NCBI GenBank assembly: GCA_023133515.1
Contig: JAGLWI010000005.1
Span: 8,434-40,433 of the forward strand
Origin: Candidatus Babeliales bacterium
GTDB taxonomy: Bacteria; Babelota; Babeliae; Babelales; UASB340
DNA length: 32,000 bases
Direction of reading: 5' to 3'
Part shown: piece by piece, positions 1 through 32,000 of the stretch
Layout: each line of letters begins with the position of its first letter
Numbering within the stretch: position 1 is the stretch's first letter
The notes under the pieces: model-generated
What the model saw: the letters and a program-made list of their open reading frames with translations, nothing else
Database searches by the model: none
What the model was told of the DNA's origin: nothing
Position numbers and translations under genes: made by a program

Positions 1-456
1 TGTTCGAGCTACTTTTAAATTGACACAAACATTAGGTAGGAATTGTAAATCATGTCTATCATTTGGTTAAAAGCCACAAATTAAGAAAGGAGGTAAAATA
101 AACGTAATAAAAATCTTAATTTTTCCCCTTAATACAAGATAATTCTAACAAAAAAAACGTTAGCTATTTAAATTTTTATTTAGGTAGGTATTTTTACACA
201 ACATGTGTTTTGCATCTTTGACATTCATTATTAAACATCTGGTTTTTATACAAAATCAAATGGAGGAAAACGAAAAAGCTAAATCTGAAAAAATAAAAAA
301 ACATCCTAAACCACTCGCCATACCAAAACACAACAAGAGTGATTCTGGTGTTAAAAATAAAATTCAGGTTTGGTAAGCGTAATGTAAAAAGTACAACAAG
401 GGTCGTTAAATTTAAATTTTAAGATAAAACGACTAAACTTGACGGAGAAAGCAATT

Positions 457-2031
457 ATGAAAAAACTCTTAAAAGGCATACTCATCTTAGCGCTTGTTGC
501 AACCGGAGTTCGTGCCGCAACCAATAAAACATTCTTTTTGCCAAGACCACACGGTGTAAACTTGGCAATGGAATACACAACATGGAATGAACTACTTCAA
601 ACAAAAGACGAAGATCGCTTCGGAGCCCACTTTCAAGTAACCCCTTTCTACATGGATTCAACAGACGGTGATGATCTTGGAAAATATTTTGGAATTCTAA
701 ATAAACATAACTTCTTGCTAAATACAGTAAATGCAACAGATCTTCGAGGAACATACATAATACATGATGGTGGTACTGCAGCGTGTTTGGCTGGTGTTAC
801 CGGCGTAGCTCCTGTCGCAGCAAATGCAGTTCAGCTAGCAACAATGAAGTTCGATCCTGAACAAACAGCTTATGGTGTCAGAATTGATTACTATCAAGAT
901 TTAAGAAAAATACTCAAAGGACTTTATTTCAAAATAGCTCTTCCTATTATACATGTAGAAAATGATCTACAACTTAATATTACAGGAGCAAATGCAGGAG
1001 CAAATGCAAATATAGCCGCAGTCGCAACAGCCGCTGTAGTAAAATCCCAATTTGAACATTACTTCAAAGGAACTCTTGATGTTCCAACCGACCAACCTGC
1101 CCCTATATCCGCAGTAGCTCACATGGGTTCTCAACAAACATTAAAATATGCGAAAATAGATGGTCAACAAAGCTCCTTCAGTATTGCAGATATTGATTTT
1201 GTCCTTGGTTACAAAGTATTAGACAAAGAAAAATATAATCTTGCATTAAATATTGGTTTAACAATTCCTACAGGTGATTCAGCTGATGGGGTGTGGCTTT
1301 GGGAACCAGTTGTAGGTAATGGCGATCACTGGGCCCTTGGTGGTGGTTTAGATTTCGGAGCAAAACTTTGGGAAGATGAAGATCAAAACATAAAAATGAC
1401 TGCTGCATTAAATTATAGATATCTTTTTGAAAGCACAGAAAAAAGAACTATTGGAATTGATGGTAAAGACTGGGGACAATATTATCTCTTAGGACAAGTT
1501 GGTACAAACCGTGCTGTCCAAACATTAATCCCTGCAGCAAATGTATTAACAAGAGATCTTGATGTTGAACCAGGAAGTCAACTTGATGCAATTCTTGCCT
1601 TTGCATATAACAACGGTGGATTTACAATTGATCTTGGTTACAATCTATTCTGGAAAGATGCTGAGGACGTAAAATTAAAAGGCACATGGACCAATAATCA
1701 ATACGGAATTGCACACATAAACCAAACAATGAATAACGCTCAGAACTTTGAATACTCAGCAACTGCTGCTGCTGTTGGTGATGCTGGTGGTGCAGAAGCT
1801 TATTTGAATGATCAAACAAATTTAACTGCAGCCATCCCTACATGGGGAATTGACGTATCAAAAGCTGCAACACCTTCACAAATTACACACAAAATATATG
1901 GTGGCGTTGGATATATCTTTAAGGAATGGGAATATCCATTGATGCTAGGTCTTGCAGGACATTACGAATTTGCCAGTGATGATGGAATTGACAACTGGGG
2001 TGTCTGGGGCAAAGTCGGTATTGCATTTTAA
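457..2031 (+). CDS. Putative outer-membrane beta-barrel protein (porin/MOMP-like), paralog 1
   Basis: ATG at 457 lies 8 nt after GGAGAA (444-449); the track start at 439 is TTG. The N-terminus MKKLLKGILILALVATGVRAA looks like a signal peptide. The protein ends ...GKVGIAF, with the terminal Phe typical of beta-barrel OMPs. It is about 45-50% identical by eye to ORF 3790..5262. Ala/Gly-rich variable segments are absent from the paralog. Confidence 0.6.
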   Translation: MKKLLKGILILALVATGVRAATNKTFFLPRPHGVNLAMEYTTWNELLQTKDEDRFGAHFQVTPFYMDSTDGDDLGKYFGILNKHNFLLNTVNATDLRGTYIIHDGGTAACLAGVTGVAPVAANAVQLATMKFDPEQTAYGVRIDYYQDLRKILKGLYFKIALPIIHVENDLQLNITGANAGANANIAAVATAAVVKSQFEHYFKGTLDVPTDQPAPISAVAHMGSQQTLKYAKIDGQQSSFSIADIDFVLGYKVLDKEKYNLALNIGLTIPTGDSADGVWLWEPVVGNGDHWALGGGLDFGAKLWEDEDQNIKMTAALNYRYLFESTEKRTIGIDGKDWGQYYLLGQVGTNRAVQTLIPAANVLTRDLDVEPGSQLDAILAFAYNNGGFTIDLGYNLFWKDAEDVKLKGTWTNNQYGIAHINQTMNNAQNFEYSATAAAVGDAGGAEAYLNDQTNLTAAIPTWGIDVSKAATPSQITHKIYGGVGYIFKEWEYPLMLGLAGHYEFASDDGIDNWGVWGKVGIAF

Positions 2032-2034
2032 TTA

Positions 2035-2080
2035 ATCCTTCGACTACGAGCCTTCGGCTCTTCGCTCAGGACGAGCGGTA
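2035..2080. repeat. Partial/variant copy of the dispersed GC-rich palindromic element
   Basis: TCCTTCGAC...CTCAGGACGAGCG matches the right arm ATCCTTCGACAAGCTCAGGATGAGCGC. It is interrupted by the hairpin GAGCCTTCGGCTC (2048-2060, cUUCGg-type loop). It starts 4 nt after the OMP1 stop codon. Confidence 0.6.
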
Positions 2081-2104
2081 GAAAAAGATTAATTAAAAAA
2101 ATTA

Positions 2105-2131
2105 GGGTCGGAAAATTTCCGGCCCTTTTTT
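2105..2131 (+). terminator. Rho-independent terminator candidate downstream of OMP paralog 1
   Basis: Stem GGGTCGG / CCGGCCC (one G-U pair), loop AAAATTT, followed by TTTTTT. Confidence 0.55.
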
Positions 2132-2143
2132 ATTGCCCAAAAT

Positions 2144-2209
2144 CCCAAAGCTTACGCTTTGGGCTAACTCAGTGTCGCATTGCCAAAAGGCAAAGCTCTT
2201 TTGAATTTT
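2144..2209. repeat. Structured repeat, left copy (B-L)
   Basis: Hairpin CCCAAAGC-TTAC-GCTTTGGG (2144-2163) and hairpin TTGCC-AAAA-GGCAA (2180-2193). Its reverse complement matches 3667-3715 nearly base for base. Confidence 0.7.
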
Positions 2210-2236
2210 ACATTAATTTTGTTAGGTATTGTTTAA

Positions 2237-2692
2237 ATGTCGAATCACACGTATTCAAGTATGTTTTATCATATTATTTGGTCAACCAAAAATCGTAAGC
2301 CGTATATTAAATGTGAATTTAAATCAAAATTATATGATTTTATTGGAAAAATAATTGTAACAAAAGAATGGATTCCGCTTGCAATCAATGGGACCTCAGA
2401 TCATATACATGTTCTTTTTCAATTATTTCCCAATTATAAAGTTTCTGATGTAGTTTGTTGTATAAAGGCAAATTCTTCTCGTTTTATGAGAGATAATTTT
2501 ATTTCAGAGTTTTTGTGGCAAGGAGGTTATTCAGTTTTTACTGTTGATAAAAAACTATTACCAAAAATAAAAAATTATATTGCAAAACAGGAACAACATC
2601 ATGCCGTATTAACATTTGAAGATGAGCTTATGCTTTTGCTAAAACGAAATAGGATTTCTTATGGTGATTATTTTAAAAGAAAATTGTTATAA
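2237..2692 (+). CDS. IS200/IS605-family Y1 (HUH) transposase, RAYT-like
   Basis: 151 aa. Motifs: YHIIWSTKNRKPYI, HUH motif DHIHVLF, WQGGYSVFTV, and the catalytic-Tyr helix NYIAKQEQHH. This is the layout of IS200 TnpA (YHIVF..DHIHML..GYY..YI..Q). No clear RBS. Confidence 0.8.
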   Translation: MSNHTYSSMFYHIIWSTKNRKPYIKCEFKSKLYDFIGKIIVTKEWIPLAINGTSDHIHVLFQLFPNYKVSDVVCCIKANSSRFMRDNFISEFLWQGGYSVFTVDKKLLPKIKNYIAKQEQHHAVLTFEDELMLLLKRNRISYGDYFKRKLL

Positions 2693-2699
2693 CACATCT

Positions 2700-2806
2700 T
2701 TGAGCACCCGTTAGGGTGCAATACTGAGTTAGCCCAAAGGACCCTCCTGAGCTACGTCGAAGGACGTAAGCTTTGGGCTATGTCAAAGGACGTAAGTTTT
2801 GGGCTT
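2700..2806. repeat. Structured repeat, middle copy (B-M)
   Basis: Hairpin GCACCC-GTTA-GGGTGC (2704-2719). Stem AGCCCAAAG (2731-2739) / CTTTGGGCT (2771-2779) encloses CCTCCTGAGCTACGTCGAAGG. The 20-nt segment AAGGACGTAAGCTTTGGGCT (2760-2779) is repeated at 2786-2805 with 1 mismatch. Confidence 0.7.
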
Positions 2807-2821
2807 GAAAAAATAAAATTA

Positions 2822-2866
2822 TCCTTGTAAAATCGAACTTGAACCTCGAAATTACAAGGAGTTTTT
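2822..2866 (+). terminator. Hairpin / terminator candidate after the transposase unit
   Basis: 9-bp stem TCCTTGTAA (2822-2830) / TTACAAGGA (2852-2860) plus an inner TCGA/TCGA pairing, followed by GTTTTT. Confidence 0.45.
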
Positions 2867-2943
2867 ATAAAGAAAAACAGTCTATAGGCTCTAAATCATT
2901 ATAACCTAAGATTTTATAAAAACGTGAAACTAAAAGCTAAACA

Positions 2944-2994
2944 TTGACAAACTCATTTTTAATTGTTACCTAATAAGTATACAAAAAAGTATAC
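2944..2994 (+). promoter_or_regulatory. Candidate promoter and operator of the toxin-antitoxin operon
   Basis: TTGACA at 2944-2949 with only weak -10 candidates (TACCTA at N17, TAATAA further downstream). AAGTATAC occurs twice (2975-2982 and 2987-2994), 12 bp apart, each containing the palindrome GTATAC. The second copy ends 23 nt upstream of the antitoxin ATG. Confidence 0.35.
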
Positions 2995-3016
2995 CTGTTA
3001 AGTCTATGGAGAAAAT

Positions 3017-3265
3017 ATGTCAAAAATGGTAAGAATCAGCGAAGAAACAAGCACAAATTTAACTGCACTACAAAAATCTACAGGAAAATCCAAAGTTACA
3101 TTAGTTGAAATAGCTATCGACAAGTTATATAAAGATTTTTTTTTACTCAAAGCAAACAGAGCATATGAAAAATTAAAAAAAAATAAAAAAAAATGGAATG
3201 AAGAATTAAAAGAACGAGAAAGCTGGGAAAATACATCAAATGATGGATTAATTAATAATGAATAA
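3017..3265 (+). CDS. Ribbon-helix-helix (CopG/MazE-type) antitoxin
   Basis: 82 aa. GGAG lies 5-6 nt upstream of the ATG. The N-terminus VRISEETSTNLTALQKSTGKSKVTLVEIAIDKLY fits a strand-helix-helix pattern. The C-terminal tail is acidic and Trp-containing. The gene overlaps the toxin gene by 8 nt. Confidence 0.65.
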   Translation: MSKMVRISEETSTNLTALQKSTGKSKVTLVEIAIDKLYKDFFLLKANRAYEKLKKNKKKWNEELKERESWENTSNDGLINNE

Positions 3266-3611
3266 GCTTAAGCCTTCTCGCGGAGAAATCTGGTTTGCAA
3301 ATTTAAATCCAATAGTTGGCCACGAACAATCTAAATCAAGACCTTGCCTAATAATATCAGTTAACCAATTTAATTATGGGCCAGCAGAACTTGTTGTTAT
3401 TCTTCCTATGACAACAAAAAATAAAAATCTTCCTTGGTACGTAGAAATTAATCCTCCAGAAGGAGGAATTAAATTAAAATCATTTATAATCTGTGATCAA
3501 GTAAGAACAATTTCTAAAAAAAGATTAATTGATAAATCTCTAGGCATAATTCACCAAAAAACTTTATACCAAATTGAAAAACGATTAGAAATATTACTAG
3601 GATTAAATTAA
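3258..3611 (+). CDS. mazF: MazF/PemK(Kid)-family endoribonuclease toxin
   Basis: 117 aa. RGEIWFANLNPIVGHEQSKSRPCLIIS closely parallels Kid/PemK RGEIWLVSLDPTAGHEQQGTRPVLIV. ICDQVRTISKKRL parallels RCDQPRTID. Confidence 0.85.
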   Translation: MNKLKPSRGEIWFANLNPIVGHEQSKSRPCLIISVNQFNYGPAELVVILPMTTKNKNLPWYVEINPPEGGIKLKSFIICDQVRTISKKRLIDKSLGIIHQKTLYQIEKRLEILLGLN

Positions 3612-3632
3612 TTTAGCTCAAATATGTGTGAT

Positions 3633-3660
3633 TTGACATATAAATAATACTTAATAAAAT
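3633..3660 (+). promoter_or_regulatory. Candidate sigma70-type promoter for OMP paralog 2
   Basis: TTGACA (3633-3638), 16-nt spacer, TAAAAT (3655-3660). The predicted start falls at the first bases of repeat 3667-3773. Confidence 0.4.
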
Positions 3661-3666
3661 TAATAT

Positions 3667-3773
3667 AAAATTCAAAAGAGCTTTGCCTTTTTGCAATGCA
3701 ACACTTAGTTAGCCCAATGGACCCTCCTGAGCCCTGAGCTTGTCGAAGGGTCGAAGGACGTTAGCTTTGGGCC
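3667..3773. repeat. Structured repeat, right copy (B-R), inverted relative to 2144-2209
   Basis: AAAATTCAAAAGAGCTTTGCCTTTTTGCAATGCAACACTTAGTTAGCCC matches the reverse complement of 2161-2209 with a few mismatches. The GCCCAA..TTGGGC stem carries a ~45-nt loop insert with duplicated CCTGAGC and TCGAAGG cores. The repeat ends 4 nt before the OMP2 RBS. Confidence 0.75.
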
Positions 3774-3789
3774 ATTTGGAGCAAAATTT

Positions 3790-5262
3790 ATGAAAAAATT
3801 TTTTAAAGTTATTTTTATTTTAATTATCAGTATAAATACAGCCTTTGCAACACACACAACAGAAAAAACATTCTTTTTGCCAAGATCTCATGGTGTAAAT
3901 TTACCAATGGAATATACAGCATGGAATGAATTTTTATCTCAAAACACAGAGGAACAATTTGGTACCAATTTTCAAGTAGTTCCATTTTATCAAGAATCCT
4001 TAAACGGAACTGATCTTGGAAAATATTTTGGTGTTAAAAACAAAATATCTTTCAATCTTCATTCTGGACAAGAAGAAGATGTACGTGGCACATACATAAT
4101 TCACGATGCAACAACAGCCGCAGGAAATGTAAATCTTGCAACAATAGAAATATATCCTCATCAAAAAGCAACTGGAATTCGTTTTGATTACTTTCAAAAT
4201 TTAGAAAGAGTAATGGAAAATCTTTATCTAAAAGTAGCAATACCTATAATTTTTTTAAAAAATACTATGAACTTGAAAATCAAAGAAGGAACCGCAAAAG
4301 ATACTTTTCTTGATTATTTCAAAGGCAAAATAGACATCGACTTTGATAGCGCTGGAATAATAAGTGGTCAAGCTCACAACAGCGCTCAAGAATCACTTAC
4401 ACATGCAAAAATTCCACATGATTACGATTACACTGCTGTAGATGTTGCTGATATTGATATCATATTTGGATATAATGTTTTAAATAACAATCGATATAAG
4501 GCATCAATAAATTTAGGATTCTCTTTCCCAACAGGTGAAGAACCAAGTGGTTTTTATGTTTTCGAATCAATAGTTGGTGGTGGAAACCATTGGTCATTAA
4601 ATGCAGGAATTAATTCCAATGCAACCATGTGGAAACATAAATCCAAAAACCTAAAGTTAAACTTTGCCTTAAATTACAAATATCTTTTTCAAAGCACAGA
4701 AAAAAGAACTCTCAAATTAAAAGGGCTACCATACAGTCAATATTATTTAATAGGAAAAATAGGAAGCATTCGAAATCAAACAAAATTCATACCTGCCGCA
4801 AATATCCTTACAAGAAATATTAATGTTACACCAGGAAGCCAAATTGATACCATTTTGGGCTTTTCTTATAATCATTCAGGCCTTATTATTGATGTTGGAT
4901 ACAATTTTTTCTGGAAAAATAAAGAATCCGTATCTTCAAAAGACCACTGGTTTGACGGAAAATATGGAATTTTACATCCAGAACAAATATTGGAAGGAAA
5001 CAAGTCTTTTGAACTAAGCGATAATCCTGTTGCGGCAGGTGTAGATGGTGGAGCAGAAAAATTGATTTATGAGCAAGATTTGGATATTCAAGCAGCCTCA
5101 ACTCCGTCTTTAGTAACTCATAAAATCTATGGTAGTTTAGGGTACCTATGTTTAAAGTTAAAACGTCCTATAATGCTTGGATTTGGATGTAGTTATGAAT
5201 TTGCCGAAAAATATGCCTTAGAAAACTGGCAAATTTGGACAAAAATGGGGATAACTTTTTAA
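3790..5262 (+). CDS. Putative outer-membrane beta-barrel protein, paralog 2
   Basis: GGAG lies 8 nt upstream of the ATG. Signal peptide MKKFFKVIFILIISINTAFA. C-terminus ...WTKMGITF. Blocks shared with paralog 1: KTFFLPR.HGVN..MEYT.WNE, RGTYIIHD, STEKRT, IPAAN.LTR, THKIYG. Confidence 0.6.
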   Translation: MKKFFKVIFILIISINTAFATHTTEKTFFLPRSHGVNLPMEYTAWNEFLSQNTEEQFGTNFQVVPFYQESLNGTDLGKYFGVKNKISFNLHSGQEEDVRGTYIIHDATTAAGNVNLATIEIYPHQKATGIRFDYFQNLERVMENLYLKVAIPIIFLKNTMNLKIKEGTAKDTFLDYFKGKIDIDFDSAGIISGQAHNSAQESLTHAKIPHDYDYTAVDVADIDIIFGYNVLNNNRYKASINLGFSFPTGEEPSGFYVFESIVGGGNHWSLNAGINSNATMWKHKSKNLKLNFALNYKYLFQSTEKRTLKLKGLPYSQYYLIGKIGSIRNQTKFIPAANILTRNINVTPGSQIDTILGFSYNHSGLIIDVGYNFFWKNKESVSSKDHWFDGKYGILHPEQILEGNKSFELSDNPVAAGVDGGAEKLIYEQDLDIQAASTPSLVTHKIYGSLGYLCLKLKRPIMLGFGCSYEFAEKYALENWQIWTKMGITF

Positions 5263-5293
5263 AAAACGTTGTTTTTTATCATTTTTTATATTT

Positions 5294-5391
5294 AGAACTT
5301 ATACGAAAATTCAAATAAATTTGCAATGCGCTCATCCTGAGCTTGTCGAAGGATGAAGCGCTGTATCCTTCGACAAGCTCAGGATGAGCGC
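5294..5391. repeat. Palindromic element copy A1 (REPIN/MITE-like)
   Basis: Perfect 27-nt inverted repeat: GCGCTCATCCTGAGCTTGTCGAAGGAT (5328-5354) and ATCCTTCGACAAGCTCAGGATGAGCGC (5365-5391), separated by a 10-nt spacer. The AT-rich left extension AGAACTTATACGAAAATTCAAATAAATTTGCAAT is shared with copies at 7274 and 19802. Confidence 0.85.
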
Positions 5392-5437
5392 GTTGCTTAA
5401 TTTTTTTATGTTTTTTATCTCAAAATATATATACTAT

Positions 5438-5465
5438 TTGACAATTTTCTGCCTAAAATCATACT
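5438..5465 (+). promoter_or_regulatory. Candidate promoter for ORF 5544..7265
   Basis: TTGACA (5438-5443), 16-nt spacer, CATACT (5460-5465). Confidence 0.3.
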
Positions 5466-5543
5466 AGTAATAAGTTAATTAAAATTAGTTATAAAATAAT
5501 TTAAAAAATTAAAAATTAGGGATAAAAAACGGAGGTTATCAAA

Positions 5544-7265
5544 ATGATAAAAAACATTAGAAATGTATTTTTCAAAACATTTACTTGGATATTTTTAGCA
5601 ATATCCGCTTTTTCTTTTACTAATACATATTCCCAGGTTCAAGTTCACAGATTGCAATCTCTTTCACAACAAAGTGCAGACTGTGGTTTTTATGCTACTT
5701 GGGGAGCAAGCTGTATGGCTCAAAACAACTCTTTAAACGAAGCAAGAAAAATATTATTAGATAGAAACTTATTTAATCAAAAATTAATAAATTGGAAGAA
5801 AAACATAAAAAAATATAATGGTACAAAAACCAATATAAATGGTAATGAAATGCATAAATTCGTTCTTCCAACTCTAAACAACAAAGAACACATAACTATT
5901 ATCGATAGTCCAAAACATTTCAACGCTATAAAATCAAACGTTGCTGTTCCTTGTGAACTTATAAAAGGAATCGAAGAATTTCGAAAAAATGGAATTCCTC
6001 ATGCCATTATATACAATCAAGGTGGACACTGGGTTGGCTATGGAATTAGAAAAGAAAACAGACAAACTATAATTTTTAAAACAAATTCTTGCGGAACATC
6101 GGAAAATAAATATGTAGCCAAAAATGGAACAATTGAAGATATGTTATACAAATGGTTTACAGGCCAAGAAAAACTTATTCCAGGTGAAATAATTCAAGAA
6201 ATCGATAGAATTGCAAATACGATTAACTTTAATCAAGATATATTATCTGCCAAAAATTACATTTATAACTTATTTAATAAAGTAATACTTCTTGGATTGC
6301 AAAACACAAAAAGTTACTGCAATATTCTTATTAATAATTTTGATATCATAAAGAATTTTGGACCAGATGCTATAAAAGAAAGTTTCGAAATTTACATTTT
6401 AAATATTTCTAAAAATATAGAAAGATTTAAAAATTATGCTAGTCTTCAACTATATTCTAATTATAAAAATGTTAATATTACAAATGAAAACGCACCATAC
6501 ATACTTAAAAAAATAGCTGATCAATTTAATAAACAATTCTCACTTCAAATTTTAACTTCTACTAATAATGAAAAGAATATAAATCCTTTCTGTAATGAAT
6601 ATGCATATCAAATTCTAAATAATATAATTCAGCAAAATATAAAACCAAAAAGAATAAATCCAATAATAATAAAAGAAAATAAAATCGAAAAAGAAAAATT
6701 ATTTGTTCAACCGGTTACTCCTAAAACTCAAGTTAAAAAAACTACTCCAAAAAAACAAGTTAAAAAAACCATTCAACCCACTACTCCAAAACAAGCAATA
6801 GATCCTTCTGTAATAAAACAAGTTAAACAAACAATAAAAGAAAAGATTAATGAATTTAATTCTTCCAAAGATCCTAAAAAAGCTGAACAACTTATGTTTG
6901 AAATTACTGATCTAATTATAGAATTTAGGTTATGGAAACAATATGCAAAAATGATTAGAGATATGCCAAATAAACTTGAAAAATCAAAAACAAAGGAAAA
7001 AGAAAATAAAACAAAAAAATTAAAATACAATGATGAATCTAATACTCAAATTAAACAGGCAATAAAACGCAGAATTCTTTCTCTTAAAGAACTAATGTCA
7101 AATATTTGGAAACTAAGCCAAAAAGAAAAACAAAGCCTAAATGAATATGGTATAAAAATTGAATTAAATGAAATAATCGAACTAATAGAAAGTGCTCAAT
7201 TAACAAAGCTAGAAAAAGAAAACTTTCAAAAAGACATCAATTTAATAATAACAGCTTTAGAATAG
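5544..7265 (+). CDS. Secreted hypothetical protein with N-terminal papain-fold (Josephin/UCH-like) cysteine-peptidase signature and Lys-rich C-terminal region
   Basis: GGAGG lies 8 nt upstream of the ATG. Signal peptide ...FLAISAFSFTNTYSQ. Q42-x4-C47-G (QQSADCGFYA), then H162-W (IIYNQGGHWVGYGIRK) and FKTNS. This resembles Josephin (Q-x4-C; ICNYKEHWFTVRKL..FNLNS). TPK repeats and a K/E-rich helical tail follow. Confidence 0.7.
   Translation: MIKNIRNVFFKTFTWIFLAISAFSFTNTYSQVQVHRLQSLSQQSADCGFYATWGASCMAQNNSLNEARKILLDRNLFNQKLINWKKNIKKYNGTKTNINGNEMHKFVLPTLNNKEHITIIDSPKHFNAIKSNVAVPCELIKGIEEFRKNGIPHAIIYNQGGHWVGYGIRKENRQTIIFKTNSCGTSENKYVAKNGTIEDMLYKWFTGQEKLIPGEIIQEIDRIANTINFNQDILSAKNYIYNLFNKVILLGLQNTKSYCNILINNFDIIKNFGPDAIKESFEIYILNISKNIERFKNYASLQLYSNYKNVNITNENAPYILKKIADQFNKQFSLQILTSTNNEKNINPFCNEYAYQILNNIIQQNIKPKRINPIIIKENKIEKEKLFVQPVTPKTQVKKTTPKKQVKKTIQPTTPKQAIDPSVIKQVKQTIKEKINEFNSSKDPKKAEQLMFEITDLIIEFRLWKQYAKMIRDMPNKLEKSKTKEKENKTKKLKYNDESNTQIKQAIKRRILSLKELMSNIWKLSQKEKQSLNEYGIKIELNEIIELIESAQLTKLEKENFQKDINLIITALE
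6714..6767 (+). repeat. 27-nt imperfect tandem repeat inside the CDS (VTPKTQVKK / TTPKKQVKK), with a third degenerate unit to about 6797
   Basis: GTTACTCCTAAAACTCAAGTTAAAAAA (6714-6740) and ACTACTCCAAAAAAACAAGTTAAAAAA (6741-6767). Confidence 0.7.
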
Positions 7266-7273
7266 ATAATTTA

Positions 7274-7387
7274 AAAACTTATACGAAAATTAAAACAAAT
7301 TTGCAATGGCGCTCATTCTAGTGCTGAGTATTATCGAAGTATCGAAGAATGAAGCGCTGTATCCTTCGACAAGCTCAGGATGAGCGC
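7274..7387. repeat. Palindromic element copy A2
   Basis: The right arm ATCCTTCGACAAGCTCAGGATGAGCGC is intact (7361-7387). The left arm is expanded: GCGCTCATTCTAGTGCTGAGTATTATCGAAGTATCGAAGAATGAAGCGC. The core differs at 1 position from copy 19802-19914. It starts 9 nt after the stop codon of ORF 5544..7265. Confidence 0.85.
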
Positions 7388-7456
7388 ATTATTTTAAACA
7401 TCAAATTTAAATACAGAATAAGTTCTAAAGAATAATTAACTAATCTTTATTTTTCC

Positions 7457-7485
7457 TTGAACTAAATACGCTTTAAGACTATACT
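7457..7485 (+). promoter_or_regulatory. Candidate promoter for ORF 7543..8232
   Basis: TTGAAC (7457-7462), 17-nt spacer, TATACT (7480-7485). Confidence 0.4.
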
Positions 7486-7542
7486 CTTGCCAACTAAAAG
7501 TATTTAGAGTTGTTATAATGCATTCAATTTTAATCGTTTAAA

Positions 7543-8232
7543 ATGACAAAACTTTTTCTTAAAACAATTTGTTGGCAAATATTATTTATTGCATCTTTAA
7601 CAAATTACACCAAATCTTTTTCACTAAGCCAAAACCAAACACACAATGCTATTCAAAAAGAAACAAAAAGCGAATTAGAAAAATGTACATTCTTAGAAAA
7701 TGCACTGTTATCAAATAATAAAAAACCAGCTTTTACTCAAAAATTAATAAAAACCATACTAATGATAACCATTCCTATAGCAACAAGTATTTTAATTTGT
7801 AAAACAATAGATCATTTTATTTTTATCCCATTCACATTTAAAAAAAACGATAATATTCTTAAAAATATAACAAAGAGGCACCTTAACTCATCTTCTCCAA
7901 ATTATTCTTCACACAAAAAACACATATCAAACGGATATCAAAATATTAATAGAATCATCTTTATAACTTTATCTATCGTCACTTATTTTGTAATGAAACA
8001 ATTATTAAAAGTAAAAGAAAAAACAAATCTCAAAAATCTAGAAAATTTTATAAAAAATTGGCCTAAAAATAAAATAAATACACCAGAAATATTTCATAAT
8101 AATTTCACAAATATTCATAATCAATTTTTGAAAAATAAAAAATTGAATATAAACGAATTAGAAGCAAAAAAAATAATCGTTTCTATAATTCTTGAAATGA
8201 TCGAATATAAATTAAGTTTAAACTTTTTTTAA
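7543..8232 (+). CDS. Hypothetical membrane protein
   Basis: 229 aa. Hydrophobic N-terminus and two further hydrophobic segments (LMITIPIATSILIC, IIFITLSIVTYFVM). No recognisable motif and no clear RBS. The 3' end overlaps fabF convergently by 15 nt. Confidence 0.45.
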   Translation: MTKLFLKTICWQILFIASLTNYTKSFSLSQNQTHNAIQKETKSELEKCTFLENALLSNNKKPAFTQKLIKTILMITIPIATSILICKTIDHFIFIPFTFKKNDNILKNITKRHLNSSSPNYSSHKKHISNGYQNINRIIFITLSIVTYFVMKQLLKVKEKTNLKNLENFIKNWPKNKINTPEIFHNNFTNIHNQFLKNKKLNINELEAKKIIVSIILEMIEYKLSLNFF

Positions 8233-9483
8233 AACAAGAACTGAATTTCCTCCACCAAATCCAAAAGAATTGGAAATAGCGTAATTACAAGAAAACTCAC
8301 GTGAATTATGTGGAATATAATCTAAATCACATTGTGGATCAGGATTTTCAAGGTTGATTGTTGGAGGAAAAATCTGGTTTTTAAGTGCAAGAGCCGTAAA
8401 AGAAATTTCCGTTCCTCCTGCCGCCCCTAACATATGACCAGTCATAGATTTTGTAGAACTTATAACAGATCTTTTTGGATTATTTTTTTCAACATTTTTT
8501 CCAAAAACTTTTTTTATAGCCAATGTTTCAATCAAATCATTCATAACAGTTGAAGTACCATGTGCATTTATATAACCTACTCTTGAGCAATCTATTTTAG
8601 CATCATAAAGAGCATTCCGAATTGATTTTACAGCACCACGACCCTCAGGATGCATAGCAGTTATATGATATGCATCAGAAGTAGAACCATAACCTACTAA
8701 TTCTGCATAGATATTTGCACCACGATCTTTTGCAAAGTCCATTCTTTCAAGAACCAATAATCCAGCACCTTCACTCATCACAAAACCAGATCGATCCCTA
8801 TCAAAAGGTCTACAAGCACCTTTTGGATCACCATTCCATGAAGAAAGAGATCTCATGTTACCAAAAGCTCCTATAGCTAAAGGAATAATACAACTCTCTG
8901 ATCCCCCTGTAAGCATTTGATCAACATAACCGTCTCGAATCATTCTAAAAGAAAATCCAACCGCATCACCACTTGAAGAACAAGCATTTACAATAGAACT
9001 CATAGGACCTTGCAAATTCCACATCATAGAAAGTTGCGCACCTGCCTGATTGATGATAGCTTTTGGTATTAAAAATGGTGAAACCCTTTTAACGCCACTT
9101 TTTTCTAACTCTACAGATGCCTGATTTATAGATGAAACTCCTCCAATTCCAACACCAATACACGTTCCAAATCTATCCCTTATTTTGGGATTGTTTTGAT
9201 CAAAGCCAGAATCCCTGATCGCCTGATCAGCAGCCAACATTGCCAAATGAATAAAACGATCGGTTTTGCGTTTTTTATTAGAAGGAATTATTTTATCAAT
9301 AAGTTCTTGATCATCTGTTACTCTTCCAAAAACCTTGTACGGATAATTGGTAATAGTATGATGATCAAAAATAGAAAGCCCAGAATGACCTTCAATAAGA
9401 TTATTCCACGTATCTAAAGTATTATTACCAAGAGGGGTTACAAGACCAATTCCTGTAATAACAACTCTTCTTTTATGTGACAT
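8218..9483 (-). CDS. fabF: 3-oxoacyl-ACP synthase II (KAS II)
   Basis: 421 aa. RRVVITGIGLVTPLG, active-site Cys context NACSSSGDAV, HGTSTVMND, GHMLGAAG, and the C-terminal SFGFGGGNS. Confidence 0.9.
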   Translation of the reverse strand: MSHKRRVVITGIGLVTPLGNNTLDTWNNLIEGHSGLSIFDHHTITNYPYKVFGRVTDDQELIDKIIPSNKKRKTDRFIHLAMLAADQAIRDSGFDQNNPKIRDRFGTCIGVGIGGVSSINQASVELEKSGVKRVSPFLIPKAIINQAGAQLSMMWNLQGPMSSIVNACSSSGDAVGFSFRMIRDGYVDQMLTGGSESCIIPLAIGAFGNMRSLSSWNGDPKGACRPFDRDRSGFVMSEGAGLLVLERMDFAKDRGANIYAELVGYGSTSDAYHITAMHPEGRGAVKSIRNALYDAKIDCSRVGYINAHGTSTVMNDLIETLAIKKVFGKNVEKNNPKRSVISSTKSMTGHMLGAAGGTEISFTALALKNQIFPPTINLENPDPQCDLDYIPHNSREFSCNYAISNSFGFGGGNSVLVLKKV

Positions 9484-9512
9484 TTATATATAAAATTTTA
9501 ATAATGAAAAAC

Positions 9513-9761
9513 TTATTTTGTCCTTGACTCATGAATAAGATCAACCGCTTCTTGAACTATCTTTATTTTTTCTGCATTCTCATCTTTTATCTCAATTCCA
9601 AAAGTTTCTTCAAAACTCATTATAATTTCAACTATATCCAAAGAATCCGCCCCAAGATCCTGAAACGAGGCCTCCGCCTTTACATTCTCTTTCGGCATAT
9701 TCAATTTTTCTGAAATTATGTTTACAACCTTTTGTAAAGTATCTTCTTTTGAAAATGCCAT
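9513..9761 (-). CDS. acpP: Acyl carrier protein
   Basis: 82 aa. Phosphopantetheine-site motif [22 protein letters not shown] upstream. Confidence 0.9.
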
Positions 9762-9893
9762 GTATCAAGTCTCCTATAATAAAAAACCTTTTAATATAAT
9801 AAATTAGGTTAAAGAATTTTTAATAATATAGAAAGTTTTATTTTTTTCCAGAAATTTATCCCTCGATACAATTTTTTCTCCGAAAAAATCACT

Positions 9894-9934
9894 TCCACCG
9901 TCGCCAAGGCTATGGTGGACAGGTGGGACAAACG
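9894..9934. other. GC-rich hairpin island in the fabG-acpP spacer
   Basis: TCCACC (9894-9899) / GGTGGA (9914-9919) stem around GTCGCCAAGGCTAT, followed by CAGGTGGGACAAACGG. The local GC content is far above the surrounding sequence. Confidence 0.4.
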
Positions 9935-9987
9935 GAAAATAGGAGTTTTTGCTTTATAAATGGTATATTTTAATTATCAAACTCACG

Positions 9988-10734
9988 TTAAAACAATCCA
10001 CCATTCAAATCAATAACAGATCCGGTAATATAATCAGCCTTTCCACCTGTCAAAAATTCAACAAGATAAGCTACTTCATTCGGTTCACCAAATCTTTTCA
10101 AACTTATTCTTTGCAAAATTGCATTCTTAATATTTTCATCTAATTTTTTAGTCATATCTGTCTGAATAAAACCTGGCGCTATAGCATTAACTAAAATATT
10201 TCTTTTTCCATACTCAGCCGCCAAAGTTTTTGTAATAGAAATCAAACCAGCCTTGCTGGCGGCATAGTTTATCTGCCCAACATTTCCAGTTTTTCCAACA
10301 ATAGAACTAATATTAATAATATAACTTTTAGATTGACGCATCATACGCTTTATCGCAAATTTGCAACAAAAAAATGCCCCTTTAAGATTGACATCAAAAA
10401 CATCATCCCAATTTTTTTCATCCATTCTTATCGCAAGTGAATCACGAGTAATTCCAGCATTATTAACAAGAATATCTAATGAATCATTTTTTAAAATATC
10501 AAAAAGTTGAAAAAATCCATGATCTATTGATTTTGTATCAGAAATATCTACAAGAAAATAATAAATTCCGAAATTTTTTAATTCTTCTACTCTTTTATCC
10601 TCTTTTGCAACATGATCAAAAACAAAAACACAATCTCCTCTTTTTTTTAAAGTCAGAGCAATTGCTTTGCCAATTCCCTGCAAACCACCCGTAATAAGAA
10701 CATTTTTATGCAACTTCTTCTGTAATTTCATCAA
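9988..10734 (-). CDS. fabG: 3-oxoacyl-ACP reductase
   Basis: 248 aa SDR. ITGGLQGIGKAIA, NNAGI, and YAASKAG catalytic Tyr-x3-Lys. Confidence 0.85.
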   Translation of the reverse strand: MMKLQKKLHKNVLITGGLQGIGKAIALTLKKRGDCVFVFDHVAKEDKRVEELKNFGIYYFLVDISDTKSIDHGFFQLFDILKNDSLDILVNNAGITRDSLAIRMDEKNWDDVFDVNLKGAFFCCKFAIKRMMRQSKSYIINISSIVGKTGNVGQINYAASKAGLISITKTLAAEYGKRNILVNAIAPGFIQTDMTKKLDENIKNAILQRISLKRFGEPNEVAYLVEFLTGGKADYITGSVIDLNGGLF

Positions 10735-11710
10735 CTTCTAAAGACTCTTGTTTAACTTCTTCAAAATCTTTTTCTCTTCCAAGAAAAGTTAAAAGATTTT
10801 TTATATCTTCAGGAATATTTATTGAAACAATTTTTTTATCTGGCCATTCTCTTTGCAACATTTTTGCCAATTTATCCAATGGACCCAACTGAATAATAAT
10901 ATCACAATCTTTAAATTCTTTCATCGATTGCCACCATAAAATAGGAGCACTAAGCTGCTTTACCAATGATGTTTTTACTTGATCATGATTTAAAATAACT
11001 TTTGCTTGCACATTATTTACGAAAGGAATTAAAAGATCTTTAAAGTCAACCTTCAACATATAATCATCAAACTTTTTTGCAGGCTCTAACATCAGCCTTG
11101 AATGAAAAGCCCCTGCAACATTTAATGGTATCGCCTTACCTTTAGCAGATTTAACATCTAATTTTATCTTCTCAAGTTCAGGAAATGTTCCAGAAATAAC
11201 AAATTGTTTGGAAGAATTAAAATTTACAATCTGTGCAACACGTTCAACTCCAGAAACATCATCATATTTGCTGCAAATCTCACGTAGATTATTTTCACTT
11301 AATCCTATAACGGCCAACATTCCACCATTCTGAGATTTCGTAGCCTCATCCATAAATAAAGAACGTTTTTTTAAAAGATATAACGCATCAGGAAATGTAA
11401 TTCCTTTTGCTGCATAAATAGCAGAATATTCCCCAGAACTATGGCCTGCTACAATATCAGGAACAATTCCATATTTTTCATTTAAAATAGAGTATATTGA
11501 AGCACTAATAAGAAAAATAGCCGTTTGCGCATTTATTGTTTCACACAATTCTTTTTCTGATGATGCAAAACAAAGACGTACAAAATTTTGATCCAAACAT
11601 TTTGATGCTTGCTCAAAATGCTCTTGAACTATACGTTCATCATCATAAAATTCTTTTCCCATTCCCAAGAATTGTGATCCTTGACCAGGAAAAATCATTC
11701 CTATTTTCAT
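10706..11710 (-). CDS. fabD: Malonyl-CoA:ACP transacylase with an acidic C-terminal extension
   Basis: 334 aa. FPGQGSQ, GHSSGEYSA (GHSxG nucleophile), AFHS. AGGAG RBS. The tail ...EEVKQESLEVDEITEEVA overlaps the fabG start by 29 nt. Confidence 0.85.
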   Translation of the reverse strand: MKIGMIFPGQGSQFLGMGKEFYDDERIVQEHFEQASKCLDQNFVRLCFASSEKELCETINAQTAIFLISASIYSILNEKYGIVPDIVAGHSSGEYSAIYAAKGITFPDALYLLKKRSLFMDEATKSQNGGMLAVIGLSENNLREICSKYDDVSGVERVAQIVNFNSSKQFVISGTFPELEKIKLDVKSAKGKAIPLNVAGAFHSRLMLEPAKKFDDYMLKVDFKDLLIPFVNNVQAKVILNHDQVKTSLVKQLSAPILWWQSMKEFKDCDIIIQLGPLDKLAKMLQREWPDKKIVSINIPEDIKNLLTFLGREKDFEEVKQESLEVDEITEEVA

Positions 11711-11724
11711 CGATAACTCCTAAC

Positions 11725-13224
11725 TTATTTAAATAAATCTAAATTTTCCTGTAACATCTTTATTAAAAAACTTATCCTTTCCAAGGATTTTTCTTTACCT
11801 AAAATAGTCATCAATTCAAAAACTCCTGGGCTCATAATTTTCCCAGTAAGCGCCAATCTTAAAGGTTGAGCCAATGCAACCAATTTCATATCAACTTCTT
11901 TACAAACATCTTTTGCAATCTTATTTAATTCACTCGTGGTGAGTGCGCCGTAGGCGTGTCGATCATCCTGAGCCTGTCGAAGGATCGAACCATCAAATTT
12001 TTTAAGAGAAGAAATATTATTTTCATAAGATTGCATCAAACCTATACTTTTCTTTGATAACCATTTTTTTATCAAATTTAAATCCAAAACCTTTGGCGAC
12101 TTTGCAAAAGAAATTATATCTTGAACCATATTTAAAATTCTTATCGCTCTTGCTCCATATTGAGTAAAAAGTTCTTCTAACTGTTCTTTTTCCCAAAACT
12201 TTATCAACTCTTCTTTATAATTATTCTCAATATTTTCTACGGCCTTTATAAATCCTTCAAAGTCTAATTTTCTAATATAAACCCCATTCAGCCATTCAAG
12301 TTTTTTAATGTCAAAGATTGCACCCTTTTTACCAACATTATCCAAAGAAAAATGTTTTATCATTTCATCTTTTGTAAAAATCTCTTGATCACCATGAGAC
12401 CAACCAAGACGTACTAAATAATTAAAAAGAGCATCAGGCAAAAATCCTTGTACTCTATATTCATCAACACTCACTGCCGCATCACGCTTACTCAATCTAT
12501 GTCCAGATGGACCAAGAATTAAAGGCAGATGAGCAAAAACTGGTAATTTTTCATTCAATGCTTTATAAATAAAAATCTGTTTCGGTGTATTAGAAATATG
12601 ATCCTCTCCACGTATAACATGAGAGATTTTCATAAAAATATCATCTAATACAACAACAAAATTGTATGTCGGAATACCATCTTGTCTTAAAATTATAAAA
12701 TCATTTATCTGATCTATATCAACACTAATTTTTCCACGTATTACATCTTCAAACTCAATTCTTTTTTGATCTCTCGGAACACGAAATCTTATAGCATAAG
12801 GTTTTTGCAAATCCTGCTCAGAATATTTTTTATCTTTACAATTACACTGCTCTTGCTCAACATAAAATTCTTCAACTTTTTTTGGCTCAGCAGCAACTGC
12901 AGATGGCTGGCAAAAACACGGATAAGCTAATCCTTTTTCTAAAAAATCTTTTGCAATTTTTTTGTGCTCTTCAATGCGAGATAATTGATACAATACTGAT
13001 TCATCTGATAATAATCCCAACCACTTTAATGATTTAAGCTGAAATTCAACATATTCCTTTTTAGATCTTACCTGATCAGTGTCCTCAATACGTACCAAAT
13101 ATTTTCCATTATTATGTCTTGCAAACAACCAATTAAAAATAGCTACACGCACACTTCCAACATGCAAATGACCTGTTGGAGATGGAGCAAAACGAACTCT
13201 TACTTCATTTTTAAAATCTGCCAT
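11725..13224 (-). CDS. gltX: Glutamyl-tRNA synthetase
   Basis: 499 aa. RFAPSPTGHLHVGSVR (HIGH motif), RLSKRD (KMSKS-type), and the C-terminal LAQPLRLALTG. The stop lies 14 nt upstream of the fabD start. Confidence 0.9.
   Translation of the reverse strand: MADFKNEVRVRFAPSPTGHLHVGSVRVAIFNWLFARHNNGKYLVRIEDTDQVRSKKEYVEFQLKSLKWLGLLSDESVLYQLSRIEEHKKIAKDFLEKGLAYPCFCQPSAVAAEPKKVEEFYVEQEQCNCKDKKYSEQDLQKPYAIRFRVPRDQKRIEFEDVIRGKISVDIDQINDFIILRQDGIPTYNFVVVLDDIFMKISHVIRGEDHISNTPKQIFIYKALNEKLPVFAHLPLILGPSGHRLSKRDAAVSVDEYRVQGFLPDALFNYLVRLGWSHGDQEIFTKDEMIKHFSLDNVGKKGAIFDIKKLEWLNGVYIRKLDFEGFIKAVENIENNYKEELIKFWEKEQLEELFTQYGARAIRILNMVQDIISFAKSPKVLDLNLIKKWLSKKSIGLMQSYENNISSLKKFDGSILRQAQDDRHAYGALTTSELNKIAKDVCKEVDMKLVALAQPLRLALTGKIMSPGVFELMTILGKEKSLERISFLIKMLQENLDLFK
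11931..11992. repeat. Palindromic-element arm embedded in frame within gltX
   Basis: On the minus strand, GATCCTTCGACAGGCTCAGGATGATCGAC matches the arm ATCCTTCGACAAGCTCAGGATGAGCGC at about 24/27 positions. It encodes SILRQAQDDRHAYGALT. It forms a GC-rich island inside an AT-rich gene. Confidence 0.75.
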
Positions 13225-13319
13225 AAAAAATCCAATAAATTAATGAGGATAAATAATTAATTCAAAGAACAAAAATAATAAATTACTAGCTGTAATAACC
13301 ACCAATGAGGCTAATTTCA

Positions 13320-13347
13320 ATTATAAAACAAACCCGTCAAAATGCAA
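13320..13347 (-). promoter_or_regulatory. Candidate promoter for gltX-fabDG-acpP-fabF
   Basis: Minus strand: TTGCAT (13347-13342), 16-nt spacer, TATAAT (13325-13320). About 95 nt upstream of the gltX ATG. Confidence 0.4.
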
Positions 13348-13423
13348 ATTTTTATTACTTTTATTCACTTTTCTCAATTTTTAACAAACCTATTTTCACT
13401 TTTTTCTAAAAGTTTACAGATAG

Positions 13424-13454
13424 AAAACAAGGGCCACTTTATGGCCCTTGTTTT
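13424..13454 (-). terminator. Rho-independent (bidirectional-type) terminator after the TPR-like gene
   Basis: 12-bp stem AAAACAAGGGCC (13424-13435) / GGCCCTTGTTTT (13443-13454) with loop ACTTTAT. A/T tracts are built into both stem ends. Confidence 0.7.
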
Positions 13455-13471
13455 ATTACATTTTTATGTTT

Positions 13472-14206
13472 TTATTTACTACTGATAAGTTTTAATTTTG
13501 GCTTTGCAAGCTCTACCCACCAAGAAGGTTTTTTTGCTGTCTTACCATATTTTAAAATCAATTGATTCCAATAATTTCTTGTCTCATCAAAATTTTTTTC
13601 ATGCCAAAAATATTCACCTAAACGATATAAAACCATATCATGCGCAGGACTATTTTGATCCAACACAATCTGTTTCAAACTTTCAATACCTTTTTCTTTC
13701 AACTCTTTTTCATTGCTATCAATATGCATTAACGCTAATTTCACATTATAATAAGAATAACTTACAGATGATTTATCCATTATACCCAAAGCTTTTTTTA
13801 AAATATCAATTGCCTGAATTATTTTCCCAAGATTTAAAAGAGCTTCAGATTGATAAACAAGAAACATAGATGCTATTCCAGCCCTTTTATTATCTTGATA
13901 TCCTTTCGCAAAAACTTTCTCAACTTTAATCCATTTTTCTTTTTCTGATGCAAAAAAACTTTTATTAAAATCAAGTTCTTTGCTTTCTTCATCCTTACGA
14001 ATAGGCATGTTGAAATATTTTAAAGCCTTCACAAATGATTTGTGTGCTTTTCGTTGAATTCGAGACTTGTAATAACCATAACCAATAAACAAAAAAATTA
14101 ATGTTATAACCAACAATATCCCAATAAAAAACTCTTTCTTGTGACTTAATGCATAATTATATGCTCTACGTAGCCACACTAGCAAAGGATTTTTCGCAAA
14201 TTCCAT
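13472..14206 (-). CDS. N-terminally membrane-anchored helical-repeat (TPR-like, YfgM-like?) protein
   Basis: 244 aa. One TM segment, FFIGILLVITLIFLFIGYGYY, followed by helical-repeat-like sequence. The gene overlaps the plsX 3' end by 41 nt. Confidence 0.55.
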   Translation of the reverse strand: MEFAKNPLLVWLRRAYNYALSHKKEFFIGILLVITLIFLFIGYGYYKSRIQRKAHKSFVKALKYFNMPIRKDEESKELDFNKSFFASEKEKWIKVEKVFAKGYQDNKRAGIASMFLVYQSEALLNLGKIIQAIDILKKALGIMDKSSVSYSYYNVKLALMHIDSNEKELKEKGIESLKQIVLDQNSPAHDMVLYRLGEYFWHEKNFDETRNYWNQLILKYGKTAKKPSWWVELAKPKLKLISSK

Positions 14207-15086
14207 AAAAGATCTCCTTATTAATTAAATTTTGATGTGCAAATAAAATGGCATTCTTTATAACTTGAGAATCAGAATTGCCATGGACAACAACAACACA
14301 ACCATTAATTCCTATCAACAAAGCTCCATGATTCGCTATCGTATAATTTTTTATGTTAAAAGTTTTTATTACTGACTCTAAAGTTTTAAGTAATATGTTA
14401 CCAGAAAACCCGTCAGTTACAACGATATCTGTTCTATTATCAAAAATTCCGTAAGGTTCAATGTTACCAATAAAATTCAAATTAGATTCTTCCTTTAAAA
14501 TATCAAATGTTTTTTTTACCAAAATCGAACCTTTTCCTTCTTCGTGTCCATTGGAAAGAATTGAAACTTTAGGTCGTTTAATCCCTAAAATTCTTCTTGC
14601 ATAAGAATCTGCCATATGCGCAAATTGAACCAAATTAGATGGCCTACAATTAACGTTAGCACCAAGATCCAAAATTAATATCTCTTTTTTTCCTGTATAC
14701 AACGTACCAATTATAGCAGGTCTTTCAATTCCCTTTTGGCAACCTAAAATAAAAACTGAAGCAACCATTAAAGCACCAGAATTTCCAGCGCTTACAACAG
14801 CCTTGCATTTTTCTTGTTTAACACTTTGTACTGCTTGTACAAGTGATGAATCCATCTTTTTTTTAAAAGATTTAACTGGATCCTCTCCCATACCAATCTG
14901 TTGATTAGTATTAGAAATTAAAATGTTATATTTTTGCCAAGAAGAATCATATTGATTTAAAAGAAAAAAAATTCGATCTTTTGAACCAAATAAAACTACC
15001 CAAACTCCAGCCTTTGCAGCAAGCAATGCTCCTAAAACAACCTGCTCTGGAGCATGATCGCCCCCCATTGCATCTACCGCTATCAT
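14166..15086 (-). CDS. plsX: Phosphate acyltransferase
   Basis: 306 aa. The N-terminus MIAVDAMGGDHAPE is characteristic of PlsX, along with SAGNSGALM and DGFSGNI. Confidence 0.85.
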   Translation of the reverse strand: MIAVDAMGGDHAPEQVVLGALLAAKAGVWVVLFGSKDRIFFLLNQYDSSWQKYNILISNTNQQIGMGEDPVKSFKKKMDSSLVQAVQSVKQEKCKAVVSAGNSGALMVASVFILGCQKGIERPAIIGTLYTGKKEILILDLGANVNCRPSNLVQFAHMADSYARRILGIKRPKVSILSNGHEEGKGSILVKKTFDILKEESNLNFIGNIEPYGIFDNRTDIVVTDGFSGNILLKTLESVIKTFNIKNYTIANHGALLIGINGCVVVVHGNSDSQVIKNAILFAHQNLINKEIFYGICEKSFASVAT

Positions 15087-15112
15087 AAAAAGCCTTATTG
15101 AATTTTAGTTTT

Positions 15113-15382
15113 TTATTCTTTAGAACTCGCAGGAACATCTTTTTGTGCTCCAGCACCCTGCTCAACCTTAGTTTGTCTTGTTTGATTACGTTCATACATA
15201 CGTTCAGATTTTGTTCGAATAACCTTTACTCCTTTATAATGCCCACACTCTTTGCAAACTTGATGTGGTAAAACAGGATTGCCACATGTTTGACAATTAG
15301 ATAGTGTTGAAAATACCAAGCCTTTATTAGCTGATCTTTTATCACGTCTAGATTTTGAAACTTTTCTTTTTGGTACTGGCAT
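15113..15382 (-). CDS. rpmF: 50S ribosomal protein L32 with a C-terminal extension
   Basis: MPVPKRKVSKSRRDKRSANKG...CQTCGNPVLPHQVCKECGHYKG. At 89 aa it is about 30 aa longer than typical L32. Confidence 0.85.
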   Translation of the reverse strand: MPVPKRKVSKSRRDKRSANKGLVFSTLSNCQTCGNPVLPHQVCKECGHYKGVKVIRTKSERMYERNQTRQTKVEQGAGAQKDVPASSKE

Positions 15383-15777
15383 AATTTTATACTCCCAACA
15401 TTTACATCAAAATTTACTAATACATTTAAAAAACAAAAAAATTTAATTTTTTTATTATATTGATTATTGAAAAAGCACAAACATTAGAACACTTTGAAAA
15501 AAGTCCAATAAAAACCTACCGTTAACTCAATGATACTTATTCAAAATTTAAACTAAACATCTTAAGCTTAATTTTTTAAAACAAAATTGTCAAAATAGAC
15601 TACATAATTCTTGTAAAATCGACAAGTTTTGGCATGCTAGATATATACAAATTGGCGTTAATTACAATAAGAAAAATATTAAAGACAATTTTTAATAACA
15701 ACATGCAAGTAAACTATAATATAAATAGTAAATTTTATTAAAAATAAACTAAAAATTAATATACAGGAGTAAATTTG

Positions 15778-16671
15778 ATGACAAAAATCACAATGGAATT
15801 AATAAAACAATTAAGAGAAAAAACACATATTGGTATGATGGATTGCAAAAATGCACTAATTGAATCAGAAGGAGATATAGAAAAAGCCATCGAAATACTA
15901 AGAAAAAAAGGTGCTGATGTTGCGCAAAAACGAGCAGATAAAGAAACCAATCATGGCAATATAGAAGCTTGCTTAAACAAAGATTCAAAATCTGGAGCTT
16001 TAGTAAAAATAGGATGCGAAACAGATTTTTCTGCAAATACAAAAGATATGAAAGATTTTGCACTAAATGTATGCAATCACATATTACAAGCAACCCCAGA
16101 ATGTATAGGTGAAGGAGAAAACTGTCTTCTCAAACAAAAAATTGTATCAGATGAAAAAATGACAGTTGAAGATAAGTTAAATGAATTGATTGCAAAAATT
16201 AGAGAAAAAATTGAAATAAAAGAATTTAAAAGATTTCAGATAAAAAAATTCGGTATAATAAATTTTTACATTCATCCCGGTGCAAATCTTGGAGTCCTAC
16301 TTGAACTTGAAACTGATCAAGCTGTTGAACAAAATATAAAAAAAATAAAACAGTTGGCTCTTGATATCTGCATGCAAGTTGCTGTTACAAATCCTTTGTG
16401 TATTAATCCATCACAATTAGATGAAAAAGTACTAGAAAAAGAACGATCACTAATCAAAGAACAACTTCTTGAACAAGGGAAACCAGAAAACATAATTGAC
16501 AAAATTACCGAAGGAAAGATGAACAAATTCTATGAACAAACTTGTCTCTTAAATCAAAAATTCATAAAAAATGATAAATTAACTGTAAAAAATCATATCA
16601 ATCAGATATCAAAAGATACAGGTTTAAAAATAGAGATTAAAAATTTTAAAAGAATGTCTATAGGAAAATAA
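15778..16671 (+). CDS. tsf: Elongation factor Ts
   Basis: ATG at 15778 lies 8 nt after AGGAG; the track start at 15775 is TTG. ELIKQLREKTHIGMMDCKNALIESEGDIEKAIEILRKKG is the UBA-like EF-Ts N-terminus. Confidence 0.9.
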   Translation: MTKITMELIKQLREKTHIGMMDCKNALIESEGDIEKAIEILRKKGADVAQKRADKETNHGNIEACLNKDSKSGALVKIGCETDFSANTKDMKDFALNVCNHILQATPECIGEGENCLLKQKIVSDEKMTVEDKLNELIAKIREKIEIKEFKRFQIKKFGIINFYIHPGANLGVLLELETDQAVEQNIKKIKQLALDICMQVAVTNPLCINPSQLDEKVLEKERSLIKEQLLEQGKPENIIDKITEGKMNKFYEQTCLLNQKFIKNDKLTVKNHINQISKDTGLKIEIKNFKRMSIGK

Positions 16672-17375
16672 TGAAAACAATCATCATAAAATTAAGTGGA
16701 GAACTTTTCTTTTCACTTACAAATCAAGAAAAAAAAGATGATAAAAAATATTTATACAACATAGCCAAACAATTAAAAGAACTAAAAAAAGATTACAGAG
16801 TAGGAATAGTTATTGGTGCAGGAAACATTTTTAGAGGTGAACAAGCAAGTAAAAAACTAGAAATAAAAATTACTACTGCTCATAATGCTGGAATGATTGC
16901 AACAATTATAAATGGTCTTTTATTCCACGATCTCTTAACAACGCAAGAAATTGATTCAATACTTTTTAGCGCAATTCATTGTCCACAAATAGCAGAAATA
17001 ATTAAACAAGACAAATTAGATAAGGCCCTTAAAGAAAATAAAATATTAATATTTTCAGGAGGAACTTCAAATCCATTCTTTACAACAGATACAACATCTG
17101 TAATACGAGCATTACAAATCGGAGCAACTGAATTTTGGAAAGGAACAAAAGTAGAAGGAATATTCACAGCAGATCCGGTTGAACAAAAAGATGCAAAACT
17201 CTTGAAAAAACTTAACTATAATCAAGTAATAGAAAAAGATTTGAAATTTATGGATTTAACTGCTATAACTCTTGCAAAACAACACAATTTAAAAATTAGA
17301 ATTTTTAATATATTTGAAGAGAATTCATTAATAAAAGCAAGTAAAGACGCAAACTTTGGAAGCGTTATTGTTTAA
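16671..17375 (+). CDS. pyrH: UMP kinase
   Basis: 234 aa. IIKLSGE, GAGNIFRG, FSGGTSNPFFTTDT. The ATG overlaps the tsf stop (TAATG). Confidence 0.85.
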   Translation: MKTIIIKLSGELFFSLTNQEKKDDKKYLYNIAKQLKELKKDYRVGIVIGAGNIFRGEQASKKLEIKITTAHNAGMIATIINGLLFHDLLTTQEIDSILFSAIHCPQIAEIIKQDKLDKALKENKILIFSGGTSNPFFTTDTTSVIRALQIGATEFWKGTKVEGIFTADPVEQKDAKLLKKLNYNQVIEKDLKFMDLTAITLAKQHNLKIRIFNIFEENSLIKASKDANFGSVIV

Positions 17376-17417
17376 ACAAGCTGCTACTTTGAAATGAGTA
17401 ACTCTTAAAATAAAGTG

Positions 17418-17517
17418 CACGCTCATCCTAAACTTGTCGAAGAATACAGCGCTGCATCCTTCGACAAGCTCAGGATGAGCGCATCTTTTTACATTTTAGC
17501 GCATCTTTTTACATTTT
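17418..17517. repeat. Palindromic element copy A3 plus a 20-nt tandem duplication at its right edge
   Basis: CACGCTCATCCTAAACTTGTCGAAGAAT...ATCCTTCGACAAGCTCAGGATGAGCGC (to 17482). AGCGCATCTTTTTACATTTT at 17478-17497 is repeated exactly at 17498-17517. Confidence 0.8.
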
Positions 17518-17578
17518 AAAGTATACCTAGACAACAGCTTGAGCTAGTTAAATAAAAACTTAAACAGAGGATAATTTT

Positions 17579-18163
17579 ATGGAACGGGTAGTTTTTGCAG
17601 AAGGAAACATCAAGGATTTTGAAGAATCAGCCAAAAAAGAAATGGAAAAACCAATCAAACATTTTGAAAAAGAACTCTCTGCAATCAGAACAGGAAGAGC
17701 CTCCACAGCTCTTGTAGAAAATTTAAAAGTGGAATGTTACGGTCAAATGATGTCATTAAGAGAACTTGCTACATTAAGTTCACCCGAAGCAAGGCTCATC
17801 ACAATTCAACCTTGGGATAAAAGCATCATAGGTGATATTGAAAAAGCAATTCTAGCATCGGATGTTGGAATTACTCCTGTAAATGACGGTAAAATAATAA
17901 GATTACAACTTCCTCAAATGAGTGAAGCCAGACGAGAAGATTTAAAAAAAATTTTAGGCAAAAAAACAGAAGAATGTCGCATTGGTGTTAGAAATATAAG
18001 AAAAGATTTTCACAATCAACTTAGAGATGCAGAAAAAGCTCGCGGAATATCTGAAGATTTTGCAAAAAGATTAAATGATTTGCTACAAAAAATCACTGAT
18101 AGTTTTATAAAAAACGCAGATGAATTATACGAGAAAAAAGCAAATGAAATAAAATTTGTATAA
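17579..18163 (+). CDS. frr: Ribosome recycling factor
   Basis: 194 aa. LSAIRTGRASTALVENL, ITIQPWD, PQMSEARREDLKK, IRNIRKD. Confidence 0.9.
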   Translation: MERVVFAEGNIKDFEESAKKEMEKPIKHFEKELSAIRTGRASTALVENLKVECYGQMMSLRELATLSSPEARLITIQPWDKSIIGDIEKAILASDVGITPVNDGKIIRLQLPQMSEARREDLKKILGKKTEECRIGVRNIRKDFHNQLRDAEKARGISEDFAKRLNDLLQKITDSFIKNADELYEKKANEIKFV

Positions 18164-18183
18164 AAAATAGTAAAATAAAAAAA

Positions 18184-18216
18184 GAGCCTTGGATAAAATC
18201 CAAGGCTCTTTTTTTT
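18184..18216 (+). terminator. Rho-independent terminator after frr
   Basis: Stem GAGCCTTGGA (18184-18193) / TCCAAGGCTC (18199-18208), loop TAAAA, then T8. An upstream A-tract makes it potentially bidirectional. Confidence 0.75.
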
Positions 18217-18277
18217 GATCTATATCTTTTGCATAATATACATATGATGAACAAAGATTTATCATTGAATCAAACTC

Positions 18278-18305
18278 AATTGGCGGACTGTTTTGCCCGC
18301 CAATT
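18278..18305 (-). terminator. Hairpin immediately downstream of the transporter gene stop
   Basis: Stem AATTGGCGG (18278-18286) / CCGCCAATT (18297-18305), 3 nt from the stop codon at 18309-18311. The U-tract is weak. Confidence 0.4.
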
Positions 18306-18308
18306 AAA

Positions 18309-19607
18309 TTAACTAATGATTTGATTTTGCGCAACAAGCTTTTTATTAGTTGTTCCAACGTAAATTGCAATTACTATCCAAAAACCAATAACTCCTAAAG
18401 AAATTAAAGAACCGTAAACTAATAATTGAGAAAGGACAGGAAAAGATGCGGTCACTAAAGAACCTGTTCCTTTTGCAGAACGAGCTCCAAAAACATCAAT
18501 CCAACTCTTTGCTTTAAATTTTACATCTTTACTTGTTGGAAGATACATAATTTCTTTTGCCGGATTATTAAGTGAATAAGTAAAACCTTTTATTGCAATC
18601 ATAGCACCAAAAAATGTCCATAAAACAGGATGTATCCATGTCAAACAAACAGCAAGCGCGATTATACAAGGAAATGCAACTAAGCAAAAAGTTAAACCCA
18701 ATCGTCTTATAAAAATACTTGTTCCAATAAATAAAAAAGTTAATGCAAGAATATTTGCAGAAAGTCCATAGGTTGCTAAAAATTCTGTTGCCTGTTCTAC
18801 TGTATGATAAGTTTTATCAACTAAAGAATTCATTTGATAATCTAAAATTGTTGCCATAATTTCATAAAGAGTTGAAACTGCTAAAATTCCCAACAGGTAT
18901 GGTCTCGAAATTAAAAGTCTCAATCCTTCAATTGGGCCAGTTGCTTTTCTTTCTTCTGTTTTTGCAGGCATTTTATGTGAATATTTTTTCATGAAAAACT
19001 TAATTATTAATGGAACAATAAATACACAACATCCTGCAACAAAAAATAGCCACGGTAATCCCGTTTTTGATGCTTGCAAATCAACAATGTTTCCAAGAAC
19101 AGAACCAAATTGTGCACCAAACAAAATTACTGGATAACCTTTTTTTGCCTCTTTTTGATGTACACTACTTGCAACAAAAGACCAAAAAAGTGCAACAACC
19201 AAAGATCCAAAACTTTCAATAACAAAATAAGAAATCCAAGCCAATAAGCGATATTTACTTATTACAGTATTAGCTAAACCTATTGTTGGATGCTGCAATA
19301 AAAATGAGATCACAATAAAAATTATTGCATACGCAGACGCCATAACATAAATCAACTTATGTTTTTTTAGCCAGTCTACAAGTTTTGCATAAAAGATAAT
19401 AAGACATATTAGAAAAACAACAGAAAACATTTTCGCATAAGGTAGATACATACTCCCTACCATTTTTATAAAAATGGCATTTTTCATTGTACGTAGCATC
19501 CAATATGATCCAACAATAAAGAATAAAGCTCCAGAAAGAAGCCCAAATTTACAAAGATCTTCTTTTGTAAGGTCGCCCCACAAAAAACGAAATATTTTTG
19601 ATAACAT
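18309..19607 (-). CDS. Tlc/Npt-family nucleotide (ATP/ADP-type) transporter-like membrane protein
   Basis: About 432 aa with around 11-12 hydrophobic segments. The N-terminal region (GALFFIVGSYWMLRTMKNAIFIKMVG...LPYAKM...FYAKLVD) parallels Rickettsia Tlc (NYSTLRSIKDGFVV...FLKTY...YVKLCD). The start is placed at the second ATG (19607), 7 nt after AAGGAGGA. Confidence 0.55.
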   Translation of the reverse strand: MLSKIFRFLWGDLTKEDLCKFGLLSGALFFIVGSYWMLRTMKNAIFIKMVGSMYLPYAKMFSVVFLICLIIFYAKLVDWLKKHKLIYVMASAYAIIFIVISFLLQHPTIGLANTVISKYRLLAWISYFVIESFGSLVVALFWSFVASSVHQKEAKKGYPVILFGAQFGSVLGNIVDLQASKTGLPWLFFVAGCCVFIVPLIIKFFMKKYSHKMPAKTEERKATGPIEGLRLLISRPYLLGILAVSTLYEIMATILDYQMNSLVDKTYHTVEQATEFLATYGLSANILALTFLFIGTSIFIRRLGLTFCLVAFPCIIALAVCLTWIHPVLWTFFGAMIAIKGFTYSLNNPAKEIMYLPTSKDVKFKAKSWIDVFGARSAKGTGSLVTASFPVLSQLLVYGSLISLGVIGFWIVIAIYVGTTNKKLVAQNQIIS

Positions 19608-19801
19608 GATCATTCCTCCTTGGCATTGTTACAGCCAAAAAAAAATAACCATCAACATCATCAATATTGAACATAAAAATTAACTGTAATATCAAAGATT
19701 GATGATATTTAAATATTAACTAAAATTTAAAATTTGTCAATTTTGGGCAAAATTTGAGGATTTTTTATAAAAATTTAATCATTTTTGTTCTATATCTGAT
19801 A

Positions 19802-19914
19802 AGAACTTATACGAAAATTCAAATAAATTTGCAATGCGCTCATTCTAGTGCTGAGTATTATCGAAGTATCGAAGAATGAAACGCTGTATCCTTCGACAAG
19901 CTCAGGATGAGCGC
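19802..19914. repeat. Palindromic element copy A4
   Basis: Same left extension and expanded-arm variant as 7274-7387, with 1 mismatch in the ~79-nt core. It ends in ATCCTTCGACAAGCTCAGGATGAGCGC. Confidence 0.85.
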
Positions 19915-20201
19915 GACTTTTCTTTTTCTAAAGTTTACTCAAAGTTACAACTTAGGTTAAACAATTATATTTGGATATACTAACGAAATATATTCATTTT
20001 ATCCTGGAAATCTATCTTTCCTCCAGGCAAAACCCAAGTACCTCCCAACATTTTATCTTCATTTCTTTATAACAATAAAATCTTATCCTCTATCTGACAA
20101 AAATATATAACAACTTCAACTTTTGGAGAAAAATTCTCGGGTGGGATTAAATAAACAAATTTTCTCATAATTAAAAACTCAAAATTTTTGTCTCAACAAA
20201 T

Positions 20202-20870
20202 TTATTTTAAAAGCTGAGCAATGCATGAACCTTTGACTTCATCAATCTCGGGTATCGTCATACCTTCTACTGAATGAGGAAAAACTATCCAATAATCGGT
20301 TTCATATAAATAATAATCAGGAATTATTAATGATTTTTTAGGTTTATAATAAACTGTAGCAACTTTAATATCATTTGGGGTATTGCTTCCACATCGTTTT
20401 TTTATTTCCTCTAATATTGCTTTCACTGTACTTCCTGAATCAATTATATCATCCACTATCAATAATTTGTCTTCGTTTTTAATAGTTCTAATAACATAAT
20501 CTAAATCAAATATTTCAACATTATTTTTTAGTTTACCATTATCATAAGCACTCGTTCTAACAGTAACATGCTTGTTAATTAAAGATTTTTTATAAGAAAA
20601 ATATTCTTCTACAACCATTCCTATTGGCGCACCACCACGCCATAAAGCTATTAAAAAAGTTGGTCTAAAATCAGATGCAAAAATTAAGTTTGCTAATTTG
20701 AAAGAACTTTCAAGAAGATGTTGTGAACTAATATATACCCTTTTTGGTGTTTTTTCTGAAGCAACAACCTCTTCTTCACCCCCTCTTTTTTTCTTCGATA
20801 CACATTCCGAAACACTAACCACAAATATAATTAAAATCAAAAAATTAAAATATTTTTTTAGTAATTTCAT
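20202..20870 (-). CDS. Gpt/Hpt-like purine phosphoribosyltransferase with an N-terminal hydrophobic anchor or signal
   Basis: PRPP-binding motif LLIVDDIIDSGSTV. ALWRGGAPIG and DYWIVFPH parallel E. coli Gpt (AVSRGGLVPG, DTWIEQPW). The N-terminus FNFLILIIFVVSVS is flanked by Lys-rich sequence on both sides. Confidence 0.7.
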   Translation of the reverse strand: MKLLKKYFNFLILIIFVVSVSECVSKKKRGGEEEVVASEKTPKRVYISSQHLLESSFKLANLIFASDFRPTFLIALWRGGAPIGMVVEEYFSYKKSLINKHVTVRTSAYDNGKLKNNVEIFDLDYVIRTIKNEDKLLIVDDIIDSGSTVKAILEEIKKRCGSNTPNDIKVATVYYKPKKSLIIPDYYLYETDYWIVFPHSVEGMTIPEIDEVKGSCIAQLLK

Positions 20871-21001
20871 AAAAATTCCCTTTTTATTTATAAATTTATT
20901 TTAATTAAAAAAATTATTCAAAAACTCATTGGTTCATTGAAAAATAAAAGCATGTAAATCATAACAAATTTTATTTTAAGCTCAACAAAAAATATCTTTT
21001 T

Positions 21002-21985
21002 TCATCTTACCCAAAATAAATAATAAAACATAAAAGCAGCAAAGACCAAAATCATTATTCCACCTTCTAATCGTTTTAGACATTTTCTTTTAAAAATCCC
21101 AAATCCTAAAATAGCAAATGATATAAACATAAATGGCGCAAGGCCTCTCAACGGGTGAATATTTATTGGTTTATCAGAGGCAAATGCCAAAATACCCAAA
21201 AGTAATGTTCCTTGCTCTAAAACTGAACCTAATGAATTTCCTAATGCAAGAGAATATTCTTTCTTTTTGACTGCTTGAAGTCCCAATGTAACTTCTGGCA
21301 AAGAAGTTCCTACCGCAAGAATTGTAGCACCAACTGTCTCTAAAGATAAATGTAAAAGGCTGGTAAGCTTGATTGCAAATCTCACTACAAATTCAGAAGA
21401 AACTAAAACAAGAATCAGACTTATTAATAACTTTAAAAGTATGCCAAATTTTGTTTTCAAGAAAATATCTCCATCCAAAACAACCTTTTTATGCTCCCTT
21501 TCTTCTTCTAAAGACTCTTCTTTTGTTCTATTTCTCCAAAGCCCCCACAAAGCAATAAAATAAATCAGTATCAAAAATAAACCTGTCGTTCGAACCAGTG
21601 TCCCCAAAAGAAAAACTAGCAACATTGCAAGAATTGCAACAAAAAACATTGGCCCAGCATCTTTATTTTCTTCTGGCTTTATAAGAATTTTTCCATAAAT
21701 CAAAATAGGTAATCCTAAAACCAAAGATACATCACAAACATTTGATCCTAAAATATCTCCCGCAGAAATACCCTGCACTCCCTTAAAAAGAGAAGTTATC
21801 ACAACCGATAGTTCTGGAAAACCAGTTGAAATTGCAATCAAAACAAATCCAACAAAAAGGGTTGTTAATCTAAACTTTCCGGCTGTTTCAATTGAATATC
21901 TTACAGATAAACTTGATGAACCCCATAAAGCTAAAAAGCTTACAAGCAATGCTACTCCATATAAAAAAATTAGATATCCATCCAT
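21002..21985 (-). CDS. CaCA-family Na+/Ca2+ exchanger (YrbG-like)
   Basis: 327 aa polytopic protein. Two alpha-repeat motifs: STGFPELSVVITS...GDILGSNVCDV and GTSLPEVTLGL...GNSLGSVLEQ. AAGGAG RBS. Confidence 0.75.
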   Translation of the reverse strand: MDGYLIFLYGVALLVSFLALWGSSSLSVRYSIETAGKFRLTTLFVGFVLIAISTGFPELSVVITSLFKGVQGISAGDILGSNVCDVSLVLGLPILIYGKILIKPEENKDAGPMFFVAILAMLLVFLLGTLVRTTGLFLILIYFIALWGLWRNRTKEESLEEEREHKKVVLDGDIFLKTKFGILLKLLISLILVLVSSEFVVRFAIKLTSLLHLSLETVGATILAVGTSLPEVTLGLQAVKKKEYSLALGNSLGSVLEQGTLLLGILAFASDKPINIHPLRGLAPFMFISFAILGFGIFKRKCLKRLEGGIMILVFAAFMFYYLFWVR

Positions 21986-22407
21986 TACAATCTCCTTTCA
22001 TAAAAAAGTTTTTAATCAAAAATACAAGTATAAATCATCCACGATTAAATGCATTAAAACATTTCCAGATTGACAAAACAAAGGCGGTTGATCAAACGTT
22101 TGTGTTAAATTATATTAAAAATATAACTATATATTAAAAAACATAGCTTCTTATATATGAAAAAAACAAAATCATTTTTTTTATAAAGCTATAAATGTTC
22201 CCAAAGATAATCCAAACAATGAAATAGAAATGGAATTTGGGCAACTACCCAGACCAATTAATGGATTGCTTTCTTAAGAAAAAAGAAACAATTGAAATTT
22301 CTACGCAATAAAATTAAAATTCTAAACTTTTTATTATTTTTCATATAAACTTTGAATCTAAAAAAAATTTATCTTAATTTTACCTAACATTTCATGTATA
22401 CAAAAAA

Positions 22408-25400
22408 ATGAATAAATTTGTACATCTTCATTTACATACAGAGTTTTCTTTATTAGATGGGGCAATAAAACTTCCACAGCTAATAAATTTTGCAAAAGAA
22501 CAAGAATGGGAAGCCATCGGAATCTCTGATCATGGAAATATTTTTGGTGCAATAAAATTCTTTCAACTAGCCAAAAAAGCAGGAATAAAGCCCATCCTTG
22601 GAATAGAGATGTATTTTATTCCTGATGCAAAGATTAGAGATATAAAAGAAAAATATTTTCACATTTTACTCATCGTTCAAAATAAAATTGGATATAAAAA
22701 TCTGTGCAAATTAATTTCTTTTTCTTATCAAAAAGGTTTTTATTTTAAACCACGAATTGATTACAACATTTTAAAAAAACATTCAGAAGGTCTAATTGCA
22801 ACTACAGGATGTGGAAGTGGTCATATTCCAAGATTATTAAAAAATGAAAATTATGATAAAGCAAAAGAAAGAGCAGAATGGTTTTTAGATGTATTTGGTA
22901 AAGATCGTTTCTTTATAGAATTACAACCACATGAAATAAAAGAACAAAAAATATTAAATGAAAAACTTTTAGATCTTTCAAAAAAAACAAACATTAAATC
23001 TATCGCAACATGTGATTCGCATTATCTTAAAAAAGAAGATAAGTATGCACACGAAGTTCTTCTTGCAATACAAACAAAAAAACATATGGATGATCCGGAT
23101 AGAATGAGTCTTGAAAAATTTGATTTAAGTGTAAAAACAACAAAAGAGATTCTAGATTATTTTAAAGAAAATCAAGAAGCTGTCTGGAATACTGGAACTA
23201 TTGCAGATAGTTGTGAATTCGAATTTGAATTTGGAAAACTTTTTTTTCCGCAATGTCCAACACCAAAAGAATACTCCCAAGAAAGTTATTTTAAAAAATT
23301 ATGTACTGATGGTCTTAAAAATATAAAAGAAAATAGTTTAATTCCAGTAGATCAATATCAAATATACGACAAACGGCTTGAAGAAGAAATGGCTCTAATT
23401 ACAAAAATGGGTTTTGTTGGATATTTTTTGGTAGTCAGTGATTTTATAAGATGGGCAAAACAACAAAATATTCCTGTTGGACCAGGAAGAGGCTCTGTAG
23501 CCGGCTCATTAGTTTCTTGGGCTATGCAAATTTCAAATGTTGATCCAATAAAATATAATTTACTTTTTGAACGATTTTTAAATCCTGAACGCATAAGTAT
23601 GCCAGATATAGACATAGATTTTTGCATAGAACAAAGAGAAAAAGTTATCAACTATGTAAAAGATAAATATGGTCATGATTGTGTTTGTCAAATTATAACT
23701 TTTGGCTCAATGATGGCAAAAGGTGTAATAAAAGATGTAGCAAGAGCTCTTGGTTTTCCATTTCAGGATTCAAATGCTCTTACAGACCTTATTCCAAATC
23801 AACCAAAAATAACACTCAAAGAAGCCATTGAACAAGAACCAAAACTACAAGAATTTATAGATAGTAATCCTAAAGTAAAACATCTGATAGATATATGTTT
23901 CAAATTAGAAGGGCTTACTCGTCATGCATCCAAACATGCTGCCGGAGTTGTAATTTCTCCAGAACCTTTGCATGAAGTACTTCCTTTATACATTCCATCA
24001 AAAACCGATGAATTAGTAACACAATATGCAATGACAGAACTAGAAAGCATTGGTTTTTTAAAAATGGATTTTTTAGGACTCAAAAATCTTACCGTAATTC
24101 AAAGAACTCTTGAGACAATTAAAAAAAATCATAATGTTGAAATAAATTTAGATAAATTAGACCTTCTTGATAAAAAAACTTTTGAACTTTTAAAAGCAGG
24201 AAAAACAAATGGTGTATTTCAATTTGAATCGGATGGAATTAAAGATGTTTTAAGAAAACTTGTTCCAGAAAATCTTGAAGATTTGATTGCTGTAAATGCA
24301 CTTTACAGACCCGGACCTCTAGGTTCTGGAATGGTAGACGATTTTATAGAAAGAAAACATGGTAGAAAAAAAACAACATATATTTTTGATGAATTAGAAC
24401 CAATTCTTGCTCCAACTTATGGTGTTATTGTTTATCAGGAACAAGTAATGAAAATTGCCTCAACAATTGCAGGATATTCATTAGGTGAAGCAGATATTTT
24501 GCGCAAAGCCATGGGTAAGAAAAAAATTGATGTAATGACACAACAAAAGGAGCTTTTTATAAAAAAAGCAACCGAAAAAGGATTTGATCGTAAAAAATCT
24601 GAAAAACTTTTTGATCTTATGGCATATTTTGCAGGTTATGGATTTAATAAATCACACTCCACTGCATATGCAATTATTGCCTATCAAACTGCATATCTAA
24701 AAGCTAACTTTCCTTCAGAATTTATGGCAGCGCTCGTATCTTTTGAAACAAACAACCCAGATCAATTAACTTTTTATTTACAAGAAATTAGCGATATGGG
24801 TTTAAAAACAATTCCACCCGATATAAATAAATCAGAAATAGAATTTTCAGCTAAAAATAATTCAATATTGTTCGGCCTAAAAGGTATAAAAAATATTGGG
24901 CTTTCAGCTCTTGAAAACATTTTTGAAGAACGGGGAAAAAAGCCGTTTATAGATATTTTAGATTTTTGCAAAAGAGTTGATTTGCGAACAGCAAATAAAA
25001 GAGTTATAGAAAGTTTAATTTATTCAGGTGCAATGGACTTAATGCCTGGAAACAGAGCTCAAAAAGCAACAGAGTTAGAAAAGATATTAAAAATTGCACA
25101 CGATGAAAAACAGCAAGTTTTAACAGGCCAAATAAACATGTTCAGCCTTGGTTCAAAAGAATCACAACAAAAAGAAAATCAATTTTATACATTCCAACCT
25201 CTTGAAGAATGGTCAATAAAAGAAAAACTTGAAAAAGAAAAAGAAGTCGCAGGCTTTTATCTAAGTTCACATCCATTAAAAAATTACCCAATTTTAAATT
25301 GGATTCCGTCTTTAACTTTTGCCAAAGCTTTAGAAAAAATAAAACATCTTGATTCAATAAAAGAACCAACAGTTTTTTGTAAAGGTCTTTTACAAAAACA

Positions 25401-25863
25401 TAAAATAATTACCACTAAAAAAGGTGCTAAAATGGCATTCGCTCAATTTGAAGATATACATAACGTAGGCGAATGTGTAATATTTCCTCGTCTTTTTAAA
25501 GTAGTAGAAGAATGGCTAGACAAATACGATATTTTTATCATAAAAGGAGTTCTAGATTCAACCTCAACTACAAAATGTAAAATAAAAGCAAATTTACTTA
25601 TTCCTATCGATCTACTTTTTGAAAAAGCTAAGCCAGAAAAATTAAATATTGAATTGCCAAATGAAATAACTGATGATTTTTTAGAAAAATTGAAATCAGA
25701 GATTTTTTTAAAAAATAATAGTGGACAAAAAGTTCCATTAGAAATTGCTTTTATTGAAAACGGGGAAAAATTAAAAATACAAACTAGCAAAAAAATTACC
25801 TACCAACAACAAAATCTAAAAATGATTGAAGATTTAGGAATTAAAATTCAGATTTTTTTCTGA
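22408..25863 (+). CDS. dnaE: DNA polymerase III alpha subunit
   Basis: 1151 aa. PHP-domain start FVHLHLHTEFSLLDG, MPDIDIDF, GLLKMDFLGLKNLT, YRPGP, FNKSH. Confidence 0.92.
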   Translation: MNKFVHLHLHTEFSLLDGAIKLPQLINFAKEQEWEAIGISDHGNIFGAIKFFQLAKKAGIKPILGIEMYFIPDAKIRDIKEKYFHILLIVQNKIGYKNLCKLISFSYQKGFYFKPRIDYNILKKHSEGLIATTGCGSGHIPRLLKNENYDKAKERAEWFLDVFGKDRFFIELQPHEIKEQKILNEKLLDLSKKTNIKSIATCDSHYLKKEDKYAHEVLLAIQTKKHMDDPDRMSLEKFDLSVKTTKEILDYFKENQEAVWNTGTIADSCEFEFEFGKLFFPQCPTPKEYSQESYFKKLCTDGLKNIKENSLIPVDQYQIYDKRLEEEMALITKMGFVGYFLVVSDFIRWAKQQNIPVGPGRGSVAGSLVSWAMQISNVDPIKYNLLFERFLNPERISMPDIDIDFCIEQREKVINYVKDKYGHDCVCQIITFGSMMAKGVIKDVARALGFPFQDSNALTDLIPNQPKITLKEAIEQEPKLQEFIDSNPKVKHLIDICFKLEGLTRHASKHAAGVVISPEPLHEVLPLYIPSKTDELVTQYAMTELESIGFLKMDFLGLKNLTVIQRTLETIKKNHNVEINLDKLDLLDKKTFELLKAGKTNGVFQFESDGIKDVLRKLVPENLEDLIAVNALYRPGPLGSGMVDDFIERKHGRKKTTYIFDELEPILAPTYGVIVYQEQVMKIASTIAGYSLGEADILRKAMGKKKIDVMTQQKELFIKKATEKGFDRKKSEKLFDLMAYFAGYGFNKSHSTAYAIIAYQTAYLKANFPSEFMAALVSFETNNPDQLTFYLQEISDMGLKTIPPDINKSEIEFSAKNNSILFGLKGIKNIGLSALENIFEERGKKPFIDILDFCKRVDLRTANKRVIESLIYSGAMDLMPGNRAQKATELEKILKIAHDEKQQVLTGQINMFSLGSKESQQKENQFYTFQPLEEWSIKEKLEKEKEVAGFYLSSHPLKNYPILNWIPSLTFAKALEKIKHLDSIKEPTVFCKGLLQKHKIITTKKGAKMAFAQFEDIHNVGECVIFPRLFKVVEEWLDKYDIFIIKGVLDSTSTTKCKIKANLLIPIDLLFEKAKPEKLNIELPNEITDDFLEKLKSEIFLKNNSGQKVPLEIAFIENGEKLKIQTSKKITYQQQNLKMIEDLGIKIQIFF

Positions 25864-26490
25864 ACAATAATCTTTTATTCTTTCGTACAATTTATTATTC
25901 TTTTTTTTCAAAATAAATGCCAAAGATTTTAAAACCCATTTAAATTTCTTTCTTTCTTCTTTACTTAAACTATATTTTAATTCCTCTTGATCACTAACGG
26001 CTCTTTTATGAAAGTCCACATCACAAAGATAATTAATCAATTTAGATGAAACAACAAATACTTGATCTTGAGTTATAAATCCATTATCAAGATGCTCCAA
26101 TAAAATATTATAATTTTTTTCAAACTTTTCTTCCCAAGATAAAAGAAAACACAAGTTAAGCAATTTTGATAAATAATCAAAGTTTTGTGGCTTTAATGTT
26201 AAAAGATGTTGATAAACTGCAAAAGCACATATAAATCTATTCTCTTTTTCATACAAAAAAGCTGCTTGTACATATTTTTTAAGGGAAAGGTTATCTTCAA
26301 GCGACCAAAGCATGTCAGCCTCCAATTGTAAAGCATATGCCTTGTCTTCAAACGAATGCGATAATAAACGATAAAGATTTAATGCTTTCTCTTTTTCTCT
26401 CCTTGTAATAAGGTCTGCAAGCTTGAACCAAGCAATACAACTTGCTCCAAAATCCTTACCAGATTTTTCATGATCAATCTGTTGTTTCAT
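25834..26490 (-). CDS. Hypothetical helical (TPR-like?) protein
   Basis: 218 aa. GAGGAG RBS. No recognisable motif. The 3' end overlaps dnaE convergently by 30 nt. Confidence 0.5.
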   Translation of the reverse strand: MKQQIDHEKSGKDFGASCIAWFKLADLITRREKEKALNLYRLLSHSFEDKAYALQLEADMLWSLEDNLSLKKYVQAAFLYEKENRFICAFAVYQHLLTLKPQNFDYLSKLLNLCFLLSWEEKFEKNYNILLEHLDNGFITQDQVFVVSSKLINYLCDVDFHKRAVSDQEELKYSLSKEERKKFKWVLKSLAFILKKKNNKLYERIKDYCSEKNLNFNS

Positions 26491-26669
26491 TTCCCACTCC
26501 TCTTTTTGTTCCTTTTATTTAAAACTTAAATTTAACACGTGGCTTAAAAAATACAAAATGTTAATTAAATTAGAAAGTAAACCCCTGTTGAAGTTACAAT
26601 ATGCTATGTTATAATTTGTTTTTAACAAACATCTATTTAAAATTTTATATAAATAAGGAAAGTTGTTAC

Positions 26670-27494
26670 ATGTTCTTAAAACATTCAAAATTTAAACAGA
26701 AATTAATATTATTTTTTATATTACCATTCATTTTGGTAAAGTTTATCAATGCAAATCAAGATACAGAATTAAAACTATCCGAAATATCTGATATAAAACA
26801 AAAAACTCAACCTTTAAAAATAATCAAAGATAATAAAGATGATAATGAAAAACAAACCTCTTATTTAACAACAACAGAACGAACCATTTTAAAATCATTA
26901 GTAGAAACATTATGGACTTTGTTAAAAGAAAAAAACAAAAACAATAATGAATATCAAATGCCTCTTATAGATTATTATGAATTAGGAAAAATATATTCTG
27001 ATCTGATAATAGATGAACTTTTTACAAAACAAAAAAATAATTTTAAACAAAAAATAATCGAACTTCTTGTGCCACCAACAGTAGCATTTATTATAAAAAA
27101 TTCAAAAAATAAAGATCAAAAACAAAATTATATAAAATTAACCTCTGATCTTTTTGTAAAACTATTATGCAAACTAACCATGGTAAGATGGTTTCAAACT
27201 CCAGAAACAACTTCTTTCAGAATAGCAAACGATATTGCCATTCTAGGAACTTTTTATAAATTAGACAAAAATAAAAAAGGAATTTATAAATATTTAAACA
27301 TTTATAATGCTGCAGAAAAAATACCTCTCGATTTTTTAAGAACCTATCTTCAATCAAAAAAAGTAGACCTTGGATCATTTTTAAACACCAAACACAGAAA
27401 AAAAGCAATTGCAAAAACCGTACAAGTTTTATGTCTTCCAGTAATACAACACATAATAAATCAAATCACTACTTTAATTACAATCGAAAATTGA
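26670..27494 (+). CDS. Hypothetical Lys-rich protein with N-terminal signal or anchor
   Basis: ATG at 26670 lies after AAGGAAAG; the track start at 26601 is less likely. MFLKHSKFKQKLILFFILPFILVKFINA. The stop TGA overlaps the next ATG (TGATG). Confidence 0.5.
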   Translation: MFLKHSKFKQKLILFFILPFILVKFINANQDTELKLSEISDIKQKTQPLKIIKDNKDDNEKQTSYLTTTERTILKSLVETLWTLLKEKNKNNNEYQMPLIDYYELGKIYSDLIIDELFTKQKNNFKQKIIELLVPPTVAFIIKNSKNKDQKQNYIKLTSDLFVKLLCKLTMVRWFQTPETTSFRIANDIAILGTFYKLDKNKKGIYKYLNIYNAAEKIPLDFLRTYLQSKKVDLGSFLNTKHRKKAIAKTVQVLCLPVIQHIINQITTLITIEN

Positions 27495-29026
27495 TGAATA
27501 TTATAGAGATATATAAAAACAAAAAATTAAAAGCGCTACAAGGTGGTGGTCAAGAAAGAATTAAACGCCAAAAACAATCTGGAAAATATACTGCAACCCA
27601 AAGATTGAATATGTTATTAGATGCAGAAAGCTTTGAACAAATTGATCAACTTGTAACTTCACCTTTTTCATCAAATAAAAATTATACCGATGGAGTAATT
27701 ACAGGTTTTGGAAAAATTGATGGTAAAAAAGTTGCAATTTATGCTCAAGATTTTACGATAAGAGGAGGATCTATAGGAAAACATCATGCAAAAAAAATTT
27801 GCAAAATCATGGATATGGCAGCCAAGATTGGTTGTCCAATTATAGGTCTAATAGACTCTGGTGGAGCAAGAATTGAAGAAGGAATTCATGGTTTAAAAGG
27901 TGTAGGAGAAATATTTTTAAGAAACGTTCGCTATTCAGGAATAATTCCTCAAATATCTGTAATTTTAGGTCCATGTGCAGCTGGAGCAACATATTCACCT
28001 GCTCTTACAGATTTCATTTTTACAACTGAGAAAATAAGCCATATGTTTGTTACTGGTCCAGTAGTTATCTCTAAAGTTTTACATCAAACAATTACAAAAG
28101 AAAATCTTGGTGGTTCAAAAATTCATAATCAATTTTCTGGTGTATCTCATATCGAATCACAAAATGAACAAGAATGTTTTTTTAAAGTAAAAACATTATT
28201 CTCATATCTTCCTAATAATTATTTAAGTCAAGAAGAAACATCAAAAAATTATTTCGAAGAACCTGAAAAAATAAATCTTGAAAAAATAGTTCCAGATAAA
28301 ATAAATAAATCTTATGATATAAAAGATATAATAAATGGAATTTTTGATAAAAACAGTTTTTTTGAAATTCACAAATATTTTGCACAAAACATTGTCGTCG
28401 GTTTTGCAAAACTTGCTGGTTATGTAATAGGGGTTGTTGCAAATCAACCTTTAATAAAAGCTGGAACATTAGATATAGATTCATCTTGTAAAGCTGCAAG
28501 ATTTATACGATTTTGCGATAGCTTTTCAATTCCAATAATATCTTTGGTAGATGTTCCAGGATTTTTACCAGGAATAGACCAGGAACATAATGGAATCATA
28601 AAACATGGTGCAAAATTAATATATGCTTATGCTCAAGCAACAGTACCAAAAATTACAGTAGTTTTACGAAAAGCTTATGGTGGCGCCTACATTGTTATGG
28701 GTAGTAAACATCTTGCCTCAGACTTTAATTTTGCATGGCCAACTGCTCAAATAGCAGTAATGGGTGCAAAAGGAGCAATTGCAATTTTGAATGGAAAAGA
28801 ATTAAATAAAATTGGAAATATACAAGAAAAAGAAAAATTACAAAAAGAATTAGAACAAAAATATGAAGAAAAATATTTAAATCCTTTCCAAGCAGCTGAA
28901 TATGGATATATCGATTCAATAATTGAACCAAACAAAACAAGAAAACATCTAATCTCATCTTTAATAATTTCTAAAGATAAAGTAGAACTTCTACCCAAGA
29001 AAAAACATGGTAATATCCCTTTATAA
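27494..29026 (+). CDS. Acyl-CoA carboxylase carboxyltransferase (beta) subunit / methylmalonyl-CoA decarboxylase alpha-type
   Basis: About 510 aa from the ATG at 27494. YTATQRLNMLLD, FTIRGGSIG, DSGGARIEEG, GPCAAGATYSPALTDF, and the C-terminal half VDVPGFLPG, AYGGAY. The upstream 21 codons of the track ORF lie inside the previous gene. Confidence 0.85.
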   Translation: MNIIEIYKNKKLKALQGGGQERIKRQKQSGKYTATQRLNMLLDAESFEQIDQLVTSPFSSNKNYTDGVITGFGKIDGKKVAIYAQDFTIRGGSIGKHHAKKICKIMDMAAKIGCPIIGLIDSGGARIEEGIHGLKGVGEIFLRNVRYSGIIPQISVILGPCAAGATYSPALTDFIFTTEKISHMFVTGPVVISKVLHQTITKENLGGSKIHNQFSGVSHIESQNEQECFFKVKTLFSYLPNNYLSQEETSKNYFEEPEKINLEKIVPDKINKSYDIKDIINGIFDKNSFFEIHKYFAQNIVVGFAKLAGYVIGVVANQPLIKAGTLDIDSSCKAARFIRFCDSFSIPIISLVDVPGFLPGIDQEHNGIIKHGAKLIYAYAQATVPKITVVLRKAYGGAYIVMGSKHLASDFNFAWPTAQIAVMGAKGAIAILNGKELNKIGNIQEKEKLQKELEQKYEEKYLNPFQAAEYGYIDSIIEPNKTRKHLISSLIISKDKVELLPKKKHGNIPL

Positions 29027-29132
29027 AATTAATTTTTCCAAGATATTTATTAGAATATACCTCTATTTTTGACTTTATTTAAATCTTGTTTAATCTTCAT
29101 GTATTCATGGGGTGTCTAAATTATTTTATATG

Positions 29133-29191
29133 TAAGCCGATCTGTCCTCCGAAGCTCGAAGAGCGAAAGGGGAAGTCTTGACGAAGGCTTA
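29133..29191. other. GC-rich structured island upstream of the pentapeptide gene
   Basis: Outer stem TAAGCC (29133-29138) / GGCTTA (29186-29191) encloses GTCCTCCGAAGCTCGAAGAGCGAAAGGGGAAG, which contains the inner hairpin GCTC-GAA-GAGC. It is followed by TTTT. Confidence 0.4.
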
Positions 29192-29211
29192 TTTTAAAGA
29201 AAGAATTTCTT

Positions 29212-30099
29212 ATGAAATCAAGATTATTTTTAGTGCTACTAACAATTACAATAGTTACAAAAATTCATGGTTATAATCAAAAAGATTTTGAAATTGCTTG
29301 TCAAGGTGGAAAAAATTTAAATCTAATAAAATCAGATTTAAGCAATCTAAATACAAAAAAAAACTTAATAAAAACAAATTTAAATCATGCCGATTTAACT
29401 CAAGCAAATATAAAAAATACAAATCTGAGCAATGCTAATTTAGAAAAAGCCCTTTTATATAAAACGAATTTATTTAAAACTAATCTTTCTTTTGCAAACT
29501 TACGCGGCGCAAAAATTATAGATGCTAAATTAAATTGTACAAATCTTAAAAAAGCAGATTTTTATCAAGCCGATTTAACAAATTCAGATTTTTCTGGAAA
29601 AATAAGTTTTTTTCATGGAATAACTTTATATCTAAAACTTTTGTTAAATTTGGAAAAACCAACATTCAAAAATCCAGAGTATAAAAATAGAATAGAAACA
29701 AATTTTAAAAGAGTAAAAGCTATAAATACTAATTTTAGTAATGCAAATTTGATAGCAGCAAATTTTGAAAAATCATACTTAACAAATGCTAAATTTAATC
29801 ATTCTATTTTAGCATTTGCTAACTTTTCTAATATAAAATCTCTAAGAGAAACAGATTTTAGAGGAGCTTTATTATTTGGTGCTGATTTTTATAACACAAG
29901 CTTTGAAAACGCAATAGTAAAAAATGTTGATTTTTATGGGGTAAAAGGACTATCCGAAAAACAAAAAAAATATTTAGTTAAATATGGCGCTAAAAATGTT
30001 TACACTCAAGAAGAATTAGAAGAATTAGAATCATCAGCCACACAAGTTCAAAGTGTAATCAGAGGATACTTAACAAGAAAAGAATTTAAAGAAAAATAA
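29212..30099 (+). CDS. Pentapeptide-repeat protein with signal peptide and a C-terminal IQ motif
   Basis: Signal peptide MKSRLFLVLLTITIVTKIHG. Two blocks of A(D/N)LxX repeats (ADLTQANIKNTNLSNANLEKALL...; NFSNANLIAANFEKSYLTNAKF...). The C-terminal VQSVIRGYLTRKEF matches IQxxxRGxxxR. Confidence 0.8.
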   Translation: MKSRLFLVLLTITIVTKIHGYNQKDFEIACQGGKNLNLIKSDLSNLNTKKNLIKTNLNHADLTQANIKNTNLSNANLEKALLYKTNLFKTNLSFANLRGAKIIDAKLNCTNLKKADFYQADLTNSDFSGKISFFHGITLYLKLLLNLEKPTFKNPEYKNRIETNFKRVKAINTNFSNANLIAANFEKSYLTNAKFNHSILAFANFSNIKSLRETDFRGALLFGADFYNTSFENAIVKNVDFYGVKGLSEKQKKYLVKYGAKNVYTQEELEELESSATQVQSVIRGYLTRKEFKEK

Positions 30100-30204
30100 A
30101 ATATTTTATTTTTCTTTAAATTTAATTTCAAAATCAAACAATTTTATATGTTTACGTTCCTCTTCTCCACTTTTAAACCCAAATGCCAAAATTTGTAATT
30201 TTTT

Positions 30205-30258
30205 ATACGGAATAATTTTCATGCTAGCTTAATGAAAATTACTATGAAGGAGAAAGAA
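30205..30258 (+). pseudogene. Possible degraded fragment of a GNAT paralog
   Basis: AATTTTCATGCTAGCTTAATGAAAA (30214-30238) matches 31897-31921 inside the GNAT CDS at 24/25 positions. The flanks align more loosely (GGAGAAAGAATCA vs GGAGGAAGAATTCA). Confidence 0.3.
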
Positions 30259-31275
30259 TCAAATTGATTCAATAACCTTCCACACTTTTACATATGATTC
30301 ACAATTTGAAACTGATACAAAAATACTACTAGAAGAATTTGGATGGCATGATATTGAACTAATCACATTTTCATTTTCATTTATATTTTTATTTTTACAA
30401 TAAAGTTCTGCATCATTAAAACCACTACTTATTTCTAGATCACCTTCTCTAGAACCAAAAACAAGTATATCGTTTCCTTTAAATAACATCCAATCCATAG
30501 AACAAATATCACTACATCGATTAAACAAATCCCAACAATACAGATACGTGTTATTTAAAATTTTTACTTTTACATTCTTAGAAAATCCAAACGCAATATT
30601 CTTGTTTTCTATATTCTTAGAAAATGCTAACGAACTAATACTGTAATCATATTTATATTTTCTAATATATCTGCCAGATTCTATATTTTGTAATATTACT
30701 TGCCCATTCTGTAATCCAAAAGCAAAAATATTAGAATTCGGATCAATATCAGATTTAACAACACTAATTCCATATTCATATTTAGGGAAGGTTTTAATAC
30801 ATTTTTCATTATTCCATATCTTTACTGTCCCATCAGCTGATCCAGAAACAAGAATGTTAACTTTTGAATCAGAATGAAACGCAACATACAAAGCACCTTG
30901 CTGATGCCCTTTTAAAGTCTTTAAGCATTCTCCAGTTTCTATATTCCATATTTTTATTTCCCCATCAAATGATCCAGATGCAAGAATATTAGAATTCGGA
31001 TTTGGGTGAAAATCTAATGAACAAACTCGATCTTTATGCCCTTCTAAAGTTTTAATATATTTACCTGTTGTTATATCCAATATTTCTATCTTTTTATTCC
31101 ATGAACCACATGCAAGAATATTAGATTCTGAATCAGGTTTAAATTTTGCAACGTAAAAATTTTGCCTCTCATCATTTGATTTAATTGTTTTAATTAACTT
31201 AAAATCTATTTCACATACCATAGCATCATTTAAACCAAACAATATCATAGTTGTAATGAGCAACAGTTTTTTCAA
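30259..31275 (-). CDS. WD40-repeat protein with a hydrophobic N-terminus
   Basis: Repeats such as LEGHKDRVCSLDFHP...ILASGSFDGEIKIWN and LKGHQQGALYVAFH...LVSGSADGTVKIWN. The start codon at 31275 is TTG, 5 nt after GAAGGA. The N-terminus is MKKLLLITTMILFGLNDA. Confidence 0.8.
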   Translation of the reverse strand: MKKLLLITTMILFGLNDAMVCEIDFKLIKTIKSNDERQNFYVAKFKPDSESNILACGSWNKKIEILDITTGKYIKTLEGHKDRVCSLDFHPNPNSNILASGSFDGEIKIWNIETGECLKTLKGHQQGALYVAFHSDSKVNILVSGSADGTVKIWNNEKCIKTFPKYEYGISVVKSDIDPNSNIFAFGLQNGQVILQNIESGRYIRKYKYDYSISSLAFSKNIENKNIAFGFSKNVKVKILNNTYLYCWDLFNRCSDICSMDWMLFKGNDILVFGSREGDLEISSGFNDAELYCKNKNINENENVISSISCHPNSSSSIFVSVSNCESYVKVWKVIESI

Positions 31276-31472
31276 ATCAATCCTTCTCTTTTTTAAAAAT
31301 TAATCAATATTTTTCATTACTTAAAATTTTTTACTTCAAATTAAATAAATATTACAAGCCCTTCTTAATAATTTTTAAATACATTTATCAAAATCTTTTA
31401 TTTTAATTCATTATTTCATTAAAATATGTAAAAATATAAAAAAACAAGTAATTCACTATTAAAATTAAAATT

Positions 31473-32000
31473 ATGAAAATTCTAAAAAAATTAATCTCCA
31501 ACATAAAAATAAAATTTATTGTTCTAGCCATTCTTACAACAATCATCGGAATAACTACAATAGTTTATATTACCAAATATTTTTCTATAATACCCAAAGA
31601 ATATCAATTCAGTAGACCAGATGAACGATCAAATGAAATCAAAGGAAAAATAATTACATTAAAAAGATTAAATCATCAATATTTTCAAGATTATTTTAAA
31701 ATGTTATCTCCAAAAGTTAGGAAACCTCTTTATTTCCCATTTCCACATAATTTTGAAAATGTTAAAAATTTTTTAGAAAAAGAATTATCTCGTGAAGCAG
31801 CAGGCAAAACGTTTTTATATATTATTTTTGATAACAAAGATATTAATTTAATAGGCTCTATTGAAATAAGGGAAAAAAATCCAAATGATCCAGGACAATT
31901 TTCATGCTGGCTTAATGAAAAATATTGGGGTGGAGGAAGAATTCATGAAGCAATAAAACTGATTACAAAAGAATATTTTAAAATAAAAAAAGTCAAAAGT
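31473..32000 (+). CDS. GNAT-family (RimJ/RimL-like) N-acetyltransferase with an N-terminal TM segment; 3' end outside the window
   Basis: The frame is open from ATG 31473 to the window end (176 codons, checked manually; not in the ORF track). FIVLAILTTIIGITTIVYI. LIGSIEIRE...WLNEKYWGGGRIHEAIKL resembles the GNAT motif-A region. Confidence 0.6.
   Translation, partial: MKILKKLISNIKIKFIVLAILTTIIGITTIVYITKYFSIIPKEYQFSRPDERSNEIKGKIITLKRLNHQYFQDYFKMLSPKVRKPLYFPFPHNFENVKNFLEKELSREAAGKTFLYIIFDNKDINLIGSIEIREKNPNDPGQFSCWLNEKYWGGGRIHEAIKLITKEYFKIKKVKS

Follow-up and report, generated by a model that had tools for sequence, protein, structure and literature searches.

Two families of REP-like mobile DNA hairpins beside a Y1 transposase gene in a Babeliales genome

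What are the GC-rich palindromes that crowd one part of an AT-rich bacterial genome, and what has put them there? The question is raised by the window, a 32,000-nucleotide stretch from a Babeliales (TM6/Dependentiae) genome that is a MAG, in which the elements have a GC content of 47–59% as against 29.3% window-wide. An earlier note had recognised this contrast and read the elements as REPIN/MITE-like. We found all of the copies that it listed, where it had placed them or a few bases away, and we confirmed that the palindromes are genuine small mobile DNA hairpins of the REP/REPIN kind; inverted dimers, recent copies, strain polymorphism, a lineage-specific insertion and a Y1/HUH gene in the window all strengthen that view. 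The copies split into two families, B, which are REPs with a TTAG/GTAG foot, and A, which are REPIN-like inverted dimers. The reading that we favour, with a probability of roughly 0.55, is that the window holds two layers of REP-type mobile DNA, the first a REPtron and the second the A copies, whose units are moved as single-stranded DNA hairpins by an HUH enzyme, probably the adjacent Y1 protein.

The A units and their conserved core

The repeating unit of the A copies is a hairpin of ~33 nt, which is mostly arranged as an inverted dimer but is at times single or nested. Those in the window are:

2035–2081, minus strand: single A-type unit, CTACCGCTCGTCCTGAGC + GAAGAGCCGAAGGCTCGTA + GTCGAAGGAT, 4 nt past the stop codon of the ORF at 439–2031.
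5294–5391, plus strand: A composite, a 34-nt AT-rich extension (5294–5327), then a perfect inverted dimer with arms 5328–5354 and 5365–5391.
7274–7387, plus strand: A composite, the extension, a left unit with an expanded, degenerate apical part (7309–7352) and an exact right arm (7361–7387).
11933–11995, plus strand (gltX on the minus strand): two nested A-type units within gltX, outer CTCGTGGTGAG...TCGAACCA, inner TCATCCTGAGCCTGTCGAAGGA, with in-frame translation.
17418–17518, plus strand: A dimer without extension (17418–17482), then a 20-nt tandem duplication, GCGCATCTTTTTACATTTTA twice (17479–17518), in the pyrH–frr spacer.
19802–19914, plus strand: A composite whose 79-nt hairpin part is 99% identical to 7309–7387.

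The 27-nt arm, ATCCTTCGACAAGCTCAGGATGAGCGC, is present exactly at 5328–5354 (minus strand), 5365–5391, 7361–7387, 17456–17482 and 19888–19914, and a sixth with 3 mismatches lies at 11959–11985; none is expected in 32 kb (100 dinucleotide-preserving shuffles gave none), and A cores number 8 against 0.4 expected. The perfect 27-bp inverted repeat with a 10-nt spacer that had been reported within 5294–5391 is located at 5328–5391 (DNA fold −34.7 kcal/mol, z = −13.8). Two other copies turned out to be more than had been described. The supposed half copy at 2035 is a complete unit with an extra mini-hairpin, GAGCC-GAA-GGCTC, in place of its apical loop, and the single arm noticed in gltX is two nested units read in frame as ...SILRQAQDDRHAYGALTTSE..., the inserted segment falling within a stretch that is gapped in a comparison with the solved GluRS 8i9i.

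Three parts of the unit are conserved: the platform CT-GAGC-YT-GTCGA-AG, a stem that covaries and a 5′ tag, which reads CGCTCA in this genome and CCGTTCG in numerous other bacteria. At 119 loci of many phyla, the two base pairs that adjoin CT/AG are Watson–Crick in 90% and 83% of cases, with 3–4 pair types each, where the shuffle baseline gives 49% and 35% (maxima 62% and 53%). The closing C-G is replaced by G-C 27 times and by T-A 6 times. Within the platform, G1/A11 and A2/G10 are near invariant, and G3 and C9 change jointly to A and T in 7 cases, as opposed to 3 in which only one of them changes, possibly reflecting only one or two events in the Babeliales lineage. The 'loop' appears to consist of a CYTGT pentaloop with a G-C pair and a tandem G·A platform beneath it; the putative fold would run C-G, T-A, tandem G·A/A·G and then G-C beneath the pentaloop. 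The core CT-GAGCYTGTCGA-AG turns up in viral contigs as well as in many phyla of bacteria. No Rfam family at threshold and no literature match was found, and the near-constancy of this 15-base core in repeats across many phyla seems to be undescribed so far.

The Y1 gene and its flanking REPs

A transposase gene that lies amid the copies had been overlooked at the first reading. Its locus is made up as follows:

2144–2172, minus strand: short-loop B REP, CTGAGTTAG + CCCAAAGC-GTAA-GCTTTGGG, upstream of Y1 with its foot gene-proximal.
2237–2692, plus strand: intact IS200-like Y1 (HUH) transposase gene, 151 aa (PF01797, 1.8e-25).
2702–2719, plus strand: small hairpin, GAGCACCC-GTTA-GGGTGC, between the Y1 stop codon and the downstream REP.
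2724–2777, plus strand: long-loop B REP, CTGAGTTAG + CCCAAAG ... GCTTTGGG, with an A-like module, CTCC-TGAGCTACGTCGAA-GGA (2744–2764), in its loop.
2782–2807, plus strand: 26-nt partial tandem duplicate of the 3′ half of the 2724–2777 REP, from repeat comparison.
3017–3611, plus strand: two-gene toxin–antitoxin module (PF02452, 1.4e-27; NCBIfam MazF-like).
3621–3717, minus strand: inverted duplicate of 2159–2255, 90% over 97 nt.
3704–3771, plus strand: long-loop B REP, with two nested A-type units, CTCCTGAGC + CCTGAGCTTGTCGAAGG + GTCGAAGGAC (3724–3759).

The Y1 protein has an HUH motif (H56-I-H58) and a catalytic tyrosine, Y114, in the motif YIAKQEQHH, and an alignment showed the invariant residues to be present. 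On the basis of the YIAKQEQHH motif we assigned it to TnpA-Y1 subclass 1.2, whose signature was taken from PMC6006769. It passes the NCBIfam transpos_IS200 model (78.2 bits, cut-off 55) and falls below the cut-off of REP_Tyr_transpos (18.8 bits, cut-off 80), and its nearest solved structures are the IS608 and ISDra2 TnpA proteins. The toxin–antitoxin module, in which an 82-aa ORF upstream of the PemK/MazF toxin overlaps it by 8 nt, sits inside inverted repeat I1, with the Y1 gene on one side and, on the other, the inverted copy of the gene's 5′ flank; besides that flank, the duplicated segment takes in part of the REP and the gene's first 6 codons.

The B REPs have a TTAG/GTAG foot followed by CCCAAAGC-GTAA-GCTTTGGG, and their DNA folds reach −8.9 kcal/mol (z = −5.35) at 2144–2172 and −15.3 kcal/mol (z = −5.0) at 2724–2777. 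The Y1 gene with its own inverted B REP hairpins on both sides is a REPtron. The B copies are not a sub-family related to A, as had been supposed, but the transposase's own REPs, and in some of them the loop holds an A-like module. The resemblance to the GTAG of enterobacterial REPs was right in spirit, although not at the CTAC/GTAG sites first cited: the true feet are GTTAG at 2728–2732 and 3708–3712 and CTAAC at 2164–2168.

B REPs also flank Y1 homologues that are 57–79% identical. Hairpins with GGTAG and CCCAA.. like the one at 2144–2172 flank Y1 homologues at two loci, the 2702–2719 hairpin has a counterpart in the equivalent place at a locus where the Y1 C-terminus is 79% identical, and the nested pattern of 3704–3771 is found at four loci in other phyla. 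Long-loop REPs with TG(G)AGC-N4-CG(N)AA also adjoin subclass-1.2 genes outside this phylum. This subclass has been tabulated with 'no' REP (PMC6006769). However, among 59 testable homologous subclass-1.2 loci from other phyla, xTAG-CC hairpins were present within 300 nt of the gene at 35 and on both sides at 23, compared with 1/59 control windows. At 41 of the loci the two flanks share an exact inverted match of 11 nt or more, as do those of 4/59 controls. We conclude that subclass 1.2, published as REP-less, does carry such REPs at most of these 59 loci. No dispersed B REPs were seen in 40 kb, which is a point against our reading.

Movement of the A units

We propose that the A units would move as folded single-stranded DNA, which an HUH tyrosine enzyme would cut and rejoin without target duplication, as for REPs and the ends of IS200/IS605 elements. 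The mover in this lineage is possibly the adjacent Y1 protein, an enzyme–substrate link that we infer from features shared by the two layers. A-type modules lie within or beside B REPs both here and at a locus whose Y1 is 68% identical. The AT-rich extension of the three A composites, such as that at 5294–5327, shares homology with the sequence 5′ of Y1. The pattern AAAATT[AC]AAA..TT[GT]GCAATG occurs only five times in the window, in these composites and in the two flanks of the Y1 gene; the shared extension reported earlier is real. In addition, the loop of subclass-1.2 REPs in other phyla, TGAGC-GAAG-CGAA, differs from the A loop, TGAGC-CTGT-CGAA, in its central 4 nt only, and A units are enriched locally around the Y1 gene in two genomes.

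The shared extension, the sister loop and the local enrichment also count against a second explanation, which is that A units are mobile REP-like hairpins moved by another, very widespread trans-acting enzyme, or are phage- or plasmid-borne, while Y1 serves the B REPs only and the A modules in B loops are ordinary insertions into exposed hairpin loops. We consider this possible, if rather doubtful. The pan-bacterial core and its presence in viral contigs would fit it, A units are without the GTAG foot used by TnpA-REP enzymes, and no A core was found next to subclass-1.2 genes at 80 loci of other phyla, so that beyond this clade the tie between A and the subclass is weak. The B-REP loops of relatives contain unrelated mini-hairpins, indicating that the loop is a general insertion spot. 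The best 80 Y1 relatives include none from OY968764.1, a complete 1.37-Mb genome with A dimers, which means that A can be maintained where no close Y1 is present. On the other hand, the 1.2 Mb around 159 A-type copies yielded no alternative enzyme gene and no recurrent neighbour gene; nor was a Y1 homologue found there, which tells against our own reading.

Returning to the reading of the A copies as mobile DNA, we also asked whether the hairpins could instead be host cis-regulatory elements (intrinsic terminators, mRNA 3′-end stabilisers or structured RNA) kept by selection and not by mobility, which we judge improbable. It is true that the hairpins are highly stable, that four copies lie 4, 32, 9 and 43 nt past stop codons, as had been pointed out, that the sequence behind the right arm is rich in T at 7387, 17482 and 19914, and that a simple terminator scan flags GCTCAGGATGAGC with a T-run at 7373 and 17468. 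The terminator role suggested earlier is nevertheless weak, as separate canonical terminators are present (for example at 2104–2126, right behind the 2035 unit), the gltX copy lies in coding sequence and no Rfam family reached threshold. Among single units from different phyla, neither orientation with respect to the neighbouring genes is favoured (sense 20 versus antisense 17), which fits a DNA-level element, and divergent spacers are not avoided. Transcript effects, if any, would be secondary.

Comparison of genomes bears on the same point. The 2035–2081 unit is present in two assemblies and missing in three others (99.2–99.8% identical), and is thus dispensable; the latter carry GTTAAT where the former have the 47-nt unit, a replacement and not a clean insertion, which counts against our reading and with which gain and loss are both compatible. 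The pyrH–frr spacer is 203 nt long with its dimer here but 0–47 nt and element-free in 12 Babeliales/Dependentiae relatives, and this dimer is a lineage-specific insertion. Insertion sites include intergenic spacers, hairpin loops (own ones included) and one gene in frame, and contigs of other assemblies end at these repeats. We conclude that A copies have been gained and lost recently. Local segmental duplication or a metagenome-assembly artefact is effectively refuted, even though the window copies all fall within 18 kb of a MAG. The 7309 and 19836 copies, 12.5 kb apart, have unrelated flanks despite differing, as already noted, at only one position in 79, and the same sequences are contained in independent assemblies made from other runs. 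The contig also bears another dimer 0.8 kb and another unit 6.8 kb upstream of the window, and the arm is exact at 39 other loci in public genomes. The family is not restricted to the window, as its dimer architecture is also found in other Babeliales-like genomes.

Comparison with known systems

Elhai and colleagues are said to have described, in 2008, small dispersed repeats (SDRs) of cyanobacteria, reportedly mobile units of ~21–27 nt that are nested, sit inside other repeats or hairpins and make no target duplication. By that account, A units are alike in being very small, nested and inside other hairpins; SDRs are not known outside cyanobacteria and have sequences other than A. Rickettsia palindromic elements (RPEs), of 100–150 bp, are, like the elements here, GC-richer palindromes in an AT-rich obligate intracellular bacterium, and are not known outside Rickettsia. 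Compared by description, the gltX copy is like them in lying in frame in a housekeeping gene and being read through; unlike RPEs, the A core is pan-bacterial.

IS200/IS605 elements, like the miniature derivatives with hairpin ends that stem from them, work on hairpins folded from single-stranded DNA and leave no duplication on insertion, and the window Y1 is close to them by its IS200 model match and its nearest structures. However, the window has no tnpB, there is no second full Y1 gene copy in 40 kb, and the Y1 flanks are REP-like with GTAG feet in place of distinct left and right ends. Subclass 1.2 has itself been described as low-copy and not IS-like (Quentin et al., PMC6006769).

The CGTC-tagged REP superfamily (Di Nocera et al., 2013, PMC3733652, where RPEs are also mentioned) likewise consists of short hairpin repeats common to several phyla, mainly as head-to-head dimers with some intragenic units, and no dedicated transposase gene was found beside copies. 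CGTC REPs have 8–9-bp stems, 4–5-nt loops and a CCA tail, whereas A units have a 4–11-bp stem, an 11-nt conserved GAGCYTGTCGA and tags such as CCGTTCG, CGCTCA or TGTCA, and the A motif string is absent from the text of that paper.

The locus also resembles REPtrons, in which REPs or REPINs accompany a RAYT (TnpA-REP) gene (Nunvar, 2010; Bertels and Rainey, 2011, PMC3116915; Ton-Hoang, 2012, PMC3333891; Quentin, 2018, PMC6006769). As there, a Y1/HUH gene lies between inverted hairpins with a (G/T)TAG foot, and GC-rich hairpins are dispersed as inverted dimers in intergenic DNA, with occasional intragenic copies and no target duplication. Unlike the class 2 RAYTs (Y...NP), the enzyme here is of class 1, subclass 1.2 (Y...Q..HH), nearest to IS608/ISDra2 TnpA. 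Nor is it the abundant family, A, that directly flanks the gene. A has no GTAG foot, and its platform is invariant across phyla, whereas classical REPs are lineage-specific.

Hairpin copies in the window and the sites they occupy

We found that the GC-rich palindromic family reported in an earlier note stands, its copies having been verified by computations on arm, core and fold; the listed elements have a GC content of 47-59% in a window of 29.3%. The element called here the A unit is a hairpin of about 33 nt with the core CT-GAGCYTGTCGA-AG, which often forms an inverted dimer. Its 27-nt arm ATCCTTCGACAAGCTCAGGATGAGCGC occurs in the window five times exactly and once with three mismatches (never in 100 shuffles), and the 15-nt core CTGAGCYTGTCGAAG gives eight matches at three mismatches or fewer against 0.42 expected. 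In the window's A subfamily the stem is lengthened to 10-11 bp and two units are paired into a long palindrome; at 5328-5391, as had been described, 27 bp pair perfectly around a spacer of 10 nt (DNA fold -34.7 kcal/mol, z = -13.8). A single mismatch in 79 positions separates the stretch 7309-7387 from 19836-19914, and their flanks are unrelated; an AT-rich extension of 34 nt is common to three copies (the A composites), and the distances to upstream stop codons agree with the earlier figures. The REPIN/MITE-like reading was correct in kind, as the REPIN architecture of two inverted units with a short spacer is seen in four dimers in the window and one upstream. In five of five dimers, listed below, the + strand has the exact arm on its right and a variable or degenerate arm on its left, irrespective of how the neighbouring genes are oriented, a pattern that is only suggestive of strand-specific insertion.

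One-sided A dimers
5294-5391: A dimer, A composite
7274-7387: A dimer, A composite
17418-17482: A dimer
19802-19914: A dimer, A composite
L040 6949-7013: A dimer in a public contig compared with the window

An exact 20-nt tandem duplication (GCGCATCTTTTTACATTTTA twice) at 17479-17518 begins with the last four bases of an A dimer.

The A units are spread over about 27 kb of the contig and are present in related genomes too, and one more dimer and one more unit are situated 0.8 kb and 6.8 kb upstream of the window, so that the confinement which would have pointed to a local duplication was not found. Near-identical copies occupy unrelated sites. The unit at 2035-2081 (47 nt) is present in two assemblies and missing, with GTTAAT in its place, from contigs of three other samples that are 99.2-99.8% identical to the window; no target duplication was visible at this polymorphism in the contigs compared. 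By its RRF protein the window belongs to Babeliales/Dependentiae (identity to named members 62-75%). Among relatives with pyrH before frr, the 12 closest have a spacer of 0-47 nt that holds no element between these genes; in the window it is 203 nt long and holds an A dimer. One further relative (L385, Dependentiae) has at the same position a 96-nt spacer with a different GC-rich hairpin, GCCGTTCGCCCC...GGGGGACGACGGC, that bears a CCGTTCG-type 5' tag like A units, which suggests that the pyrH-frr spacer is a recurrent insertion spot. The gltX copy is translated in frame (ILRQAQDDR...) and falls where the alignment to solved GluRS has gaps, and contigs of other assemblies stop at repeats (window 3722, 3755 and 5291). 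An empty-site candidate in Sinorhizobium megaplasmids lay within a conserved coding region and was set aside.

The role as terminators or mRNA stabilisers that had been proposed for the hairpins can be kept as secondary at most, because separate canonical terminators are present and there is no orientation bias across phyla: by crude gene calls, single units were 20 sense and 17 antisense, and convergent and divergent spacers held 10 each. Two A right arms were flagged by a terminator scan, with a T-run 2-3 nt away, and A copies are also found in an operon spacer and inside a gene.

Canonical terminators separate from the hairpin elements
2104-2126: canonical terminator
13424-13454: canonical terminator
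18215-18177: canonical terminator

Two other features of the window were recorded. The gene at 18309-19613 (- strand) is a homologue of NTP/NDP exchange transporters (TIGR00769, 7.7e-18, under the cut-off), which fits the energy-parasitic intracellular life expected of Babeliales. ORF 30259-31275 (- strand) contains at 30674-31133 four copies of a 126-132-nt repeat that are 60-77% identical, and probably encodes a repeat-domain protein unconnected with the hairpins.

The Y1 transposase gene and the REPs of subclass 1.2

ORF 2237-2692, overlooked in the earlier listing, is an intact IS200-like Y1/HUH transposase gene (Pfam PF01797, 1.8e-25). Residues H56, H58 and Y114 (HUH motif and catalytic tyrosine) are invariant in alignment A1 of Y1 homologues, the score of 78.2 bits against NCBIfam transpos_IS200 (cut-off 55) places the protein with IS200-type TnpA, and the nearest solved structures in the PDB are IS608 and ISDra2 TnpA. 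The class-2 RAYT signature (Y...NP) was not found in the protein (NCBIfam REP_Tyr_transpos 18.8 bits, cut-off 80), and its motifs DHIH, WQ and NYIAKQEQHH are those that mark TnpA-Y1 subclass 1.2 (Quentin et al. 2018, PMC6006769). The 40 kb around the gene contain no tnpB and, as Y1 sequence, a single full gene and an inverted 5' fragment of 97 nt; a metagenome scan returned only two partial loci of close relatives. The gene is flanked by hairpins of the sequence CTGAGTTAG + CCCAAAGC-GTAA-GCTTTGGG, here called B REPs.

B REPs (GTTAG + CCCAAAGC..GCTTTGGG)
2144-2172, - strand: upstream of Y1, foot towards the gene
2724-2777, + strand: downstream of Y1, foot towards the gene
3704-3771, + strand: downstream of Y1, foot towards the gene

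We conclude that the B copies are the Y1 gene's own REPs. Their foot is TTAG and not GTAG (the feet of REPtrons are of GT[AG]G type), and Y1 homologues that are 57-79% identical, on the Babeliales-like contigs L125, L126, L371 and L373, show an equivalent layout with the foot GGTAG or GTTAG. No B REP was found away from the Y1 locus in 40 kb of contig. In the 97-nt inverted repeat 2159-2255 / 3621-3717 the Y1 5' flank is duplicated, in inverted orientation, together with the first six codons of the gene, and the repeat encloses the Y1 gene together with a MazF-type toxin-antitoxin pair.

That pair consists of a MazF/PemK toxin and an overlapping upstream ORF of 82 aa (3017-3611), and the module is absent from the relatives' Y1 loci L125, L126, L373 and L375; it has been speculated that an addiction system could retain RAYTs in place (Bertels and Rainey, PMC3116915). 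ORFs 439-2031 and 3790-5262, which the earlier note named OMP1 and OMP2, are paralogues of 530 and 490 aa (85% identity over a stretch of 74 nt) that have no match in Pfam or NCBIfam, and they lie on either side of the Y1/toxin unit, which looks as though it had been inserted between tandem paralogues. A small GC-rich repeat, CCAGCCTTCGC[CG]AA..GCTTCGGCGG.., recurs round Babeliales Y1 loci (L373 600-780 and 1350-1400; L125 3920-3970), and in L373 it interrupts an A unit.

In the published table subclass 1.2 has the REP entry 'no' (Quentin et al. 2018, PMC6006769). We compared 80 loci of Y1 relatives from Acidobacteriota, Planctomycetota, Verrucomicrobiota, Bacteroidota, Chloroflexota and other phyla, 59 of which had sufficient flanking DNA. 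An exact inverted match of at least 11 nt between the two 300-nt flanks was present at 41 of these 59 loci against 4/59 in control windows 1.1-1.4 kb away from the gene, and a hairpin made of xTAG-CC, stem and tetraloop adjoined the gene at 35 (on both sides at 23), against 1/59 in the control. Such hairpins typically lie 60-100 nt from each gene end, for example GATAGTAGCCCATAGCGCCAGCTATGGG, with the foot usually distal in other phyla and proximal in the Babeliales clade. We conclude that this is the REPtron arrangement, and the 59 testable loci suggest that the REP-less description of subclass 1.2 fails more widely. A REPtron built on a Y1 subclass published as REP-less is new.

Long-loop REPs at subclass-1.2 genes of other phyla carry TGAGC-GAAG-CGAA, which is the A loop with a different central tetranucleotide. 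The general form of this second hairpin class, (T)G(G)AGC-G[AC]AG-CG(N)AA, found in the Y1 flanks of L053, L059, L061, L079, L084, L090 and L113, contains the stable mini-hairpin GCGAAGC and appears to be a sister form of the A loop. In a Dehalococcoidia locus (L010 1150-1180) copies of a similar motif, ATTGC-GAGCGCAGCGTG-GCAAT, are dispersed.

The A unit across bacteria and its putative fold

The exact 27-mer was found in 39 loci of a collection of species-representative genomes, with a locus GC of 33% to 69% and hosts that include Dehalococcoidia, other Chloroflexota, Acidobacteriota, Sphingomonadales, Chitinispirillaceae and TM6. The 15-nt core had at least 120 matches in genomes, those listed including Bacteroidota, Cyanobacteria, Actinomycetota, all proteobacterial classes, Nitrospirota, Planctomycetota, CPR and more, and at least 120 in viral contigs. 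As about 2,000 matches are expected by chance in 596 Gb, these counts alone prove nothing and the context is the evidence. With one copy taken from each of 119 loci, the two base pairs next to CT...AG were Watson-Crick in 90% and 83% (49% and 35% in shuffles) with three to four pair types each: CG 76, GC 26, AT 4 and TA 1 at the first, CG 46, TA 31 and GC 22 at the second. The 5' tag CCGTTCG is present in 34 of 154 A-type copies (variants CCGCTCA, TGTCA and CGGTCC), and inverted pairs 30-75 nt apart are common in other phyla. Loci picked via one copy had 1-9 core-like matches per 8 kb at one mismatch, some of which are chance matches in coding sequence.

Within the 11-nt A 'loop', G1/A11 and A2/G10 hardly vary, G3 and C9 have changed jointly to A and T seven times against three single changes, and the closing C-G is swapped to G-C 27 times. 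Because of these patterns we propose that the platform may consist of C-G, T-A, tandem G·A/A·G and G-C beneath a pentaloop CYTGT, with the 19-nt DNA CCTGAGCTTGTCGAAGG as the segment with the putative tandem-G·A/pentaloop fold; few events may underlie the covariation of G3 with C9. The apical loop is frequently swapped for an extra mini-hairpin (unit 2035; L040 958-992; three units in L373) or for another whole unit (3724-3759, gltX, L217, L230, L232 and L239).

Tandem arrays of the A core were also seen, at L134 (Microbacterium mangrovi) 4449-4625 and 6452-6609, L144 90-152, L159 5142-5419 and L029 7128-7220, with periods of 54, about 71, 24, 14 and 24 nt, in Actinomycetota, Cyanobacteria, Dehalococcoidia and Acidobacteriota.

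No Rfam family matched at gathering score in the whole window, and a permissive scan of 5250-5450 (E up to 10) gave generic long-hairpin or miRNA matches far under the cut-offs. A hammerhead or other ribozyme, a tRNA-like element and a dif/parS/LexA-type site were rejected, as, reasoning from the sequence, the conserved positions do not fit. The A motif was not found in the supplementary REP tables of Quentin et al., and in the literature searched the core (both strands, both Y variants) and its peptide translations match only primers or unrelated proteins. An A hairpin with a cross-phylum core therefore seems not to have been described before. The peptides 'LSLSKG/D', 'RQAQDER' and 'PELVEG' are translations of A hairpins, which we take to be a familiar origin of spurious small ORFs. 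The 15-nt core of this abundant hairpin is near unchanged over many bacterial phyla and viral contigs, which suggests either a horizontally spreading common enzyme or a universal host factor reading the tandem-G·A hairpin.

A candidate enzyme and comparison with known systems

Our main reading, to which we give a probability of roughly 0.55, is that A units would be mobilised as single strands by an HUH-type enzyme, probably the window Y1; the steps of this mechanism beyond sequence anatomy are ones that we infer. That the units are moved by a different enzyme we regard as a substantial, less probable alternative, and this grading follows from the points on each side. The different enzyme is favoured by the exact A core being absent beside the 80 subclass-1.2 genes of other phyla (matches with two substitutions looked like chance), by A units being without a GTAG foot and by the relatives' B loops carrying unrelated mini-hairpins. 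Likewise, the 1.2 Mb around A copies contain no Y1 gene and no recurrent neighbour: Y1 homologues were found in none of 39 loci by tblastn and none of 159 by an HMM of alignment A1, and clustering of 4327 ORFs gave only large housekeeping families. Against it, A-type modules lie within or beside B REPs both in the window and in L373, the three A composites have an extension whose only other occurrence in the window is the homologous Y1 5' flank, and the long-loop REPs of subclass 1.2 in other phyla have the A loop but for its central tetranucleotide.

If the window Y1 does act on it, enzyme and A unit form a concrete candidate enzyme-substrate pair. A wider proposal, which we hold as tentative and rather doubtful, is that the A unit represents a third pan-bacterial REP-like superfamily beside GTAG and CGTC, with a near-invariant tandem-G·A platform CT-GAGC...GTCGA-AG, which would be read by a widespread HUH enzyme (the leading candidate being the subclass-1.2 Y1, regarded as REP-less orphans) and would spread between phyla, partly on phages. 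Were this so, subclass 1.2 would gain a substrate and the spurious small ORFs ('LSLSKG', 'RQAQDER', 'PELVEG') would be explained. In practice the hairpins break the assembly of MAGs, give rise to spurious ORF calls and insert in frame into essential genes.

For bacterial mobile DNA that has been domesticated and is kept by vertical descent, the best example is the REP/REPIN-RAYT systems, known chiefly in Proteobacteria and with REPs that are specific to a lineage; the reduced genome of an intracellular TM6 bacterium studied here apparently carries an active REP system. The window resembles REP/REPIN-RAYT in having a Y1/HUH gene bracketed on both sides by inverted hairpins and differs in that its enzyme is of subclass 1.2, without the class-2 RAYT signature. 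Insertion sequences of the IS200/IS605 type have several near-identical full copies, distinct left and right subterminal hairpins and often tnpB, whereas the window Y1 is one full copy with symmetric REP flanks and without tnpB. Members of the CGTC-tagged REP superfamily (PMC3733652) have a CGTC/TGTC/CCTC terminal tag, an 8-9-bp stem, a 4-5-nt loop and a CCA tail; the A unit differs from them in its conserved 11-nt GAGCYTGTCGA and its tags CCGTTCG, CGCTCA or TGTCA.

Follow-up and report, generated by a model that had tools for sequence, protein, structure and literature searches.

A Y1 transposase gene between inverted hairpin modules in a Babeliales genome: a probable low-copy, REPtron-like cassette

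A compact cassette of about 660 bp (positions 2144-2806) surrounds an intact Y1 (HUH) transposase gene of the IS200/IS605 superfamily in the window, by which is meant the whole 32,000-nucleotide stretch of DNA analysed. The cassette is a variant of the gene-between-hairpins design already known from RAYTs, with an enzyme of a different Y1 subclass, and it is read here, with a probability of slightly under 0.6, as a REPtron-like, low-copy and rarely mobile element to which the palindromes dispersed around it do not belong. The source is a Babeliales MAG (Dependentiae) that has a GC content of about 30% and encodes a TLC ATP/ADP transporter, which bears out the AT-rich, host-dependent organism supposed in an initial annotation of the window. 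The central observation of that annotation, a Y1 gene between hairpin-bearing inverted repeats, was confirmed by the open reading frame (ORF), its motifs, the repeat and the folds. Its RAYT-like reading holds for the architecture, an intact Y1/HUH gene between inverted foot-plus-hairpin repeats, but not for RAYT membership, which both the Y motif and the REP_Tyr_transpos model contradict.

Profile searches were performed for PF01797 and for RAYTs, as had been proposed. The ORF at 2237-2692 matched PF01797 (E=1.8e-25) and passed the NCBIfam model transpos_IS200 (78.2 bits, cut-off 55), and it failed the NCBIfam RAYT model REP_Tyr_transpos (18.8 bits, cut-off 80). All four motifs from which an IS200 TnpA layout had been recognised (YHIIWSTKNR, DHIHVLF, WQGGYSVFTV and NYIAKQEQHH) are present. 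The HUH motif is DHIH at residues 55-58 (H56/H58), the W motif is W94-Q95, and the Y motif, YIAKQEQHH, reads Y114-x3-Q118-x2-H121-H122. Residues H56, H58, W94, Q95, Y114, Q118, H121 and H122 are invariant in an alignment of 28 homologs, with which the C-terminal tail also aligns (F127, E130 and L135 at least 90% conserved, n=28). The best PDB matches were the TnpA proteins of ISDra2 and ISHp608 (IS608), at E-values of about 1e-17 to 1e-18; E. coli TnpA-REP was not among the matches at E<=0.01. In TnpAY1 class 2, the RAYTs, the Y motif is Y-x3-NP (PMC6006769), and the Y-x3-Q-x2-HH of the window protein, its score with the RAYT model and its nearest structures all speak against the claim that the enzyme is a RAYT.

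Subclass 1.2 of TnpAY1 is described by the motifs DH[IV]H, WQ and YIKNQKEHH, a median length of 148 aa and a C-terminal domain of about 30 aa, and it occurs in less than 4% of species at 1.7 copies per genome with 36% identity between copies (PMC6006769). The window enzyme resembles it in its DHIH, WQ and YIAKQEQHH motifs, its length of about 150 aa, its conserved tail of about 30 aa, an apparently low copy number in the 47.9 kb scanned and the lack of tnpB. It is assigned to subclass 1.2 (Y-x3-Q-x2-HH) by the published motif signatures, not by the HMMs of those authors.

The 13-nt inverted repeat reported beside the gene is real and longer than claimed. It consists of 17 exact nucleotides, CTTTGGGCTAACTCAGT, at 2157-2173 on the forward strand and 2723-2739 on the reverse strand, with a third copy (2 mismatches) at 3703-3719 on the reverse strand; 0.04 matches at three mismatches or fewer are expected from shuffles. 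Within the 47.9 kb of contig scanned, the end repeat (CTTTGGGCTAAC...) is confined to three element ends. Each end of the cassette is a two-hairpin module of REP-like or REPtron-like layout, made up of a small hairpin, a spacer of 8-13 nt, a [G/T]TAG foot and a long GC-closed hairpin (Table 1).

Table 1. Features of the cassette, its surroundings and the loci carrying the palindrome core
Feature	Position or locus	Strand	Description
Left-end long hairpin H1	2144-2163	.	CCCAAAGC-TTAC-GCTTTGGG; outermost part of left module
Left foot and spacer	2164-2179	.	CTAACTCAGTGTCGCA; bottom strand reads ...TTAG, then H1; exact inverted partner at 2720-2739
Left small hairpin hp2	2177-2196	.	GC-A-TTGCC-AAAA-GGCAA-A-GC; fold
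Y1/HUH transposase gene	2237-2692	+	151 aa; PF01797, NCBIfam, motif alignment
Right small hairpin hp2'	2704-2719	.	GCACCC-GTTA-GGGTGC; fold; position of hp2, other sequence
Right spacer and TTAG foot	2720-2732	.	AATACTGAGTTAG; exact inverted copy of left foot and spacer
Right long hairpin H1'	2733-2777	.	H1 stem split by 25-nt insert (2740-2764); end alignment and fold
Tandem duplicate	2782-2807	.	85% copy of 2756-2781, the 3' half of H1' from exactly GTCGAAGG onward; repeat family D11
Toxin-antitoxin pair	3017-3611	+	82-aa ORF (3017-3265) and MazF/PemK toxin (3258-3611); between intact cassette and copy2
Truncated copy (copy2)	3621-3775	-	Inverted; left-end module, 5'UTR and first 19 nt of gene; overlooked in the initial annotation
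Core on both sides of GIY-YIG gene	L047, L082, L073, L215, L221	.	PF01541
Core upstream of GIY-YIG gene	L231	.	PF01541

Folded as ssDNA, the left end (2138-2200) forms hairpins at 2144-2163 and 2177-2196 and has an energy of -14.4 kcal/mol (z -4.0), while the right end (2696-2808), with its small hairpin at 2704-2719, reaches -24.3 kcal/mol (z -5.15; none of 200 shuffles equalled it), so that the hairpins described beside each repeat copy were recovered. The second, small hairpin, said to keep its position while changing in sequence, likewise folds at both ends, and it behaves in the same way in relatives. The hp2 hairpin also scores as terminator-like. A promoter scan was uninformative (10 sites, 8.3 expected). 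The insert in H1' has the sequence GACCC-TCC-TGAGCTACGTCGAA-GGA and carries the loop module of the pan-bacterial palindromes discussed below. The palindrome core CCTGAGC..GTCGAAGG, which had been placed in the loop of the right hairpin, does lie within this insert; it is missing from the left end, however, and its halves are separated by 3 nt (TAC) in the right end as against 2 nt (TT) in the dispersed arms.

All four close relatives (loci L006, L007, L009 and L012, with 57%, 68%, 61% and 54% identity) carry the same inverted module at both ends, with stems that differ and show compensatory changes. The position of the H1 hairpin is common to these four and to L192. In L192 either flank of the gene bears modules facing both ways, which explains the outermost hairpin of the window clade. 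The consensus CTA[AC]-N3-A..-YYGC[AC] is kept in 13 ends of this clade, for which only the foot-and-spacer column of an automated stem pairing was used. The right-end hairpin of L007 has GCA where H1' has a 14-nt loop. Across relatives in general, inverted repeats with z>=9 were found in 61 of 74 testable loci (57 of the 68 metagenomic ones); they are about 21-190 nt long (mostly 45-130) and lie tight against the gene. A perfect hairpin of at least 7 bp starting with CC is present in 79 of 116 arms, and among these 79 the third base of the foot is A in 72 and the fourth is G in 77, the tetranucleotides being GTAG (25), TTAG (17), GCAG (12) and ATAG (10). The foot is GTAG in L006, L009 and L012 and TTAG in the window element; the window clade departs from most relatives in having a TTAG rather than a GTAG foot and an outward-facing hairpin. 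A complete Bernardetia replicon has two repeat units on each side of its gene. Gene-less copies also occur: L009 has a mini-element and L012 has additional modules. In 21 of 61 loci, 13-mers derived from the ends recur beyond the cassette, and in L162 and L179 they form arrays. A pseudogenised relative was seen in L041.

Subclass 1.2 has been published as being without REPs or typical terminal hairpins (Quentin, Siguier, Chandler, Fichant 2018, PMC6006769). The window gene and most of the relatives examined differ from this in being tightly flanked by inverted TAG-footed hairpin modules, and the window cassette differs also in its host, a Dependentiae bacterium. The modules contradict the published no-REP description of the subclass, not the membership of the protein.

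Downstream of the cassette lies a truncated second copy, termed copy2, separated from it by a toxin-antitoxin pair whose MazF/PemK toxin matches PF02452 at E=1.4e-27; the arrangement of cassette, toxin-antitoxin pair and copy2 is the same in all assemblies. Copy2 was detected as an inverted-repeat match (I1) of 97 nt at 90% identity (3621-3717) that extends to 3775. Within its long hairpin one core is nested in another (CCTGAGC|CCTGAGCTTGTCGAAGG|GTCGAAGG), and the fold of copy2 is degenerate (z -0.6). Since copy2 takes in the 5'UTR and the beginning of the gene, what was duplicated is the unit and not just the hairpins.

Such a duplication would also be expected if the cassette were a conventional, active insertion sequence of the IS200 group, mobilised in one piece by peel-and-paste, with further copies hidden by the fragmentary state of the MAG. 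The match to the NCBI IS200/IS605 equivalog model and the nearest structures point the same way, as do the non-syntenic contexts of the relatives, whose neighbour genes differ between loci, and the likeness of the L009 mini-element to IS-derived MITEs. MAG assemblies often lose multi-copy elements. The cassette nevertheless lies centrally in a contig of 153 kb and has the same surroundings in five assemblies, and the identical protein is listed in five places, from independent assemblies, in one genomic context only. One intact and one truncated copy were seen in 47.9 kb of the source contig, with no second Y1 gene, so that the gene appears to be single-copy within that length of contig. No near-identical copy of the 660-bp unit was found in the 47.9 kb or among the contexts of the identical protein, where MAG assembly can lose repeats, and just one pair among 61 cassettes compared is at least 80% identical. 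Nor did the end repeat prove to be dispersed at high copy in the 47.9 kb, about 48 kb of genome being a weak test. Neither tnpB nor any other conserved partner gene was found beside the Y1 cassettes. Among 72,556 plasmid records 23 matched, two of them aligning through the subclass-marking C-terminal tail (both >600 kb), and neither of the two phage matches aligned through that tail. Together with ends that are inverted repeats, unlike those of classical IS200/IS605, and with the low copy number and divergent copies reported for the subclass, these counts make an active IS200 an improbable reading. We infer instead an element of low copy number that seldom moves.

The opposite extreme, in which the cassette is a fixed, non-functional relic and its hairpins are leftovers or terminator or regulatory structures of the neighbours, is also unlikely. 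It would accommodate the decay of copy2, a left hairpin without the insert of the right-end and copy2 hairpins, the tandem duplication at the right end, the pseudogene in L041 and the terminator-like score of hp2. It is opposed by an intact ORF with all catalytic residues, by an inverted-repeat core of 17 nt that is still exact, and by the matched end pairs kept among relatives with 32-68% identity to the window protein, which imply continued selection on recognition by the enzyme.

The palindromes with 27-nt arms had been attributed to this enzyme, which on that view would be a domesticated transposase of RAYT type, spreading them genome-wide as its own cognate repeats, with their core presented by the right-end hairpin. 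They are frequent locally, with seven sites outside the cassette in 47.9 kb, and core elements gather in or beside the ends: at 2037-2070 (66 nt upstream of the left end), 2746-2763 in the right-end hairpin and 3726-3749 in copy2. In L007, the closest relative, core elements are likewise found inside the left-end hairpin, between the gene and the right end, and downstream. This clustering at the ends of the window element and of L007 could reflect a functional, perhaps lineage-specific, link instead of chance insertion. The core is nonetheless absent from the left end of the window element, the end hairpins of L006, L009 and L012, the right-end hairpin of L007 and the ends of more distantly related Y1 genes. 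Nor do the palindrome arms carry a TAG foot. A search for the strict core gave 31 matches in 828 kb of core-positive loci and 0 in the 300 kb surrounding 80 of the related Y1 genes, and among the matches listed, 1 of 120 core loci has a Y1 gene nearby. The core itself occurs in many bacterial phyla (at least 120 core-bearing stretches), against less than 4% of species for subclass 1.2. In all six of the loci examined in other genomes it flanks small GIY-YIG nuclease genes (Table 1), besides which no conserved partner was found next to core hairpins. Added to the RAYT signature and model that the protein fails, this distribution makes a palindrome-spreading RAYT quite improbable and leaves the attribution unsupported.

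The palindromes are probably a separate, pan-bacterial hairpin family whose loop module was inserted in the right-end and copy2 hairpins, and their partner in other genomes is likely the small GIY-YIG nuclease; no GIY-YIG gene was found in 47.9 kb of the source contig. A known counterpart is formed by the Ssn GIY-YIG ssDNA nucleases with their NTS/SRM repeats (Chenal et al. 2025, PMC11893778). The palindromes, though not the Y1 gene, resemble that system at the six core loci in layout and PF01541 match, a small single-domain GIY-YIG gene lying between inverted, dispersed hairpin repeats. They differ from it in sequence, and their identification as SRM/NTS was rejected, the SRM pattern HGTCWY..RNCYNB matching 0 of 130 core instances and none in the window. 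CGTC-tagged REPs, with stems of 8-9 bp, were rejected because their loops of 4-5 nt misfit the 13-nt loop here. A ribozyme or tRNA-like core was also set aside: no Rfam family reached the gathering threshold in the whole window, and the hammerhead core CUGANGA...GAAA was not seen by eye. No paper turned up in literature searches for the exact core sequence, and none of relevance in those combining Dependentiae with transposases and palindromic repeats.

If the enzyme works as IS608 TnpA and E. coli TnpA-REP do, it would bind ssDNA at the long hairpin, once folded, and at the TAG foot 5' of it, for example at replication forks. Nicking and rejoining nearby would then proceed through Tyr114, with the metal held by His56 and His58, and might occasionally move or copy the cassette or gene-less pairs of modules. 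In copy2 the gene body may have been replaced by, or lost beside, the MazF toxin-antitoxin pair, and the palindrome loop module may have been inserted into the right-end and copy2 long hairpins. Catalysis, strand specificity and mobility are thus proposed from related enzymes and from the anatomy of the cassette. A tentative and rather doubtful extension is that subclass 1.2 is a second repeat-associated Y1 lineage, independent of the RAYTs, with a two-hairpin, NTAG-footed module facing either way; that in Babeliales the hairpin tips captured the loop module of the GIY-YIG-associated pan-bacterial repeat family; and that two ssDNA-nuclease/hairpin systems would interact at the same hairpins, for example by one inserting into or cleaving the ends of the other.

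REPtrons are reportedly RAYT/TnpA-REP genes flanked by inverted REPs (Nunvar 2010; Ton-Hoang 2012; Messing 2012; class 2 of Quentin 2018). The window element shares with them an apparently single- or low-copy Y1/HUH gene between inverted repeats made of a GT[AG]G-type foot and a hairpin, its own foot, TTAG, deviating at position 1 (T for G), and some of its relatives share gene-less repeat copies nearby. It differs in its foot, in the second small hairpin of the module, in an end repeat that is not high-copy in 47.9 kb, and in a protein that lacks Y-x3-NP, fails REP_Tyr_transpos and does not retrieve E. coli TnpA-REP from the PDB. With IS608, ISDra2 and IS200 it has in common a minimal Y1 transposase of about 150 aa, Y-x3-Q, hairpins at both ends and the IS200 model match. 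Classical IS200/IS605 ends are not mutual inverted repeats, both hairpins acting on one strand, and these elements insert on the 3' side of a fixed tetra- or pentanucleotide, with no duplication of the target. The window ends, in contrast, are inverted repeats (17 nt exact plus hairpin stems). IS200/IS605 elements are multi-copy, with near-identical copies and often tnpB (PMC6006769), features of which none was seen for the window cassette in 47.9 kb, five assemblies and 61 cassettes. TIRYTs (TIRtrons) are Y1 genes between long terminal inverted repeats, some partly self-complementary, that form moderately abundant repeat families (Di Nocera et al. 2013, PMC3733652); most belong to subclass 2.1, with about 240 aa, a C-terminal HTH and GGGGWSAS in the repeats (PMC3733652, PMC6006769). 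The window gene is also flanked by terminal inverted repeats, but its protein is a class 1 enzyme of 151 aa and its repeats are TAG-footed hairpins.

One attractive misreading is also put right here: the palindromes so abundant near the Y1 gene are a different, multi-phylum family, and a small GIY-YIG nuclease is the leading candidate for their partner. The spread of REP-type hairpin repeats has yet to be explained, and to our knowledge its model enzymes, the RAYTs, all come from one Y1 protein class. If subclass 1.2 lives in inverted TAG-footed modules, either the design has two origins or it is older than the divergence of IS200 from RAYTs, and an enzyme of 151 aa with a module of about 45 nt would make a very small system for tests of recognition and cleavage.

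The 151-aa product of the open reading frame at 2237-2692 (+) carries all of the transposase motifs that the initial annotation had read in its translation, and a profile search assigned it to Pfam Y1_Tnp (PF01797) with E=1.8e-25. The NCBIfam model transpos_IS200 was passed with 78.2 bits (cut-off 55); the membership among REP-associated tyrosine transposases (RAYTs) proposed earlier did not survive comparison with the model REP_Tyr_transpos (18.8 bits, cut-off 80). A PDB profile search retrieved solely IS200/IS605 TnpAs (ISDra2, ISHp608, Sulfolobus, and related proteins) at E-values of 1e-13 to 1e-18, and E. coli TnpA-REP was absent from the matches at E<=0.01. In an alignment of 28 homologs, the C-terminal tail was conserved and residues H56, H58, W94, Q95, Y114, Q118, H121, and H122 were invariant. 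TnpAY1 subclass 1.2 is defined by DH[IV]H, WQ, and YIKNQKEHH with a median length of 148 aa; it is low-copy, not IS-like, recorded as 'REP: no', and not among Bertels' RAYT groups, and Y-x3-NP occurs in all RAYT subclasses (Quentin et al. 2018, PMC6006769). Judged from the sequence, the conserved residues of the window protein are the signature of subclass 1.2.

The inverted repeat flanking the gene was confirmed and proved longer than the 13 nt first described: CTTTGGGCTAACTCAGT is exact at 2157-2173 (+) and 2723-2739 (-), with a third copy containing 2 mismatches at 3703-3719 (-), against a chance level of 0.04 matches in shuffled sequence. The hairpins beside both repeat copies were borne out by ssDNA folding (see table). 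Alignment of the ends showed that the right-end long hairpin is that of the left end, CCCAAAGC-TTAC-GCTTTGGG, interrupted by 25 inserted nucleotides (2740-2764). The core motif of the dispersed palindromes, CCTGAGC..GTCGAAGG, which had been noted in the right hairpin, is present at the right end and absent from the left. Several features had escaped the initial annotation: the segment 2159-2255, which spans the left end, the 5'UTR, and the initial 19 nt of the gene, is repeated inverted at 3621-3717 with 90% identity, and this shortened copy continues via a long hairpin to 3775; a MazF/PemK toxin-antitoxin pair (3017-3611) separates the intact cassette from the shortened copy; and 2756-2781 is tandemly duplicated as 2782-2807. 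The toxin-antitoxin pair directly adjoins the Y1 gene, with the left end on one side and the inverted shortened copy of that end on the other; a ParE toxin-antitoxin pair lies beside a Y1 pseudogene in the Acidobacteriota locus L041 (3731-4200). Paralogous ~500-aa genes at 439-2031 and 3790-5262, which share 85% identity over 74 nt in their 5' parts and neither of which matched Pfam, bracket the cassette and toxin-antitoxin region; a strong terminator (2104-2126) closes the former, 18 nt upstream of the cassette left end.

Positions of hairpins, dispersed palindromes, and core-flanked GIY-YIG loci
Feature	Sequence	Positions	Basis
Left-end hairpins	Window	2144-2163 and 2177-2196	ssDNA fold, -14.4 kcal/mol, z -4.0
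Right-end hairpin and long composite hairpin	Window	small hairpin 2704-2719	ssDNA fold, -24.3 kcal/mol, z -5.15
27-nt arms GCGCTCATCCTGAGCTTGTCGAAGGAT	Window	5328-5391, 7361-7387, 17456-17482, 19888-19914	Sequence
Variant 27-nt arms	Window	11959-11985, 2037-2070	Sequence
Core hairpin motif	Window	5328-5391, 7309-7387, 17420-17482, 19836-19914	
GIY-YIG locus	L047	4100-4485	
GIY-YIG locus	L082	790-1350	
GIY-YIG locus	L073	3984-4655	
GIY-YIG locus	L215	920-1310	
GIY-YIG locus	L221	900-1400	
GIY-YIG locus	L231	750-1000	

The end architecture is common to all four of the closest relatives (54-68% identity, unrelated genomic contexts) and is inverted between the two sides. In the window cassette and these relatives, the left end read on its top strand consists of a long hairpin, CTA[AC], a conserved spacer, and a small hairpin, in that order; on the opposite strand, CTA[AC] is read as [G/T]TAG followed by the hairpin. 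The spacer consensus is CTA[AC]-N3-A..-YYGC[AC]. The small hairpin varies in sequence from locus to locus, and the long-hairpin stems diverge with compensatory changes (CCCAAAGC/GCTTTGGG in the window versus CCCTG-GGC/GCC-CAGGG in the relative L006). Gene-less module copies occur in two of the close relatives: L009, where a full element is immediately followed by a mini-element consisting of left end and right end, and L012, which has extra modules and a perfect 47-nt inverted repeat.

A metagenome scan yielded at least 596 Y1 relatives, and 80 loci were kept for analysis. Local alignment of the upstream flank with the reverse complement of the downstream flank detected inverted repeats with z>=9 in 61 of 74 testable loci (57 of 68 metagenomic); these are ~21-190 nt long, mostly 45-130, and begin ~100-130 nt upstream of the start codon and 0-10 nt past the stop. 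Perfect CC-start hairpins of >=7 bp, with mostly GNRA-like tetraloops, were present in 79 of 116 arms, preceded by a 4-base foot with A at position 3 in 72/79 and G at position 4 in 77/79 (GTAG 25, TTAG 17, GCAG 12, ATAG 10). Since a small hairpin lies 8-12 nt outside this foot, the wider-family unit is the two-hairpin module of the window clade. Modules are oriented inward in most loci and outward in the window clade, and the two layouts are reconciled by L192, where each side of the Y1 gene bears modules of both orientations. There (2680-3780) REPIN-like inverted doublets of the module flank the gene on either side; modules are single in the syntenic L150, which shows that modules were gained or lost at one locus. 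In a finished Bernardetia replicon, two repeat units were found either side of the gene and no further units elsewhere in 40 kb. The long hairpin of L133, L142, L158, L169, and other metagenome loci ends in a GNRA-like tetraloop or a 13-nt tip (e.g., GGAGCGCAGCGGA, containing a GCGNAGC mini-hairpin), an alternation that parallels GTAA versus TGAGCTACGTCGAA in the window.

The ~30% GC of the window and its TLC ATP/ADP transporter fit the AT-rich, host-dependent source that had been supposed. Contig DAOVLQ010000003.1 (153 kb) of a Candidatus Babeliales MAG (GCA_030631185.1) encodes an identical protein, as do four further listed assemblies, with the same neighbours every time. Within the 47.9 kb of contig covered when the window was extended by two further stretches, the end-type foot occurs at the three element ends only and no second Y1 gene was found; the suggestion of a single-copy gene holds there for the intact gene, with the shortened copy also present. 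In 21 of 61 loci, end-derived 13-mers were also found beyond the cassette, with arrays in L162 and L179. Only one pair of cassettes is at least 80% identical, and the Y1 cassettes are therefore not recently mobile. Their neighbouring genes are diverse, and no conserved partner gene or tnpB was found beside them. The C-terminal tail aligned in 2 of 23 matching plasmid records (72,556 searched), both >600 kb, and in 0 of 2 phage matches. By analogy with IS608 TnpA and TnpA-REP, the enzyme would bind the TAG-footed hairpin on ssDNA and would cut and rejoin via Tyr114, with the metal held by His56 and His58; because the modules are inverted, each strand would offer one foot-then-hairpin site, REPtron-style.

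The enzyme had also been taken to disperse the palindromes. Scanning one genome per species with the pattern TCCTGAGCT-N(1-2)-GTCGAAGGA gave at least 120 core matches, those listed including Sphingomonadales, Dehalococcoidia, Bacteroidota, Verrucomicrobiota, Acidobacteriota, Planctomycetota, Patescibacteria, Dependentiae, and others. At the listed loci, a conserved TCC-TGAGCTTGTCGAA-GGA is enclosed by variable outer stems to form the core hairpin, which in many cases has a second, inverted copy as a partner; Rfam contains no matching family, and the core was not found in the literature searched. A Y1 gene is present in 1 of the 120 core loci listed. Across 300 kb surrounding the 80 Y1 relatives, no strict core was found, compared with 31 in 828 kb of core-positive loci after seed masking. 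The dispersed palindromes and the cassette end repeats belong to different families, and the cassette enzyme is probably not the disperser of the former. Three palindromes (5294-5391, 7274-7387, and 19802-19914) share an additional AT-rich left flank of ~35 nt, AGAACTTATACGAAAATTCAAATAAATTTGCAAT, and identity is 99% between the degenerate copies at 7309-7387 and 19836-19914; the copied unit here is therefore a ~100-nt composite and not the bare palindrome. Another core copy (11930-11990) lies in frame within the GluRS gene at 11725-13224 (-) and encodes ...SILRQAQDDRHAYGAL..., a segment at which the best solved GluRS homolog, 8i9i, has gaps, suggesting an in-frame repeat insertion resembling Rickettsia palindromic elements.

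The core also occurs inside Y1 ends. The right-end hairpin of L007, a close relative, has a homologous stem (ATGTCC/GGACAT versus CCTCC/GGACG in the window) with the loop GCA at the position of TGAGCTACGTCGAA; its left-end hairpin contains an entire core element, and in the shortened window copy one core is nested within another. The simplest reading of these sequences is that the core module was inserted repeatedly into exposed hairpin tips of Y1 ends and would not belong to the ancestral Y1 recognition site. A functional link between Y1 and core, to which local core enrichment in two sister lineages might point, appears improbable. Partial tandem or nested core duplications were observed in the window (3726-3757, 2756-2807) and in the core loci L017, L022, L043, and L088, with breaks recurring just past CCTGAGC or just ahead of GTCGAAGG, and variable hairpin inserts separate the core halves at 2037-2070 and in three cases in L007; this hints that cutting or slippage recurs at one point of the core loop.

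Small PF01541 GIY-YIG genes are flanked by inverted core copies at L047, where the repeats form a 31-nt perfect inverted repeat, L082, and L073. Protein homologs led to three more contexts, with the core on both sides in L215 and L221 and in an upstream array in L231. No GIY-YIG gene was found within 47.9 kb of the window contig. The core-flanked nucleases are small, single-domain, and 72-89% identical across many metagenomes, and two of the genes are located between hsdM and hsdS of type I restriction systems. The repeat-gene-repeat layout is like that of Ssn GIY-YIG ssDNA nucleases and their NTS/SRM repeats (Chenal et al. 2025, PMC11893778), but the published SRM pattern matches no core instance, so that the pairing, as far as sequence goes, is a resemblance to Ssn/SRM and not membership. 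A GIY-YIG gene of another subfamily at L106 (6560-7250) has a different hairpin repeat, GCCCCGTGCTTGACACGGGGC, inverted on its two sides, so that GIY-YIG genes may be paired with repeats in several combinations.

The best description of the cassette, a canonical member of neither the RAYTs nor classical IS200, is that of a REPtron-like IS200 relative present at low copy number. Its ends carry REP-like modules, whereas subclass 1.2 was published as 'REP: no' (Quentin et al. 2018, PMC6006769), and relative to the literature searched the flanking modules of this subclass are a new observation.

Follow-up and report, generated by a model that had tools for sequence, protein, structure and literature searches.

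A hairpin-flanked Y1 transposase gene, a MazF toxin-antitoxin pair and a transposase stub in the spacer between two outer-membrane protein genes of a Babeliales genome

In a 32,000-nucleotide stretch of a Babeliales genome (hereafter the window), the spacer between the tandem outer-membrane protein genes OMP1 and OMP2 contains a Y1 transposase gene with hairpin flanks, a MazF toxin-antitoxin (TA) pair and a truncated second transposase gene (the stub). The analysis indicated that this segment is a patchwork of ordinary selfish elements and not a new mobile cassette that carries cargo. We consider it probable, at roughly 0.7, that the locus combines a resident transposase resembling the REP-associated tyrosine transposases (RAYTs) with a mazEF pair that was inserted independently, and that the spacer underwent one inversion or inverted duplication in the past. 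An earlier sequence-only reading had described a 1.6-kb segment lying exactly between the two OMP paralogs. This placement was accurate: the right copy of the bounding element ends at 3775 and is followed by GGAG (3778-3781) and the OMP2 ATG at 3790, and the left end lies 3' of the OMP1 terminator, whose stem (2104-2126) is followed by a T-run. The list of parts also held, namely a Y1 transposase whose flanks are RAYT-like, a MazF TA pair, two OMP paralogs, and long inverted copies (Table 1).

Table 1 Features of the OMP1-OMP2 region, in window coordinates.
Feature	Position	Strand	Remarks
OMP1, outer-membrane beta-barrel	457..2031	+	first of tandem paralog pair
Type-B GC-rich palindromic element, 42 nt	2038..2079	.	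present/absent between strains
OMP1 intrinsic terminator	2104..2134	+	10-bp stem, then T-run; conserved in L011 and L109
REP-L	2144..2179	+	8-bp hairpin (2144-2163) and conserved core TTGGGCTAACTCAGTGTCGCA; 5' flank of Y1 gene
Left arm of inverted repeat	2159..2255	+	REP core, leader, first 19 nt of Y1 ORF
Y1 (HUH) transposase, intact	2237..2692	+	Pfam Y1_Tnp E 1.8e-25
REP-M	2717..2807	-	3' flanking copy, inverted vs REP-L; fold z -4.6
Terminator-like hairpin between REP-M and TA	2822..2860	+	-12.3 kcal/mol, z -4.9, then TTTTTAT
TA promoter and putative operator	2944..2994	+	TTGACA 2944-2949; GTATAC-N6-GTATAC 2977-2994; read from sequence
Antitoxin, 82 aa	3017..3265	+	8-nt overlap with mazF; conserved 5' of MazF homologs
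MazF/PemK toxin	3258..3611	+	Pfam PemK_toxin E 1.4e-27; 464 homologs
Stub of second Y1 gene	3613..3639	-	ATG and 7 codons, then stop (MSNHTYLS-stop); a reading of the letters
Right arm of inverted repeat	3621..3717	-	collinear with Y1 5' end of relative L011
Near-consensus sigma-70-like site	3633..3660	+	TTGACA-16-TAAAAT, 11/12; points at OMP2
REP-R	3697..3775	-	decayed copy, 39-nt type-B insertion in loop; abuts OMP2 RBS
OMP2, second paralog	3790..5262	+	N-terminus 66% identical to L011 ortholog

The two OMP proteins are 43% identical, end in …GIAF and …GITF, and show the signal peptide, the barrel fold and the C-terminal Phe of FapF/COG4313-like outer-membrane beta-barrels. The AF2 model of OMP1 (pLDDT 85.9, pTM 0.85) matched FapF (E 3e-13), COG4313 (E 1.5e-8), and also FadL barrels in a Foldseek search. 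An OMP1 ortholog with 67% identity was present in L109, the contig of which ends 144 nt past the stop and is therefore uninformative on the spacer. Elsewhere in the Dependentiae, nothing separates the neighbouring OMP genes; the inter-OMP spacer holds an unrelated MNT+HEPN pair in one further member of the phylum (L021) and an AAA/PD-(D/E)XK ORF in L024. In these reduced genomes, small selfish modules have thus accumulated repeatedly between the genes of tandem OMP arrays. An Rfam search of 1900-5600 gave nothing above the gathering scores.

Comparison with relatives carried the argument. The nearest of them, L011, has 68% amino acid identity in Y1, 79% in the C-terminus of OMP1, and the value given in Table 1 in the N-terminus of OMP2. 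Its OMP1-OMP2 spacer contains REP–transposase–REP only, with no TA pair, and the orthologous or related OMP-OMP spacers of L012 and L013 have the same arrangement. The Y1 gene of L011 is oriented as the stub of the window and opposite to the intact Y1 gene of the window: window positions 1863-2185 and 3785-4367 and the right-arm region 3553-3719 are collinear with L011, whereas 2154-2683 is inverted. In L013 (Y1 54%), the gene likewise lies antiparallel between two OMP paralogs, again without a TA pair. L011 and L013 are short metagenome contigs whose exact phylogenetic placement is not fixed. Because the Y1 gene of the window is inverted with respect to both relatives and the right arm is collinear with the start of theirs, the gene must have been inverted, or duplicated in inverted orientation, at least once. 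The same synteny contradicts the earlier proposal that the TA pair is the cargo of a REP-bounded mobile RAYT unit.

The long inverted repeat proved to be real, and the 49 nt first recognised (2161-2209 versus 3667-3715) are half of its true length. A repeat search gave two arms of 97 nt (2159-2255 versus 3621-3717) with 90% complementarity. By ungapped comparison, the arms are identical at 87 of 97 positions, the longest uninterrupted match being 26 nt, and the comparison scored 67 versus a maximum of 12 in 200 shuffles. Homology to L011 extends to Y1 codon 8, both arms of the window encode MSNHTY before their homology ends, and the stub aligns with the Y1 gene start of both the window and L011, its junction falling within 4 nt of the mazF stop. 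Since the arms reach into the first Y1 codons, the right arm is a gene fragment and not a terminus; it is the remnant of a second transposase copy in the opposite orientation. The supposed 97-nt boundaries are thus two copies of a transposase 5' end rather than transposon ends. The right arm also contains the promoter-like site directed at OMP2. This site is a consensus match only, in a region not enriched for such sites, and it is not conserved in L011, so that selection for an OMP2 promoter as the reason for retention of the stub is only a guess.

REP-L folds into a clean 8-bp stem at 2144-2163 (CCCAAAGC-TTAC-GCTTTGGG, fold z -3.6), and its core also flanks the Y1 gene in L011. Together with REP-M it forms a 23-nt inverted repeat (2157-2179 versus 2717-2739, 91% complementary). 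REP-M itself had been reported as a third repeat copy at 2700-2806, and was confirmed at 2717-2807 in the orientation of the right copy; the loop of its hairpin holds a 25-nt type-B-like insertion, and a 26-nt tandem half copy lies at 2782-2807. REP-M and REP-R agree at 92% both over 2717-2752 versus 3697-3732 and over 2756-2781 versus 3750-3775. A common stem had been assigned to both ends of the segment. Both copies have it, the right one around a loop of about 45 nt, but the right stem (GCCCAATG…CTTTGGGC) contains one mismatch, and its fold (z -0.74) is no better than those of shuffles. The derived loop insertion is common to REP-M and REP-R and absent from REP-L, and the leader is common to REP-L and REP-R, a distribution that fits recombination among REP cores. 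The REP-L-type repeat was seen at this locus only, within the about 40 kb (32 kb + 8 kb) scanned.

The TA pair has the composition of a type II system, with a PemK/MazF toxin, a small overlapping upstream gene, and an operator motif. The overlapping antitoxin/MazF pair had been recognised correctly; for the RHH label attached to the antitoxin, the only counterpart was a weak RelB-like match (E 0.052). The single-sequence AF2 monomer model of the antitoxin is all-helical, with two helices, and the protein matched no family in Pfam (E up to 0.1), NCBIfam, or PDB (4-sequence profile). It is 50-63% identical to the ORFs upstream of MazF homologs in L014, L016, and L017. TTGACA is also found 5' of the homologous antitoxin in L014/L015, and paired GTATAC occurs in two of three homolog loci (L014/L015 and L017/L018), with a single GTATAC in L016. 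The pair thus appears to be an autonomous mazEF-type module, equipped with a promoter and a GTATAC operator of its own, and it may act only as a selfish addiction module. MazF homologs with 61-66% identity are each accompanied by the conserved antitoxin with no Y1 gene nearby, at unrelated sites (one flanked by NTP-transferase and ABC genes, one by fabG and fabD, and one beside an S4/RluA gene), which argues against the cargo reading.

Linkage of a RAYT with a TA pair elsewhere, which the sequence-only reading had suggested looking for, was not borne out either. A MazF-like ORF was found near none of the six closer Y1 homologs and within 4 kb of 2 of 80 distant ones, the latter taken from a metagenome scan in which the Y1 alignment reached at most 43% identity. 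A literature search found no published report of RAYT-TA linkage.

The intact Y1 gene encodes a 151-aa protein whose DHIHVL and NYIAKQ segments match, in an alignment with ISHp608 TnpA, the HUH and Tyr/Gln of the latter; it thus combines the Y1/HUH fold with the HUH motif and the catalytic Tyr. The protein passed the NCBIfam IS200 model NF033573 (78.2 bits, cutoff 55) and failed the curated RAYT model NF047646 (18.8 bits, cutoff 80). Inverted flanking hairpins are present in the window and also in L007, L008, L011, L013, and L022, and all six closer Y1 homologs have tight inverted hairpin flanks with a GGGCTA(A/C)C…CGC core. The gene thus resembles RAYTs in organisation and IS200 in sequence. 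Compared with L011, it is under purifying selection (dN 0.22, dS 0.86, dN/dS about 0.25; dN of the flanking OMP2, 0.28). Its presence in the OMP spacers of L011 and L013 and a dN comparable with that of its flanks point to vertical inheritance at a conserved locus, and an exact-sequence look-up for the gene returned this locus only. In L008, REP–Y1–REP occupies a different spacer of the same syntenic block, so that the unit is not strictly immobile; L007 and L022 also have it in other spacers.

Type-B palindromes are scattered in spacers and form doublets, and one copy lies in frame inside gltX. The 42-nt type-B element next to OMP1 is missing in L003, L004, and L005, which are otherwise 99.2-99.75% identical. 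This strain-variable element beside the only Y1 gene in about 40 kb offers a natural test system for palindrome mobilisation. The motif TGCAATGCG, tried as a link between REP cores and type-B doublets, was rejected because it was not over-represented (6 found versus 4.3 expected). A type-B-related core, CCTGAGCTTGTCGAAGG, occurs eight times in the window versus 0.01 expected, and the type-B core is nested in and beside the Y1 flanks. Adjacency and nesting suggest a link between the type-B elements and the Y1 gene, the protein of which may have the local hairpins, the dispersed 42-nt palindromes or both as its targets.

In the history that we prefer, the spacer would be the long-term home of a single RAYT-like gene between REP-L and REP-M. 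In this lineage, the gene would have been inverted or inversely duplicated via its flanking inverted repeats, and the mazEF module would now occupy the place of the body of the ancestral-orientation Y1 copy, of which the 5' repeat, the leader and eight codons would be left as the right arm. Either an inverted duplication was followed by TA insertion/deletion, or a REP-carrying TA fragment recombined at a REP; the history was judged from two relatives only, from which order and mechanism are not reconstructable. The locus suggests that a gene lying between inverted REPs can be turned around or duplicated by them.

A different account of the repeats is that the TA pair and the stub arrived together, on a piece of DNA of a related strain that comprised REP, leader, stub and mazEF and entered through one crossover with the 3' REP already present. 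Such a crossover would yield the direct REP-M/REP-R repeats now flanking the TA module. These repeats are indeed 92% identical over ungapped blocks of 36 nt and 26 nt, have the derived loop insertion in common and enclose precisely the segment made up of hairpin, TA pair and stub, and the close joining of stub and mazF (within 4 nt) is also as expected. However, the 86 Y1 loci and 5 TA homolog loci included no donor layout in which the TA pair sits within or next to a Y1 gene, and the right arm lines up with the ancestral start of the gene by OMP2, so that decay in place is simpler. Joint arrival is accordingly unlikely, although it is the alternative to which we give most weight.

The five assemblies in which the locus was found, from several samples (NCBI MAG, two Logan runs, one ENA assembly, and one further Logan run), were all collinear; a low-frequency inversion isoform could escape a comparison read from assemblies. 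This result bears on the possibility that the interior is a recombination-invertible switch, in which crossover in the 97-nt arms would turn the Y1 gene around together with the TA pair, and orientation could alter antisense transcription into mazF or read-through into OMP2. The arms, alike at 87 of 97 positions and with their 26-nt exact run, would suit such a crossover, the Y1 gene, being opposite to that of both relatives, has flipped at least once, and the same first six codons in both arms mean that the Y1 ORF would be restored in either orientation. An inverton, however, occurs in both orientations with a site-specific recombinase nearby. Here, 5 of 5 assemblies showed a single orientation, and the locus has no adjacent gene for an invertase or recombinase. 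Furthermore, the 10% divergence of the arms speaks against frequent gene conversion or exchange, and no regulatory element would shift relative to OMP2 on inversion because the arms stay in place. We regard the switch as improbable. Of the earlier suggestion that the segment may invert or excise, what stands is that the segment was inverted or inversely duplicated at least once in the past; every contig found has one orientation and one context. Still more doubtful is a self-stabilising, orientation-switching RAYT locus, in which the 1.4-kb interior flips via the arms and the TA pair penalises loss of the segment; if true, either arm would supply the Y1 leader and first codons, and the other arm would read antisense into mazF. 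Similarly doubtful is the broader idea that REP–Y1–REP units of Babeliales are mobile to this day and now and then take up modules from their surroundings.

The HUH Y1 transposases of IS200/IS605 elements recognise hairpins that are subterminal and on a single strand, and a composite or cargo transposon is recognised by a unit at more than one site or by an exact empty site in relatives, neither of which was found. That the whole 1.6-kb segment is one mobile unit, in which Y1 carries the TA pair between inverted termini and moves or excises as a block, is hardly credible: both genes are bracketed by long inverted copies, the catalytic motifs of Y1 are intact, and REP–Y1–REP in different spacers across Babeliales indicates movement in the past, but the right 'end' includes the transposase ORF start, the right hairpin is decayed, HUH Y1 enzymes do not use 97-nt terminal inverted repeats, no second copy of the cassette appeared in any sequence look-up, and the synteny and the TA and Y1 homolog loci described above contradict it.

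As a cassette the segment is of little weight, since the 'RAYT with cargo' dissolves into a resident gene, a stub and an independent mazEF, each of which can be set beside a known system. The TA pair resembles chromosomal mazEF/pemIK modules in its PemK/MazF toxin, its overlapping upstream ORF, its TTGACA promoter with palindromic operator, and its scattered, lineage-specific chromosomal sites; it differs in that its antitoxin matches no described family and that the module abuts a truncated transposase gene. The type-B elements are comparable to Rickettsia palindromic elements and REP/MITE-like sequences in being dispersed, in forming doublets, in strain presence/absence and in the copy inside a gene, whereas their sequence family is unrelated to the Rickettsia palindromic elements. 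With the IS200 group, the Y1 unit shares a TnpA-like protein, a length of about 660 bp with hairpins near both ends, and occurrence in different spacers in different lineages. The end hairpins of IS200/IS605 elements have the same orientation on one strand, and these elements occur as multiple near-identical copies; in contrast, the end hairpins and conserved cores of the window are mutually inverted, all look-ups showed one context and no multiple copies, and the gene has a conserved position and diverges together with its neighbours.

REPtron loci were reportedly described by Nunvar in 2010 and Ton-Hoang in 2012. In such RAYT/TnpA-REP loci, a REP-associated tyrosine transposase is flanked by inverted REPs (PMC5581495), and genome-wide over-representation of the flanking repeat by a 16-mer measure serves as a criterion (Bertels 2017, PMC5581495). 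The locus resembles them in having one Y1/HUH gene, apparently in one copy, with tight inverted hairpin flanks; in purifying selection, divergence like that of the flanking genes, and the same spacer in related lineages; and in the abundant short GC-rich palindromes adjoining or nested in the flanks. It differs in the flanking hairpin type, which was seen at the locus only within about 40 kb, in the host phylum Dependentiae, in the second-copy stub and TA pair inside the repeat cluster, and in a protein that the IS200 model accepts (78 bits) but that falls far short of the curated RAYT cutoff (18.8 versus 80). The locus is a clear Dependentiae example of a REP-flanked, vertically inherited Y1 transposase, and the IS200-looking protein of a RAYT-like locus advises caution against calling RAYTs by sequence only.

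The locus between the two outer-membrane protein genes, OMP1 and OMP2, lies in a window with a G+C content of 29%, and the host is a member of Candidatus Babeliales (Dependentiae).

Features of the OMP1-OMP2 spacer and its bordering genes
Feature	Position (nt)
OMP1	457-2031
GC-rich palindromic element, 42 nt	2038-2079
OMP1 terminator	2104-2134
REP-L hairpin and core	2144-2179
Leader	ends at 2236
Y1 transposase	2237-2692
REP-M	2717-2807
Terminator-like hairpin	2822-2860
Toxin-antitoxin (TA) promoter and operator	2944-2994
Antitoxin	3017-3265
MazF	3258-3611
Inverted stub, leader, and REP-R	3613-3775
OMP2	3790-5262

Long inverted copies had been proposed in the sequence-only reading, and they proved longer than first noted: the arms at 2159-2255 and 3621-3717 are 97 nt with an identity of 87/97, match without interruption for at most 26 nt, and reach an alignment score of 67 against a shuffle maximum of 12. 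Because the left arm includes the Y1 start codon, the right arm on the minus strand represents the start of a second Y1 gene, whose opening codons there read ATG TCA AAT CAC ACA TAT TTG AGC TAA. This stub is homologous to the Y1 gene of L011, an ENA metagenome contig with the closest Y1 homolog (68% amino acid identity), up to codon 8, where a stop immediately follows, and 4 nt separate its end from the stop codon of mazF. REP-L forms a clean hairpin of 8 bp, and REP-M is a hairpin of the same type, split precisely at the TTACG/CTTTGGG junction by a 25-nt insertion. In REP-R this insertion is present in a 39-nt version, the stem has a mismatch, and the fold was no better than that of shuffled sequence. 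REP-M and REP-R are direct repeats, both inverted relative to REP-L. The right arm also contains a near-consensus sigma-70-like site directed towards OMP2 (TTGACA-16-TAAAAT, 3633-3660, plus strand), the -35 box of which is the reverse complement of ATGTCAA in the stub. This site, which is not conserved in L011, could be a reason for retention of the stub.

L011 is the orthologous locus: its two ends code for parts of an OMP1 ortholog (C-terminus, 79% identical) and of an OMP2 ortholog (N-terminus, 66%), respectively. Window 1863-2185 (OMP1 end, terminator, and REP) and 3785-4367 (OMP2) were collinear with L011, as was the right arm region (3553-3719) with its Y1 gene start, whereas Y1 and its leader (2154-2683) were inverted. 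In L013, a second relative (Y1 54%), two OMP paralogs enclose an antiparallel Y1, accompanied by additional REP copies. Thus, both relatives hold Y1 between OMP genes, and the TA pair is absent from both. Their arrangement indicates the ancestral order OMP1–REP–Y1 (opposite strand)–leader–REP–OMP2; the right arm of the window would be a remnant of the ancestral-orientation Y1, and the intact Y1 its inverted version.

Behind the Y1 gene of L013, its 5' repeat recurs, first in direct orientation and then in inverted orientation (54 nt, 96%); repeat copies and blocks lie at 2153-2206, 2702-2750, 2903-2956, and 3074-3092 of this contig, which also has duplicated terminator-like blocks. REP clusters near these Y1 genes are probably prone to local duplication. 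In another comparison contig (L008, 2809-3516), a REP–Y1–REP unit was observed between Mur-ligase and p184 orthologs in the same syntenic block, whereas the corresponding spacer of the window genome (L001, 2093-2327) holds no such unit. This difference in placement shows that the unit relocates slowly, over long times, and in every case without TA.

The assignment of MazF was solid by sequence family match. The antitoxin was conserved alongside MazF homologs, but its proposed RHH fold was not confirmed. A homologous 81-82-aa (or 66-aa) ORF precedes every one of the closest MazF homologs, which share 61-66% identity and occupy three places: the interval from an NTP-transferase gene to ABC-transporter genes, the fabG-fabD interval, and a site next to an S4/pseudouridine-synthase gene. 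None of these places has a Y1 gene nearby. Upstream of the homologous pairs, we found TTGACA and three GTATAC-type hexamers (L014/L015), GTATAC-N6-GTATAC (L017/L018), or one GTATAC (L016). The recurrence of these promoter/operator motifs indicates that the TA module is self-contained, spanning approximately 2940-3611. A MazF-like ORF was present within 4 kb in only 2 of 80 distant Y1 loci (metagenomes, 350 kb), and the literature searched contained no report linking a RAYT to a TA pair.

Taken together, we favor, with a probability of about 0.7, a resident RAYT-like locus that was inverted or inversely duplicated through its own flanking inverted repeats and that acquired, in addition, an autonomous mazEF module; this module would now occupy the former body of the ancestral-orientation Y1 copy. 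Several routes could have led to the present layout; the derived insertion common to REP-M and REP-R and the leader common to REP-L and REP-R fit recombination among REP cores. Integration by a single crossover of a fragment carrying a REP, the stub, and TA is an unlikely alternative origin of these neighboring parts. An active invertible switch is slightly less probable still; it is without support and contradicted by the synteny. All five independent assemblies were collinear with the window throughout the cassette, and exact look-ups of the Y1, MazF, and OMP2 proteins gave no context other than this locus; hence, the suspected inversion or excision was not observed at the level of assembled sequence, nor was a second-site isoform. 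A true cargo-carrying mobile unit is very improbable; it is likewise unsupported and contradicted by the synteny. Accordingly, the sequence-only reading listed the parts correctly and a past inversion did happen, but its RAYT with TA cargo is not supported; the components are known kinds of element.

The two OMP paralogs share 43% identity. For OMP1, AF2 gave a confident model that matched the outer-membrane barrels FapF, COG4313, and FadL, suggesting a fold like the FapF/COG4313 channels for the family, for which no Pfam model was found except PF13557 matches in two members. Across Dependentiae (L019-L028; window 457-5262), bacA is followed by 2-4 paralogous beta-barrel genes (~500 aa) in a conserved array, and these genes are mostly directly adjacent in the more distant members. 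An MNT nucleotidyltransferase and HEPN pair lies between OMP paralogs in TM6 bacterium GW2011_GWF2_28_16 (L021, 10814-11627), and an AAA-ATPase/PD-(D/E)XK ORF in L024 (3470-5017). Inter-OMP spacers in Dependentiae seem to be recurrent landing sites for small selfish modules.

Type B, a GC-rich palindrome with the core CCTGAGCTTGTCGAAGG, lies nested within REP-M and REP-R and adjoins REP-L, and its copies are partly arranged as REPIN-like doublets. Doublets occur in intergenic spacers at 5322-5397, about 7300-7395, 17420-17480, and 19830-19910, each consisting of two inverted GCGCTCATCCTGAGCTTGTCGAAGGAT copies in a long hairpin; they are candidate targets for mobilization by the single Y1 gene. 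The 42-nt element (CCTTCGAC…GCTCAGGACGAGCGG) right after the OMP1 stop is shared with assembly L002 and cleanly missing from three others of 99.2-99.75% identity (L003, at 604-612; L004; L005), with no obvious target duplication in this comparison. This presence and absence is evidence that the GC-rich element family was mobile recently. Another copy, differing from the core by one mismatch, is placed in frame at about 11940-11990 within gltX (glutamyl-tRNA synthetase; 11725-13224, minus strand), coinciding with extra residues …SILRQAQDDRHAYGAL… that are gapped against a solved GluRS. It is reminiscent of the Rickettsia palindromic elements, which likewise lie within genes.

The Y1 assignment was also solid. 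Both the HUH motif and the catalytic Tyr are retained in alignment to ISHp608 TnpA, and the protein passes the NCBI IS200 model (78 bits). It fails the curated RAYT model (18.8 bits; cutoff, 80 bits), yet despite these scores its organization is RAYT-like. The Y1 gene is tightly bracketed by inverted hairpin repeats in the window and at six of six closer homolog loci (P0002-P0005, 54-68% identity, and L022), with the common core GGGCTA(A/C)C…CGC. Bertels et al. 2017 (PMC5581495) list three hallmarks of RAYTs: they are single-copy, they are inherited vertically, and the palindromes on their flanks are over-represented. Against L011, Y1 showed a dN/dS of ~0.25 and a dN of 0.22, similar to that of the neighboring OMP2 (0.28). 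The gene-adjacent hairpin type was seen only at the locus within ~40 kb; the type-B core occurs 8 times in the 32-kb window against 0.01 expected.

Follow-up and report, generated by a model that had tools for sequence, protein, structure and literature searches.

In this study, we analysed a 32,000-nucleotide stretch of DNA from a Candidatus Babeliales (Dependentiae) bacterium, hereafter the window, whose own positions are used throughout. Our main reading, to which we assign a probability of roughly 85%, is that gltX, the gene for glutamate--tRNA ligase (GluRS), has acquired an insertion of a GC-rich hairpin repeat copy between two helices of the encoded enzyme, with the reading frame kept and the resulting loop tolerated. 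The event would have taken place within this Candidatus Babeliales lineage, at a site that encodes the inter-helix turn in the C-terminal anticodon-binding domain.

The host gene and its product

The gltX gene (11725–13224, minus strand) is an intact open reading frame (ORF) encoding 499 amino acids, with HIGH (HLHVGS) and KMSKS-type (LSKR) motifs. Its product has both domains of a bacterial GluRS, namely the class I catalytic domain (Pfam tRNA-synt_1c, PF00749, residues 7–311, E=1.5e-92) and the alpha-helical anticodon-binding domain (Anticodon_2, PF19269, residues 411–486, E=8.6e-18), and the identical database entry is named glutamate--tRNA ligase of Candidatus Babeliales bacterium. In an AlphaFold model of the enzyme (mean pLDDT 86, pTM 0.83), the catalytic core is confident throughout, and the best Foldseek matches of this model are bacterial GluRS (TM 0.78–0.83). 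All family-invariant residues and catalytic motifs are kept in an alignment of Dependentiae GluRS, and the gene order rpmF-plsX-x-gltX-fabD-fabG is common to the window and the orthologs. Judged from these sequence features, the gene looks functional. gltX is an essential gene, and the Dependentiae host is an AT-rich, obligate intracellular bacterium.

A GC-rich insert that keeps the reading frame

The insert comprises codons 412–429 of gltX, which encode GSILRQAQDDRHAYGALT (11938–11991, minus strand; 54 nt, 61% GC; coding strand GGTTCGATCCTTCGACAGGCTCAGGATGATCGACACGCCTACGGCGCACTCACC); the protein alignment places its boundaries to within 1–2 codons. The initial annotation, made from the DNA letters, had described a GC-rich island in an AT-rich gene, which was borne out by a GC content of 61% in the insert versus 30.3% in gltX without it; the value of 0.611 is the highest of any 54-nt segment in the 32 kb and is attained at three places only. 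The reported insert sequence was recovered as a 49-nt string that occurs once, at 11938–11986 on the minus strand, and its translation (...KKFDGSILRQAQDDRHAYGALTTSELNK...) runs without a stop, as claimed. The insert ends 21 residues before the downstream LAQPLRLALTG block, in agreement with the position just upstream of this block that had been given.

Within the insert, an arm-homologous segment (11959–11985, minus strand) shares 24 of its 27 positions with the arm ATCCTTCGACAAGCTCAGGATGAGCGC of a palindromic repeat, in line with the first count. On the plus strand, this segment reads as a hairpin unit, TCATCC-TGAGCCTGTCGAA-GGA, whose conserved 13-nt loop occupies 11969–11981. The gltX copy can be aligned with the arm copies of the palindromic repeat and agrees with this multi-copy repeat over 22 nt at all positions but one. 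A full palindrome has stops in five of its six frames and forms a hairpin of -65 kcal/mol, so that one frame of six is stop-free, compared with three of six for the gltX insert. The insert is a multiple of three, lies on a codon boundary, has a stop-free frame, and is not a full palindrome; therefore, gltX stayed open, with its frame preserved.

The idea that an arm had been inserted held for about the first 27 nt, whereas the remainder looks like a nested outer unit rather than bare arm. On the basis of sequence, the insert looks like a composite in which one hairpin unit is nested in another: an outer unit (GGTGAG...TCGAACC on the plus strand) would be interrupted by the inner TCATCC...GGA unit, with the 3′ part of the insert (11938–11958, minus strand; CACGCCTACGGCGCACTCACC) read together with the 5′ GGTTCGA as the second, outer hairpin unit. 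TCGA forms a direct repeat on either side of the inner unit and at the same time belongs to the motif. When aligned with an intergenic element of a sister strain, the outer-unit segment scored 28, versus 13.3 ± 2.8 for shuffled sequences, and 1 of 2000 shuffles reached this score. The composite parse should be regarded as post hoc, because neither the window nor 1.2 Mb of retrieved loci contained another copy of the 3′ half of the insert (11938–11958). A one-step insertion of a pre-formed 54-nt composite is likely, because a separate insertion of its 28-nt or its 26-nt part would have disrupted the reading frame. The composite has the sequence string GGTGAGTGCGCCGTAGGCGTGTCGATCATCC, and the tryptic peptides of the insert region are QAQDDR and HAYGALTTSELNK.

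Absence from orthologs and position in the fold

Residues G412–T429 (18 residues) are missing from all 36 Dependentiae GluRS orthologs in a 37-sequence alignment (50–69% identity). No counterpart of this segment was found in the GluRS of E. coli, T. thermophilus, or T. maritima, nor in the solved GluRS structures. The expectation of a lineage-specific insertion of 15–20 residues, with no homologous segment in distant bacteria, is thus in line with both comparisons. Among the GluRS compared, none is a close relative with an empty site (the nearest ortholog is about 67–69% identical), and the precise boundaries, a possible target duplication, and the timing of the insertion therefore cannot be fixed.

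In the AlphaFold model, residues 411–424 have a pLDDT below 50 and lie between the confident helices 393–405 and 430–444 of the anticodon-binding domain. Of the surface loop proposed by the initial annotation, the loop itself is supported as a low-confidence link between helices, and its exposure at the surface would be expected because of this inter-helix position and the low pLDDT. The insert adds an 18-residue, hydrophilic, probably disordered loop to the predicted GluRS. At its 3′ edge, a near-invariant His of Dependentiae GluRS is replaced by Thr, and this replacement may reflect some functional cost or a compensating change.

Repeat-derived peptides, which had been anticipated in other proteins, do occur in frame in other GluRS orthologs. 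The GluRS P0040 carries three GC-rich inserts, one of which contains GCTCAGGATGAGCGG and lies five residues upstream of the window's site, in another frame, and in-frame inserts from a second GC-rich repeat family are present in the GluRS P0017 and P0022. The frames in which the copies are read differ, giving ILRQAQDD in the window and GLRMSG in P0040. A private insertion in P0039 has 38% GC and was not counted as repeat-derived. These positions map putative permissive loops of GluRS after residues ~116–128, ~333, and ~404–411 (numbering of the window's protein).

The hairpin repeat in the window

The 22-nt arm core TCCTTCGACARGCTCAGGATGA occurs seven times in the window at up to three mismatches, versus 0.00 expected from shuffles. 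Four full copies of the palindromic repeat are present in the window, all intergenic, all inverted doublets, and all located 3′ of genes with T-rich tails. The first (5328–5391), with two inverted arms, lies 3′ of the ORF at 3790–5262, is followed by a T-rich tract, and folds as RNA at -65 kcal/mol (z = -12.8). The second (7309–7387), with a degenerate, AT-rich left arm, lies 3′ of the ORF at 5544–7265 and is 99% identical to the copy at 19836–19914, which is found between two minus-strand genes. The remaining copy (17420–17482; z = -6.5) lies 3′ of the ORF at 16671–17375 and contains 2 of the 17 SNPs that separate two strains. Parts of these copies were flagged by a terminator scan (7373–7385 and 17468–17480), the stems of full copies exceeding the limits of the scanner. 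No consistent direct repeats were found flanking the four full copies.

Variant and nested forms are also present. In an intergenic unit at 2033–2084 (TCCTTCGAC[TACGAGCCTTCGGCTCTTC]GCTCAGGACGAGCGG), a small hairpin replaces the loop centre. A GTTAGCCCAAAG...CTTTGGGC hairpin (2717–2778, plus strand), located 3′ of tnpA, has a CCTGAGC-TAC-GTCGAAGG unit in its loop, and alignment shows that its paralogous copy (3697–3775, plus strand) has one more complete CCTGAGCTTGTCGAAGG unit, which sits in the middle of the loop; this pair of paralogous copies is evidence for the nesting of units. The second GC-rich repeat family, the one found in frame in the GluRS P0017 and P0022, has an intergenic copy in the window at 9889–9931 (CCGTCGCCAAGGCTATGGTGGACAGG).

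The hairpin family beyond the window

Covariation supports a hairpin structure for the repeat: its 13-nt loop, TGAGCYTGTCGAA, is conserved, and its stem covaries (94/90% paired versus 56/49% when shuffled). Units are about 22–33 nt in size, and those of this genome are for the most part arranged as inverted doublets immediately 3′ of a gene. More than 120 loci spread over many phyla carry the hairpin unit with an exact 23-nt core, compared with an estimated ~0.03 expected by chance in 596 Gb. Across 135 + 81 units, the flanks read cTCAY..., with no GTAG. In other AT-rich genomes, 0 of 15 hairpin units lie within credible genes. Units also turn over between near-identical strains: at the 5328–5391 site, two strains carry different elements between identical flanks.

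A known RNA family was rejected as an identity for the repeat: the window gave no matches at the gathering score in Rfam 15, and a permissive search returned generic long-hairpin models only, at less than half of their gathering scores. The open-access literature yielded no description of the hairpin or of Dependentiae palindromic repeats, a weak sign of novelty. Carriage by phages was rejected as a cause of the spread across phyla, with no phage matches, and so was carriage by plasmids, for which only nine plasmid records were found, all of them environmental proteobacterial megaplasmids and all with the hairpin in intergenic positions.

The window encodes a candidate mobilizer, an IS200/IS605-family Y1 transposase of 151 amino acids (2237–2692, plus strand), and hairpin repeats cluster around the Y1 gene in two genomes. 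A role of this protein as the cognate enzyme of a REP-RAYT system was considered and rejected. It is IS200-type (NCBIfam: 78 bits for IS200/IS605 against a cutoff of 55; 18.8 for RAYT against 80), its own gene is flanked by a different hairpin (GTTAGCCCAAAG..., with a GTAG/GTTAG head), and its three closest relatives also have a different flanking hairpin in common. The loop motif is found within 2.5 kb at 4 of 80 metagenome loci encoding Y1 relatives and is adjacent in none of them; conversely, a Y1 relative is encoded at 1 of 120 hairpin loci.

We tentatively suggest, as a possibility with the balance of probability against it, that the hairpin is an undescribed element of many phyla that multiplies, nests within itself, and turns over, and that it repeatedly remodels the loops of essential proteins such as GluRS in AT-rich Dependentiae. 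If a dedicated protein or loop-recognizing template switching were responsible, it would represent a new type of miniature DNA, mobile or self-propagating, whose host range is unusually broad.

Strains, tolerance, and alternative explanations

An identical GluRS protein is found on three assemblies, an NCBI metagenome-assembled genome (MAG), an ENA scaffold, and a Logan contig. The ENA contig represents a distinct sister strain, which differs by 17 SNPs over 12.8 kb, all outside gltX, and has different flanking gene content, so that the insert is present in two strains. We infer that the loop is most probably not adaptive but tolerated, with a neutral or slightly deleterious effect.

It is improbable, in our view, that the inserted loop has been exapted for a new property of GluRS, such as an anticodon-arm contact, a partner site, or an mRNA regulatory hairpin. 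In its favour, the residue equivalent to T. thermophilus R417 belongs to a helix whose N-terminal cap is the site of the insert, and the AQPLR...SPG block follows one helix later; the independent insert of P0040 is five residues away, and gltX has no SNPs between the two strains. However, of the GluRS compared, only those of a single species-level lineage have the insert, and therefore conservation lends no support to exaptation, while purifying selection on 54 nt could not be revealed by as few as 17 SNPs in 12.8 kb. A permissive loop equally explains the recurrence at neighbouring sites, and the loop is predicted to be disordered. The RNA fold of the insert region is not significantly more stable than shuffles (z = -1.7 and -0.75), and a functional mRNA hairpin within gltX was rejected on this ground.

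A decaying or redundant gltX copy, with another GluRS gene doing the work, is quite unlikely. Some bacteria do have two GluRS genes (GluRS1 and GluRS2 of T. maritima are both among the PDB matches), and the replaced His at the insert edge could be read as a mark of decay, but the ORF is full-length with every invariant residue and both the HIGH and KMSKS-type motifs, the gltX-fabD-fabG context is conserved, the gene is identical in two strains, and the model is confident through the catalytic core. An assembly or library artefact, i.e., a chimeric join of repeat reads, is very improbable: the source is a MAG, and short GC-rich repeats can mislead assemblers, but three pipelines agree, one of them on another strain whose flanking gene content differs, and the insert, whose length is divisible by three, is exactly in frame and free of stops in a gene that is otherwise perfectly conserved. 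That the segment is no insertion at all (an ancestral loop lost elsewhere, or a chance resemblance to the repeat) can be practically dismissed, since only the missing empty-site allele speaks for it, whereas it would require loss in 36 of 36 orthologs and in all solved GluRS structures and would leave a 61% GC segment in a 30% GC gene and a 22-nt match with one mismatch (0.00 by chance) to be accounted for.

The insertion of a repeat copy into gltX is hence retained as the preferred reading, and it carries a warning for annotation: GC-rich islands in AT-rich genes, and "hypothetical proteins" with LRQAQDD, FDKLRMS, or LSLSKD peptides, represent repeat DNA.

Comparison with known systems

REP/REPIN elements are short palindromes mobilized by RAYT tyrosine transposases (PMC3337134, PMC3116915, PMC5581495). 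The hairpin described here resembles them in consisting of ~20–35 nt imperfect palindromes, arranged as inverted doublets with a short spacer, extragenic, 3′ of genes, and in many copies per genome, and a Y1 (HUH) transposase gene lies amid the repeats in the window. Unlike in REP systems, the Y1 protein is not a RAYT, and the window's Y1 gene is not a single-copy cognate RAYT gene flanked by the same repeats. In addition, REP families are normally genus- or species-specific, whereas this loop is conserved across phyla. A conserved 5′ GTAG head on REP was reportedly described by Nunvar and colleagues in 2010, and such a head is absent from this hairpin.

Insertion sequences provide a further parallel. 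IS1397 and ISKpn1 insert into the hairpin loops of REP/BIME elements, generating nested structures. Hairpin loops are likewise preferred insertion sites here, but the inserted object is a hairpin unit of 17–26 nt and not a complete insertion sequence. The nested pattern could also arise by template switching within quasi-palindromes, with no transposase needed.

Small repeats that make in-frame fusions also include ERIC, BOX, Coxiella QMITE1, and Anabaena MITEs (PMC10969869). As in MITEs, a small non-autonomous repeat lies within an ORF and is read through. The arms of the palindromic repeat are inverted repeats. In contrast to typical MITEs, the unit is much shorter, and no parent insertion sequence was found whose terminal inverted repeats and target-site duplication it might share.

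The closest parallel in kind is that of Rickettsia palindromic elements (RPEs), which are found in frame in Rickettsia protein genes (Ogata et al. 2000/2002, as relayed in the MITE review PMC10969869). In both cases, the host is an AT-rich obligate intracellular bacterium, a palindromic repeat lies in frame in a housekeeping gene and is read through, the added peptide would occupy a fold-compatible position, and the family is also intergenic. Two features of an RPE-type event are found in gltX, namely homology to a multi-copy intergenic repeat and absence from orthologs with the frame kept. RPEs are ~100–150 bp long, occur only in Rickettsia and relatives, and each have a conserved peptide, whereas here a unit of 22–33 nt, present in many phyla, gives a 54-nt, half-palindromic or composite insert in Dependentiae, with copies read in varying frames. 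The repeat would thus fall outside the RPE families (RPE-1 to RPE-10), being set apart by size, architecture, and distribution. The initial annotation had called it an unrelated repeat family, and this stands with respect to RPEs in these three features, but the hairpin unit is not private to the lineage. In-frame colonization of essential genes by palindromic repeats is therefore not peculiar to Rickettsia: the same kind of insertion is found in an unrelated intracellular phylum, with a different and much shorter repeat, and several times independently in GluRS. The kind of phenomenon is known and RPE-like, and the lineage and the repeat family are new.

The gltX gene and its insert

The window, with a GC content of 29.3%, encodes a 499-aa GluRS (gltX, 11725-13224, minus strand) comprising a class I Glu/Gln catalytic domain (PF00749, residues 7-311, E=1.5e-92) and a GluRS anticodon-binding domain (PF19269, residues 411-486). 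The gene order is plsX - unknown gene - gltX - fabD - fabG - acpP - fabF, of which gltX-fabD-fabG is common to the fetched orthologous loci, and in an alignment with 36 Dependentiae orthologs the catalytic motifs and all family-invariant residues are kept. The initial annotation had described a GC-rich palindromic-element arm inserted in frame in this gene. The 49-nt string on which that description rested has a single exact occurrence (11938-11986, minus strand), and its translation was confirmed. In the alignment, 18 residues, G412-T429 (GSILRQAQDDRHAYGALT; 11938-11991, minus strand), are absent from 36/36 orthologs (50-69% identity), and the E. coli, T. thermophilus, and T. maritima enzymes are also without a counterpart. 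The insert is exactly 54 nt long, begins on a codon boundary at CDS offset 1233 (window 11991 to 11938), and has 61% GC against 30.3% for the remainder of gltX, a value reached over 54 nt at only three places in the window. For lack of a close empty-site allele, its edges, taken from the protein alignment, could each be off by one or two codons. A His that is nearly always present in Dependentiae orthologs is replaced by Thr at the 3′ edge of the insert.

The same 499-aa protein was found on three sources, namely an NCBI MAG contig (DAOVLQ010000003.1, GCA_030631185.1) labelled Candidatus Babeliales bacterium (phylum Dependentiae/TM6), a scaffold from ENA (ERZ23498622, scaffold_3751), and a contig from Logan. 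Over 12,766 bp, the ENA scaffold, from a sister strain, shows 17 SNPs relative to the window, none in gltX, and its gene content beyond one end differs; it is therefore a distinct sequence rather than a re-assembly, so that two or more strains of this population carry the insert.

Repeat copies and probable composite structure of the insert

The proposed homology to the repeat arm holds at 24/27 positions, with one mismatch over a 22-nt core. This core (TCCTTCGACARGCTCAGGATGA) occurs seven times in the window at ≤3 mismatches, where shuffles expect none, as six arms of palindromic elements plus the gltX copy, the sole intragenic one. The four palindromic elements (5328-5391, 7309-7387, 17420-17482, and 19836-19914) are all intergenic, 3′ of a gene and with a T-rich tail, the best-preserved folding at -65 kcal/mol (z = -12.8). 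Interpretation of the gltX segment as the insertion of a repeat copy can be regarded as solid. An AT-rich head of 34-45 nt (AGAACTTATACGAAAATTCAAATAAATTTGCAAT) is conserved before three of the four palindromes (5294-5338, 7274-7318, and 19802-19846), so that the palindrome makes up only part of the repeated element. Identity between the elements at 7309-7387 and 19836-19914 is 99%, and in both the left arm is AT-rich and degenerate. The palindrome at 17420-17482 holds two (17449, 17469) of the 17 SNPs between the strains and is directly followed, 3′, by a perfect tandem duplication of GCGCATCTTTTTACATTTTA (17478-17517).

The annotated element arm covers no more than roughly the first half of the insert. 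On the plus strand, the insert reads GGTGAG - TGCGCCGTAGGCGTG - TCGA - [TCATCC TGAGCCTGTCGAA GGA] - TCGA - ACC, with a direct TCGA repeat on both sides of a complete inner unit, and its ends (GGTGAG...TCGAACC) can be read as both halves of another common variant of the same hairpin, with the stem CCAT/ATGG. Beside the transposase of the window, two paralogous copies (2717-2778, 3697-3775) are distinguished by a complete CCTGAGCTTGTCGAAGG unit that occupies the centre of another unit's loop, and comparable nested forms occur at 2033-2084, in an insert of the ortholog P0040, and next to a related transposase at a further locus (L209). At 5294-5403, the window and the sister strain (99.87% identical) have the same flanks and different GC-rich elements, an AT-rich head plus palindrome in the former and CATGGTGAG[...]TCAAACCAT, also given as CCGTTCATGGTGAG[AGACGTACGCAGCACGGTGTA]TCAAACCATTTGAACGG, in the latter. 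The gltX outer unit minus its 26-nt inner part aligns to this sister-strain element with a score of 28 (shuffles 13.3 ± 2.8), which 1/2000 shuffles attained. Together, the paralog nesting, the similar nested forms, and this alignment make the composite parse more than numerology. Since the outer unit has 28 nt and the inner one 26 nt, either alone would shift the frame, and the composite was probably acquired as a single piece from a donor copy; none was found in the 1.2 Mb of DNA searched.

Position in the protein and probable tolerance

An AlphaFold2 model of the window GluRS built on the ortholog alignment (mean pLDDT 86, pTM 0.83) has bacterial GluRS as its closest structural matches, and residues 411-424 (pLDDT <50) lie between confident helices 393-405 and 430-444, in agreement with the loop anticipated initially. 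Window F410 corresponds to T. thermophilus GluRS W407, the R417 equivalent sits on the helix after the insert, and the conserved AQPLR...SPG block corresponds to T. thermophilus residues 431-446, which we take to be the anticodon pocket in the GluRS-tRNA complex. Model and comparison thus place the insert in the anticodon-binding domain, at a turn between helices, with one helix separating it from the recognition block downstream, and we infer that it forms a surface loop.

The insert is open in 3/6 frames. The complete 64-nt palindrome has stops in 5/6 frames and a length not divisible by three, and within gltX it would put a very stable hairpin in the mRNA; the RNA fold of the gltX region showed no significant gain in stability over shuffled sequence (z = -1.7). 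The simplest reading is that the insertion is tolerated and near-neutral, having passed a filter of frame, stops, and structure.

Recurrence in other Dependentiae GluRS

Several of the 37 aligned GluRS carry private insertions, whose DNA was inspected. The P0040 gene (36% GC) has three GC-rich inserts (51-57% GC), one of them five residues upstream of the window's site and containing TCTTCGACAG...GCTCAGGATGAGCGG, the same arm ends as in the window repeat, plus a nested inverted unit. Its translation uses a different frame (...LEGLRMSG). The inserts of two further orthologs, P0017 (117 nt, 58% GC) and P0022 (42 nt, 52% GC), carry a second repeat family (CGCCAAGGCTAYGGNGGACA). Clusters of insertion sites follow residues ~116-128, ~333, and ~404-411, and two of these three regions are low-confidence segments of the AlphaFold2 model.

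The second GC-rich family has the rough consensus CGCCAAGGCTAYGGNGGACAGG and the peptide AKAMVDR or AKATEDR. Besides the in-frame copies in P0017 and P0022 (L002, gene 262-1815; L211, gene 8001-9470), copies lie between acpP and fabG in the window (9889-9931, intergenic) and next to transposase relatives (L206 and L209 flanks). GluRS of this family can also expand in frame in another, microsatellite-like manner: the ortholog P0052 has the tandem peptide repeat PGGSVPDGSVPDGSV inserted in its catalytic domain, after reference residue 72. Elsewhere in the window, a 338-aa ORF (30259-31275, minus strand) contains four direct repeats (30674-31133), diverged and with a 126-132-nt period; they would fit a WD40-like or comparable protein repeat, of the sort described from TM6 genomes (PMC4776705).

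A hairpin family across phyla

A scan for TCATCCTGAGCYTGTCGAAGGAT in one genome per GTDB species returned at least 120 loci, with chance matches estimated at ~0.03 in 596 Gb. The listed matches include Alphaproteobacteria, Chloroflexota, Verrucomicrobiota, Acidobacteriota, Elusimicrobiota, Bacteroidota, Nitrospirota, Patescibacteria, and others, so the repeat family is not lineage-specific. The exact 13-nt loop marks 224 units in 875 kb from the listed loci. Among 81 unique units found through the loop alone, with stems not preselected, the two loop-adjacent stem positions were paired in 94% and 90%, compared with 56% and 49% after shuffling (maxima 68% and 65%), and C-G / G-C swaps were frequent in the stems. 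With the consensus cTCAYSS-TGAGCYTGTCGAA-SSRTGAg, the cross-phylum unit is, as judged from this covariation, a selected hairpin. It is essentially extragenic: 0/15 units in other AT-rich genomes lie in credible genes, and 9/9 plasmid matches fall in unannotated spacers. Rfam held no family matching the hairpin, and no description of it by sequence, peptide, or topic was found in the open-access literature. The gltX insertion is of moderate interest; it is the underlying cross-phylum hairpin that merits further study.

Direct tandem arrays of half-units occur in loci of other phyla (L028, L070, L094, L037, and L109), for example CTCATCCTGAGCTTGTCGAAGC at a 22-nt period and GGATGAGCTTGTCGAA at a 17-nt period, which suggests slippage or template switching as one amplification mode.

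Mobility and a possible transposase module

A Y1 (HUH) transposase encoded amid the window repeats (2237-2692) suggested a REP/RAYT system; the protein scores above the IS200/IS605 cutoff and far below the RAYT cutoff. As mobiliser of the repeats it is also disfavoured, its own flanking hairpin (GTTAGCCCAAAG...CTTTGGGC) being a different sequence common to its closest relatives, and the loop motif lying within 2.5 kb in just 4/80 loci of more distant relatives. The different elements at 5294-5403 between strains indicate change on a short time scale, and this turnover shows repeat-cassette replacement at the strain level. The loop-centre nesting is compatible with an enzyme that targets loops and also with template switching in quasi-palindromes.

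Inverted repeats of 97 nt (2159-2255 and 3621-3717, 90% complementary) bracket this IS200/IS605-family tnpA and a MazF/PemK-like toxin gene (3258-3611), upstream of which lies a small ORF, a possible antitoxin (3017-3265). With GTTAGCCCAAAG...CTTTGGGC hairpins at both ends, 2159-3717 may form a composite module, mobile or invertible. It is flanked by paralogous ORFs (439-2031, 530 aa; 3790-5262, 490 aa) that share 85% identity in one 74-nt stretch, contain several GC-rich patches, and have no match in Pfam or NCBIfam. Synteny with the sister strain stops (18168 onward) at a strong bidirectional terminator-like hairpin (18177-18215), with a PLA2_B (phospholipase) gene in that strain versus a TLC-type ATP/ADP translocase gene (18309-19613) in the window.

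Comparison with known systems

In architecture, the repeat family resembles REP/REPIN sequences (PMC3337134, PMC3116915), from which it differs in failing the tests of RAYT association and of the GTAG head. The nearest known case is that of the Rickettsia palindromic elements, whose in-frame insertion in genes is summarised in PMC10969869. The logic of in-frame insertion is the same, whereas the repeat described here is about five times shorter and is read in several frames, its gltX copy is half-palindromic or nested, and its family spans phyla.
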